The notes: a model not told the origin generated them from the letters alone. Numbered from the stretch's first letter, positions 1-64,000 are shown. The stretch: 64,000 bases of DNA from Octopus bimaculoides (GCF_001194135.2 NC_068983.1:23312261-23376260); one strand, 5' to 3'. Made by a program: numbers and translations.

Positions 1-159
1 TATTTTTCCCTCAACTTTTCATCACCTTTGTGGAGTACAAACCTACCAAGGCTCTGCACTAATCACTACACCCGATCTTTCTGTCCTAGAACATCAGTCC
101 TTTGGTATTCCCTCTGTGCTCTTTTATTATGGATGAGCAGCTAGAAGAAAACCTCTCCT

Positions 160-926
160 TCAACCAATTAATATCATGAAAAGAAAGAAATGGGCTAAGG
201 AGATGTCAGAAAAATCCAGTTCATTTTGTATTAGAGTGATTTTCTCAGATGAATCCAGACTTGCATTATTTTCAGACAGTGGACGTGTTTGGGTCTGGAG
301 GTTTCCAATCAAGAATTTGATTTGAAACGACTCCAACCAACTGTGAAACATGGCAGTATCTCTGTAATGGTATGGGGAGCTGTCTCCAGCAATGGTCGTT
401 CTGAGCTGATCGAATGTGTTAGAACCATAAACTCTGAAAAATACATCGAAATACTTAAGCAAGGACTACTTCCGATGTATTCACACGATAATATAATGAA
501 AAATGAGTTTTTATTCATGGAAGATGGGGCTCCATGCCACACAGCGAAAAGGAATCCACAATGGCTGACTGAAAATGGGATCAAAAAGCTTCTTTGGCCA
601 AGCCAATCTCCTGACATGAACCCAATTGAAAATCTTTGGAGCATACAAGATAGAGCTATACGAAAAACTCGATAGAAACCTAAATCTAAAGATGAATTGT
701 TTTGATTGTTGTGCAAAAAGTGGGCAGAAATTCCACACGAGACAATCACAAAGCTCATCAGTTCAATACCAAAAAGAGTTTCTGAATAAAAAACTGCAAA
801 GGGAATGTCAACTAAATACTAAAGTATGTAGTCCTGTCTATCGATTACATTTCAATTGTTTGCTTTGCGTATTAAATAAAAGATTTTGAAAATTAACGGT
901 GTCTATTTACTTCCTGCACGTCTGTG
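160..926 (+). mobile_element. Tc1/mariner transposase remnant (3' half) with probable 3' terminus
   Basis: [18 protein letters not shown] and [15 protein letters not shown] motifs. Frameshift near 300 and stop at 673-675. Confidence 0.92.
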
Positions 927-1594
927 TATATATGTATATATATATATATGTATAAGTATATATTTATCTATATCTACCATCTATCTATTACTATATACAT
1001 ACATGTATATATACACACACATACACACACACACACATACACATTTGTACACACACACACACACACATGTGCACAAAACTCTCAGCCTTTGATTCCTTCT
1101 GTATCTTCTGCCAATTATTAATAATGCATATGTATGTATGCATGTGTATGTGTGTGTACATATGTCTGTCTATCTGTATGTATGTATGTGTGTATCTATG
1201 TACGCATACATACATGCATTTATGTGTGCATGCATGTAGCTGTGTATGTATTGTTGTTGTAGCTTTGTTACAGTTATAAACTTCACACCCTACTGCAAAT
1301 GCTGGCCTTTGTCACAAACATTCAGTCATAAATATTTTATTCTTTGCGTTGTTTGTTTATACCATGTAATTTGTTGTAATTTTGTAGTCAAATAAATGAA
1401 TTGGAAAAAAAAAAACAAAAACAAAACTGAATTAAATTGTCACTGTGGTTTTGTGCAAGTAAAAAAAAAAAAAAAAAAAAATCCACCCCAAAATCAGCAC
1501 ATGTGTAATCTGAAGCTCGAAGCATAAACTAAGTCGTTTACTTGCCACATCTTTATAATTAATCAAACCTAATTAATGAACTCTCATTACTTAC

Positions 1595-1692
1595 CTTTTG
1601 ATCACTGTTACAGATTGCAACACGTAGATTTACATTAGTCTCACTATCCACAATGTTTTTGATGTCACAAGCTGTGTATAATCCAATTGGAG
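1595..1692 (-). CDS. TRPA1: TRPA1-like exon (APIGLYTACDIKNIVDSETNVNLRVAICNSDQK); gene continues beyond position 1
   Basis: ttatccttttgcag| and AAG|gtaagt, 98 nt, phase 1-0. Positionally matches TRPA1 ...DSEGNVPLHSAVHGGD. Confidence 0.85.
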
Positions 1693-2823
1693 CTGCAAAA
1701 GGATAAAACAACTATGTAAGTGTCATTAAGTGTAATTATTCAAATCTATGTAACTTTAAACTAAGACAGCATCTGAAGGCCAAGTGGTTAGCTGAAAGTT
1801 TGGCGGTTCATTTATACTTTGTCAATGTCATTGTCTTGTATCCATGACCAAAGTAATTAACTGTCAAATGATCCAGTTCACTATACTGAAAATAGGTACA
1901 GCTGGCTAGAAACTATTTGTTGCTTTGAGAAATAGCAATAAATTAACAAAGTCTAGAATTGCTAAATAGTACATTAGCTTACAGAGATAAGTTTTATTCT
2001 TCCAGCAGACAATGCTTTGAGAGGGATAGCTTAAAATACTTTAAATGAAAGTAAAGTTTGTAATATACTCCAACTAACCTATGGATTATAGTGGACGTTC
2101 CACTTTAAGCTGTACGAATATACACATGAAAGATTGTACTAAAAGCAAACAAAATATTAGTTAAGCAATCCGAGAGGAATTATGCATTTAAGTGATATTC
2201 CACCAGCTCTCTGCCCTCCCTATTTAATCATTATTCAACACCACTGCCACTGCCATCACCACAGCCACCACCACCACCACTGTCACCATCATCACCAACA
2301 TTATCATTTAACATGTTTTCTATGCTGGCATGGGTTGTATAGTTTGACAGGATTCAGTGAGCGACAGAGCTCTGTCAAATTCCAATGTTAGCCGAAGCTA
2401 ACATTGGCATGGTTTCTACAATTGGATGCCCTTCCTAATGCCAAATATATAAAATAGAATTAAAGACTGAATGTCAATGAGAGTTTCTTGTCTTGAGTAT
2501 CAAATAAGTGATGATACAGAAATCATCAGGCTTCATATAATACTGCAATGAGTAAAGAACTGTACTGTCTTGACATTATCTTTTATCTTTTACATGTTTC
2601 AATCACTGGAATGCAGCCATGCTGGGGCACCACCTTCAAGAGTTTAGTTGAACAAATCAACTTACTTCTTAATCACATGACCATGTCTATTCCTCTAGTC
2701 ACATAAAATAAGCCCTGATGGAAATCTGATGGAATTGATGGAATTAGTTTTACTCTTCACCTACAAAAATTAATTGTACACTTGATCAAAAGAAATCCAT
2801 GCATTTCTTCTGTTGTCTTGTTT

Positions 2824-2992
2824 GTGGTGCCACATAAAAGCACCCAGCACACTCTGTAAAGTGGTTGGTGTTAGGAAGGGCATTCAGCCGTAGAAACTTT
2901 GCCAAATCAGATTGGAGTCTGGTGCAGCTCCCCAGCTCTGGTTAAACCATCCAACATATGCCAGCATGGACAACTGTTGTTAAATGATGATA

Positions 2993-3025
<33 letters not shown>
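2824..3025 (+). mobile_element. RTE-type 3' tail ending in (GAT)n
   Basis: Same 3' sequence as the RTE copies at 9978-10717 and 16748-17795. Confidence 0.75.
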
Positions 3026-3865
3026 GTTAGTCATGGAGGAAAGGGCAATATTTACGACCCTTTATTTTTCAGAGTCCCCATGACTGGTGGTAGGAAGTTT
3101 TCCTCAAAACCAGAAATCTGACTTGAATGCTTGCAACAAGGCGAGCTCCATTAAAGGCACCCAAAGATCAGTTAGTGCTGTTGAACCAAATGATGGATTA
3201 CATTAGGTACGATGATGGATACATAATGCCATATACCATATAAATTACAGGATATGTATTGTATTATATTGCTTAGTTATTTCTTTCAAAGGATTCTGAG
3301 TTCAAATTCTGCCAAGGTCATCTTTGCTTTTCATTCTTTTGGGATCAATGAAATAAGTACCAGTTGAGCACTGGGGTCAATCTCTCCTCAAAATTTCAAA
3401 CCCTGTGCCTATAGTAGAAAGGATTAATTCTTTCAAAAGTAATAATACACAAGGTCACTGCTTCTCACAGGAAATCCTTGACCATTACGGTTCAGGCCAT
3501 CATCTGCCCTTAATGAATTGGATAATAATTTGTTTGCTTTTTTTTATGAACCAATGTTTAGTGATTACTGATATTTTGATTGGTTAGTCAAGAGGTCCCT
3601 TTACTACTGTCTCTGCCAAGTTAAAATACACTTAGTTTGTTCTGTATAGAGGTTAGTGATAGGAAAGGCATCCAACTATAGAAACCAAGTCAAAAATGAA
3701 ACATATAAGCACCAGTCTATGAAGGTAGTGGCTGCCAGTGGGAACTGGCTCATACAGTGATGATTTTTCCAACCTATGCCAGCATGGAAAGCAGATGTGA
3801 AACAGATGATGAGGAAAGGTGATTAATTATCATAAAAAGAAAAAGAACAAGCAAAACTCTTTTAC

Positions 3866-3974
3866 CGTTCTTTTTCAAGTACTCTAAAGTATTATTGGCT
3901 GATTGTTGTGCGGCAAGTTGCATTGGGGTAACATCGTTATCATTGGCAATGGAGAAATCTCCTCCACTCTGAAA
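3866..3974 (-). CDS. TRPA1: TRPA1-like exon, ankyrin repeat (FQSGGDFSIANDNDVTPMQLAAQQSANNTLEYLKKN)
   Basis: tttctttctcag| acceptor (alternative AG 6 nt downstream), donor G|gtaaaa, 109 nt, phase 0-1. Confidence 0.88.
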
Positions 3975-5260
3975 CTGAGAAAGAAAATAAATAAATAAGT
4001 AAAAATAACATTCTATTTTTTAATGTGTGTTAAGAAAAAGGATTGAAAATATTTCATTTTCTATTTGCTTCTTATATCAATTTTCCTATGTCAGCACAGT
4101 GAAATGCTTTATGTTCAGTTTAAAGAGATTCTAAGTCAATATGACATTTTTGGTATTGTTCAGCCCCAGGTCAGTCATGAAGAGGCAGAACTATGACTGA
4201 AAATGTTCTAGCTGTGATCAGGCTGTGGTTTGTGTTTTTATTGTTTTTTTAAAAATTTTTAACTAAATTTCAAACTACATCATCCAGCATGTCCTCTTTC
4301 TAAAGGTGTGATGGTGTAATTTCTGGAGATTTAACTGCTATGTCTAGACAGTAGATTGACCACCTCATTGAATCAATGTCATTCATGTTTAACTCCAAGT
4401 CAGCTCTGATTGAGTAAACCTATAATAAAGATAAACATTCAAGGTATGATCCCCAATCATTTAATCTAATATTTTTTGGGGTGCAGTGTATCTAGAACAA
4501 CATTATCTAATATTTTTTCCTTCTTTTTTTTTTTATATGGTATGTTAATATTTGAGAGTGGTTTAAGGTAGTGAGCTGGTAGAATTGTTAGCATGCCAGG
4601 CAAAATACTTAGTGGCATTTTGTTCTGTTGAGGTCAACTTTGCTTACCATCCTTTCAGGGTTGACAAAATAAGTACAATTGAGCACTGGGGTTGATATAA
4701 TTTCAGGCCTTGCGCCAAAATTTTAGACCTTGCACCAAAATTTGAAATCAATATGTGAGTGTGATTTAGCTGTTATATCTAGCAGGGGAATGAACAACCA
4801 CATTGAAGCTTCTTTGATCTGTTGGCTGAAGGCTTGTCAGTTCATTTCATAGCTATAACTAACAGTATCTATAGCTTTACCATAGTAACACTGTAAACAT
4901 AGCTAAGAGGACATTTCTTGACCTAATTACCTTAGCTTGGTATATCAAATATTAATAAAGCAATTAATTACAGTCACAGTTGGATGCTCTTCCTACTTTT
5001 TATACTAAATGACTCAACCGTGAGGTATAAATATTGACTGCTGTTTTCTGACAGACCAAGCTAAACATACTTTGTGTTGTTTTTTTATCCCTTAACTTTT
5101 TTGTTGCCAATTTTTAAAAAAAATACATTGAATATGTTTAAATTAGTATTGAAAATAATGAAAAATTTACTAAAATAACTTTGTCATTTGTCATTAATCT
5201 GGTGTTTGGAACATAGCATGAAATTTTGATGGAAGGTTTAAATGTAGATCACTTTAATAG

Positions 5261-5581
5261 TGGTGTGTTTATGTGCCCGTAACCTAGCAGTTTGGCAAAA
5301 GAGACCGATAGAATAAGTACTAGGCTTACAAAGAATAAGTCCTGGGGTCGATTTGGTCGACTAAAGGCGGTGCTCCAGCGTGGCCACAGTCAAATGACTG
5401 AAACAAGTAAAATAGTAAAAGAGTACAACTTCTTCAAGCTGCTGTTGTAGCACACAGATTATTTGCAAGTTATTCATTTTGTAGGGGGTTAAGTTCATCT
5501 GCGAGTGACTGTTAGAAGATAGATGGAAGAAAGAAAGAATAAGAGTGGGGGACAAACACAGACACACAAACATATACACAC

Positions 5582-5656
<75 letters not shown>

Positions 5657-5797
5657 GCTTCTTTCAGTTTCCGTCTACCAAATCCACTCACAAGGCTTTG
5701 GTCGGCCCAAGGCTATAGCAGAAGGCACTTGCCCAAGGACTGAACCCGGAACCATGTGGTTCGTAAGCAAGCTACTTACCACACAGCCACTTCTATG
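5261..5797. mobile_element. tRNA-derived SINE split by a local inversion (3' half +, 5' half -)
   Basis: Both halves match the intact copy at 6835-7253 but in opposite orientations. Confidence 0.85.
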
Positions 5798-6339
5798 CCT
5801 GCAACAGCAGCAGCTTGAAGGAGTTGTAACTTACATTGTAATGATAAAATAAAGGCCATATCAACTAAGAGTTTTCTTCCTATCATTTATATGATACATA
5901 TCTTTGTTACAATAGTTATATGCTTTGCCCATTTGTATATAGGTACAGGATGGGGGAATTTTCCTCCATCTAATACAAAGAAGGACACAAACTATTTTGC
6001 TTACAAGCATAACATGGAGGTTGTTAAACTCAGACCAGATCTCTTGATTGCGGGTTGTGCATAGAGTCCCTAGCCAAGTGATGTTGAAAAGATTTTTCGC
6101 TGAGAATACGTCAACAGAAAGCAAAACAATCTCTGAGTGCATTGAGCAAAAAAGAAGCTTTTTGCCTCAACAACTTATGATGTCCTTGAACTCCAATCAC
6201 TTCTTGGGGAAGCTAGAGCCAATGCATAGAGGATAAATTGAAGGAAGGACTGGACAATAAACAAAGGACTGGACAGTAAATTGAAAGAGGACTTGGAAAG
6301 CATGTGTTGATGGCCTCTACTCAACAGGGACATGTAGAA

Positions 6340-6648
6340 GAAGAAGAAGAAGTAGTGTCTTTGTTGTTATCGTTGGTGATGATGATGATGATACTGCTGC
6401 TGTTGACGACAGCAATAATATTGATGGCAACAATGAAGGCTGTGACAATGACAATGATGACGGTGATGAGGATTACAATGACAATAATAAGGAGGAAGAG
6501 GAGGCAGAGGAGGATGCTGATGAGGATGATGGTGATGATGATGATGGGGAGAAGAAGGAGGAGAATGATGATGAGGATGACAACAACGACAACAACAGTG
6601 ATGAATATGACAACAATGATGATGATAATGCTGATGATGGTGATTATT
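6340..6648. repeat. Compound trinucleotide microsatellite (GAT/GAA/GAG/ACA)
   Basis: Visible directly; explains ORFs 6304-6651 and 6367-6687. Confidence 0.9.
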
Positions 6649-6680
6649 TAAGAAATGAAAGCAAAAAAAACATTTCTTAC

Positions 6681-6785
6681 CAGACAAATTACAGCAGCTA
6701 AATGATCTTTGTTTACTGAATAATGTAAAGCAGTCCAGCTTCGATGACCTTTCAAATTGGGGTCAACATCATATTCCAGTAATGT
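6681..6785 (-). CDS. TRPA1: TRPA1-like exon, ankyrin repeat (TLLEYDVDPNLKGHRSWTALHYSVNKDHLAAVICL)
   Basis: ttctctttcttcag| and CTG|gtaaga, 105 nt, phase 0-0. Confidence 0.9.
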
Positions 6786-6834
6786 CTGAAGAAAGAGAAA
6801 ACAATTGATTTGAGAGAATTAATGTAAAAGTATT

Positions 6835-6997
6835 CGCAGGAGTTGCTGTGTGGTAAGTAGCTTGCTTACCAACCACATGGTTCTGGGTTCAGTCCCACTG
6901 TGTGGCACCTAGGGCAAGTGTCTTCTACTATAGCCTCGGGCCGACCAAAGCCTTGTGAGTGGATTTGGTAGAAGGAAACTGAAAGAAGCCCGTCGTA

Positions 6998-7044
<47 letters not shown>

Positions 7045-7253
7045 TTGTGTTTGTCCCCCCAACATCGCTTGACAACCGATGCTGGTGTGTTTATGTCCCT
7101 GTAACTTAGTGGTTCGGCAAAAGAGACCGATAGAATAAGTACTAGGCTTACAAAGAATAAGTCCTGGGGTCGATTTGTTCGACTAAAGGCGGTGCTCCAG
7201 CATGGCCACAGTCAAATGACTGAAACAAGTAAAAGAGTAAAGAGTAAAGAGTA
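6835..7253 (+). mobile_element. ~410-bp tRNA-derived SINE with internal (TA)n(TG)n and a (GTAAAAGA)n tail
   Basis: A-box-like TGCTGTGTGG, B-box-like GGTTCAGTCCC; many copies in the window. Confidence 0.88.
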
Positions 7254-7382
7254 TTACTCTCAGAGGTAACTTTACATCTATATCTTACATTTTTAGCCTT
7301 ACACTTATTTTTCACTTAACACGATTCCCATTTAGAACAATTGCAAAGATACTTTCTCTCAGATTTAGTTTTATAAGAATTG

Positions 7383-7487
7383 GATAGCTCTTTCTCGATT
7401 CGGTGGGTGGTGGTGCATGGCTGTTCTTAATTGGTGGAGTGATCCGTCTGGTTGATTCCGATAACGAACGAGACTCCAGCCTGCCAA
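7383..7487 (+). pseudogene. 18S rRNA fragment (~105 nt)
   Basis: GATAGCTCTTTCTCGATTCGGTGGGTGGTGGTGCATGG...GATAACGAACGAGACTC matches the conserved eukaryotic SSU rRNA segment at roughly 90% to the vertebrate sequence as remembered. No further rDNA on either side. Confidence 0.95.
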
Positions 7488-7504
7488 TCACGTCGAGGTC
7501 ACCA
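7487..7504 (-). other. tRNA-Trp primer-binding site (TGGTGACCTCGACGTGAT)
   Basis: The plus strand ATCACGTCGAGGTCACCA equals the last 18 nt, including CCA, of metazoan tRNA-Trp (human ...ATCACGTCGGGGTCACCA). The one difference makes a perfect pair with the 5' GACCTCG acceptor strand. Confidence 0.85.
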
Positions 7505-7764
7505 GTTATAAGAATTGGATGAGATATGATGGCTCGGCCATCTCTCCCCAGTTCTTATATTAATCATTAAAATCCAGAAATACAACAACACGAGGGATAA
7601 CGGTAACAACAGATCAATAATTTATTCTAGGTTGGTGTAGAGCCGTTTTGTTCCTGGGTGAACAGGCATGCTGCTAGAATACCAAGGAAGCTTCGACCAC
7701 ATGTCGGTATCGAGTTGAGAGAGCACTGGAAGATACGTGTTGTCACGACCGCTGCTAGATAGAG
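7505..7764 (-). mobile_element. LTR fragment, probably Gypsy-type, running into the N gap
   Basis: Minus strand has AATAAA (7621-7626), then ...CTTATAAC directly abutting the TGG PBS. The other end is hidden in gap 7765-8327. Confidence 0.7.
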
Positions 7765-8327
7765 NNNNNNNNNNNNNNNNNNNNNNNNNNNNNNNNNNNN
7801 NNNNNNNNNNNNNNNNNNNNNNNNNNNNNNNNNNNNNNNNNNNNNNNNNNNNNNNNNNNNNNNNNNNNNNNNNNNNNNNNNNNNNNNNNNNNNNNNNNNN
7901 NNNNNNNNNNNNNNNNNNNNNNNNNNNNNNNNNNNNNNNNNNNNNNNNNNNNNNNNNNNNNNNNNNNNNNNNNNNNNNNNNNNNNNNNNNNNNNNNNNNN
8001 NNNNNNNNNNNNNNNNNNNNNNNNNNNNNNNNNNNNNNNNNNNNNNNNNNNNNNNNNNNNNNNNNNNNNNNNNNNNNNNNNNNNNNNNNNNNNNNNNNNN
8101 NNNNNNNNNNNNNNNNNNNNNNNNNNNNNNNNNNNNNNNNNNNNNNNNNNNNNNNNNNNNNNNNNNNNNNNNNNNNNNNNNNNNNNNNNNNNNNNNNNNN
8201 NNNNNNNNNNNNNNNNNNNNNNNNNNNNNNNNNNNNNNNNNNNNNNNNNNNNNNNNNNNNNNNNNNNNNNNNNNNNNNNNNNNNNNNNNNNNNNNNNNNN
8301 NNNNNNNNNNNNNNNNNNNNNNNNNNC

Positions 8328-8711
8328 AATCATTTTGACTGTGGCCATGCTGGAGCACCGCCTTTAGTCAAGAAAATCGACCCCAGGACTTATTCTTTGT
8401 AAGCCTAGTACTTATTCTATCAGTCTCTTTTTGCCAAACCACTAAGTTATGGGGACATAAACACACCAACATCAGTTGTCAAGCAATGGTGGGGGGACAA
8501 ACACAGACACACAAACACACATACATACACATATATATATATATATATATACGTATATACGATGGGCTTCTTTCAGTTTCCGTCTACCAAATCCACTCAC
8601 AAGGCTTTGGTCGGCCCGAGGCTATAGTAGAAGACACTAGCCCAAGGTGCCACGCAGTGGGACTGAACCCGGAACCATGTGGTTGGTAAGCAAGCTACTT
8701 ACCACACAGCC
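8328..8711 (-). mobile_element. Same ~410-bp SINE family
   Basis: Reverse complement of 6835-7253. Confidence 0.88.
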
Positions 8712-9977
8712 GCATCTGTGTATATCTTTGAATTTGTGTTTGTCTCTCAACACTACAGGACAATGAGTGTTGGTTTGTTTACATCCTGTAACTTAGCAGT
8801 CCAGGAAAAGAGACCAACAGAATAAATACTAGACTTAAACTAAGTGTTGGGGTTCATTTAGTTTGACTGAATCCTTCAAAGTGGTACCCTAGCAAGGATA
8901 AAAGATATTTCACATCACATAAGAAAATTGTTAAATAAAATGTCTTTTATTGTTCTTTTATTTTAAGTAATTTTACTTTATAACAATATATAGTAAATAT
9001 TTTTTACCGTTTCACAACCAAATTACCATGATAATATGGTTTTAATGCGCATTGAATCCAACTACACATTTTCTGGTATACATTAATAAGTGTAGTCTGA
9101 ATACTGAAAGCGTAAGATGTATTTGATAAAATACAACTTTGAAGTTTAACATTCACCTTACCATGTTTCAATGCTAGCAGTGCACCCCTAGTGATTTCAC
9201 ATATTGCATTGCAACTTAAGTTAAGCTACTTTCTCTAACTGTCTCAGAAAATTTTTTCATCTGTGTGGGAATTTAACTAATGTCTTTTGCAGAGATGGTT
9301 TTGTCAAAGATTTGAGAAAAAGGCATCAGTATCCCTGTGACCTATTTAAACTTTGGAGAAAATTGAAGTAAAACTGAGAAAGGGGTTCAGAAAGTTAGGA
9401 GTTTTTTTTGCTCTGTGACCATAAATCTACTGAATTACACTGCCTATATGTTTTTATTAATTATGAAGAAAGATAAAACATCAAGGATTTTAAAGGATTT
9501 ATAAGATAACTTAGATACATTGTTAAGTTGATGTTTATAGTATGACTAGACAAAAGTGCTTACATAAAACTATGATGGAAGATTTTAATTAAAATATAAG
9601 CATTTTTAAAACAAGTAGATCTGTAATGCAAAACCAGAGGTGGTTCCATTTGAATTGGTACCAAAAGAATTGAATATCATTAATTTTGAAACACATTTTA
9701 TAATTTGAATTTTGCTTATTTACTTAAATTTCTTATGTTATTTCATTAGCAAATAAGATGGCAAGCTGGCTTAATCATTAGCATGCCTGAGAAAATGCTT
9801 AGTAGCATTTCGTCTGTCTTCGTGTTCTGAGTTCAAATGCCACTGGGGCAGACTTTGCCTTTCATCCTCCTGGGTCGATAAAATAAGTACCAGTTGTAGA
9901 CTGGAGTTGATTTAATCGACATAACTCCACTCCAAAACTACTGGCTTTGTGCCAAAATTTGAAAACATTGAGGGGAC

Positions 9978-10717
9978 CTGTGAAAGAGGTAGATCCAGGA
10001 AGACCTTGGATAAGGTGGTGAAGCACAACCTTCGGACATTAGGCCTCACCGAGGCAATGATTAGTGACTGAGACCTTTGGAAATATGCTGTGCTTGAGAA
10101 GACCTGGCGAGCCAAGTGAGACCATAACCTGTGGCCTATGCCAGGGGTGTAACCAGCCCACTTATGCGTACCTTTCCTTCATTGGACACTAAACTCTGCT
10201 TGTGAAGACCTGTTGAGACAAGTGAAATCAGAATTGAAATTAAATTCGATGACTGGCATCCGTGCTAGTGGAGTGCTAAGAGCACCATTTGAGTGTGATC
10301 ATTGCCAGGGCCGCTGACTGGCTCCCATGCCGGTGGTACGTAAAAAGCACCCTCCGAAAGTGATCGTTACCAGTGTCACCTTACTGGCACCAGTGCTGGT
10401 GGCACGCGAAAAAATATTCAAGCGAGGTCGTTGTCAGTGCTGCTGGACTGGCTCCTGTGCAAGTGATACGTAAAAATTACCATTTCAGCATGGCCGTTGC
10501 CAGTACCGCCTGACTGGCCCTCGTGCCAGTGGCACATAAAAAGCACCCACTACACTCTCAGAGTGGTTGGCGTTAGGAAGGGCATCCAGCTGTAGAAACT
10601 CTACCAGATCACATTGGAGCTTGGTGCAGCCATCTGGTTCGCCAGTCCTCAGTCAAATCGTCCAACCCATGCCAGCATGGAAAGTGGACGTTAAACGATG
10701 ATGATGATGATGATGAT
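9978..10717 (+). mobile_element. 5'-truncated RTE LINE (ORF C-terminus, 3' UTR with short internal repeats, (GAT)n tail)
   Basis: Translates CERGRSRKTLDKVVKHNLRTLGL...WKYAVLEKT, a typical RTE/BovB-like C-terminus. Confidence 0.88.
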
Positions 10718-11063
10718 AAGTTTATATACTTATATATATGTAGATGTGTGGATGTCTCCTTATCTTGTCATTGAATGAAAATTGTAAATGAATGTCATTG
10801 TCAGACAAGCAGAACAATTCATGTCCAATATTTCGTGAAAACATTTATGGTATTGGAGAAATATTATCTTGCTTAGAAACAGGTGAGGGCTGGCAACAGG
10901 AAGGGCATCCAGCTGTAGGAAAATCTGCTTCATGTTTAACCCATGCAAGCATGGAAAAATGGGCATTAAGACAATAATAATTATCAAAAATTAAATTTGT
11001 CAGAATGATGTAGACGCCTCTGATGAGAACCCAATAAGGTTCAAAAATTAATTAAGGTTGTTA

Positions 11064-11234
11064 GGCGCAGGAGTGGCTGTGTGGTAAGTAACTTGCTTAC
11101 CAACCACATGGTTCCAGGTTCAGTTCCACTGCGTGGCACCCTGGGCAAGTGTCTTCTACTATAGCCTTGGGCCGACCAAAACCTTGTGAGTGGATTTGGT
11201 AAACGGAAACTGAAAGAACCCCGTCGTATATATG

Positions 11235-11273
<39 letters not shown>

Positions 11274-11476
11274 TTGTGTGTTGGTGTTTGTTCCCCCAAC
11301 ATCGCTTGACAACCAATGCTGGTGTATTTATGTCCCTGTAACTTAGCCGTTCGGCAAAAGAGACCAATAGAATAAGTACTAGGCTTACAAAGAATAAGTC
11401 CTGGGGTCGATTTGCTAGACTAAAGGCGGTGCTCCAGCATGGCCACAGTCAAATGACTGAGACAAGTAAAAGAGTA
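11064..11476 (+). mobile_element. Same ~410-bp SINE family
   Basis: Full-length match to 6835-7253. Confidence 0.9.
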
Positions 11477-11495
11477 CTGAAATTGCAAAACTTAC

Positions 11496-11671
11496 CTGCA
11501 AGATATTAATTGCTTTCATGTCAGCAGCTATATGAAGTGGTGCCATATGACAATTGTTTAAGATTGTTGTATCAGCACTGTGACAAAGCAAGAAATCAAC
11601 ACCGAGATTTTGTCTCATCTTCACTGCAATGTGAAGTGCTGTATCGCCATTATTTTCTTGTTTATTGATAT
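11496..11671 (-). CDS. TRPA1: TRPA1-like exon, ankyrin repeats (DINKQENNGDTALHIAV...NNCHMAPLHIAADMKAINILQ)
   Basis: tttatacag| and CAG|gtaagt, 176 nt, phase 1-0. MAPLHIA motif as in vertebrate TRPA1 NFNMMAPLHIA. Confidence 0.92.
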
Positions 11672-12679
11672 CTGTATAAAGAGAAGATAGTCTTGCAATC
11701 ATAAGTGTTGTTGTGTTGATAATAATAAAGATTGTTGTAATAACAAATATGAATTTACCTATAAAATAAAATATAAATTTGACAGACTTATAAACTTTGA
11801 CAGACATATAAATTTAAACTAATACAAATAAAAACTGAATATAAAATAGATTGTTTAATCTTATTGTTTTAATTAAATAGTTAATAATATTTATTTGTGT
11901 ATAGTGTTGTTATAGTTTAGTTAAATTGATTATGTGTATTTCTTTAGAATATTAGGTAATAATAGTTGAACATGCAGTAATAATAGTTAAAGTGCAGATG
12001 AAATATATAGTGTGTGTTTAATTGGCGACCCCCCACCCCAAAATGACCATCCCCAAGTATAGAAATATAAATTCTCTTTCAAAAACACATATTAGTAATT
12101 AATCCAGTACAATATTGTATATAATCTCTAGATACTGGATAAGTTAGTAAATCAGTAATTAGAGGAGATTTGTAAAGGTTTTCTTTACATAATAGGTGCA
12201 GACGTGGCTGTGTGATAAGAAGTTTGCTTTCCAATCCTATGGTTCCAGATTCAGTCCCACAGTACATTGATTTTACCCAGGAGAAACAATGGTGCTAAGA
12301 TGGCCCTATGTCACTGTGTTAGCCAATAGACTGCATGTATTATGAGTGATACTCCATTGGTTCAATGAGCGTTCTGTTATTTTGTCAAATGAACATCCAA
12401 CTCTTTAGATTAACAAGTAGGTGGTTGTAGTATTCTACAGACATGTTTACCTTTAACATAATTCTCAAGCCAAATCAGTATGACAACAATATGTGACAAA
12501 ATTGAACCTTCATATTACATGTACAACCCTTCTGATGAGTTTCCAAGGCTATGGTAAAGACATTTGACCAAAATATTATGCAGTGGGATTGAACACACAC
12601 ACACATGTAGACAGCAGAAGTCATCAATATCAGTAAAATAGCAACTATTTTACAGCTGTTGTTCATATTAGATACTTAC

Positions 12680-12836
12680 CACCACCATGTCCAAGGATAT
12701 ATGCCATTATGGAGACATGAGAATGTGCTGCAGCCAAGTGGAGAGCAGTCTGGCCGACTGAATCATGAGCATCTAAAATATTCGGCTGACACAGGTAAAG
12801 TCTATCAAATTCTTGACTATTACCATTCTGGGCTGC
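12680..12836 (-). CDS. TRPA1: TRPA1-like exon, ankyrin repeat (AAQNGNSQEFDRLYLCQPNILDAHDSVGQTALHLAAAHSHVSIMAYILGHGG)
   Basis: ag/gt boundaries, 157 nt, phase 0-1. Aligns by eye to Drosophila TRPA1 AAESGNLDDFKRLF...GRTAAHQAAA. Not in the ORF track. Confidence 0.9.
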
Positions 12837-13732
12837 CTATATTAAACAGAAATAGTAAGTGTTTAAACGTTATTGGATTTATATGGATGTGAAATGACTT
12901 GATAGATAAGGTTTGTTTTTGAAGTGGATAGAAAAATACATCTTAGGACTGTAATTGAAGATATGTAAGACACTCTTTTTCCTGAAAAATGTCTCAAAAA
13001 CTCACCTTGCAGCCTATATGTGAAGTTGGGCCTCCAATAAGCTTTATTGCATTAAAATTGTTTTTCTTGAATATGTGCTGCTGAAATTGGGTGCATCTAG
13101 TATGCCCATGTGTCTTTTATGCTATCACTTACGGTAGTTACTCAGGCACTTGAGTTTCATATGTAACATTTCACACGTTTACCTTTACTATTCCTGAAGC
13201 TATACAAATAGCATAAGATACTTTCATGTAAATTCTACCTGAAGAAGCTCTATTTTTAATATAACTTTGATAGGTCAAGCAGGGAAGTGCTCATGAGCTT
13301 TTTCAGGACTGGTGTCAGGAAGGGAGGATATTGTTTTTAGACCAAACATGCTCTGACGGTTAACAACAGTATAGATTCTGCTGAAGGTCTCCAAATTCTA
13401 TTTGGCAGTGTTAAACTGGCTGACACAAAGAACAGTATTCAATAACAGAAATGGTCTCTTCAACAAAGTTCCACAGTGCTTCTTTCATTTGCTAATTTAA
13501 CCCCTATTTTTCTTGATGCTAGATGTTTTATTTGTTGCCAAAAAAAAAAAAAAAAAAAAAAAAAAAGCACGACCAGCTGGCTGAAGATGCCTGTCAAGCT
13601 CTCGCAAATATATATATTTCTAGTGAAAACACATTCACTGATTACAAAAATTAGAAATGATCTAATTATAAATCTCACAGAGAGACTTAAACAGCAGTGT
13701 TACGATAAAGCAGTTGTATAATGTCAACTTAA

Positions 13733-13941
13733 TGTGACAGTCCCAATAAGGAAATCATACTGCTGCTATTTAGCCCTAGGAAGCTGGACCGCTTCCTGTC
13801 AGCCATGACACATTTCCTGTGTCCTTATGTTTGTGAGGGGGAGACAAGCACCTCCACCCAGCCTAGCCTGCATTCAAGGACATGTTTCTGAGTCTTTGCT
13901 CGTCATCAGCCTGAAGTAGCATGACCAGCTGGCTATATATG

Positions 13942-13989
<48 letters not shown>

Positions 13990-14051
13990 TGTATATNNNN
14001 NNNNNNNNNNNNNNNNNNNNNNNNNNNNNNNNNNNNNNNNNNNNNNNNNNC

Positions 14052-14082
<31 letters not shown>

Positions 14083-14205
14083 AGTGATGCGATAAAGTAG
14101 TTGTATGCTATCCACTTAATGTGACAATGTGTCAAGGCTGACAGGAAGCGGTGCTGCTTCCTAGGGCTAAATAGCAGTAGTATTATTCCCTTCATGGGAC
14201 TGACA
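13733..14205. mobile_element. Foldback/MITE-like element with ~85-bp inverted repeats
   Basis: 13733-13815 and 14122-14205 are reverse complements with several mismatches. The interior holds (TA)n and a gap. Confidence 0.6.
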
Positions 14206-15775
14206 CCTTTTCTACAGATCAAGCAGGGCCTCCTACCTGATGGGGTGTGTGATGTGTTCGCCTTCCTACTTACAAGAACTTTGGTCTTTGCAAAATTGAC
14301 TCTAAGGCCCTTCGATTCTAAACCTTGCTTCCACACTTGAAATTTCTTCTCTAGTTCTGGTAGTGATTCTGCTATGAAAGCCAGGTCATCAGCATAGAGG
14401 AGCTCCCAGGGGCAACCTGTCTTGAATTCCTCTGTTATTGCCTGGAGGACTATGATGAATAAGAGGGGGCTGAGGGCTGATACTTGGCGGACCCCTACTT
14501 CTACCTGGAATTCTTCACTATAATCATTGCAAGCCCTAACTTTACTAATAGAATCTCTGTATAGGGTCTGCACAGTCCTTATGAACCATTTGTCAATCCC
14601 CAGTTTCCACATCACCCACCAGATGAGGGATCAGGGGACCTTGTCAAAGGCTTTCTCCAAGTCCACAAAAGCCAAGTATAGGGGTTTATCTTTGGCTAGT
14701 TATTTCTCCTGCAGTTGCTGCACCAGGAATATAGCATTAGTGGTGCTTCTACCTGGCACAAAACCAAACTGCATCTCATCTAAGCAGACTCTTTCCCTAA
14801 TTAGTTGGGCTATGACCCTCTTTGTGACCTTCATCTCCTGATCCAGCAGTTTGATACCCCTGTAGTTATTTCTATCTAAAGCATCACCTTTACCTTCGTA
14901 GCAGTTGATTATGGGACTGCTATGCCAATCATTGGATATGACTCCACCTTGAACTACCTGGTTTACAATACGGGTGACTAGGCCATGGCGCATACCACCA
15001 GATGTTTTAAGCATTTCAGCAGTGATTCCTGATTGGCTGGAGGCATTTTCTGGCTTCATACCCATTATTGCTTTATCTACCAGGGTGCTGTCTATTTGGA
15101 TAGCTGATCCCTCTACTGGATCAACATTTGGCAAGCTCTCCTCTTCCCATTCATTCTCCACATTCAGCAGTCTTTCATAATGGCTTCTCCAAGCCTCTTT
15201 CTTTTCCGAATCATTAAAAGCAAGTGCACCATCATCCATGCACACACATTTCTCTCCTGTGACATCACAATTTTCTCTCACACACTGTCTTGCAATCCGA
15301 AATACTTCAGTTCTTTGGTCTTCACATCACTTGACATTGGCAAACTTCTTTTCTGCTTTGCCCTTGGCTATGTATACCTGTCGCCCAGCCTCCCTTTTGG
15401 CTATCTGGTACGGTTCCTTGCTACCCCCCACCCTTCCAGGCCTGTTTCTTTACTCTGATGGCTTTCTCTACCGTATTATTCCACCACCACATTACTCTAG
15501 GTCTGGAAGGGACTTTGCACCATCCGCAGACTTGGTCTGTGGCATTCAGTAAGCTGTCCCGTATGAATTTCCAGCTACCTTCTATGTCTGATGTCTGTAG
15601 CTCCTCCTCCCTCTCATCAAATTTCTTGATGAAGATGTCCCTAAATCTCTGACCATGTGAAGGGTTCTTTAGCTTCCAAATCCTTCACTTCTGTGTTGGT
15701 CTGCTTCTTGGCATCCTTCTGGTGTCTAATGACTAGTCTATGCTCAGGGGTGCATTCCTCACCTGGGAGGGTCTT
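14200..15775 (-). mobile_element. RTE LINE reverse transcriptase remnant
   Basis: YRGIKLLDQ, QFGFVPGRSTT, LSPLLFIIVL and LLYADDL motifs, with stops and frameshifts. Confidence 0.95.
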
Positions 15776-16169
15776 NNNNNNNNNNNNNNNNNNNNNNNNN
15801 NNNNNNNNNNNNNNNNNNNNNNNNNNNNNNNNNNNNNNNNNNNNNNNNNNNNNNNNNNNNNNNNNNNNNNNNNNNNNNNNNNNNNNNNNNNNNNNNNNNN
15901 NNNNNNNNNNNNNNNNNNNNNNNNNNNNNNNNNNNNNNNNNNNNNNNNNNNNNNNNNNNNNNNNNNNNNNNNNNNNNNNNNNNNNNNNNNNNNNNNNNNN
16001 NNNNNNNNNNNNNNNNNNNNNNNNNNNNNNNNNNNNNNNNNNNNNNTGCTTCAAATAACGGTCATGGATTGGTCGTTTCAATTAACGGTCATAGATGCGT
16101 AATGCACAGACCAAATAAATTTAATACAGATTCATCCTATTAAAAAAATATTGAAGAAAACCTTACTCC

Positions 16170-16211
<42 letters not shown>

Positions 16212-16503
16212 CATGTATGTATGCATTTAAGTATGTATATGTGAGGGTCCATGGCCTACTGGTGTTGCACTCACGATCACTAGATCATGATTTCAATCCC
16301 TATACTGGGTAGTGCATTGAGTTCTTGAGCAAAACACTTCCTACCATGTTGCTCTGCTATCTCTTTGACACAGGGCGCCTGTTCAATGTTGATTTGCTGA
16401 GTGAAAGTGAGCTAATGTATGGCATGAACATTTGATCACTATAAACGAATCATTTGTGAAGGTTATTCAAGAAAAGTTGAATACTCACGTCATCTTCAAT
16501 CCA

Positions 16504-16576
<73 letters not shown>

Positions 16577-16747
16577 ACCATAGTACAATAGGCATGGTTA
16601 TGTGGTTAAGAAACTTATTTTGCAACCACATTGTTTCAGGCTCAGTCCCATTTCACAGTATCTTGGGTAGTTGTCTTCTACTATAAGCCTCAACATGAAC
16701 AATACCTTGTGAGTGAATTTAATAGATGGAAACTCTGTGGAAGCCCT

Positions 16748-17795
16748 TCATCATCATCATCATCGTTTAACATCTGCTTTCCATGCTAGCATGGGTTGGA
16801 CGGTTTGACTGAGGACTGGTAAGCCAGAGGCTGCACCAGGCTCAATCTGATCTGGCAATGTTTCTACAGTTGGAGGCTCTTCCTAACGCCAACCACTCCG
16901 AGAGTGTAGTGGGTGCTTTTTACGTGCCACCGGCACAAGGGCTAATCAAGCGGTTCTGGCAACAGCCATGCTCAAAAGGTGTTCTTACATGCTACCTGTA
17001 CAGGAGCCAGTGCGGTGGCACTGGCAACGACCACGCTGTTTTATACATGCCACCAGCATGTATGCCGGTAAAGCGACACTGGCAACGATCACGCTCAAAT
17101 GGTACTTTTCAGATGTCACCGGAATGGGAGCCAATCCATGGCCCTGGCAACGATCATGCTCGGATGTGCTTTTAACGTTCCACTGGCACAAGTGCCAATC
17201 AGGTAGTACTGTCATCAGCCACATCAACAATTTTGGTTTGTTTACACTTGCCTCACTAGGTCTTCGCAAGCAAAGTTCATTGTCCAATGAATGAGGGGTA
17301 CTCATAAGTGGGTTGGTTACACCCACGTTCGGATGTGCTTCTAATGTTCTACTGGCACGAGTGCCAATCAGGTGGTACTGTCGTCGGCCACGTCAGCAAT
17401 TTTGATTTTGATTTCACGTGCCTCAATAGGTCTTCACAAGCAAGGTTTATTGTCCAATGATTGAGGGGTATTCATAAATGGGCTGGTTACACCCACTGGC
17501 ATAGGCCATGGGCTATGGTCTCACTTGGCTTGTTGGGTCTTCTCAAGCACAGCATATCTCCAAAGGTCCCGGTCACTAGTCATTGCCTCGGAAAAGCCCA
17601 ATGTTCGAAGGTCGTGCTTCACCACCTCATCCCAGGTTTTCCTGGGTCTGCCTCTTTCACAGGTTCCCTCAACTGCTAGGGTGTGACACTTTTTCACACA
17701 ACTATCCTCATTCATTCTCACCACATGACCATACCAGTGCAGTCATCTCTCTTGCACACCACATCTGATGCTTCTCAAATCCAACTTTTTCTCTC
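16748..17795 (-). mobile_element. RTE LINE 3' end with an internal duplication
   Basis: GRPRKTWDEVVKHDLRTLG...LWRYAV, plus 3' UTR and (GAT)n tail. Confidence 0.9.
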
Positions 17796-18099
17796 AGGGC
17801 ACTTCATATATGTATATGTGTGTGTGTGTGTGTGCCTTTGTGTTTGTCTCTCCAACACTTGACAAGCAGTATTAATTTGTCTATGTCCACATAACTTAGC
17901 AGGTCACCAAAAAGAGACCAACAAATTAAGTACCAGGCTTAAAAAATAGGTACAGGAGTTGATTTGTTCAATTAAACCCTTCAAGTAGGTGCCCCAGCAT
18001 GGCTGCAATCCAATGACTGAAACAGATAAAAGATAAAGAAGAGACCTAAATATAGAAATACAAGATAAAACTGCAACTTAGTGTTTTTTTCCCTTTGTA

Positions 18100-18980
18100 A
18101 TTTACTTTGTACCTTCTCATTGTTCAGGCCTCACACAACAAATCTCTTTTATATATCCATATTAATATATACATTAAATGCTTGAAATGTAAAAGATTTT
18201 TCCATTCTTCCAGAGCGTTAAACTAATACACCTGCTTGTAGTTCCTGCACCTGTCTTCATCTTCTGCTTTCTGTAAATTTGGACTCTATATATGTATCTT
18301 TATCATAGTTTTTATGGTGGGTTTTGGAGCAACAGTTCTGATTTTAGCAAGTGGTATTATATACCCTACCTAATCATATATATAGTTGAGTTATTTAAAA
18401 GAAAGCTGGTCTTCTTCTGTTGGTTGTTTTTCCTCGCATTCGGTACTAAATGTGTTTATTTTGGGAAGTCCAGTGTGTGGCATTATTCTGTAGTAATGCC
18501 CCTTATATAAATATAAACGAATAATTATATTCTTGGGAATAGAAATTTCTCTTATGAATTTTTTTACACACTGGCTTCTTGATAAAATTCTTGTAAAAGA
18601 TTTTTATCCCTTCTTGAATTTATTAATCATATATATATATATATGCGAGTAAAAATAAATACAAAAAAGGTGGGTTTTTTGTATGATTGTGTATAGAGGA
18701 ATATATTATTTTGTTTAAAAGAGTTCCAACACTGTCTGTTTTTTATGTTTTATTTATATTCCTGCAGAACCAATGTGGGGTATAGAATATGGAATATACA
18801 ATATATAATATAATATACAATATATAATATAAAATAAAATTAAATTAAAATGGGTGGCACCATGAAAGAAAGTATTGAATGTAGATGAAATATTGAGTGT
18901 TCAATATAAAGGATCAAATATATAAATATATAAAGGCGACTCGAGTTTCAGGGCTATTTCCCTTCGTCATGGCCGGTATG
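18100..18980. mobile_element. Degenerate Penelope-like element terminal region
   Basis: 18190-18280 resembles the reverse complement of 57070-57150; there is a hammerhead-like motif at 18935-18974. Confidence 0.5.
18935..18974 (-). ncRNA. Minimal hammerhead ribozyme-like motif (core damaged)
   Basis: GGC-CATGACGA-AGGG aaatag CCCT-GAAAC TCGA GTC-GCC. Confidence 0.6.
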
Positions 18981-19513
18981 ACAGACTTTAACAGATGGAT
19001 TCTCCTGTTAATGATGACATGTGAGCATTCAGCTTCTGCTTAATGATCTACACAAATGATTTGTTTATAGTGATCTAATGTTTGTGCTGCATATTGTCTG
19101 AACAGGTGCATGGGGTGTACCCTGTGTTGGGTATTGAAGTGATAGCAGAGCAACACAAGAACACAAGATGCTCAAGAACACAACACATCACTAAGTCTTG
19201 GAACTGAACTTACAATCACTAGGTCATAAGTGAAACACCCTAACCACTGAGCCATGTGCCCTCACAAACAAAAACAAAACAATCTAATATTTAAAAAAAT
19301 GAGTGGAATCAAACCAGTGTGTGCGTGTTAATTATATTGGCATAATGACTATCCCTAGACACAACAAAACACTCACACACACATATTTATCCAACATACA
19401 CATTATTATAATGAATAATTTGATTGTTTATAATTTCTTGAACAAGGGTAATCAGCCATCAATAAGTGGTCAAACTTATAGACTATGAGGTATAAGGAAT
19501 TGTATATTGTCAT

Positions 19514-19900
19514 GGCGCAGGAGTGGCTGTGTGGTAAGTAGTTTGCTTACCAACCACATGGTTCCAGGTTCAGTCCCACTGCATGGCACCTTGAGCAAGT
19601 GTCTTCTACTATAGCCTCGGGCCAACCAAAGCCTTGTGAGTGGATTTGGTAGACAGAAACTGAAAGAAGCCCGTGGTATATATGTATATATGTGTGTGTG
19701 TGTGTTTGTGTGTCTGTGTCTGTCCCCCAACATCACTTGACAACCAATGCTGGTGTGTTTACATCCCCGTAACCTAGTGGTTCAGCAAAAGAGACCGATA
19801 GAATAAGTCCTGGGGTTGATTTGCTTGACTAAAGGCGGTGCTCCAGTATGGCCACAGTCAAATCACAAATCACTGAAACAAGTAAAAGAGTAAAAGAGTA
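19514..19900 (+). mobile_element. Same ~410-bp SINE family, with a small internal deletion
   Basis: Match to 11064-11476. Confidence 0.88.
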
Positions 19901-20621
19901 TATAACATCCTTTTGCCAAGGATATTTGTAGATTAAGTAAATACAAGGGGGTGTAAAACCTAAATTATAGGTTTGGGTTACAAGGAGGTTACCAGCAACA
20001 TTGTGCCACAAACCATTAAAATTGAAATTTGGTTACAGGCTCAATTTTCAGGGACTTTATCACTTGTGTTTCTGAAATTGTCACTGCTGAAACTATACAG
20101 TATTTGTTAAGGTGTAGAACTGATTTTAAAGCTGATAGATTTGGTTTGTTGAGAGGGATTTGACGACAGCATTGAGGAACTAAGGAGAGGATGTGAAACG
20201 AATATACATGCTTAAATATGTACATATGTATAAAATATATACACACACTTAAGCATACATAACTGGCATTTTGTTGGTTATGATGATGAGGGTTCCAATC
20301 AATCCAATCAATGGAACAGCCTGCTCATGAAATTAATGTGGAAGTGGCTGAGCACTCCACAGACATGCATACCTTTAACATAGTTCTCAGAGCGATTAAC
20401 ATGACACAGAATGTGACAAGGCTGGCCTCTTGAATTACACACACAATTAATTTATGTCAGCTGAATGGACTGGAGCAACATGAAATAAAGTGTCTTGCTT
20501 AAAAACACAATGCGCCACTGGGAATCAAACTCATGACCATACAATTGTGAGCCGAATACTGTAACCACTAAGCCATGGGGTCTCACTCTCTGTCTCTCAC
20601 ATATACATACATACAACCTAC

Positions 20622-21215
20622 GGATCTTTTTTAAAACGGGGGGCCACATTTTTCATTAATGTTTTACGTAGTGTTTTTGGTACCGAAAGACTTTCAAACT
20701 TCGTATACTTATCTATTTTGTGTTATAGAACAGAAAAATATTTTTGTATTCAAATTTATTTCATGTAAAAAATTGTCTTATTTCGATAATTTCAACCAAT
20801 CACTGACAAGTATTCAGTTGTTTACATTTACTCCTTTGGCTGATTAAGCCATAGCTTCGTTTTATTTGCTTTTTTCATTTTAAATTTGCTTTTTTCATTT
20901 TCTTTTTTTTTTCTTCGTTTTATTTGCTTTTTTCTTTTTAAATTTGCTGTTTTACCCTAACCCTATCACCGATAGAATTGTTTCAGAATCGTTAGTTTAT
21001 GTAGTCGGCACTTAATGTATATCGGCTGAATGGACGTCAGTGATTGGTTGAAATTACAGAAATACGACAACTTTAACATGGAATAACTTAGTCTTCTTTA
21101 AAAAAAAAGAAATCCCTAAGAGAAAAAGATGTTTTATATGACACATTCTACCAGTGTTCCAAGTTTCAAAGTGTTTCGTTAATGAAAAATGTGGCCCCCG
21201 TTTTAAAAAAGATCC
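20622..21215. mobile_element. Non-autonomous DNA transposon (GGATC-ended TIRs, 8-bp TSD; Merlin-like)
   Basis: ~37-bp TIRs GGATCTTTTTTAAAACGGGGGCCACATTTTTCATTAA; perfect TSD CAACCTAC at 20614-20621 and 21216-21223. Confidence 0.85.
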
Positions 21216-21270
21216 CAACCTACATATATGTAAGTATGTGCAGTTATAGTCAAAAATTAGCTAGACTTAC

Positions 21271-21444
21271 CAAAAGAGCCTTAGTCATATTATCAACCTG
21301 GCAATCAAACTGCTGATCCCTTTCCAGCCCCTGGTTTTGCTGTTTGACATCTAAACCAGTATATTGTTCATTGTATTTTATAGCATTGAAAGTTAGACTT
21401 TTCACAGAAGGTGCAATTTGAGGTAGATTATTCAGATCCATCAT
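21271..21444 (-). CDS. TRPA1: TRPA1-like channel, probable first coding exon (MMDLNN...DNMTKALL)
   Basis: Donor TTG|gtaagt in phase 0 joins the next exon as KALL|AAQNG, like Drosophila TRPA1 RILR-AAESG. The start codon is inferred; a possible acceptor lies at 21511-21512. Confidence 0.65.
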
Positions 21445-22450
21445 TAAGACATTGAATGAAAGATAGAAGAAAGATAGAGAAAGAGAACAAGACAGAAACA
21501 GAAAGAAAAACTAGAAAGAGTGAGTTGTTTGAAATCAATCCAGTGTCCAAGTGTAAACGGTCAAAGCTAAGAACTGGCAAACATCTGAAGACATTTCCAG
21601 CCTAGATATAAAAGCTACTGAACATCAGCATCACAAAATAAACAGTGATGACACGTAGTTAAGGAAATTGTTGATTATTTGCTGAAGAGATTAATGAGGA
21701 AATTAAAACAAAAATTAGATTAAGAGTTTGTAATGTCTGTGTGAGTGTGTGTGTATGTGTGAAAGAGTACATTTCATCACTGTCTGTTGCTCAACAATAA
21801 ATGAATCTCTATCATGTTAACAAACAGTTGCACATTTACTACACTAGATACATTTACTACACTAGATAAGGAAGTTAAATACAATATTGACTAATTTTTA
21901 TCAATAATTGAAATGAAATAAAATAGATATTGAAATGATGATGATAATGTGAAAGAATGATCTACAGCCATGACTTGCACTTGAGGATGATTTGGCAGCA
22001 TGTACCCTATTTTAACTAATTGTTTTAGGTACTTCTGTAGTCATGAACAGAGAAAAGCATTCTGAAGCACTTAAATCCTTGATTCTCAACTAGGAATTGA
22101 AACCTCAGTCTGAATGTTTCTGCCAGCTTCTTTCCTTTGTTCACTTGGAGGTTCATGAAAGTCAGTTTGTCAACTGTCTGACTTTCTTGGGTCAAGTTCA
22201 ACCTAGATAATCCATGAAATATCCTTTGTTTCACTATGACTTATCAAGGGAATGGCTATAAATATGGAACACTAAACAGAATTCTGGCCTTCTTTTTTGG
22301 CTTGGCCCATGGCACAGATAACACGCCTGTTTTCTTTCTTCAGTGTTGTTAGAGTTAAGATGTGTTTCTCTCTTTACTTGGTAGCTGTCGCTAAGGTAAC
22401 ATACCTCTCTTATCCTCTCTGTAATTTTCAGAGAGATAAATTCTCTAAAC

Positions 22451-22694
22451 CAACGGTTCTCAACCATCTTTTGCTTATGGAACCCTTTGATTCCTGTTTT
22501 ATTCCAGTAGACTCTTATAGCCATTCAACATTTAAAAAATCCTATTTTATTTTTATACTTAAATATAAGAAATTCTATTAAAAATTTGTTAAAATATTTT
22601 GTGTATTGTATAACCAATTTACTGTACATAAAATTTAACAACAAAACCTTGTATGGACCACCAAAGATCATATGGACCCCAGTTGAGAACCACT
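22451..22694. mobile_element. hAT-Charlie-like MITE
   Basis: Ends resemble CAGTGGTTCTCAA...TTGAGAACCACT; related copies at 35707-35931, 47760-48030 and 49959-50272. Confidence 0.65.
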
Positions 22695-24779
22695 ATTTAA
22701 AATTTTCTCTCTCTTTTGTTTAATGAACAGAGATATCTATACGAGGGACAATAGAATTATCCTTATGTATTAACAGGTTTGTTTTGTCATGGTAAATAAA
22801 AGTTATATTAACTATGATATTTCTTCTGTTATCTATTTCCATGGATTCCAAATTTACCAACAGCTACCCCAACTTTACTAAACTTCATCCACATATTGAC
22901 CAAAACATCCGGATAATATAAAACACATTTATGGCTACAATCCATCTGTTACAATCATCTTAGTCTTTCCAATTTTGATCTAAAGGAATAATCAGGCTGT
23001 GATAGCTGAAGCAAGAGATGATAAGATTACTACTGCACTTGTACTTTATTTATAGACTCCAAAACGATGAAAGGTAAGGTTGACATTGGCAGGATTTGAA
23101 CTCAGAGAACCAGAACAAATAGAACACAAGCTATCCAATGCTCTAATGACTCAGCCAATTAGACCATCTTAAAGGAAATTAATGTAATAATAATATTGAT
23201 GGTTTCTTACAAAGGCACAAGGCAACGACTGAAGTCAAACTCAGTATTTGATTTGTGTTTATGCTATTTATGAACTCTGAAATAAAGAAAAGCGAAGTTG
23301 ATTCTGGTAAGATTTGAACTCAAAACCTAAAAGGTTATAATTTAAGTCTTCAAGCAATTAATTCATCATTTTTACTGTTTCTGCTATCCTTTCCTTTGTT
23401 ATCTTCCAATTTCATGCTCGCAACATGAATATTTTAATACTTTTTCCATGCTGTATGACAGTGAGTTGGTGGAAATAATAATAAAGCATTTGTGTCTAAC
23501 ATTATTTACTTCTATCTTTTTAACACTTTAAAGTCCAATTCCTAGCAGAGATTATGTTGTTCCTTAGCATTTAAACCAGCCATATCAGAAAAAAATATTC
23601 TACCTATTTTATGTTTAAACTGACCAGATCTAAACTCTCACACCTAATCCTAAAATGTCATTCTAAAAATAAACAATCATATCATCAAAAACTCAAAGTT
23701 ATGAAATAATGCATGATTAATTCAAAACAATATGAATGAAAAAGCATTACATTTGATAGAGCAATCTCGATGCTAAAAATACATAGCAATAATATGCTGG
23801 AATCGATTTAATTTCTTTACTCTGTTGTATGTCTGAAGAAATTGATACAGGTGTAACACAGAATTTATGGCTTTTGATGGTCTGGTGTCTACTTTAGTTT
23901 GGATAAAATTATGAGCAAGAATTTGAAACTCTCACAGCTACCAAACTCGTTTACTGGGCAGCATGCAGATGGTGTTGAGTGAAGCTGAGCTTTCTTTGTT
24001 TGTTCACATTACAGCTGTTAGTGGCACTACTTCAATTTTGTGAGATTCTTAACTTATTTTGCTTAAATTTAAACCAAACTTTGACTTCTAAGAGAGTGTT
24101 ACTGATGGTGTCAAATGTAATCCCCAGTCCATACCAATTCTAGCAAAAAGTTTAAAAAAACTGGATCATGATGTTTCAGTGTGGAAGCTTGTGAAATATG
24201 TGGTATTGGTTTACCAAATATTTATGATATACCAAAGTAGAGAGAAAAGGTATGGAAATTTTATATAGGTAGTGATTCCAAGAACCAAATGACCATTTGG
24301 AAAAATACTGAGCATGACTGAGTGAAGATGGAGTGGTTTCAGACAACGAAGTGGAATTGTCAGGCAGCTTGATAATGGAGTAGGTTTGATTGTTCCATGA
24401 AGAATTTGAATTAGAAATGAGTGTGATTATAGTGCAGGTGTGTGTGTGTGTGTGTGTGTGTGCGTTGGGGGGAGGGTTCAAAAATTCAAGATGTATCATG
24501 GAATTTCTTTCAATAAAGTATGAAGTAAAGCAGTCTGTGAACCATGAAGGAGGTATCAAGTATGTGGTTGAATTTTCCAAGCTTGTACATTATGCAGATG
24601 AATAGTGTTAAACTGGTGGTGCATACATTAAAAAGCATTAACAACAGATGAAGAAGCATCCACAGAATTCAAACTACCTAAGGACAGATTTACCATCTTG
24701 GGGTGCTGAAATGCAGCAGACAGGCACAGATGTAAATTGTTAGTGATAGAAAAAAGTAAATGCCCCAGGGTCTTGAAAG

Positions 24780-25070
24780 TTGTTGAAATTTACTTCCTAA
24801 CAAACTGTTCAGATAAAAAATGGTTGGATTACAATTGAAATTACTGCAGAATGGTTTTAAAAAAAAACTTTTATTAATGTCAGAGGACACTGCACATCAG
24901 TATGCCTCTAAGAAGGTTATAAAATTAGTCTTTTTAGGTCAATTTTCCAGCCCACCCCACCCCAAAGCTAAACTCTGGTGTAAGAAAATTGTTTATATTG
25001 TGTATTTAAAACCCAATTGTTTGTCAGTTATCCAGCCCCAAGATCAAAGAATTCTGAAACCATAACATAG
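24780..25070 (+). mobile_element. pogo/Tigger transposase remnant
   Basis: KNGWITIEITAEWF and IVYLKPNCLSVIQPQDQRIL resemble the DDE_1 motifs KAWMT..F.EWF and FLPPNTTS.IQP.DQGII. Confidence 0.7.
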
Positions 25071-26529
25071 TTGATTTCCTAATTCAGTTAAAACCGTTTT
25101 TACTTATTTTACTAATAACAATAATTATTTTTACTTATTTTACTAATAGCAATAGGAAAGGCATGAACATGACAATGGTTTATAGGTTCGTTCTATTCAA
25201 TAGGTCTGAGATAAAATTCAGAATGGAGATCATGGCTAGAATGACATTGGCCATATGTTTACTTGAGGACCATCTGGGATTAAACAGCAACAGTCTATTT
25301 GCATTTCAAATAATTACAAATTAGCTAATATTTACTTATTATATTGCAATACATATTTTCCTTCTATTAATTCCTGGAAGCAGGAATTAAAAGATTCAGG
25401 CATTAGGTACATCAGACCATGACATTGTTTTCAAGACCTCCACTATACTGAAAAAAATCACAAGGTGATATATCATCTCTACAGTGTAAATATATAATCA
25501 TACATGAGGCTTTTTCACTGTTGTGGACATTGGCCACATATATAGTATAACTACAGTCATGCAAACTGAATCCATTATCAAATTTAGATCATCAATTGGA
25601 AAGGTATGACCAGGACAACTCTCCATTACATTATTTCATAATTTTGAGGTTTCATTCTTAGGAAGGGAAGGAACGCGTGTGTAAAACAGAAGCTGGCTCG
25701 AATGAAGAGAAGAATTATCAATTCAAATCCAATCATATAAATTTTTTGCACAGATATTTTTCTGTGGCAGAGTGCGCGCGCGCGCGCGTGTGCGTGTGCG
25801 TGTGTGACCAAGTTTTGATTGCTGGGTTAGTGCCCAGTTTTTCATCTCCCTTTGCTGAAGTTGAACCTAGTATTGTGAACTAATAAAATTCTCTACAATT
25901 TTAGTGTTCCCACTGCTTACAATAGCAAAATATACCATTCAGTGCAGCCATTCATTGCAAAAGCTTTCACAGATGAGTTGAGAATAAGTATGCCTCAATG
26001 TAATTAAATAGTTTGCACGCATCTTAGACTGCAAACGGCCTGTTATGTTATAACCATCAATGAGTTTTGCTTCCTCATTTTCAAAAAGCAGCATCTTAGA
26101 TGCAGACTTTTGGGTTTTTCAGCAAAGATATGGTTGGATGCCTTTTCCTAATCATTTCAACTACAAATTGTTATATCCAGGAGATTCTACTCCAATAATT
26201 CTCTTTAGAGAGACTCACCACTAGTTGCTGACAATCACAAAGCTAGTTGCTGTAAGCTTTCTGCACTGAAATATGCCATTCATCTTCCAGTAACTGTGTC
26301 CTTGTGCATGAGTTATAATTATTTTGACTCATGAATATCATAAACTTAAGGTCTATGTAGTTGATAAACTATTTTTATCCACACATCTAATAAATTACTC
26401 TACAATTCTAGATGGCAATGTGATTTTTCCCAAATTCATAATAATGACACATTTTGAGAAAGTTCCAGCACTTGTCACACAGAACTGTCAGTGCAACTAT
26501 GCAAGGTTTTCATACCTTTCTTATTCAGG

Positions 26530-26830
26530 TTATTCTATACAAACATGTGCACAAGATGGAATTCCAGTCTTGACTAACAAGCAAGTGGTTCTGAAGAATG
26601 CTTCCAGGTACCTGAAGAAATCTGATTTGTCTGCCTCAGTCAGAGAACAAACAGCTACTAATATGAAGGCACAACCTTCATGGACCTTCAAGACCAAGAC
26701 CACTGACGTATCTGGATAATGTAAGATGAGCCTCACCTTGATATCCGGACCATCTCAAAACAACACTGCCTCCCTGTTCAATCCAGGATGACCAAAAGAC
26801 GAGTACATCTACTAGTCGTTGATAAGAAGC
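26530..26830 (-). mobile_element. Tx1/L1-like AP-endonuclease remnant
   Basis: GCAFILVAVCSLTEADKSDFFRYLEAF resembles the L1/Tx1 endonuclease segment FRLVAVYAP....FFR.LE.FL. Confidence 0.6.
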
Positions 26831-28384
26831 ATATGTGTGCATCCCAGGAATTCTGGTCTAATATTTATATCTGGTAACTTGAGGTTTTAAAGCAAGGGAC
26901 ATTGTTTCAAAGCTAACCCTAAGTTATTGCATAAATTTGTTGAGCAAAGAACAATGACTTAGTTGATCCTACATTTGGGTCAACTGTGCATGCAGGTTTT
27001 CAGGGTTCTCCAAAAGGTCATATCAGATGTATACAAAGGCTTTCTGCTGATAATCCCACATCATGTGGAATTCTCAACAGCAAGTATTTGTACACTTTTA
27101 GAATGCCACTTCGAAAACAAGTTGGTCCAAGCACCCAAAAGTAACTGGAAACACTCTCTGTGGGACAAGCACATTGTAGTTCAGGCTTCTGCTACTAGAA
27201 GCCACTTGATATGACCCTCAGGCATCAGTCTGCCAACCAGCATCGTTGCGTACAGTCATACTGCCATGTAGTGTGTCTGTTTTACAGTGCTTCACTCCTG
27301 TTTGATTTTTGTGATGGCTGAAACAAAGGAATAATGTGTAACCATGAAATTCTATCTTCTGCTGGGAAAAACAGCAGCTGAAACAGTTGTCATGCTTCAA
27401 ACAGCTTACATGAGTAAAACAATTTATAAGCAGTTCTCAATGATTTTGTGAATTTTTCAAAAACGTCTGTCTTCTCTGCCCCACCCTGTAGCATCTTGCT
27501 TAGAAACAAGTAAGGGTTGGCAACAGAAAAGGCATCCAGCCATAGAAAAAGTCTCAATGAACTCCAACTCCATCTGATCAATGCAAGCATGGAAAAGTGG
27601 ACATAAAATTTTCCAAGTGTTATGATTGCTATATTAATGTAGGAAGTGTTTAAAAAAATATACAGTAGAAATAAAGGAAGTTTAATAATAAATTGCTATA
27701 ATCCTTAAATTACACAGAGAATTAAAATTGAAGAGGCAATATAAATATATAAACAGATACGTCATTAATACACAACAATTAATAAAACTTATGAAGATTT
27801 TTATTTGAAATCAATATGGCTAATGTAAATCAAGAACATCACAACACAAGAATCTTGAAAAGTTCGCACAAAAATGAGATTTAAAAATGAAAATTTAAAA
27901 ATATTCACATTCATTATTGTAAAGTTTACGACAGTCAAAAAAAGTTTTTAAATGACCATGTTATGATAAAATCTTTGTTTTTGTTAAAACATTGCGCTTT
28001 GTTAATGGATGAGGTAAAACACTATTTGTAAGGACAAAAAGGATGTTAATTTCTAACACAAATTCACAGAATATATTATGACTGCTAGTTCAGTATGTCT
28101 TTTATCTTTGAAACTGAGATAACTAGAACATAAAACATCAGTGCCACAAAAATAACAAAACTATCACTTCAATCCAGTCACACTAAACGATGGAAGATGA
28201 TGATGAGTGTGGAAGTACAAGAATCGTCTGCCATCTGAAATAAAAGCAAACCAAAACTTTAAAAATGATTTAGAAAAAAAAAACAAAAAATGTTATGAAT
28301 ATACTTTATATCAGTAGTTCCCCAAAACCCTTTAACATTCACCATACTCTATCAAGTGCGATGCTTATTTATTCACATTTTCAA

Positions 28385-28772
28385 TTAACCCTTTAGCATC
28401 CAGGTTACTGTGAAATGATATGCCTATTGTTCCCTGCAATTTGTTTTGAATTAATCATGCATTATCTTGTAGTTTTAAGATTTTGATGATGTGATTGTTT
28501 ATTTTTAGAATGACATTTTAGGGTAAGTGTAAGAGGCCAGATCTAGTAGGTTTTGATATAGAATAGGTAGACTATTTCTGTCAGATATGGCTAGTTTAAA
28601 TGCTAAAGGGTTAATTAAACATTATCTTAGTAATATCAAGATTTAGATGATGTGACTTTATTTTTTGAATGGCACATAAGATGGGTGCGAGAGGCTGGAT
28701 CTGGCTAGTTTTAACATAAAACAGGTAGAATTTTTGGGCCAGATGCAACTAGTTTAAATGTTAAAGGGTGAG
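28385..28772. mobile_element. piggyBac-like MITE plus a tandem partial copy
   Basis: TTAA|CCCTTTAGCAT...ATGCTAAAGGG|TTAA. Other copies near 23560-23790, 33820-34035, 37085-37328, 38997-39225 and 47293-47515. Confidence 0.75.
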
Positions 28773-29917
28773 ATTAAAATGAAATTTTCTCACAGACCCC
28801 AGTATTTTGAAAGATCTTACTCAAGGTGATTTCACTAACTGACAATATACACATTCTTCCGGTTTCATCTCTCAAAAGATATGCAAGTGAATAATTATAT
28901 GCTGAGGAATTAAACATTTTACACAGCAGCCTTTTAAAATTTTGAACACAGATCATAGACCCCAGTACTACATTTGAGAATCCTTAGAAATCTACAAAGC
29001 CCAAGTTAGGAAATGCTGCTTTATTATAATGACAGGTGAAAATTTTGATTAGCTCATCTGTCTGCTGCCTATAAGCATACTTAATAATAAGATAATTTTA
29101 TGCATTTATGTTTATTTAGCTGAATGAAATAGCACATCAGGAAAATGATACAGACAGGCATTTTATATCAGTGAAAAAAAAATTCATATCTACTCTGTAA
29201 TCCCAAACTAAGTACACCAAGAACTATGGTTCCTGGAGATGTCCACATTTTATTAAAAGGTGAGAAATTTAGCTTCATGATTCTAGGATTAAAAAATTCT
29301 TTGCACAAGATGAAGAGGTATCATAACGGTCAAATAATATTGATCTAGTTATGTTCAAAATTACAATATGCATATGGATTTTTGTTTTGTCACTTTTTCA
29401 TCTTGTAGATATTATTCTAACAATATTTTTAACATTATACGTACACTAAAAGTAGCTTTTGATTTTTTCTTCTACTTGCTACACGTGGAAGAATCAGTGT
29501 CTATGACTTTTGTAGGCCTCTCAAAACTAGAGATATTGATGCTAATGTTCCTCCTGAATCTTTGTAAGATAACACCTGCAGGAAAGGTACAAGGAAGGAG
29601 GGAATTCCTGAGGGACAACATTCTGGGAAGGATTAATGTGGAATCTGGGGGTGGGGAAGGAGGGTTAAGCATAAAAGAATTTTTTTAAATTAAAGTCTTT
29701 TCTAATCCTTAAATCAGAAATGATATGAAAGCAAAATTTCAATAAACTAATGCACTATAAAACAAGCATTACAGCTGAATACGAAAGAATAGGAATGGTT
29801 ACAGCACTAATTAATACAAACAAAATACATTTTTTTCTTTTTCTATTTCAAAATTAAAAATAAGTATGAAATAAAATAAACATCAACTTACAATGAGAAG
29901 TATGAATTTTCGGCAGG

Positions 29918-30238
29918 TTATTTTACGAGGAATTTCCCAAGTAAGAAACTAATTGCAACAATTATTAAGCCAACTATGCAAACAACAATAGGCCAGGTCT
30001 TTTCAGAGTGATTTCCAACACATGTCACTGCGTCAGAAGCAATGCTTTCTTCCTTTTTCTCATCAGGTTCAACAGAATCAACTGAATCAACAGTGCTCTT
30101 TTCCTGTACCTCATCATTTATATTGGTATTCTCTTCTTCCTCTATTTCAGCAGCCTTTGCTGCTGCTCTCATTTTGATCCTTCGAGTTAATACTGTGGTT
30201 AAACTTTCTGATATTGGTGTGTATACTTCTGTTTTTTC
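29918..30238 (-). CDS. Chromodomain-RS-TM gene, terminal exon 4: acidic region plus C-terminal transmembrane helix
   Basis: Acceptor tctttatttttcag|, phase 0. 106 codons ending KTWPIVVCIVGLIIVAISFLLGKFLVK-TAA. Confidence 0.9.
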   Translation of the reverse strand, partial: EKTEVYTPISESLTTVLTRRIKMRAAAKAAEIEEEENTNINDEVQEKSTVDSVDSVEPDEKKEESIASDAVTCVGNHSEKTWPIVVCIVGLIIVAISFLLGKFLVK

Positions 30239-30699
30239 CTGAAAAATAAAGATTAAAAATATACATTTTAAAAACGATTTATTTTCTGTATGATGCAACT
30301 TCCTTAAACGGCTGTTTGAAAAGATATCCAAAACCATTAAAAAAAAACAAAAACAAACAAATAATGAAACTTTAGTTTATAGATTGCCTCAGTCTATAAC
30401 TGGAATGAGCAGGAGCCAAAGGGGAGCCTCTACTTAATTGATCTGCTAGAAATCTTCCTCAAATTGTATTAACATTTTAAATAAAAGACACTGACTAATG
30501 AAATCCCTAATATACACAAAGATGGGATGGAACACTTGCTTGATAAGGGTTATTCTGGGACTAAACTAGGATATGCCACCTTTTTAGATTGCTCAATATG
30601 ACAGCTTTGAATCTGATACAGTATCTTCAAGAAGGAATTGCCTAAAATGTTAACTGATGTGCTATAGCTATTAAATAACATTTCTCTTCTTTATCCTGG

Positions 30700-31175
30700 C
30701 ATAGGCATGGCTGTGTTGTAACAATGTTCATTTTATAATCATGTTATTTTGGTTATCTCTTTGCATAACACCCTGGGCAAGTGTCTTTCTACTGCAACCT
30801 TCAGTTGGCTGATCAATGTATTGTGAGTGAAACTGGGAGAGAAATTTTACAAGAGCCCCACTGTATGGCTAAAAAGCTCACTTTGCAACCATGTAGTTTC
30901 AGGTCCAACCCCTGTGTTGCACCTTGGGCAAATGTCTTCTACTGTGGCCCTAGGTTGACCAAAGCCTTGAGTGGATTTGGTAGATGGCAAATGAATGAGG
31001 TCTGTTGTTTATGTGTACAGAAATGGCTGTGTAATAAGAAGCTTACTTCCCAAGCACATGATTCTGGGTTCAGTCCCACTGTGTGGGACACCTTGGGCAA
31101 ATGCCTCCTACTATAGCCTTGGGCCAACCAAAGCCTTATGAGTGGATTTGGTAGAAGGAAACAGGAAGAAGCCTG

Positions 31176-31236
<61 letters not shown>

Positions 31237-31500
31237 GATAGATAGATACACACACATATATATATACATATATATACATACATGTGTGTATGTATTTGAG
31301 TGTGTTTGTCCCCGCCACCATCGCTTGACAACTGATGTTGGCATGTTTACGTCACTGTAACATAGCAGTTCAGCAAAAGAGACTGATAGAATAAGTACTA
31401 GGCTTATAAAGAATAAGCCCTGGGGTCAATTTGTTCGACTAAAAGATGGTGCTCCAACATGGCCGCAGTCAAATGACTGAAACAAGTAAAAGAAAATAAA
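30700..31500 (+). mobile_element. Tandem SINE copies (old 5' fragment followed by a fuller copy)
   Basis: Two successive matches to the ~410-bp SINE head. Confidence 0.75.
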
Positions 31501-32834
31501 AAGAAAAAATGTGTGCACATTATGTGACAGTTGCGAAGGGGTATCATCGACATAAAAGTGAGGTCATGGTAGGTGGGGGGATACATTACCTTGCTCAGAA
31601 ACAGGTGATGGTTAGTGACAGGCATCCTGTTGTAGAAAATCTGCTTCAACAAATTCTTTCTGAGCCATGCAAGCATAGAAGGAGAGTGGACGTTGAGATG
31701 TATACTTGCTTGCTCTCATCTATTTTCATCGATTGTCAGTAATTATTATCTATCTTTCAAGTAAAGGATCTTTTATTTCACACATCTTCAAAAAGATGCA
31801 ATACCAGCAGATGGTTGAATGGAGAACTGACAACAACACTGCTTATAGCTCATGCTTTTCAGAAGCACAAATGCAAACACACATACAACAGACTTCCTTC
31901 AGTTTCAATCTACAAAATACCCTCACAAGATTTCGTTCAGCTCAGGAACATAATAGCAACACTTGCCCAAGGTGCCATGCAGTAGGATTGAACCTGAAAC
32001 TACATGGATAGAAAGTGAACATCTTAACCACACAACCATACTTCTGTGTGTGAGTATGTGTGTGCACACATACATTTATTTCTTCTTCTTTGCAATGACA
32101 CTATATGTTTAGGTTTCCTGTAAACAATACATCCTAGAACTTGCCGGTTTTGATGTGTGAAGACCAATGGAATAAAAATACCAAATCTGTAAAAAAGGTA
32201 ATGGTTGACAACAGGCTGGGTTGTCTTCTCCTAAATTTCATTTGTTTAAAAATTAATGTTACCCTTATAGATATTTCAACAAAAAGGTTATGGGTGTCAC
32301 ACACACATTTAGTATTCCATTGTCCCTGTAGAGAAGGCCTGTTATTTCACAGGACTCAGTAACTCACTTTATTGTTGGCAGCTCTTACTGAAATGTCTAA
32401 TGCCCATTTCTTACAGCTAACAGCATCTTAACTTATTCAGAAGTAGATTAGTCTCTTCTGCTTAATTTTAGAAAACTGAACCCATGGCACCCTGTTTAAT
32501 ATGAAAATGTTTATGTAATGTTTTCAATAAAAATGTCTCTCCAGCTTACAGACTCAGAAGTTGGATCCTATGTGAATGTTCAAGATGTTTATTTTCCTTC
32601 TGAATGGGATGCTGGTCAGTCACAGTTAACCATCACCAGATACCACTAGCACTAATTTTCAGCTGAGTATTCTAGAGCAACAGGGAATAAAGTATTTTAC
32701 TCAAGGATACAATGTGTCCAGTCTGAGGATTGACCCCCTTGATTTAATGATTATGAGCTCAACTACTTCATCATACACCTTCTCTTATAATAAGAGTTTA
32801 TCACATCAGAACAAAGAAATTTGCCATGACTTAC

Positions 32835-33152
32835 TGTAGTTATCCTGGTTGATGTAAAGGAAGTAACAGGAGTCTGTTCAACGCCTTCATTCGAAAGCTC
32901 TGTGACAACTGATTGGCTGTCAACGACCTCTTCCAGTTGAGTTGTACTGTCTTCCGTAATTTCTTTTGTAACATCTTCACTTGGTGGTATGGTTTCCAAA
33001 TCTTCAGCTGGAGCTACAATTTTTTCTTCAGGCGGAGCTATTATTGGTGTGCTTTCTCGAGACGGTTTCTCTGGGGTGCCTATGTCTCTCTTTACAGGAA
33101 GCTTTGTTCGGGTGCGAGATCGAGAACGGGAACGTGATTTTGAGCGACGTCT
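32835..33152 (-). CDS. Chromodomain-RS-TM gene, exon 3: RS tract plus acidic/Thr-rich linker
   Basis: Acceptor ttttcgttttgctatcag|, donor ACA|gtaagt, 318 nt, phase 0-0. Open frame RRRSKSRSRSRSRTRTK...SFTSTRITT. Confidence 0.9.
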
Positions 33153-34562
33153 CTGATAGCAAAACGAAAAATTAAACATTCTAAATTTACCTTAAAATTC
33201 AAATATTTTAACACTTTAAAAAACTTGGATGAGTCAGAATTTAATCCTTTTGTGATATTTCAAATGGAAAACACAACTGTGTGTTTCAAAGATAAAAAAT
33301 TTATAAGGTTCAGTAGCAGAATAACTTTCTCATTAAACTATGTTTGGAACAAGTAAATAAAAATTTTTCATCTAAACTTATGAGGGTAGATTTTTATTCA
33401 AATATGAACCTTTTAAAAATGGACAGTTTGTATAATCAAATTTGGTACCAAAAGGATTAAACAACATGTAGGCTTGGATATAATTTCATTTTAATAAAAT
33501 GATCTCTACATTGAAACAAAATATGATGTAAAGAGAGATTTTATTCATTCTCACCAATTCCCACAGACTAAGGAAGCTCTAAGCACAAGGTCAAATTACA
33601 CAGCAAATGGAACAGTGTTCAATGTATACAGTCATTTATTCTATTAAACCTAGAAGATGAGATATAGCTGACTGCCATGAGATTTAAACTCATAAGCTAT
33701 AGGAACAAAATTATATATTGTAAAGCATTTAATCCAGCCTCTTGGACTTTTGCCAACTCTAAATGCTACATACTACTAATAATAAATGATGTATAATGAT
33801 GATCCCTGCTCCTTACCCTCTAGCATTTAAACCTCGCTATATCTGACCTGAAGAGTCTACCTGTTTTATGTTCAGACTGGATAGATCAAGCCTCTCACAC
33901 CTCCAAACAATGTTATTCTAAAAATAAATGATCACATCTTTGAAACCTCAAAGCTACAGGATAATTAATGAGTGAATTCAAAATGTGAACAAATAAATAT
34001 CAGATTTGATAGAGTAATCTGAATGCTGAAAGTTAAAGAAGTGGTAGTTTTATGAAGTAGTTTGTTTTGACTGCAATATCTTACTGGTACCTATTAATTC
34101 CAGCAGGATGGAAAGCAGAATTCATCTAAATGGAATTTGAACCAAGGACACTCAACCTAAATATTGTAAGGCATTCAGTTTGATGCCCTACAGATTCTAC
34201 CAACTTTCAATAATTTTTAGGTGTAACATTAACAATGATGAAGGCAGTGAGCTGGCAGAACTTTTAGTATGCCAGATAAAATTGCTTAGCAATATTTCAT
34301 CCATTTGCATGTTCTGAGTTCAAATTTTGTCAATGTATTTAGTTAAGTTGTTTTATATTGTTCAAACTTTGAACAATATAAAACAACCTAACTAAATATA
34401 TGAGCTACTGTGTAAAGCAGAAAAACATGAAATTCTACAAGCAGGCATGTATCTTATGCAAAATCTGTGATGAGCCTAAATATAGGATAAAATCTTTATA
34501 AGAATTTATCAAGTAGTTAGCGTGAAAAACCGCATAAAGGAAAAATTTATTAATTATTCCCG

Positions 34563-34905
34563 TTAAATATATTGATTTATATTAAGAGCATTACTATACA
34601 TAAATGCCTCACGCGAGGAAGGACTCGTAAAGTCAAAACTACCATAATAATATATATATATATATATATATATATCAGTGGCGACCCAGCCACTCGGGCT
34701 GTTCAGGCTTAGCTTGAGTATAAACTTAGTGAAGTGAACATGTATTTGCAAGCTGATTTAATTTCTGCCAACATTAACTTCAAGTATGTAATTTCAGCCA
34801 ATAACTCGGGTTCCTTTGATTGAACCTGGTAGTTTTGACTTTAAGAGTCCCTCCTAGCATGAGGCATTTATGTATAGTAATACCCTTTATATAAATATAT
34901 AAGGT
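34563..34905. mobile_element. MITE with long terminal inverted repeats
   Basis: 34591-34644 and 34827-34880 are a 54-bp inverted pair with few mismatches, extending imperfectly outward. Confidence 0.75.
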
Positions 34906-35487
34906 GGCATTTCACAATTTACAACCGAAAGGCACAAATATAGTTGTGACTAAGGATGCAAATCAGCACCATCAGAAACAAAGAGTCAAAACAACTCTTA
35001 GCAATGGGTAAGCACTTATCTAATGACTGACAAGGGAAACAAGCTCTCAACAGCAAGTGTGAAGGAGCCAGATCCTTGATAATTTTAGATTTGTTTAGTC
35101 CTCATCAGTGACCCTTACCCAGTTGCTGAGGGTTAAAACTTAACATATTCATATATTCATATTTTGAGTTCTATTTTTCCCGTTTGCATCAACATACGTA
35201 TGTATGCAAATACATACATACATACATTACATATAAATAGGGGAAGGGAATGTGTTTATTATTTGTGCTTCCTTGTCTTAACATTGCATGATTGTTGTAA
35301 ATGAATGTTATTCATTTCCAAAATGCTGTGAAACAAGTTTAGTCATACAGAAATATTACTTTGCTTGGAAACAGATAAATGTTGGCAACAGGAAAGGCAT
35401 CAGGCTATAGAAAATCTGGTTCAAACCCTGTCTGATTCATGCAAGCATGGAAAAGTGGACGTTATGATGATGATGATGAACACTTAC

Positions 35488-35646
35488 TCGAGTAGATTTA
35501 TTTCTCTTGTACTCTTCCAGAAGTGGTGTTGCACTTGTAAGATTTGATGCTGGTTCCCATGAGTCTTCTTCTGCACCAAAATTTTTCCATCGAATAAGGT
35601 ATTCTATTTGCCCTCTTTTCTTCCTGTCTTTGAGCACAGCTCCAAT
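35488..35646 (-). CDS. Chromodomain-RS-TM gene, exon 2: chromodomain (IGAVLKDRKKRGQIEYLIRWKNFGAEEDSWEPASNLTSATPLLEEYKRNKSTR)
   Basis: Chromodomain signature EYLIRWKNF...DSWEP..NL. Acceptor tttctgtaattgaag|, donor CGA|gtaagt, 159 nt, phase 0-0. Confidence 0.93.
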
Positions 35647-38439
35647 CTTCAATTACAGAAATAAAAAACTTTTTTAAAAATACAATTTATTTTAAAATGT
35701 TTAAAGCAGTGGTTCTCAAGCAGGGTCCAGATAAGATTTTGTTAAAATTTATCTGTAATAAATTTGTTATACAAAATAATTTGTTATATTCACAAAATAT
35801 TTTAATACAGTTCCTAATAATTAATTATAAAAATATATGTTTATTTTAAACATTGAATAACTAGGAGGGTCCATCTAAGTAAAATATGAATCAAAGGGGA
35901 TTCACAGCCATAAAATGGTTGCGAAACACTGCTTTAAAGGATAAGATTACTAGAAAGGATTTTTTCCTTTTTTAATTGTAAAAATATTGGTCATCAACCA
36001 ATATATTTTCTCTTTTACCAAATATCTGAATACAATTTCACCTAATTAACTATTGGGCTGTACATCTTGACAGAAAAATTAACAGCTTATGGTTGAAATG
36101 GTTTTGTTGATAAATCGCTTAACTTTAGAACATCAGTGTTTGGCAGAGAAAGTCCATGTCAGAAGTTAACAATACAAGAGACTAGGCTAGCTTTGTAAGA
36201 AAATATAAACAATGATATACTATCTTTGTTGGAAAACTAATGTCATGCATTTGGCTTTGGATTCCTCTGTAATGTGGAAATACAGATAATAAATAGTGGT
36301 CAATGATAACTCCTTTTTATTTTTGCTTTCGTTTGAAGGTCATTAAATCCTATCTTGCTAGTATTTCTGTTTAACCCCAGGTCATCTCTAATCCAGCTGA
36401 TCTATGATCACAATATTCCAGTCATGATCATCCAATCTTTTCAATTATAGTGTCAATTACTATCAAATGTATCTTTCCTCATTCTTAAGATAGATTTTTA
36501 TTTCAAGGGACATTTGGCTGCTCTTTTTAGCAGTCAAGTAACCATTAGAGGCTCTTTTGTTGACTTGTCTACTTCTCAATAGTCATTGTTCTTGCTCAAA
36601 CCTAATGCTGGCAAAGCATTGATGGGTGAGGAGAAAGAATACATGCAGCCAGAGATTCAGCTCACATTCTTTCTGGCATTCTAGTTAATGAGTGTGTATG
36701 CTTGTGTGTAGAGACTACATGTGAAACATTAAATATGTATGTTATTCTGTTATTACTATACTCTATATATCTAATAAGTGTTGTTACTACTGTAATTGCA
36801 ACTTGAAACAATCCATTTTACATTTACATACATAAAATAAGAAAATTTAATCAAACAACATTTATTTGTAATAGTACAATATTTTCTGGTATGACTCAGT
36901 GAACAACTTCGATAATTTATACAAGTTTCACATCCAACAAGATTCTTTATTCAATAATATTTTGTGGAAATGCTTAAAACTAAGTCTTCCTTGTGTAATC
37001 TACTACTTATCTATTGACATACCCATTTCACACAAGTGGTAGAAGATAACTTTCAAGTAAACGAGAAAAGCATTTTATCAAATTTAGATATTAATCTAAT
37101 CACTTAACCCTTTAGTATTTAGATTACTCTGTCAAATGTAATATTTATTCATAATGTTTTGAATAAATCATGCATTATCTCATAGCTTCAAGATTTTAAT
37201 GATGAGAGTGTTTATTTTTTTGAATGACACTGTATAGTAGGTGTGAGAGGCTAGATCTGGCCAGTTTGAACTGAAAACAAGTAGAACATTTGGGCCAAAT
37301 ATGGCCAATTTAAATGCTAAAGGGCTAAGCTCACAAACTGAAACCAATAATAATTCCCTATACCCACCACATGAATAATATCAGTGATGTAGTGTAGCTT
37401 TTAGCCAATTAAGATTTTCTATTTTTCTACTACATTCATATCAACTGTTTACAAGTATTAAGCAGTATCTTTTACAACCAGTTGCCACTATTGCAACAGT
37501 TTTTGTTTCTCTAGACTTTTTTGCAATCCTTATTTGCAATCCTTCTGATAAATTCAGCATGCATGATTTTCTTAACAATCTGCTTCCTTTCAATCCTACA
37601 GTGTCATATTCTCCCAACACATCTTGTATTTATCAACATCGTCCAGTGAGTTGAAATTTAAAGTATTACTAAGTTAGTAACACAAGTTGACATTTAATGT
37701 TCAACTTCTGTCACCAAATCTCAAATATTGAGTCTAAGGGAAAGAACTTATTTAAATAGTTATTTAAATAGTCAAATGAAGGCAGTATGTGAAAGAAGTG
37801 TTTAACCTTTTAGAATTCAGATTTTTCAGTCAGATTAATACTTATTTATTCACATTGTTTTAAATTGAATATGCATTATCTAGTGCTTAAATAATAACAC
37901 TGCAATTTTCTCCTACTGTCTGCATTGAGAAACTAAAGAAAATTAATGGTAAATGCCACAAAAAAAAAAAAAAAAAGAGCATCACATACTCTGCTTCTGG
38001 ACTACTCAACAACCAAAATACTTAATTCAGACATCATTTATCACAGAAGGTTGGAATGACTAAGGCATTCATGAACCTGAAGTCCATATCTGTTGAGCAT
38101 GTTTTGGCATAATATCTGCTCAGACAATTCTATAATTAATTAACTAGCTAGCTAGATAATGGGTAATGTACTGAACTGTGAGAGATTAATATCCTAGCTA
38201 AAAGAAAATAGGTTTTTGGCATGTCTCACGACAAATATTGGATTTAAAGGTTTGGCCTCATGACCTGGGTTCTTAATTCAACTCATAAGAGTTGATTTGC
38301 CAGTGTGTGTACAAAAGAATATGAACCTTTTGGGGTTGACACATTGGTTCTGATGTTAAAGAAAATATTTTTACACAGATCTAGTTTTTCAAACCAATTA
38401 AGAATTTTTTTTGTTTGGAAAGCTAGAATTTTGTAGTCT

Positions 38440-39595
38440 TAGTCAGTCAGACCCATCTGGTATCTACATGATGGAAAGCATAATTGTTTTTCAGATGACA
38501 TTAATTTTTGAGAAATTAATGAGAGCTGGAGTTGAAAAAGTTGGAAGAACACAATGGCAGTTGTTGTGTGAATAGAAAAGGTGTAGGTAAAAGTGCAAGT
38601 TGGTATTTTGAGAGTGAACAGAACTGAAAATGTATAGACTGATGATGATAGAAATAGAGAAAATAGGAGATGGTAGAGGTTAACTATCCAAGATGGGTAA
38701 AAGTTGTTCATAAAAGAGATGAAAACAAGGGATTCCTCCTAAGGGAGTGCAGTAGCACTGATAGACTCATTGATAAAATTACCATGGAATTACGGCGAAC
38801 TGGACAAAAATCTGGGCCCTTAATGTGGTTCATGAAAAAGTTACCATCTTTAGTCCTCATCTTAGGATTAATGGTCATCTCTGGTTATTTTTAAAACTCA
38901 GTGGTGAAGGGGAAACAGTTGAGGGTAAAGAGGAATTTAATTAACTGGAGAAGAGTGGTAGCACTGGATTCAAACGAAGGCAGCACATCAAAGTGCTTAA
39001 CCCTTTAATATTCAGATTTCTCTGTCAAATGTAATACTTATTCATTCACACTGTTTTAAATTAATTATGCATTATCTTGTAGCTTCAAGATAATGATGAT
39101 GCGATTGTTTATTTTTTTAGAATGACATTGTAGGGTAGGTGTGAGAAGCCAGATCTGGCTGGTTCGAGCACGAAACAAGAATATTTGGGCTAGATATGGC
39201 CGGGTTAAATGCTAAAAGGGTTAAGGGCTCAGAGCTTGTTGTTGTAGAGTATGACAGTGTAAAGGGATTTTACATCCATGATGAAAAGAAGTCATGAAGA
39301 TTCAGGAAAGAAGGAAATGGAGTCGAGAAGGTTAAGTTCATGGCTGGTATCCTTAATGACAGCAGAACAGTGATTAACGAGTGGCAGGAGTTTATTAAGG
39401 TAGCAGGAGAGAAGTTCAACAAGACTACTACAGGGAAAGATGATGAAGTAACCAGGATAGCTGGGCCCACACACATTTGGAAGAAAATAGATCTTAGAAG
39501 TACAAAGTATGTTGATGAGATTCATAGCTGTAGGAGGAATTTCGGAAGAGATTAGCAAGTTAATAGTTTCGGGATAACATTGAGTAATCTGCAAA
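38440..39595 (-). mobile_element. Degenerate Penelope-like reverse transcriptase, interrupted by a piggyBac-like MITE (38997-39225)
   Basis: KIYFLP..., VIKDTSH, FIMDVKSLYTVI and FMNNFYPS motifs match the order of PLE RT motifs. Confidence 0.75.
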
Positions 39596-42500
39596 GCTGA
39601 AATATATAGATAAGATGACTTACAGAATATTTTATAATTTTGACAATACGATCTTCAAGCAGGTACAAAGTACAAGATGGTTAAGACTATATTGAAATTT
39701 AGAGGACAGAACAAAAACATATTCAGGAAAGAAGTCTAGGTTTGTGTAATTTCTAACTTTAGGTGATTGTCTTTCTTTTTAAATAACATTGTGTATCTAC
39801 CCTATTTACAAATGAAAAGATAGATGGGAAAAAAACTTTGATAACTGAAATAGTTTGTAGTTTATGACAAAGGATTCACTGTTAGCAGGACAATAAATAC
39901 TTGTGAAGAAGAGGAAGTCAACCACAGGGAACATTTTTCAATTAGCATTTGAATAAAGTATTAGATATAGAACTTGTCTCCATTCTTGTTTTTTTTTTGT
40001 GTAAGAGGGATCGCTTTTATACTCAACCTAGTTACAAAAATTGAGATGAAAGTACAAAATTATATTAATTATCACAGTTAAGATAATCAGACTTTTTTCA
40101 AGAGATAATCAAACTATTAAGATCATTTTAACATCCGTTAGTGACTTGAAAATATCTATGTCATGGTATATAACCACACCTGTCAATCTTGTATCAGCTG
40201 ATCTATCAGAAGTATAACATTTAAAAATTCAAGCACTTTTTTTTCCACTCATAATGTAGAAATCATTCATATATTGCATCTGTATGAAAACCAGCGACTT
40301 CTTGTATACATTAGCTGATGCTTTTAAATTCCGCTGAGGTTGACTTTGCCTTTCAGGGCTGATGAAATAAGTACCAGTCATGCACTAGGGTTAATGTACT
40401 TGACTAGTTCCCTCCATCTAAATTTCAGGCGTTGTACCTGTAGTAGAAAAGATTATTATTATAGGGAAACTGGCTGCACCAGTGATCATAATAGGTTCTC
40501 CCAGGTGAGATGACAGCAATTAATATAGTTTAAACTTTTGTAAGAAAAAACATGAATAGGCAAAAGTAAAAGAGTTTATTAGGTAGAAATGGTATGCAGC
40601 AGGATGCTAGCCATAAGGACAAAAGACATTACAGTAGCAGAAGACACAGTGACTAAACAATATATCAGTGGGCCATTGTTGGAGCATAATGTGAATATTT
40701 ATCAATCAGCCATTTGGCTTTTTTTCCAGTGTTGTTCAGAATGCTTGCATGTGTAGCAGGTCTGTTAGAGATAAATGAACAGTATTCTAGGGTGGGTGAT
40801 GATTGAACTTTGTAGAGCAATCAGACATTGCTCACGGTTTATCTTTTACTTTCAATCATTGGATTATAGTCATACTGGTGCACTGCCTTGAAGGGTTGAG
40901 TCAAACAAATCAACTCCTGAACTTAATTCTTTTTTAATTTTAAAGTCTTTGGTGCTTATTCTATCACTCTCTTGCTAAATTGCTAAGTTACAAGGTATAA
41001 ACAAACTGACACTGGCTGTCAAGGTGGTGTGTAGGTGTGTAAACACACATGATGTGCTTCCACAGTTTCTATCTGCCAAATTCACCCACAAAGCATTAGT
41101 CAGTCTGGGGTTATAGAAGAGCACATTTGTCTAAGGTGTTGCACAGTGGGATTGAAACTTGAAAGTACATGGTTGCAAAATTAACCTCTTAACCAACCAA
41201 CTAGACCTGCACCTTCTGAAGTACTTCTTCCACCCACTGAACAGGAATGGTATTCTTCAAAATGTAATGTTGGGAAAATTACAAGTGCTATGTCTACAAT
41301 GGGTCTTCAGAGATTGCAAAGTAAGAAATCAGCATCTGTGGCATTTTTGAGAGCTTTAGATGTGTTTTGTATACAAGTAAAGGAGATAGAGTGAAAGTTC
41401 TTTATGTGCGAGATGTTTAAAAATGAGGATGCATTTAACAGCAGTCCAAACAGTTTACAAAAACTGAAAGAAAAGCCTACTGCAGGTCCTGCCAAACAGA
41501 AGCTTCCTATCAACTGACACATATAAAAGGATAGAGGAGCTTTTGTTAATGTTTAAGCTCTGTATCAAACCCGTTTGATCAGATCTATTATAAAAATTTT
41601 TCCAAGCATGCTCCTCTTTTTATGTGTATGATGAATTACATTTTATAATGCACCCATCTTCAGTTTACAGTGGTAAAAAAAAAAAAAAAACTCGGTGTTT
41701 ATGCACAAGTAAATATGACTTGCCAGCAAATAGATTACTTTTGATAATTATTTTAGGCGGCATTGTATGAAGTTACAAACAGATTAATACATCTTCTGTC
41801 TTCCTAGACCATACAAAATGTGACAGCTGGAAGAAACAAGGCTACACTACCATTTGGCTGGTACTCATTTAATCTGAGCTGACGGGACCAATGTGAAATT
41901 AAGTATCTGGTTCAAGGACACAATTTGCCACTTGATACAGGGATTGAATCCACAACCTTCTGACTGTGAGCCCAACACTAACACTACGCTATTTACCTTT
42001 ACTAAAATGGTAGGGTGTGATAAAAAGGGTATTTAGCTGTTATTTCTAGCAAGAGGATTGATTGCATTGAGACTATCTCATTGCAATGACTAATCCACCA
42101 TAAAAACCACTGCCAAAGTTAATTAGGCAACCAAGCTAAGAGAATTACCTTTTTACATCTAGTAAGTTGCCTTGGTATCTGAGACCTCATTTCATGAGTG
42201 GTGGACTTACTGTTAATTATTCCTACATGGGTCACATTTGAAAATGTGGTTTTCTGTTAATCTGCTACAAGTCCCACATGATCATGTACCCATTACTTGT
42301 AGTAAAAACCACAATTTAAGACATCATGATGAAAACCTTTGAATTAATGAAAGTATTATTGTATCTTATAACAGAGTTAACTAAGTTCCAGAAAACTATT
42401 GCTATTTATATCAATATGAAAGAGGTCATCAGTTTCTACATTATGTAATCAAAATATTCCACTTGAGGAAGATTTGGCTTCAAGTTTCAGCAGACTGAAC

Positions 42501-43764
42501 GGCCATGCAGAAGCTGCCTTGGTTCATTGTAGTCTACTGTAATTATTATAACTGCTTAAACTCTAGCCTGTCATATCAAACATTTGTCACCAGCTGTGAC
42601 TAAACTGTTTTTTTTTTAAACAAAAAATAATGGAACATCAGAATAATTTCCCCTTTTGTTTTCTTTCAGCTGCTGCTAAATTAATTTTTGATTCTTTGTT
42701 TAGACATGTTATCTTTAAGTTGTTCAATTTATATATATACATACATATATCATTATCATTTAATGTTCATCTTTCATGCTGGCATGAATTAGATGGTCTA
42801 ACAGATACTGGCAAGGCAGGGGACTGCAGCAGGTTCCACTGTGTTTTGGTATGGTTTTTATAGCTGGATGCCCTTCCTAACACCAACCACTTGTGGATTT
42901 GAAAGAGAAATTACTATTAAAATTAGCAACTACGAAAAGAGTGGTACCATAAAAACCATACCAAATTAGACACTGGAGCATGGATCCTGTCAAACTGTCC
43001 AACCTATGCCAGCATGAAACATGGAGTTAAATGATGATGTATTACACAAGTTAACACACAATATGAGAGGTTAGAAAATTACTATTTTTAAATCTCACAA
43101 CGAGAGATATTCAGCAACTGTATACATAGATATTGTTTTGAGCTGAGTGGGGGTACTAGATTCCTTTGTTCAAAAATATAACACAGATCATGTAATATAG
43201 CCAGCTGGAGACGATGTCTCCTGGGGCTAAATTACAGCAACATTCGTCCTAAACCATGACTGCCATGTTATGTTGGCAAACTCTCTTTACTATAATATGA
43301 GAGCTGTCTGAAAAATACATTTCTTCACTGCACAAGTAATTTTGGTGGATTCAAAGCTGAAGTTATAAGATCCATGACAGAAATCATGTCATTGGATTTG
43401 CACATGGATATATCTAGAAGTGATGACAATAATGTCAGAATTAACTTACAAGATGTGCACTTCAATGAAAGACTTTTAGAGTTTAGAGCAGCAATGTACA
43501 AATGATGTGAATGGTGACCAGGACAAAACACGTTAAGCTAGGACACAAAGCAAAAAGATCGCAAAAAACTTTATGCTGTTTTTAGAATATTTGAAGATAG
43601 AAACCAAATAATAATAGATGCAGATCCATATGTAGAGAGACAGCGCTATGCAAGTCAGAAAAGTTGAACATGCATTCAATTGCTATAAGGTCATGCACAA
43701 AGAAAAGGAAGAAATATTGAAATATATAACCCTTTTACAATTAGGAGTGGAGGCACAATGGCCC

Positions 43765-44140
43765 AGTGGTTAGGGCAGCGGTCTCGCGGTCATAGGATTG
43801 TGGTTTCGATTCCCAGACCGGGCGTTGTGAGTGTTTATTGAGCGAAAACACCTAAAGCTCCACGAGGCTCCGACAGGGGATGGTAGTGAACCCTGCTGTA
43901 CCCTTTCACCACAACTTTCTCTCACTCTTACTTCCTGTTTCTGTTGTGCCTGTAATTCAAAGGGTCAGCCTTGTTACCCTGTGTCACGCTGAATATCCCC
44001 GAGAACTACGTTAAGGGTACACGTGTCTGTGGAGTGCTCAGCCACTTGCACATTAATTTCACGAGCAGGCTGTTCCATTGATCGGATCAACTGGAACCCT
44101 TGACGTCGTAAGCAACGGAGTGCCAACAACAACAACAATT
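43765..44140 (+). mobile_element. tRNA-derived SINE (second family) with a (CAA)n tail
   Basis: A box TGGCCCAGTGG, B box GGTTTCGATTCCC. Older copies near 16245-16500, 20250-20580 and 60830-61120. Confidence 0.85.
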
Positions 44141-46654
44141 AAGAAAATAAAAACATCTAATTTCATTTTGCATATACTGCTCATTGCAAAACCACTAAAA
44201 CAAAACTACATCCAATTCAGTTATTTTGTTCTTTACTTATGCTATTCATATCTTCTTCCCCACTACCCCAAAGTTTGGTTCCTTCTGAACTTTAACCTTT
44301 TCACATCAACTTGTCTGAAACCATCAGTTTTTCTGTGACACAAACTTCCTGTTTTAAAGGGATCTAAATTTAAAATTTCCTTTAAAACTCCATGTCAACC
44401 TATGTTCCAAACAAGGCAGTGAGCTGGCAGAATTATTAGCAGTCTAAACAAAATGCTTAGCAACATTTCATCTATTTTTTTAATGTTCCGAGTTAAAACT
44501 CTGCCAAGGTTGACTTTGCCTTTTATCCTTTCAGGGTCAGTAAAATAAGCAAGCACCAGTGGAGCACTAAGGGGTCGATGTAATCAATTTATGCTCCAAA
44601 CACTAGTTTAATAGCAAACTTATTTTACTAAGTTCTTCATTATTTTAAAAGTTAATTGAAATTAAAGTAGCATAGTTCAACAGAAATATAGTAACAAGAG
44701 TTAAATCTTAGTATGTTTTGATATCAATGCAAGTAGCATAGCAGACATATTCTACTGGGTGGTGCTTAATGTGTGTGTGTGTGTGTGTGCACACACACAT
44801 TACATATACATACATACATACATACATACATACATAGAGAAATAAATTTTATTAGAAAATTCTAATGAGGAAAACGTAAAAAGGTTATACTATTGCTTAA
44901 TGATTTGCGAGTCTCATTCATCAAAAGCATACTTATGTTCAAAAGGCTGAGAATTAATTTTTGAAAGCAATGCATAATACATTACAAATTAACAGTATTA
45001 CTTATCACAAAAGTGTAGAGAGCAAAATGACTGTTGTAAAGAGGTAGGGCAAGATTACTATTTCAAACTCTGGAATCTGAAGCATTCAATACTAGACAGA
45101 AGAAATAAAACATCATCTAAGAAATTATTACATTACGATATAATTACACCATAACAAACAGATGGTAGTTTAGAGCAAACCAAGCGCGCGCGCGCACACA
45201 CACACGTGCACACACGCGCACGCACGTGTACAAGGCCTAGAGTTTGCAGAGAGGGGTACTGGTCAATTACATTGACCTCACATGCTCAAATGGTATTTTA
45301 TTTTATTGATCACTAAAATGATGAAAGGGAAGTCAACCTTAGTGGAACTTGGATTCAGAACACAAAACCAAAAGAAATGCCACCAAGCATTTTGTCCAGC
45401 ATGTAATGATTCTCCCAGTTCACTGCCATATTGAGAGAGAGAATATTGAGTTGTTTATGAATATGCATGATGTTCCATTATAGATATGTACTTTGATGAA
45501 GGGTAAATCTATACAGGGTTCACAGTTGTACAGGACAGAAATATTTGTCTTCCGAGGAGATAAATTCACCATTAGAATTAGTTTCAATTACTAATAATTA
45601 TAGACAAGGATAAGGCGGCAAGCTGGTAAAATTGTTAGCATGCCAAGCAAGATGCTTAGTGGCATTTCATCTGCATTTATATTGAGTTCAAATTCTGCTG
45701 AGGTTCATTTCGCCTTTCAGAGTCAAAATTACCAGTTGAACACTGGGGTGCATGTAATCAACTGGCCCATATCCCCAAAATTGCTGCCTTGTGCCAAAAT
45801 TTGAAACCAATAATTATAGACAAGGATTGTGTGGAGTCAGGTGGCACCAGGAAGTATGCCATTAATGGAGCACATACACAACAACACATTCAAATATATT
45901 TCAGCATATACTAAGGCAATAAAATATAAAGAAAACAGAATAAAGGATCAACTCATCATAATTATTATGTTCATCCCTCTATGTGAGAGAGAGTTGGACA
46001 CAGGGTCGTGCACAACACTTTTAGAGATAGAGTTTTATACGCAGACACTCTTCCTCACACTAATTCTATTAGCTGTGTCTTACAACATGCAGGGATATGG
46101 CGTATTTGATTTAAAAATGGATTGGTGTATATGATTCTCTTTAAATGACGGGCAACAGAATAATAGAAAGGCAAATATGATGAACTAAGGCATGAAGCCA
46201 TCAAGCTTGAATGAATAAAGAACATTTAGTAAGAGCAGAAGATACATAGAGGACAAGGCACACAAAGTGGGTCAGTATGATTGAAATATTACTTAGTTTG
46301 ATTGTGTGTAATGAGAATGAATATATAAATAATATAGATTTCCTTACAAATTCCACAGTCAATATGTGGCGGGTCCCAATAGGAAAAAGAGTCAATGTAA
46401 AATTTCATCTTTAAGACAAAATTGAGAGATAAAGATTTTGCAACTCTCTCATAGTTTGTATAGTTAATAATATATCTTTTTTTTTATAACTGGTGGAAGT
46501 AATGATACAGGTCAAGCAATTATGTACAGCAATTTCATTGGTTCATCAGATTATTACCTATATCTGCAGTTACATGGTGACCAACTCAGTACTTTGCACA
46601 TATGCACAGTAACCAGCACAGCATCACACACAGTAACCAACAAAGTATCATACT

Positions 46655-46808
46655 TCATCATCATCGTTTAACGTCCGCTTTCCATGCTAGCATGGGTTGG
46701 ACGATTTGACTGAGGGCTGGTGGACCAGGAGGCGACACCAGGCTCCAATCTGATTTGGCCGAGTTTCTACAGCTGGATGCCCTTCCTAACGCCAACCACT
46801 CTGAGAGT
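46655..46808 (-). mobile_element. RTE 3' tail
   Basis: Reverse complement of the 10570-10717 tail. Confidence 0.8.
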
Positions 46809-48879
46809 ATGTGAAAGGCCAATAGTAGTAAAATATAAACCCAGTATTACAAAAGATATCAAAATATTTGCACTAATAAAACTAATAAAGCTAATTTACA
46901 ATTGGCTCCAAAAATAAAGTATTCTTATCGATTAAATTATATGGAACACCAAGATATAACATTTCTGAAAAGGAGCCAATAGAACTGTTACATGCTCTCT
47001 TGACCTACTAAAAATACTAATGGAATCTCAAATCAAACACTAATGTCTTAAAAATTGGAGGGAAACGTTTAAATAGAGATATACCTAAAAAAGACTGATT
47101 GGGATCAACCGGAGTCTAACCAACAGTGACTGAGTGTATGAAAACTGATTCAATATTTCCAGCAGGATTCAATAAAAAATATGTAATAAAGAGAGGAGGA
47201 GGTCTTGTTGAAGATCATTCTAAACATGATTTTCTTCAGTTGATTAGTAGCAGTCCTCTATTTTGGTCACAGTCTACTGTCTTTAGTCTACCTTAACCCT
47301 TTCACATTCGGATTATTCTGTCAAATGTAATGCTTATTTATTCACACTGTTTTGAATTAGTCATACATTCTCATAGCTATGAGATTTCAACATTGTGATT
47401 GTTTATGTTTAGAATGACATTGTAGGGTAGGTGTGAGGCCAGGTCTGGCAAGTTTGGCCACTAAAGAGGTAGAATATTTTGGCCGGATATGACTGGTTTA
47501 AATGCTCAAGGGTTATTAAGGAGTATCAATTCAAACCTAATCTTGCCACAATTCTAAAAGCATTTTATTAATTGTTTTGCTTTCATTTTTCTGTTGTGAT
47601 TCACTGCTTTCACTTCAATTAATTTTCAAAATACCAGAATAACTACCATTGTTGAGTTAGTTTTTTGGAATACAAATTAACATCGTCTTTGGATGGAAGG
47701 TTTTACTTTAGATCACTTTAACTCTTTTGATACCAACCTACCTGAGACTGCCTCAAGTTCAGTGGTTCTCAACCATAGTCCATATAAGATTTTGTGAGAG
47801 TCCACACAGTAAAATAATAAATTGAGGATTCACAATAGTATTTAGATGTATGTATTCTTTCTCTAACATTTTACATTGTTCAACCTACACAAGTTAATGT
47901 GTGCAAAACAAAATAGAAATTTTGAAAGAAGTATCTATAAAACTAGTTTTTAAACATTGATTGGCTATGGGGATCCACCAAAATAGAATAGTAATCAAAG
48001 GGGTCCCTAGATGAAAATGGTTAAGAACTCCTACACTAATCAGTCAAGTGACAAACTTCCTGTGATCTAAATTCAAACTTTCAATCAAAATTTCATGCTA
48101 ATTTATGTTCCAAACACCAGCTTAATAATGATTAAGTTATTTTACGAAGTTCTTCATTATTTTAAAAATTAATTGAAACATAGGCTGTGTACTTCAGCAG
48201 AAATATAGTAACAAAAGGATAAAAACATGGAATTTGTATAATACAACTTAGGGTAGTATGAAAAGGATTAAATGATTTTACATATTGAGATCTTGTTCAC
48301 CTGTACTGTTGATTTCATCTGAAGTGAAATCAATTTAGCTTCATTCTTATAAAAATAATAGTCATCAATAACCTTAAATGTATAATTAAGTCATGGAATA
48401 AATAAATGTTGCAGCTTTTTTCCATTATAATTATCAATAAAGGTCTTATGTAATATTTAATGCACGTTTACAACATCATTACTTTCCTAATCGAATGAGG
48501 GAGTTCCTATGTTAGTGAACCTGCTAGAAATAGCAGCCAAATTTCCCTCAAATCCCATCCGATTGTTTTATATGAAAACAGACTGATTATACAGAAGTCT
48601 TCAATGCTCCTAAAACGGTAGGATGGTTATGGTTGGAATGTCTAATTATGTCTGATCAAGGCTAATCTGGGAGCTAAGTAGGCACATCAGATAGGGCACC
48701 TTTTTTAAAATTTCATTTTCACTTCAAGTTACACAATCTTGTTCTTGGTTATTGAAATGGGAAAACAACATAAGGTTGTGGATTTAACTGAATACAGACA
48801 AGAACAAAATAAATAATTTTTTTCTAGCAAACAAAATTTGTCTTTAACAATTTTTGTCACCTAACTTAAAGCTTCTATG

Positions 48880-49680
48880 GCAGAGATTCTCAAATTTTTC
48901 TTCCCAAAAGCCCTTCATTTTGTCAAGTAGTGTTAGAGTACCCCTTGTGAAGAGGGTTTATAAAATGGCTGAATACTATAGAACAGACACATACCATTCA
49001 TTAATAAAGAATAAAAAGTTTTGAATGGTACAACAACTCACTATAATTCAAAAAATGAACTATATACCTGCTGTAATTTAGTTATCTATAGTCCGATGAT
49101 ATTTCGGAATACAATTCCTTCTTCAGATATTCTTAGATGGAGTCTCTGCTTTGATTTCATCTTTCTACAGTCAATAAAAGTATCAATCAAGTATGGGTCA
49201 GAATAATCAACTGTCCTGTCTCCAAATTTCTGGCAATGTATCTTAGGTATGAAACCAATTTCATTTAATTTAATGTTCCGTTGTAAAAGAAATAGATTAG
49301 TTTGGCTCTCAAACAAGTAACTAAATTCTTGACAGTTTTAGAGAAGCGCATACACATGCATTCTCAAATGACAGTCTTGCACGAAATTTGTTTTGGGTTA
49401 TGAACATTGCTCAACAGCCTTGTTCAAGATAAATGAATGAGAAGAGCAAAAGGCTCTCTACACATTTTTATAGTAATGATTACTTCAAAATTCCAGTGGT
49501 TTTACAAACCTTGTATGCCCCTGAAAAATTCTCTTTCAATTACAGAACCTCTATGGGGCTATCAATCTGATAGAGCTGATAAATATCCTGAAAATACATA
49601 CTCTAGTCTAAATATGCATATTGGTAGCCAGCCCATATTGGTAGCCAGCCCAAAGTACTTCTAAACAGATGGGTGGGTCC
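48880..49680 (-). mobile_element. hAT (Charlie-like) transposase C-terminal remnant
   Basis: 49321-49460 translates LLLFSFIYLEQGC*AMFITQNKFRARLSFE, like the hAT dimerisation motif LLPF.TTYLCEQGFS...KNKYR.RL. A TIR-like CAGAGATTCTCAAA lies near 48880. Confidence 0.6.
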
Positions 49681-49958
49681 TAACCGGAAAGCTTTTGATA
49701 ATAGGCTTGTTCTACTAGCGTTGAACCTACAGCTAAACAACAAATCAGTTTTCATCTATGTTTAGAACCCAATGTTTACATATTAAAATCCCTTCAATTA
49801 ATACCATGTACCAGTCTAAGAGACTAAAATAACTATAGACAGATACTACTCTACATACACAATTTTTTTTTTTTTTTCATGCAAAGCTCAACACTGCAGT
49901 CAGTCAGCTTAATGTATTGGACTCAAACCAGACTCAAACTCACAGCACCAATGTAAAC

Positions 49959-50272
49959 CAGAGGTTTTTAATCGGGGTCCACATAAGATTTGAGGAGGGC
50001 ACGCAACAAAATAGTGAATTGGGGAACCATAATAGTATTTTAAGAGCCCCTGAAAAAATTTTGCTTTAGATGTGTGTATTGGCATGTATTGCAAGAAATG
50101 GTTGTTCCTTTCTCAAACACTTTACATAGTTCAACCTACACAAGGCGTGAAAAAATATTTGGAAGAAGTTTCAATAAAACTAGTTCTTAAAACATTGAAT
50201 GGCTATGAGAGTCCACCAGAATAAAATAATAATCAAAGGGGTCCATGGATAAAAAATGGTTGAGAGCCCCTG
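49959..50272. mobile_element. hAT MITE with a perfect 8-bp TSD
   Basis: ATGTAAAC at 49951-49958 and 50273-50280; CAG...CTG ends. Confidence 0.85.
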
Positions 50273-53200
50273 ATGTAAACCCTCATTTCCAGCTATTATC
50301 ATTGCTCCAGTACAATATCATATATCTTACCTACCCATTATGTGGAAAGAAAGAATTTTTTTTTTTACCTTCTGTAAAAAGGCAGTTATAATTCTAAACC
50401 GCTCACATCCACTTAATACCCAAGAGTCTAACACCGCTTCAAGTATTCCCAGCACTAATTAGGTCGCATGTTTCAGATTCTATATAGCAACAGCCGAACA
50501 CATGTGCAACATAGTTGACTTGAGAGAATGGTAATCTACTCACAGTAGAAAGCAGGACTTTCTACAGGATTTAAGAAAATATATATACCGTTAGTATTTT
50601 ATTTAAGGGGTTTAACTTTGATAATGTTTCCATCTCTCTTAGAGAACAAAAAAAAAAAAGAAAGCATTGAGAGAAAAAAAATTCAGACTACATATAAATA
50701 CACTTAGATAATTAATTAATATATATACAGATAACAGAAGATGTGTGGGGGAAGACTATGGACTATTAAGTCTTAAAAAAAAAATAATAACTTGTCCGTA
50801 CATTCAGTTAGCTATCTTGAACAAAGAACAGATAAAAGCATTGGGGGCAATGTTCTATTTACTAGCTATTTCAGCGACAAAAAATATAAAAGATAAAATA
50901 TGCTGGTGTAGTTATTTGCAGTATTTGCCTGTCGGTTTCTAAATTCTATGTCACGACTGACCTCTGTAATTGGTTAACGTTTCCATTCACGCAAAAACGT
51001 CCTGACAAGAATTCTTATAAAAGCAAATATTCATGCATGCTTTTTCCTTTTAAAAAACAAATGAAACCAATAACTAAATTCCATCTAAACATGCATTTTT
51101 TTTTTTTTTTTGCTTCTAGCAAACTGCATCTTCTGCATTAACAGGAATTTTAATACTTTCAGAGAGAGGAAGGTGGCTCTGAGTGGACAGGTCTGAACAG
51201 GGAGGTGCCTTCAGTTAGAAAATGGCAACGAGGGTGGGATACTGTTATAAGAACTAAATTTGACAGTTAATGAATTGCTATCAACAGACGCGAAATCGTA
51301 CGTTAATCGTGCAGGATAAGCATTCGCCGGCATGGATCAACGTTCTGCCAAGTACTAACCTTGGAAATTTACTAAGTGACAATGAATCATGAATAGTAGT
51401 GGCATTGAGAATGGATGCTGATGTTTGTGCACCATGCAAATATCGTTCCGGAAAGTCCATGTATGATAGCTTTAAATTACATGGAGTTTCCCCGATACTT
51501 AAACGCCGATAGGTTTCCGAGAAATTCGAAGATCAACAGGATAATGAATCAAGCATTGGCTTCAGATCAATTTTTAGTCTGTTATGGAGCCAAACGGTTT
51601 GTCTCGCACAGATGACAAAACACAACACAGTATGCTTGTGTCTTGGATTAGATGACAGTCTACTCCGAGATATTACTGTGGATTCTTGTCCTGATAGTCA
51701 TGTCCTTAATTGTGCTCGTCTTGCTAATTTTGCCACTTTGTCGGCAAAGTAAATAAAGATTTCTAAATACGTAAGGTATCAACTGTATTTGTCAAATAGA
51801 TTTTGAAGCCACTATTTACAGTCCTTTAACAAAACCGTTTTTTGTCTGAATTTGGTTTAATATTTATTTAGGCAACCAAGAAACAGCGGCAAGACACATT
51901 ATTATTATTTACATATGTTATACAAGCTGTAAATATGTCAATCATAAACAGGGTGTAATTGTATATTGAAAACGTTTTATAAAAGACAGGAAACTGAAAA
52001 CATGTTTCGCTCCACAAAGCACAGGTACATTAATAAATAACACATGCACTAACTTGTAACTCAACCATCGTGGTAGGACTGAAAGCTGATACGCACAAGA
52101 GATAATAAAACAGAAACTATTTTTAAGGAGCACAAGCCATCGCTTTGTAGAGAATCGAAATACTTCTCCAGTTCATGATTTCCTAAAAGAGCATTAACCG
52201 AATAAATGAAGAGACTTCAATTAGGAATGGCACAAAGAAAAAAATAGTATAAATCTTTATATAATAAATCTAAAATTGGTGTTTCGGGGTTTCTTTAGGA
52301 TCGTTTGGAAGAAAGATCCTTTGCGAATGCCGTTCGCCTAAATTATAAAGTAAACGTATTCTAAAAATTCATTGGAAAGGTCTTTTAATGCAACAATTAT
52401 TCTATACATTATTTCGATGCAATTTATTTTTAGAAAGCATTTAATTTTTTTTTAATTTTTAAACCTATAAGAATTAAATAAAATGATAAAATTTCTTTAG
52501 ATATAGCAACATATTGTAAAGAGTGCAATTAGATGCAGTAGTTAACATAAAAACATCAATGGGAAGGTTTTTTTTCCTATTTACTACTCAATGTCGTCTA
52601 GGGCGCCAAATACGCCGGCACATTTTAAATTAGATGTTAGCACTAAGAATGCATCTTTGGTTTTTCTACTGATTACTAATTCAATCAATTAAATAATGAA
52701 TTGGATACATCTATTCTGTAGCTTTGAATGAATCAATAAGATTCATTAAAACTAATGATTATTCAATTGACAATATATAAGTATATTTCTGTGAAACATT
52801 CTTACATTTTAAGACAATTACTACTACGAACATTATTACTACGGCTAATACCATACTAGAAACTTTCATGCACATTTAGACAGATTCAGATTTATAATGA
52901 TCGAAAATACCGGAAAAAATTGCAAGCAATGCACCAGTTATAATTATAATTTAGGAGCACATTTACGCGTGCTTGATTAATTTTGAAAAAAAATTCAATG
53001 ATATAGAAGAATTAAAAAAATGTATTGCACTTCATTTGTTTTCTTTTTGAAGTGATGTAAACAAAATATGTTCTTATAAAATAGGAGGTGTTACATAGAA
53101 ATAAACAGTAGCATGAGGTTGATTTCATACATTTACATTTCTAGCTTTCGTAAGAATTCGTTTTTAAATGTTAACTTGATTGGAATAACAAAATATATTC

Positions 53201-53807
53201 ATTAAATTAAAAACGGAGTTTCTTGCAAACACTACTCCAGTAAATACCATGTAACGTAGATATTCTAAAAAACAACAAACAATTAGGATATCTAACTAAA
53301 TACCAAATATGGACTATATATTTGAAAGAATTAAGTGGATCAAAAATAATAATAAAATTAAATAATTTAAAGATACCAGAGGAGATGCTTATTTAGAAAA
53401 TATTAGACACGTTTCGGTGGGGGGAAAAATGTAATTTGAAATGAATGCAATTAGGAGAGAATGTAAAGAATGCAGGTTTATTATATAACAAACATTCTGT
53501 TTCCTCTTCCTAAACCGATTAAAATTAAGTATTGTTTGTTTATTTTAAATACAACATTCCTTAACAGTATGAAATAGACAAGAGGCACATGTTTCCATCC
53601 TAAATCGGTGTATCGTTACCGGTGTTGGTGCCTCGTGTAAATCTTTAATTAAACAATGCCGACACGGAATATACATTAAAAAAAAGTCTTACAAGTCGAT
53701 AATTAAAAAATACTGCTAAGAAGAAACCGCTAATGCAAACAGAGCTACGAAAGACTTCCAATAGTCAATTAATAACAACATGCATAGTATGTGTGCAGCT
53801 GACTTAC

Positions 53808-53834
53808 CTCGTATATATCCTCCTCGCTGGACAT
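53808..53834 (-). CDS. Chromodomain-RS-TM gene, coding exon 1 (MSSEEDIYE)
   Basis: ATG in an AAAAATG context, 9 codons, canonical donor GAG|gtaagt, phase 0. Joined to exon 2 it gives the chromodomain start IYE-IGAVLKDR (cf. YEVEKILDKR). Confidence 0.8.
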
Positions 53835-54248
53835 TTTTCAAATATAGTGCTTTCCCATCATTCACAGCAGTTAATGGCATAAGCTTTATATTCCATCGAT
53901 GACCTAATTCAAATTTTCTACTGCTGGTTTGTAATCAAGATTGTCTGACAATTGCGTTATGAACCCATTTCTCCAATTTAAATATACATATTTATTTATA
54001 CACACACATTTGCTAGTAGAAAATTTAAAGTAGGGGGAAATATTTTTGTCAATTCAGTAAATTTCTACCAACGCGTTTATTATGTATTTCTCTTTATAAA
54101 GGCCTTTGTTTTTGTTTTTTTGCTGTTGTATATATTTAATTCGNNNNNNNNNNAAAAAAAAAAAAAAAAAAAAAAGGAAATACCAAATATTGAATTTTGT
54201 TCTTAGACATGTGCTATACCTTCAAAGGCTATTTTATTAGAATTGAAT

Positions 54249-54436
54249 GGATCTATTTTAAAACGGGGGCGCCAGTTTTCATTTATGTTTTATATAGTGT
54301 TTTTGGTACGGAAAGACTTTCAAACTTCCTATACTTATCTATTTTGGGATCTATTTTAAAACGGGGGCGCCAGTTTTCATTTATGTTTTATGTAGTGTTT
54401 TTGGTACGGAAAGACTTTCAAACTTCGTAACCCTAA
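54249..54436. mobile_element. Tandemly duplicated left end (~98-bp period) of the GGATC-TIR MITE
   Basis: GGATCTATTT(T)AAAACGGGGGCGCCAG... occurs at 54249 and 54347, followed by TAACCCTAAC. Confidence 0.8.
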
Positions 54437-54469
54437 CTACATTCCTGGCTTATAATAATCCTTTCTACT

Positions 54470-55165
54470 AAAGGCACAAGACCTGGAATTTTGTGGGAGG
54501 GGACTAGACGATTACATCAACCCCAGTGTTTCACTGGTACTTAATTTATCGACCCTGAAAGGATGAAAGCAAAGTCAACCTCGGTGAAATTTGAACTCAG
54601 AATGTGAAAACAAACAAAATACTGCTAAGCATTTTGCCTGGCATGCTACTGATTTTGCCAGCATACCTAATAATAGTAATGGTTTCAAATTTTGTTACAA
54701 GGCTAGTTTGGGGGAGGGGGTAAGTTGATTACATTGACCCCTGTACTCAACTGGTACTTATTTTATCGACTCCAACTTATAATAATAATGATAGTAGTAA
54801 TTACATTCTGAGTTCAAATCCCACCAAGGCCAACTTAGCCTTTCTTCCTTTTGAGATTAATAGAATAAAGAGGCAATGTAATTGACTAACCCCTTCCTCC
54901 ATAAAAATTTCTGGCCTTGTGCCAAGAATTGTAACTGATGTTATAATCATCATCTTCATCATTAAGATAGTAAGCTGGCAGAATTGTTAGCACAGGGAGA
55001 ATGTTTAGCGGCATTTCACCCATCCTTACATTCTGAGTTCAAATGCTGTCGACTTTGCCTTTCATCCTTTTGGGGGTCATTAAAAATGAGTACCAGTTGA
55101 ATACTGAGGTTGATATAATTGATTTACCTCCTCCCCCCAAATTACTGGCCTTGTGCCAAAATTTG
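54470..55165. mobile_element. Cluster of the ~210-bp SINE-like repeat (minus copies, then plus copies)
   Basis: GAGCTGGCAGAAT..TTAGCA...GAGTTCAAAT...AATAAGTACCAG unit, also at about 4570, 9760, 44415 and 45620. Confidence 0.75.
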
Positions 55166-57039
55166 AAATCATCATTATTATTATTTTTATTAAGGTGATA
55201 GATATTTAGCAGAATTGCTTAAATACCAAACAAAATGCCTTCTGGTATATCAATATGTCAATTTATATTCCAAATTCAAATCTTGCAAGAGCTGATAAAA
55301 TAAGTTTGAGTCAATTATGCCACTTCTCCAATATTTATAACTTTGTGTCAATAAATCATTATGAAATTTAACATTGACCATTAGCATTTTATATTTCTGA
55401 TCTGGAAGTATGAAAGTTAAAGATGATATCTGGGATTTGAAATCAGAAAATAAAGAGCTGCAATTAAATACTGCAAGGAATTTTGTCCAATTATTAATCC
55501 CTATGATACCAATCTACTTAAGGTCAGCCCTGGTTTCATGATTTACATTTAACATTTTAAAGTGATCTAAATTAAATCTGTCCATTAAAATTTCATGTTA
55601 ATTCATGTTCAAAACCCAATATGATAATGAAATAATTACTTTACTAAATTCTTCATAATTTTCAAAATTAATTGAAACACAGGTAATGTATTTTGACAGA
55701 AATATGGTAACAAAAGGGCTAATATTAGAAGAAGGTGATAGGTGTCGCACAATCAATAGAGTCCTGAGAAAAATGCCCTACAACATTATTTAGTTACAAC
55801 AGTGTCTATTTATACTTTGAGTTTAAATCTTATAGGTGTTAACTCTGCTTTTGCTCAGTCAAGGACTGAGATCTATTTAGTTGACTGTACACAAAGTGGG
55901 AGTTGAACTGGTACATTGGTCCAGAGCCCAGAGAGCCATTGAGAACTTATGAATGTAATGGGCCCTTCCCTAAAAGATTAAGTTTCACAGCCCGCTTGAA
56001 TTTTGAGTGGAACCTCCTCTCCTGCCATCATGAGGTCCAAAAGGAGTTTTGTTTCACCTTGAAGTATTTTTCTTGGAGGCCCTAACTGTGCTCTTGTGCC
56101 AAATTAGAAGAAGGCACTGGATGTAACACAATTGATAGAACTCATTTGTGACAATGTTCAGTATGTGAAATCATCCTGGATAATTTAGACATTGGTTGAT
56201 GAAATGAGTGATCAGTGTCCTAGATATTAGAGTAGCTACCAGATCCTTCTCTCATTATTTATTAGGATGTTCCTAAGTCAGTGTGTTAGAGAGCAAATAA
56301 ATTTGAATTGGCTTGTTTGTTGGCATGTAAGTTTTAAGAAGAAATTTAGATATTTTGCCAAATTTTGACCAGTTGTTTTAATTTATCTTTTCGAATACCA
56401 CCACCACTACCACCACCACCATTACTCTTTTAACATTCATTTTTCCATGCATGTATAGGTTGGCCAGAGTTTACTGCCCTTGTTGTTGCCAACCCTCACT
56501 TGTTTCCAAGCAAGGTAATATTTCCCCATGGCCAGACATGTTTCTTCAGGATGCTGAAAATGAATGATATTGCTTGTATGACAGTGACACCCGCTTACAA
56601 CTCTTATATGATATGAAGTCAAGGAGACACAAACATACATATATATATGCATACACACATATATACATACATATATGCACACATACACACACACACGTGT
56701 GTGTATACAACAGTCTTCTTTCAGTTTCTGTCAATAAAATTCATTCACAAGGTTTTGGTTGCCCTGGGGTCTAAAGTAGAAAATGTTTGCCGATTGTACC
56801 ACACAGTAGGACTGAACCTGAAACCATCTGGCTGTGAAGTAAACTTCTTAACCACACAGCCATGCCTGATTAACTTAATTTTAACAAGCTGTTCTCATTT
56901 AATTAATGCCAGTTGTACTGTTGCTTTGATGATCCACTAAATTTTTGTCAAACACAAATGTGTTATATTTAGGACACCCATGTGTTACACTCATATTTTT
57001 TCTTTTCCTCGTACACAGAACTAACTCATGGTTAATATT

Positions 57040-58280
57040 ATATGTGGGAGAATATACAAATAATAACAACAGACGAGGACAGGTGGTGTAAATAACAAAA
57101 GTATATATTAGTATGACGCTCGGGAATACGGAAAGTCTTTGACGTTTCGAGCTACGCTCTTCAACAGAAAGAATACGGAGACAAGGAGAAAAACACGGAG
57201 AAAAAAAATTGAATAGTGTTCAGTCAACGGTCAATCATAATAATGGCCGATCATAACAATGACTGACCGGAAGTTAGAAATTCTTATTTCAGGAGAGCTA
57301 AGAAAGGGGGAGATAACAAACGGTGATCGGTAGAATGCTGGTGATCTTGACGTATGTAGTGTGAAAATGGGGAAGGGAGAAAGGGAGAAAGTANNNNNNN
57401 NNNNNNNNNNNNNNNNNNNNNNNNNNNNNNNNNNNNNNNNNNNNNNNNNNNNNNNNNNNNNNNNNNNNNNNNNNNNNNNNNNNNNNNNNNNNNNNNNNNN
57501 NNNNNNNNNNNNNNNNNNNNNNNNNNNNNNNNNNNNNNNNNNNNNNNNNNNNNNNNNNNNNNNNNNNNNNNNNNNNNNNNNNNNNNNNNNNNNNNNNNNN
57601 NNNNNNNNNNNNNNNNNNNNNNNNNNNNNNNNNNNNNNNNNNNNNNNNNNNNNNNNNNNNNNNNNNNNNNNNNNNNNNNNNNNNNNNNNNNNNNNNNNNN
57701 NNNNNNNNNNNNNNNNNNNNNNNNNNNNNNNNNNNNNNNNNNNNNNNNNNNNNNNNNNNNNNNNNNNNNNNNNNNNNNNNNNNNNNNNNNNNNNNNNNNN
57801 NNNNNNNNNNNNNNNNNNNNNNNNNNNNNNNNNNNNNNNNNNNNNNNNNNNNNNNNNNNNNNNNNNNNNNNNNNNNNNNNNNNNNNNNNNNNNNNNNNNN
57901 NNNNNNNNNNNNNNNNNNNNNNNNNNNNNNNNNNNNNNNNNNNNNNNNNNNNNNNNNNNNNNNNNNNNNNNNNNNNNNNNNNNNNNNNNNNNNNNNNNNN
58001 NNNNNNNNNNNNNNNNNNNNNNNNNNNNNNNNNNNNNNNNNNNNNNNNNNNNNNNNNNNNNNNNNNNNNNNNNNNNNNNNNNNNNNNNNNNNNNNNNNNN
58101 NNNNNNNNNNNNNNNNNNNNNNNNNNNNNNNNNNNNNNNNNNNNNNNNNNNNNNNNNNNNNNNNNNNNNNNNNNNNNNNNNNNNNNNNNNNNNNNNAGGA
58201 ATCGGAGCAGGAGGTGGGGGAGGGGAGAGATGGGTGGTAGGAGGGAGGGTGGGGGAGAGAGACAGGAGGAGGGGGTTATT
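57040..58280. mobile_element. Penelope-like element terminal region spanning an N gap
   Basis: Hammerhead motif at 57136-57172 and purine-rich flanks; related to 18190-18280 and 61960-62070. Confidence 0.55.
57136..57172 (-). ncRNA. Minimal hammerhead ribozyme-like motif (CUGUUGA core variant)
   Basis: TCTTT-CTGTTGA-A-GAGC gta GCTC-GAAAC-GTC-AAAGA. Confidence 0.65.
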
Positions 58281-58285
58281 GCTAA

Positions 58286-59572
58286 AGCAGCGAGCTGGCA
58301 AGAACATTAACATGCTGGGCAAAATGCTTAGCAGTATTTCGTCCATCTTCACATTCTGAGTTCAAATTTTTCTGAGGCTGACTTAGCCTTTCATCCCTTC
58401 GGGGTCAATGAAATAAGTACCAGTTAAACACTGGAGTCGATATAATCGACTTACCCCCTCCCTTGAAGTTGCTGGCTTTTGTGCCAAAATTTGAAAACAA
58501 TATTAGATACATTGCCGCCAGGCAATGAGCTGAGAGAATCATTAGCACACCGGCCAAAATACTTAGCAGCATTTTATCCATCTTTATGTTTTGAGTGCAA
58601 ATTCTGCCGAGGTCAACTTTGCTTTTTATCCTTTCAAGGTTGATAAAATAAGTACCAGTCAAACACTTGGGTCAGTGTAATTGACTTACACACTCTCCTG
58701 AAATTGCTGGCCTAGTGCCAAAATGTGAAACCAATAGTCTATATATTAGGAATAATTATGATAATCCTCAATAAAGCATCTTGATGTATATTAACTATTT
58801 CACACTTTGTATTTTCAGAAGTAATAATGGCAAAGAATATGGAAACATAACAGATCTAAACTTATAGTTTTTTTAATCACAGCTAATTAGTGGTTAGGAT
58901 GGGTATTAGCTTATTAGCCAATGAATCTAGTTTTGGTACAAATCCAGCAATTTGGTGGGAAAGGGTAAACCAATTACATTGACTCCAGTACTCAGCTGGT
59001 ACTGTATCATATTGAATGTATGAAAGGCAAAGTCGACCTCGGCAGTATTTGAACTTGGAATGCAAAGAGGCAGAAGAAATGCTACTAAGCTTTTTTTCTC
59101 TGGTACAGTAATGATTCCACCAGCTCACTGCTTTTATAAATGATTTCAAATTTTGACACAAGGTCAACAATTTTAAAGAAAGGAGTTAAGTACATTATAT
59201 CGACCCCAGTGCTGATCTGGCACTTATTTTATCAGCTCTGAAAGGATGAAAGGTAAAGTCAACCATGGCAGAATTTAAACCCAGAACATAAACAGCTGGA
59301 AGGAATACTGCTAAGCATTTTGTCTGATGCATTAACGATTCTGCTAGTTTGCCACCTTTAAAATTGTTTCAGATTTTGGTAAAAGATCAGCAGTTTTAAA
59401 GTAGGGAGTTCGTCAATATCATCAACCACATTACTTGACTGGTACTTTATTCTATTGACTCCAAAAGGATGAAAGGCAAAGTTGATCCTGGTGGAATTTG
59501 AAATTAGAACAATGAATAAGAAAAAATGCCATTAGGCATTCTGATTCATGCTCTAATGATTCTGCCAGCTCA
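58286..59572. mobile_element. Array of five ~210-bp SINE-like copies (2 plus, then 3 minus)
   Basis: Units at about 58286, 58519 (+) and 58930, 59143, 59365 (-). Confidence 0.8.
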
Positions 59573-62180
59573 AGAAAATATTACATATTACAAATTCAAT
59601 GTGAATTAGATGAATCACTAAAGCATACTTCATATAAATTATTTAGTTTCATTTCTTTAACAGTATATGTTAGATAATGTGGATGTAATGAATCGATTGT
59701 CTTTTATTTCATTAAGAAAATTAGGTTGTTAGCAATGGATCAAAATAGCTTGAGAAAATTTGAAAATATAGCACAGCATGAAAACAAAAGCAGTTATAAC
59801 AAAGTTTATATTAACATGAATATTTATAAGAAAATTAATGGGCAACGGAAAATACTTCAAATGATAATGTATGATTGGTATTTTTGTTATAATGTATGCA
59901 TATGTGAGGTAATATATGCATACGTATACATATATACATATATATACATACACATATACACGCACACACATATATACCAGCAGTCTAACCCATGCCAGCA
60001 TGGACAACAAACATGAAATGATGATGATACACAACACACACACACATGCACATACACACACACATGCACACACACCACACACACACATATATATATATAA
60101 TATATGTGTGAGAAAATGTTGTTTTCATATTTTTGGCATATGTATGTATATGTGTGAGAGCTTCTTTGTTTTTCTCTTACATACATACTGACAAACACGT
60201 GTGTGTGTGTATTACTATGTATGTCTATAAGAGAATGTCTTTGCAATCTCTATCAGGTGGCATGGCATGTGAGTGAGAGCATTCTCTTACATAAATATGG
60301 TGAGAGTGTATGTGTCAGAAAATGGCTTTTTCTTTTTGTCATACAGTCCACAGAGAACCACACAGCACTGCAAAACTTTCTGCTTATATGAATGAGTACA
60401 TAGCTTTTTATAAGGAACTATAAGCTGAAAGCATTCTATTTAAAAAATGAATTGCACTAAAATGAAACAGTCTGGGTGGCTGAGAATGTAGGTCTTACAA
60501 TATTCATGTAGATAAGTTCCTACAAAGTTTTAGAAAATTTTCTTTGAAGTTTATCTATAAGGCACAGGCATAGCTGAGAGGTTACAAGGTATTTTTTTTT
60601 TTTTGCAATCACATGGTTTTCGGTCCAGTTCCACAGTGCAGCACCTTGTTCAAGCGTCTTCTACTATAACCTCAGACTGACCAATGCCTTATGAGTGAAT
60701 TTATATATATATATATGCCTGGCCCATTCAGCCATCATCACTACATTGTATCTGCACTTGAAGCACTTAACTCATACCTTCAGGGTGGGTGTGCTATAAT
60801 TCTCTACTTTAAGGAGTGACTACATCATAAAATTAAGAGAAGGTATGTAGTTTGATGGTTAGGTCATTTAACTCATGATCAAAGGGTCATGAGTTTGATT
60901 CCTGGTGGCACATTGTGTCCTTGAGCAAGATACTTTATTTCACATTGCTCCAATCCATTCAGCTGTCAACCTTGTCACATTCTGTGTCATGCAGAATCTC
61001 CTTGAGAACAATGTTATGGGTATGTCTGTGGTGTGCTCAGCCACTTAAATGTTAATTTCATAATCAGGCTGTTTTGTTGATCAGATCAACTGGAACACTC
61101 ATTGTTGTAACCCACAGAGTGCTAGTTACATGATGAAATTCATTATTGGTTCTTTGCGTTTATAGAGAGAAGTGATTCTTCCCTGGAAAAAAGAATTATC
61201 TCTAATGAAACTGCATTCAATCTATCAAGAAATTTGCTTCTTTTCAATCCCTTAACATCATAGAAACTGAAGATATAAAGCAATCTAGGGTACCATTGGG
61301 ATTCGTGAATTATATATGACCAAATAAACTTAAAGAGTTAGTAGCTAAAATTAAACCATATCAGCAAAGACTTTTAACTCACCACTGAGTCCAGTAAAAC
61401 TAATTATAGAAATATATTTTTTTACGGAGATGTACTTGCATAGCAAGTGACCTGATCTGAGATCGTGTGCTGGAACGAAAACAATTGCAGCATGGAAGGT
61501 TTTTATAAGACATTTAAGAAACACACAAAAAACGTTAGATTCACTTCAACATTTAAATTTAATTTGCCAAAATATTTTTGTCGCTTTGAGACCGCGACCT
61601 GATCACTGACAAAGTTCTGTGCTGCATATATATTTTTTTTATTATTATAGTATTCCAAAATTTGGCTATTATTGGTTTATTGGTAATATTGATGGTATAT
61701 ATTAATGTAGAACTCATAGGGAAAGGCTGTTCATCATAGCTTGTAAATTAGACGTTAAAAAATACAATAAAACCATAATAGAGGCACAGGTGAGGTTGTG
61801 TGGCTAAGAAGTTTGCTTTCCAACCACATGGTTTTGGGTTCAATTCCACTAATGGTATTTTGGGCAAGTGTCAACCAAAGCTTTGTGAGCGGATTTGGCC
61901 AATAGAAACTGGAAGATGCCCACTGTATGTACTCACACACATGGTTCAAATGTACAGAAAACAAAAAACAGACAGGTGAGGGAACAAGAAGCTGGTGTAT
62001 TAGTTTGATGCTCAGGAGAAATGGAGGAATCTTTAATGTTTTGAACCTCCATTTTCCAACAGAAGGGGTGAAAGGAAAAAAAAAAGAAAATGGAGCGAGA
62101 GAGAGACAAAAAAACTCAAAAGAGAAAAATAACATATCAGGGTTACTGGTTCCACATGTTGAAATGCATATATATATATA

Positions 62181-62660
62181 TATCATCATCATCATCGTCG
62201 TCGTCGTTTAACATCTGCTTTCCATGCTAGCATGGGTTGGACGATTTGACTGAGGATTGGTGAAACCAGATGGCTACACCAGGCTCCAATCTGATTTGGC
62301 AGAGTTTCTACAGCTGGATNNNNNNNNNNTTGGTGAAACCAGATGGCTACACCAGGCTCCAATCTGATTTGGCAGAGTTTCTACAGCTGGATGCCCTTCC
62401 TAACGCCAACCACTCAGAGAGTGTAGTGGGTGCTTTTACGTGCCACTGGCACGAAGGCCAGTCAGGTTGTACTGGGAATGGCCATGCTCAAAATGGTGTA
62501 TTTTATGTGCCACCCGCACAAGAGCCAGTCCAGGGGCACTGGCAACGATCTCGCTTGAAAGTCCTTACACATGCCGCGGGCACAAGTGCCAGAAAGGCGA
62601 TGCTGGCACAGGTGCCATCACGATTTCGCTTTCGCTTGCCTCAATAAGTCTTCGCAAATA
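62181..62660 (-). mobile_element. RTE 3' UTR and tail
   Basis: Match to 16748-17200. Confidence 0.85.
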
Positions 62661-63007
62661 TATATATATATATATATTACTCTTTTACTCTTTAATTTGT
62701 TTCAGTCATTTTAACTGCGACCATGCTGGAGCACCACCTTGAGTCAAACAAACCGACCTCAGGTCTTATTCTTTGTAAGCCTAGTACTTATTCTATTGGT
62801 CTCTTTTGATAAAATGGATGATGATAAAATGACAAAGATAATGATCATTATCATTATTATTTTAGTAATTATATAAGCAGCAACTGAAAATTATAAGTAT
62901 ATGAAATTAAAAAATAAAAATACAAATCACAATGACAATAATCTGAAGTTTATTCTGCTGTCACTGTGGTGGCTCCTGGTACAGGCCACCTACTCCAGTC
63001 CTTTCTT

Positions 63008-63586
63008 GGATGTTTTTTAAAACGGGGGCCACATTTTTCATTAACGAAACACTTTGAAACTTGGAACACTGGTAGAATGTGTCATATAAAACATCTTTTT
63101 CTCTTAGTCTTCTTAAAAAAAAAAGAAATCCATAAGTTATTCCATGTTAAAGTTGTCGTATTTCTGTAATTTCAACCAATCACTGACGTCCATTCAGCCG
63201 ATATACATTAAGTGCCGACTACATAAACAAACGATTCTGAAACAATTAACCCTAACCCTAACCCTAACCCTAACCCTAGGGTTAGGGTTAGGGTTAGGGT
63301 TAAAGCAAATTTAAAATGAAAAAAGCAAATAAAACGAAGGTATGGAGATTAAATACGCTTTACATCGCTTAATCAGCCAAAGGAGTAAATATAAACAACT
63401 GAATAGTGATTGGTTGAAATTATCGAAATAAGACAATTTTTTACATGAAATAAATTCGAATACAAAAATATTTTTCTGTTCTATAACACAAAATAGATAA
63501 GTATACGAAGTTTGAAAGTCTTTCGGTACCAAAAACACTACGTAAAACATTAATGAAAAATGTGGCCCCCGTTTTAAAATAGATCC
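63008..63586. mobile_element. GGATC-TIR MITE (Merlin-like) containing a telomeric-repeat palindrome
   Basis: Same TIRs as 20622-21215 with the interior in opposite orientation; perfect TSD CCTTTCTT at 63000-63007 and 63587-63594. Confidence 0.88.
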
Positions 63587-63599
63587 CCTTTCTTTTCTG

Positions 63600-63870
63600 A
63601 GTACCAACCCTCTGGAATTTTCTTTGACTCATATATCCATCCTGCTGTGGATTATTGACCTTGATCCTTTTTTAGTTGGCCTTTCCAAACATCTGAATAG
63701 GCCAGAGTTGACCTTATGTCTCAGTATACTGAAAATGCTACAGGCCAAAATTCTACCAGGACACCTGATGAAGGCTTGAGAGTAAACCAGCCGAAACGTG
63801 GTAACGACAAACAAGATGAGAACACATGTCCATCCAATGTAAATAATGTAAATAATGTAGAGAATTCTAC
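63600..63870 (+). mobile_element. Penelope-like 3' terminal region with a hammerhead core
   Basis: CTGATGA (63765-63771), GGCT...AGCC stem, GAAAC (63793-63797). Confidence 0.6.
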
Positions 63871-63929
63871 ATCTCAAAAATATAGAACAGTATTCACATA
63901 AAGAATCTTGCAAACCAAGTACAAAAATA

Positions 63930-63993
<64 letters not shown>

Positions 63994-64000
63994 GTTGTGT

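What the first reader, a model, noticed from the sequence alone, without database searches (positions are those of the whole stretch)
29918..53834. Tail-anchored chromodomain protein: candidate heterochromatin-to-nuclear-envelope tether
Seen: four phase-0 exons with GT-AG boundaries assemble into a 274-aa ORF. It has a chromodomain (res ~7-58), a basic/RS tract (KRNKSTRRRRSKSRSRSRSRTRTK), a ~170-aa acidic Thr/Glu-rich linker, then a 17-residue hydrophobic helix (IVVCIVGLIIVAISFLL) and a 6-residue tail. The cage residues Y8, W29 and F32 have the same 21/3 spacing as HP1 Y21/W42/F45. Established: HP1 and Polycomb chromodomain proteins are soluble. LBR uses Tudor + RS + TM at the inner nuclear membrane, emerin and LAP2beta are C-terminally anchored INM proteins, and C. 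elegans CEC-4 is a chromodomain anchor for H3K9me without a classical TM helix. Inference: this protein combines a methyl-lysine reader, an LBR-like RS domain and a membrane anchor in one small polypeptide, so it could tether methylated chromatin directly to the envelope. No chromoshadow or sterol-reductase exons were seen. I have an unverified recollection that chromodomain-bearing LBR-like proteins occur in some marine invertebrates, so this could be a truncated relative of those.
Basis: partly seen in the sequence, partly recalled or inferred. Interest (0 to 1): 0.88.

Follow-up and report, generated by a model that had tools for sequence, protein, structure and literature searches.

The report
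Membrane-anchored chromodomain protein of octopus
This Octopus bimaculoides gene, labelled "heterochromatin protein 1" in RefSeq, encodes a small protein that joins a methyl-histone-reading chromodomain and an LBR-like RS tract to a C-terminal membrane helix; it belongs to an undescribed family found across invertebrate phyla and is a good candidate for a one-protein link between silent chromatin and the nuclear envelope.

Summary
On the minus strand, four phase-0 exons with AG/GTAAGT borders give a 274-aa protein. It is identical to RefSeq XP_014785412.1 of Octopus bimaculoides, which is named "heterochromatin protein 1 isoform X1". It has an N-terminal chromodomain of the CDYL/HP1/MPP8 type with an intact aromatic cage, an RS tract, an acidic disordered linker, and a strongly hydrophobic helix six residues from the C-terminus.

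Uninterrupted mRNA contigs from decapod cephalopods join the same exons and end just after the helix. Octopus and Argonauta share only these four blocks within the gene. dN/dS is about 0.03 for the chromodomain and 0.10 for the helix.

The same architecture occurs in bivalves, gastropods, a chiton, a brachiopod, a nemertean, a priapulid and hemichordates. These proteins carry assorted misleading names, and I found no paper describing them.

The likeliest function is direct tethering of H3K9me (or H3K27me) chromatin to the inner nuclear membrane, analogous to CEC-4 and to the N-terminus of LBR. This is inferred, not shown. The idea that it is a truncated LBR is not supported. Alternative first exons remove the first cage tyrosine. 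Homology to CEC-4 could not be tested.

The parts
53808..53834 (-). Exon 1a coding part (MSSEEDIYE). It encodes an acidic Ser patch and the first cage residue Y8. Its donor is GTAAGT.
   Evidence: The same start is found in decapod transcripts P0004/P0182 and in the O. vulgaris and Argonauta loci. Together with about 160 nt upstream it is conserved with Argonauta.
52054..52068 (-). Alternative first exon 1c, coding part (MVELQ), donor GTTAGT. It gives RefSeq isoform X2 (270 aa), which lacks Y8 and the acidic patch.
35488..35646 (-). Exon 2, residues 10-62. It encodes the body of the chromodomain (W29, F32, EDSWEP, C-terminal helix) and the start of the basic tract.
   Evidence: dN/dS against Argonauta is 0.03. 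The AF2 model of the squid orthologue has pLDDT above 94 here.
32835..33152 (-). Exon 3, residues 63-168. It encodes the RS tract (33152-33102), the Pro/Glu/Thr-rich disordered linker, and the conserved block SVVTELSNEGVEQTPVTSFTS.
   Evidence: The block has dN/dS 0.025 against Argonauta. The region is 96% identical to O. vulgaris.
29918..30238 (-). Exon 4 coding part, residues 169-274 plus TAA. It encodes the conserved helix block EKTEVYTPISESLTTVLTRRIKMRAAAKAAE, an acidic stretch, the transmembrane helix (29995-29939, WPIVVCIVGLIIVAISFLL) and the 6-residue tail.
   Evidence: The helix is invariant between O. bimaculoides and O. vulgaris. dN/dS against Argonauta is 0.10. The TM helix has pLDDT above 90 in the AF2 model of the orthologue.
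29892..29917 (-). Start of the 3'UTR, up to a GTAAGT donor at 29891. This is probably the end of exon 4.
   Evidence: The junction is used in the O. vulgaris gene model P0001. This part is tentative.
27780..28234 (-). Probable fifth, non-coding exon (3'UTR). The acceptor cag|ATGGCAGAC is at 28234 and an AATAAA signal is at 27805. The 3' end is approximate.
   Evidence: The block 28588-27465 is 94% identical to O. vulgaris, against 86-92% in its neighbours. It is not conserved in Argonauta. This part is tentative.

Best explanation
The gene encodes a small type-II, tail-anchored membrane protein. About 250 residues at the N-terminus face the cytosol or nucleoplasm.

Proposed mechanism (inferred):
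1. After translation, the very hydrophobic C-terminal helix is inserted into the ER membrane, most likely by the GET/TRC40 route.
2. The extraluminal part is about 28 kDa, which is small enough to pass the nuclear pore membrane. The basic RS tract may help by acting as an NLS.
3. The protein is then retained at the inner nuclear membrane because its CDYL/HP1-type chromodomain binds methylated H3K9 (possibly also H3K27), and because the unphosphorylated RS tract binds chromatin and self-associates as in LBR. This pins heterochromatin directly to the envelope.
4. Phosphorylation of the RS tract and of the S/T-P sites in mitosis would release chromatin.
5. Alternative first exons (1a versus 1b/1c) would produce reader-competent and reader-deficient forms.

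Shown here: the exon structure, the domain architecture, the intact aromatic cage, the hydrophobic helix, expression as a single mRNA in relatives, purifying selection, and conservation of the family across phyla.

Inferred: membrane insertion, location at the inner nuclear membrane, histone-mark specificity, the tethering function and its regulation.
For: - Gene model: the exons and ORF are verified and the product is identical to a RefSeq model.
- Chromodomain: Pfam E=1e-11. The nearest solved chromodomains are CDYL (2e-11 for the single sequence, 1e-22 for the family profile), CDYL2, HP1alpha, HP1beta and MPP8. Polycomb-type domains score much lower. The AF2 chromodomain superposes on MPP8/CBX1/CDYL2-H3K9me3 complexes with target-normalised TM-scores of 0.87-0.94 and rmsd 0.8-1.4 A. 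W29 is invariant, and the Y8 and F32 positions are aromatic in most of the 18 members.
- Membrane helix: Kyte-Doolittle mean 2.87, Hessa sum -2.1, no N-terminal signal peptide, and a 6-residue tail.
- Expression: all 13 RNA-derived decapod contigs keep the helix and end 6 residues after it.
- Conservation: only the four exons are conserved between Octopus and Argonauta, with dN/dS of 0.03-0.10.
- Distribution: the chromo + RS + S/T-rich linker + C-terminal helix architecture occurs in six bivalve genera, four gastropod genera, a chiton, Lingula, Tubulanus, Priapulus, Ptychodera and Glandiceps. A flanking motif D-[YI]-P ... [LI]-[ST]-F-[VL]-[LV]-E-x-[YF] is conserved around the helix.
- Parallels in the literature: in LBR, Tudor (1-60) plus RS (61-89) bind chromatin, and the RS tract oligomerises under control of SRPK1/CDK1 phosphorylation (PMC5617974). 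CEC-4 shows that a chromodomain protein at the inner nuclear membrane can anchor H3K9me chromatin directly (PMC4783997).
Against: - There is no experimental localisation, topology or binding data for any member.
- Tail-anchored proteins can also reside in the general ER, the outer mitochondrial membrane or peroxisomes.
- Hemichordate members have Cys at the first cage position, and the Elysia and Tubulanus members lack the third aromatic residue. Methyl-lysine reading may therefore not be universal in the family.
- Isoforms without the cage tyrosine are annotated or expressed in several species.
- Two non-RefSeq gene models (O. vulgaris, Sepia pharaonis) splice out the helix. A soluble isoform cannot be excluded.
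- Many non-cephalopod members have 30-74 residues after the helix, so they are not strictly tail-anchored.
- No transmembrane predictor such as TMHMM or DeepTMHMM was available. The call rests on hydrophobicity scales and on AF2.
Confidence: 0.55

Rival explanations
1. It is a membrane-stored chromatin factor. The protein is parked in the ER or nuclear envelope. It is released as a soluble chromodomain-RS protein either by intramembrane proteolysis (signal peptide peptidase cleaves type-II and tail-anchored helices) or by alternative splicing that removes the helix. The membrane would then regulate availability rather than serve as the tethering point.
For: The helix and its flanks are conserved in sequence, including Pro, Gly, Cys and Ser residues, beyond what a generic anchor needs. 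An 80-nt GT..AG interval inside exon 4 (30028-29949) would delete the helix, and it is used in the O. vulgaris model; a similar one is used in the Sepia pharaonis model.
Against: All 13 RNA-derived decapod contigs and all RefSeq models keep the helix. The two helix-less models use different acceptors and then read into the 3'UTR out of frame, which looks like a prediction artefact. The extra exon they rely on is not conserved in Argonauta. There is no evidence of cleavage.
Confidence: 0.1
2. It is an ER or other cytoplasmic-membrane protein that does not act on chromatin. The chromodomain would bind a methylated non-histone protein or another ligand (as chromodomains do in cpSRP43), and the RS tract would bind RNA or SR-protein kinases at the ER surface.
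For: Tail-anchored proteins reside in the ER by default. Chloroplast SRP43 chromodomains appear among the PDB matches. RS tracts are typical of RNA-processing proteins (weak Pfam RSRP hits).
Against: The chromodomain is closest to the histone H3K9me3/K27me3 readers and has their cage. A reader followed immediately by an RS tract reproduces the chromatin-binding N-terminus of LBR. A strongly basic, NLS-like tract on a small extraluminal domain favours access to the inner nuclear membrane (established knowledge).
Confidence: 0.12
3. It is a post-mitotic membrane-recruitment factor rather than an interphase tether. It would sit in ER membranes and mainly bring them onto H3K9me-marked chromosomes at mitotic exit, as proposed for LBR.
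For: The domain logic is the same as in the best explanation. LBR's RS tract is regulated by mitotic phosphorylation. The linker contains several S/T-P sites, and one TP is invariant in all five sequences of the cephalopod-plus-Haliotis alignment.
Against: This overlaps with the best explanation rather than excluding it. No data separate the two.
Confidence: 0.15
4. It is a truncated or mis-modelled relative of a chromodomain-bearing LBR-like sterol reductase.
Against: Transcripts end after the single helix and run into 3'UTR. There is no LBR_tudor or ERG4_ERG24 hit in 18 members. The downstream gene is an ankyrin/ion-channel gene in both Octopus and Argonauta.
Confidence: 0.02

Closest known systems
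CEC-4 (Caenorhabditis elegans perinuclear chromodomain protein)
   Same: It is a small protein (270 aa by my recollection, versus 274 aa here) with a single canonical chromodomain. It sits at the inner nuclear membrane independently of lamin and binds H3K9me1/2/3 directly, so it anchors heterochromatin without an HP1 adaptor (PMC4783997; described as 'membrane-associated' in bioRxiv 10.1101/788356). This is the mechanism proposed here.
   Different: In CEC-4 the chromodomain is internal (about residues 82-141, from my own knowledge) rather than N-terminal. None of the papers I could read reports an RS tract or a transmembrane helix for it. It is said to have no obvious homologue in mammals. 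NCBI names the family members cec-1-like, cec-3-like, CDYL or MPP8-like, never cec-4-like. I could not obtain the CEC-4 sequence, so homology outside the chromodomain is untested.
Lamin B receptor (LBR), N-terminal nucleoplasmic region
   Same: A Royal-family methyl-lysine reader at residues 1-60 is followed directly by an RS tract at 61-89, then a spacer, then a membrane anchor in the inner nuclear membrane.
   Different: LBR uses a Tudor domain (H4K20me2), not a chromodomain. It has eight membrane spans that form a sterol C14-reductase, not a single C-terminal helix. It also recruits HP1 through a second globular domain. No LBR Pfam domain is found here. The relationship is analogy, not membership.
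CDYL/CDYL2 and HP1 (CBX1/3/5), MPP8 chromodomains
   Same: These are the closest chromodomains by sequence and by fold. CDYL scores 82 bits with the family profile, including the N-terminal position, the MAS..E-Y-E-V start and the conserved Cys after NL. All are H3K9me3 readers, and CDYL also reads H3K27me3.
   Different: All are soluble. CDYL carries an enoyl-CoA-hydratase-like domain, HP1 a chromoshadow domain and MPP8 ankyrin repeats. None of these is present here. The RefSeq name 'heterochromatin protein 1' is therefore a misnomer.
Tail-anchored inner-nuclear-membrane proteins (emerin, LAP2beta, otefin)
   Same: They have a single C-terminal helix, a very short luminal tail and a nucleoplasmic N-terminal domain that contacts chromatin (established knowledge).
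   Different: They bind chromatin through a LEM domain and BAF, not by reading a histone mark. There is no LEM domain here.
PRR14
   Same: It tethers H3K9me heterochromatin to the nuclear periphery.
   Different: It is not a membrane protein. It binds HP1 rather than the mark itself and binds lamin A/C.

Membership tests
Chromodomain (Pfam PF00385) proteins | A match to the Chromo profile above the gathering score | tested here: met
   45 bits against a cut-off of 25.1, residues 8-57. All 18 family members match.
Chromodomain methyl-lysine readers (HP1/CDYL/MPP8 type) | A three-residue aromatic cage at the positions of HP1beta Y21/W42/F45 | tested here: met
   Y8, W29 and F32 align with the cage residues of CDYL and CDYL2. 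The fold superposes on H3K9me3 complexes. Actual binding was not tested.
HP1 family (the RefSeq name of this gene) | A C-terminal chromoshadow domain (PF01393) | tested here: not met
   No chromoshadow hit in the octopus protein at E<=1 or in any of 18 members.
CDY/CDYL family | A C-terminal enoyl-CoA hydratase-like catalytic domain | tested here: not met
   Pfam finds only Chromo. The C-terminal part is a disordered linker plus one helix.
MPP8 | C-terminal ankyrin repeats | tested here: not met
   No Ank hit in the protein.
Polycomb/CBX2,4,6,7,8 | A Pc-type chromodomain and a C-terminal Pc box (CBX7_C) | tested here: not met
   Pc-type chromodomains score 43-56 bits against 79-82 for CDYL and HP1alpha. 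No CBX7_C hit.
Lamin B receptor | An N-terminal Tudor domain | tested here: not met
   The domain is a chromodomain. Three members give only weak Tudor-knot hits, which is a chromo-like fold.
Lamin B receptor | An RS tract directly after the reader domain | tested here: met
   Residues 56-85, net charge +15, with the run RSKSRSRSRSRTR. LBR has its RS tract at 61-89.
Lamin B receptor | A polytopic sterol-reductase membrane domain (ERG4_ERG24) | tested here: not met
   There is a single hydrophobic segment and transcripts end after it.
Tail-anchored membrane proteins | No signal peptide, a single transmembrane helix, and a luminal tail shorter than about 30-40 residues | tested here: met
   The N-terminus is acidic. 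There is one segment with KD 2.87 and a tail of 6 residues. The same holds in Argonauta, decapods, Liolophura, Tegillarca, Lingula and Ptychodera. Other molluscs have tails of 30-74 residues. Membrane insertion itself was not tested.
CEC-4-like anchors | Sequence homology to CEC-4 outside the chromodomain | not testable with these tools
   The CEC-4 sequence could not be retrieved. The last homology search, with the priapulid member, returned only itself.
Inner-nuclear-membrane heterochromatin tethers (functional class) | Localisation at the nuclear rim, and loss of peripheral H3K9me chromatin on depletion | not testable with these tools
   This needs experiments.

The most novel reading that the evidence does not exclude
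The chromo-RS-transmembrane family is the ancestral bilaterian single-polypeptide tether between H3K9-methylated chromatin and the inner nuclear membrane. It was retained in slowly evolving marine lineages (molluscs, brachiopods, nemerteans, priapulids, hemichordates). In vertebrates and insects it was lost or replaced by LBR and by HP1-adaptor systems. Nematode CEC-4 may be its divergent descendant. Alternative first exons that add or remove the first cage tyrosine would act as a built-in switch between mark-dependent and mark-independent forms.
Probability: 0.3. Interest if true: 0.85.

Novelty: new variant of a known kind. Interest (0 to 1): 0.72.

Why it matters
How heterochromatin is attached to the nuclear envelope is only partly understood. 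Only three H3K9me-based tethers are cited: LBR, PRR14 and CEC-4. CEC-4, the only one that reads the mark itself, is described as having no obvious homologue in mammals.

A conserved protein family that joins an H3K9me-type chromodomain and an LBR-like RS tract to a membrane helix would show that direct reader-anchors are widespread in animals. It would also suggest what the ancestral solution looked like. And it gives simple constructs for testing in heterologous cells: the protein is only 274 aa and has three separable modules.

There is also a practical point. The family's current database names (HP1, CDYL, MPP8-like, cec-1-like, cec-3-like, CBX2-like, testis-specific chromodomain protein Y) are misleading and hide the membrane anchor.

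Tried and rejected
I used orthologues instead.
2. Alternative first exon 1b (..SRLPV.., present in O. sinensis, Argonauta and decapods) was searched for in the window and in 10 kb upstream of the O. vulgaris gene. It was not found. In Argonauta it lies about 21.7 kb upstream of exon 1a, so in octopus it probably falls outside the window.
3. I tried to settle whether CEC-4 has a transmembrane helix or is related to this family.
   - The papers I could read call it INM-associated or membrane-associated, without giving a mechanism.
   - The original Cell paper is not held.
   - The last homology search, with the priapulid member, returned only the query, because low-complexity words filled the candidate list.
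4. The profile search with the word-indexed database was capped at 8000 candidates and added only a few species.
5. I looked for chromodomain proteins with many membrane spans (LBR-like) among all proteins retrieved. There were none.
6. Chromodomain proteins of CEC-4-like length in the hit list turned out to be multi-chromodomain proteins.
7. BLAST of decapod 3'UTRs against the octopus 3' region gave only chance matches. The fifth exon rests on the O. vulgaris model and on a short similarity at the junction.
8. The helix-less O. vulgaris and S. pharaonis models were considered as evidence for a soluble isoform. I judged them probable prediction artefacts.

Full report
**1. What is in the sequence.**

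The feature is a gene on the minus strand. Exon 1 (53834-53808) encodes MSSEEDIYE and ends at a GTAAGT donor. Exon 2 is 35646-35488, exon 3 is 33152-32835, and exon 4 is 30238-29918 and ends in TAA. All acceptors are AG, all donors are GTAAGT, and all introns are phase 0. The CDS is 825 nt and the product 274 aa. A TGA lies in frame two codons before the ATG.

The window is AT-rich (about 34% G+C). It contains assembly gaps and transposon debris, which fits a cephalopod genome.

The assembled protein is identical, residue for residue, to RefSeq XP_014785412.1 / UniProt A0A0L8FZX3, "heterochromatin protein 1 isoform X1" of Octopus bimaculoides.

**2. Domain content.**

- Pfam finds one domain, Chromo (PF00385), at residues 8-57 with E=1e-11. 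No chromoshadow, Tudor, LEM, ankyrin or sterol-reductase domain is found.
- Residues 56-85 are a basic RS tract with a net charge of +15.
- Residues 86-250 are acidic and rich in Thr, Glu and Pro, with a net charge of -23.
- Residues 250-268 (WPIVVCIVGLIIVAISFLL) are the only hydrophobic segment. The best 19-residue Kyte-Doolittle mean is 2.87 and the summed Hessa scale is -2.1 kcal/mol, which predicts membrane insertion.
- Six residues (GKFLVK) follow the helix.
- The N-terminus is acidic, so there is no signal peptide.

This is the signature of a tail-anchored, type-II membrane protein.

An AlphaFold2 model of the squid orthologue, built with an 18-sequence family alignment, shows four things:
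- a confident chromodomain (pLDDT above 94);
- a disordered RS tract and linker;
- a moderately confident helix over the block TVLTRRM/IKMRAAAKA..;
- a confident terminal helix (pLDDT above 90).

**3. The chromodomain is of the histone-reading kind.**

By sequence, the nearest solved domains are as follows:

| Solved chromodomain | E-value |
|---|---|
| CDYL | 2e-11 |
| CDYL2 | 4e-11 |
| HP1alpha | 3e-10 |
| HP1beta | 1e-9 |
| MPP8 | 1.5e-8 |

With a profile of 17 family chromodomains, CDYL reaches 82 bits and HP1alpha 79 bits. Polycomb-type domains stay at 43-56 bits.

The AF2 chromodomain superposes on MPP8, CBX1 and CDYL2 bound to H3K9me3 or H3K27me3 peptides. Target-normalised TM-scores are 0.87-0.94 and rmsd is 0.8-1.4 A.

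Y8, W29 and F32 align with the cage residues. W29 is invariant across the family. The other two positions are aromatic in most members, with exceptions: Cys in hemichordates at the first position, and Ala or Leu at the third in Elysia and Tubulanus.

The acidic serine patch before the cage tyrosine (MSSEED; MASSDSESGSE in other molluscs) resembles the CK2-phosphorylated N-terminal extension of HP1alpha. That comparison rests on my own knowledge and was not tested.

**4. Are the exons really joined, and does the protein really end after the helix?**

- Two orthologues found by homology search (P0003, 300 aa; P0004, 320 aa) are encoded as uninterrupted ORFs on contigs of 1.7 and 1.3 kb assembled from public sequencing runs. 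In octopus the gene spans 24 kb, so these contigs are spliced mRNAs.
- They run straight across all three junctions and stop six residues after the helix. About 570 nt of 3'UTR follows.
- The P0003 cluster contains a Sepia (Acanthosepion) pharaonis protein and 13 further RNA-derived variants. Every one of these keeps the helix.
- The O. vulgaris genomic locus encodes the same 274-aa ORF, with the helix in frame. O. sinensis RefSeq isoform X2 is that protein.
- Between Octopus and Argonauta, the only conserved blocks inside the gene are the four exons.
- dN/dS between Octopus and Argonauta is 0.03 for the chromodomain, 0.03 for two linker blocks and 0.10 for the helix. Synonymous divergence there is 0.9-1.8.
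- Between O. bimaculoides and O. vulgaris, the chromodomain and the helix have no amino-acid change, whereas linker residues 169-249 have 13 replacements and one silent change.

Two non-RefSeq gene models lose the helix: O. vulgaris CAI9719236 and S. pharaonis CAE1308729. Each has a small internal "intron" and then reads the 3'UTR out of frame. The two acceptors differ, and no RNA-derived contig supports either model. I regard them as probable artefacts, but a minor soluble isoform is not excluded.

**5.

(a) Alternative first exons. RefSeq isoform X2 (MVELQ|IGAVL...) uses exon 1c at 52068-52054. O. sinensis X1, Argonauta X1 and many decapod transcripts use another exon, 1b (..P-SRLPV..). In Argonauta it lies about 21.7 kb upstream of exon 1a, and it is not in this window. 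Mercenaria and Magallana also have alternative N-termini. Only exon 1a supplies the acidic patch and the first cage tyrosine. The other forms are therefore predicted to read methyl-lysine poorly. This prediction follows from the known effect of cage mutations.

(b) A GTAAGT donor sits 27 nt after the stop. An acceptor at 28234 opens a block that is 94% identical to O. vulgaris and has an AATAAA signal at 27805. This is probably a non-coding fifth exon. In Haliotis an intron lies directly after the helix, and a last coding exon adds a luminal tail. In Magallana both a short ending (..LEPYIK) and a long one occur. Cephalopods appear to have become short-tailed through a stop codon ahead of that old donor.

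**6. The family.**

A profile of four members was scored against 1.8 billion representative proteins. Besides thousands of ordinary chromodomain proteins, it returned a set of proteins of 180-340 aa with the same layout: an N-terminal chromodomain, an RS tract, a Ser/Thr-rich linker and one strongly hydrophobic segment at or near the C-terminus.

Their sources:

| Group | Species or genera |
|---|---|
| Cephalopods | Octopus, Argonauta, Acanthosepion |
| Bivalves | Magallana gigas/angulata, Solemya, Tegillarca, Mizuhopecten, Ylistrum, Potamilus, Sinanodonta, Mercenaria, Ruditapes |
| Gastropods | Haliotis, Elysia, Babylonia, Nucella |
| Chiton | Liolophura |
| Brachiopod | Lingula |
| Nemertean | Tubulanus |
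| Priapulid | Priapulus |
| Hemichordates | Ptychodera, Glandiceps |

The helix is flanked by a conserved motif, (S)D-[YI]-P before it and [LI]-[ST]-F-[VL]-[LV]-E-x-[YF] after it. The family thus spans lophotrochozoans, an ecdysozoan and deuterostomes, which implies an origin no later than the bilaterian ancestor.

Only the Chromo domain is recognised by Pfam in all 18 members scanned. The other hits are low-complexity noise from the RS tract.

Database names are inconsistent: HP1, CDYL, MPP8-like, cec-1-like, cec-3-like, CBX2-like, testis-specific chromodomain protein Y 2-like, or uncharacterised.

**7. Most likely mechanism.**

Shown: the architecture, its expression, selection on it and its conservation.

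Inferred from established cell biology:
- A very hydrophobic C-terminal helix with a short, mildly basic tail is inserted post-translationally into the ER.
- An extraluminal domain of about 28 kDa is below the size limit for passage along the pore membrane.
- A strongly basic tract can act as an NLS.

Retention at the inner nuclear membrane would then come from two sources. The chromodomain would bind H3K9me2/3 (possibly H3K27me3, as CDYL does). The RS tract would bind chromatin and self-associate as in LBR, where Tudor (1-60) and RS (61-89) act together and phosphorylation by SRPK1 and CDK1 dissolves the interaction at mitosis (PMC5617974).

The octopus protein copies that N-terminal layout almost residue for residue, with a chromodomain in place of the Tudor domain. 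[quoted passage not shown]

I put the tether model at about 0.55. The rivals are a membrane-stored factor released by cleavage or splicing, a non-chromatin role at the ER, a mainly post-mitotic role, and a truncated LBR. They are listed with their evidence in the Rival explanations section.

**8. Comparison with known proteins and novelty.**

The protein works like CEC-4 and like the N-terminus of LBR, but it fails the membership tests for HP1, CDYL, MPP8, Polycomb and LBR. Each of those requires a second domain that is absent here. Membership of a "CEC-4 family" could not be tested, because I could not obtain the CEC-4 sequence.

Seven full-text searches combined chromodomain with transmembrane, tail-anchored, inner nuclear membrane, CEC-4 and C-terminal transmembrane. 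None found a description of a chromodomain protein with a transmembrane anchor. Absence from that library does not prove that nothing has been published.

The gene itself is already in RefSeq. What is new is the recognition of the membrane anchor and of a conserved multi-phylum family. I class it as a new variant of a known kind (histone-mark-reading nuclear-envelope tethers) and score its interest at 0.72.

Noticed in passing
window 52054-52068 (-): Alternative first exon 1c (MVELQ, donor GTTAGT) of the same gene. It corresponds to RefSeq isoform X2 (XP_052822051.1) and removes the acidic patch and the first cage tyrosine.
   Followed up: yes
window 29886-29891 (donor) and 27780-28234 (-): A GTAAGT donor lies 27 nt after the stop codon, and a downstream acceptor opens a well-conserved block with an AATAAA signal at 27805. 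This is probably a 3'UTR intron and a fifth non-coding exon. The O. vulgaris gene model treats this block as coding.
   Followed up: partly
window 29949-30028 (-): An 80-nt GT..AG interval inside exon 4 would delete the transmembrane helix and shift the frame. It is used only in non-RefSeq models of O. vulgaris, and at a different acceptor in Sepia pharaonis. No RNA-derived contig shows it.
   Followed up: partly
L005 18726-20039 (Haliotis rufescens); proteins P0162 and P0159 (Magallana gigas): In other molluscs an intron follows the helix directly, and a last exon adds a 30-74 aa luminal tail with an amphipathic segment. In the oyster, a short ending (..LEPYIK) is seen on hundreds of RNA-derived contigs alongside the long one.
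   Followed up: partly
window 11415-11807 (-): An ankyrin-repeat exon (Ank_2/Ank_4, E about 6e-8). In Argonauta, the gene downstream of the orthologue is an ankyrin + Ion_trans (TRP-like) channel of 1159 aa, so gene order is conserved.
   Followed up: partly
window 13863-15281 (-), 289-675 (+), 16985-17326 (-): Transposon remnants: reverse-transcriptase fragments (RVT_1), a DDE_3 transposase fragment, and a weak Plavaka-like match.
   Followed up: partly
window 7765-8326, 13997-14050, 15776-16046, 54144-54153, 57394-58196, 62320-62329: Runs of N (assembly gaps). None lies in an exon of the gene, although 54144-54153 is only about 300 nt upstream of exon 1a.
   Followed up: yes
window CDS versus L003 (O. 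vulgaris): Synonymous divergence of the CDS is only 0.03, while the introns differ by 7-12%. The acidic linker (residues 169-249) has 13 replacement changes and 1 silent change, whereas the chromodomain and the helix have none. The counts are small and I did not interpret them further.
   Followed up: no
window 6304-6683 (+): A low-complexity stretch encoding acidic (Glu/Asp-rich) sequence gives spurious weak matches to the acidic linker of the orthologues.
   Followed up: no
protein P0094: A 275-aa protein of unknown origin has three chromodomains and a hydrophobic segment 11 residues from its C-terminus. It may be another, unrelated case of a membrane-anchored chromodomain protein.
   Followed up: no
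window 31150-31330 and 59729-60246: Long (AC)n/(TG)n and related microsatellites produce artefactual His-Thr and Cys-Val ORFs.
   Followed up: no
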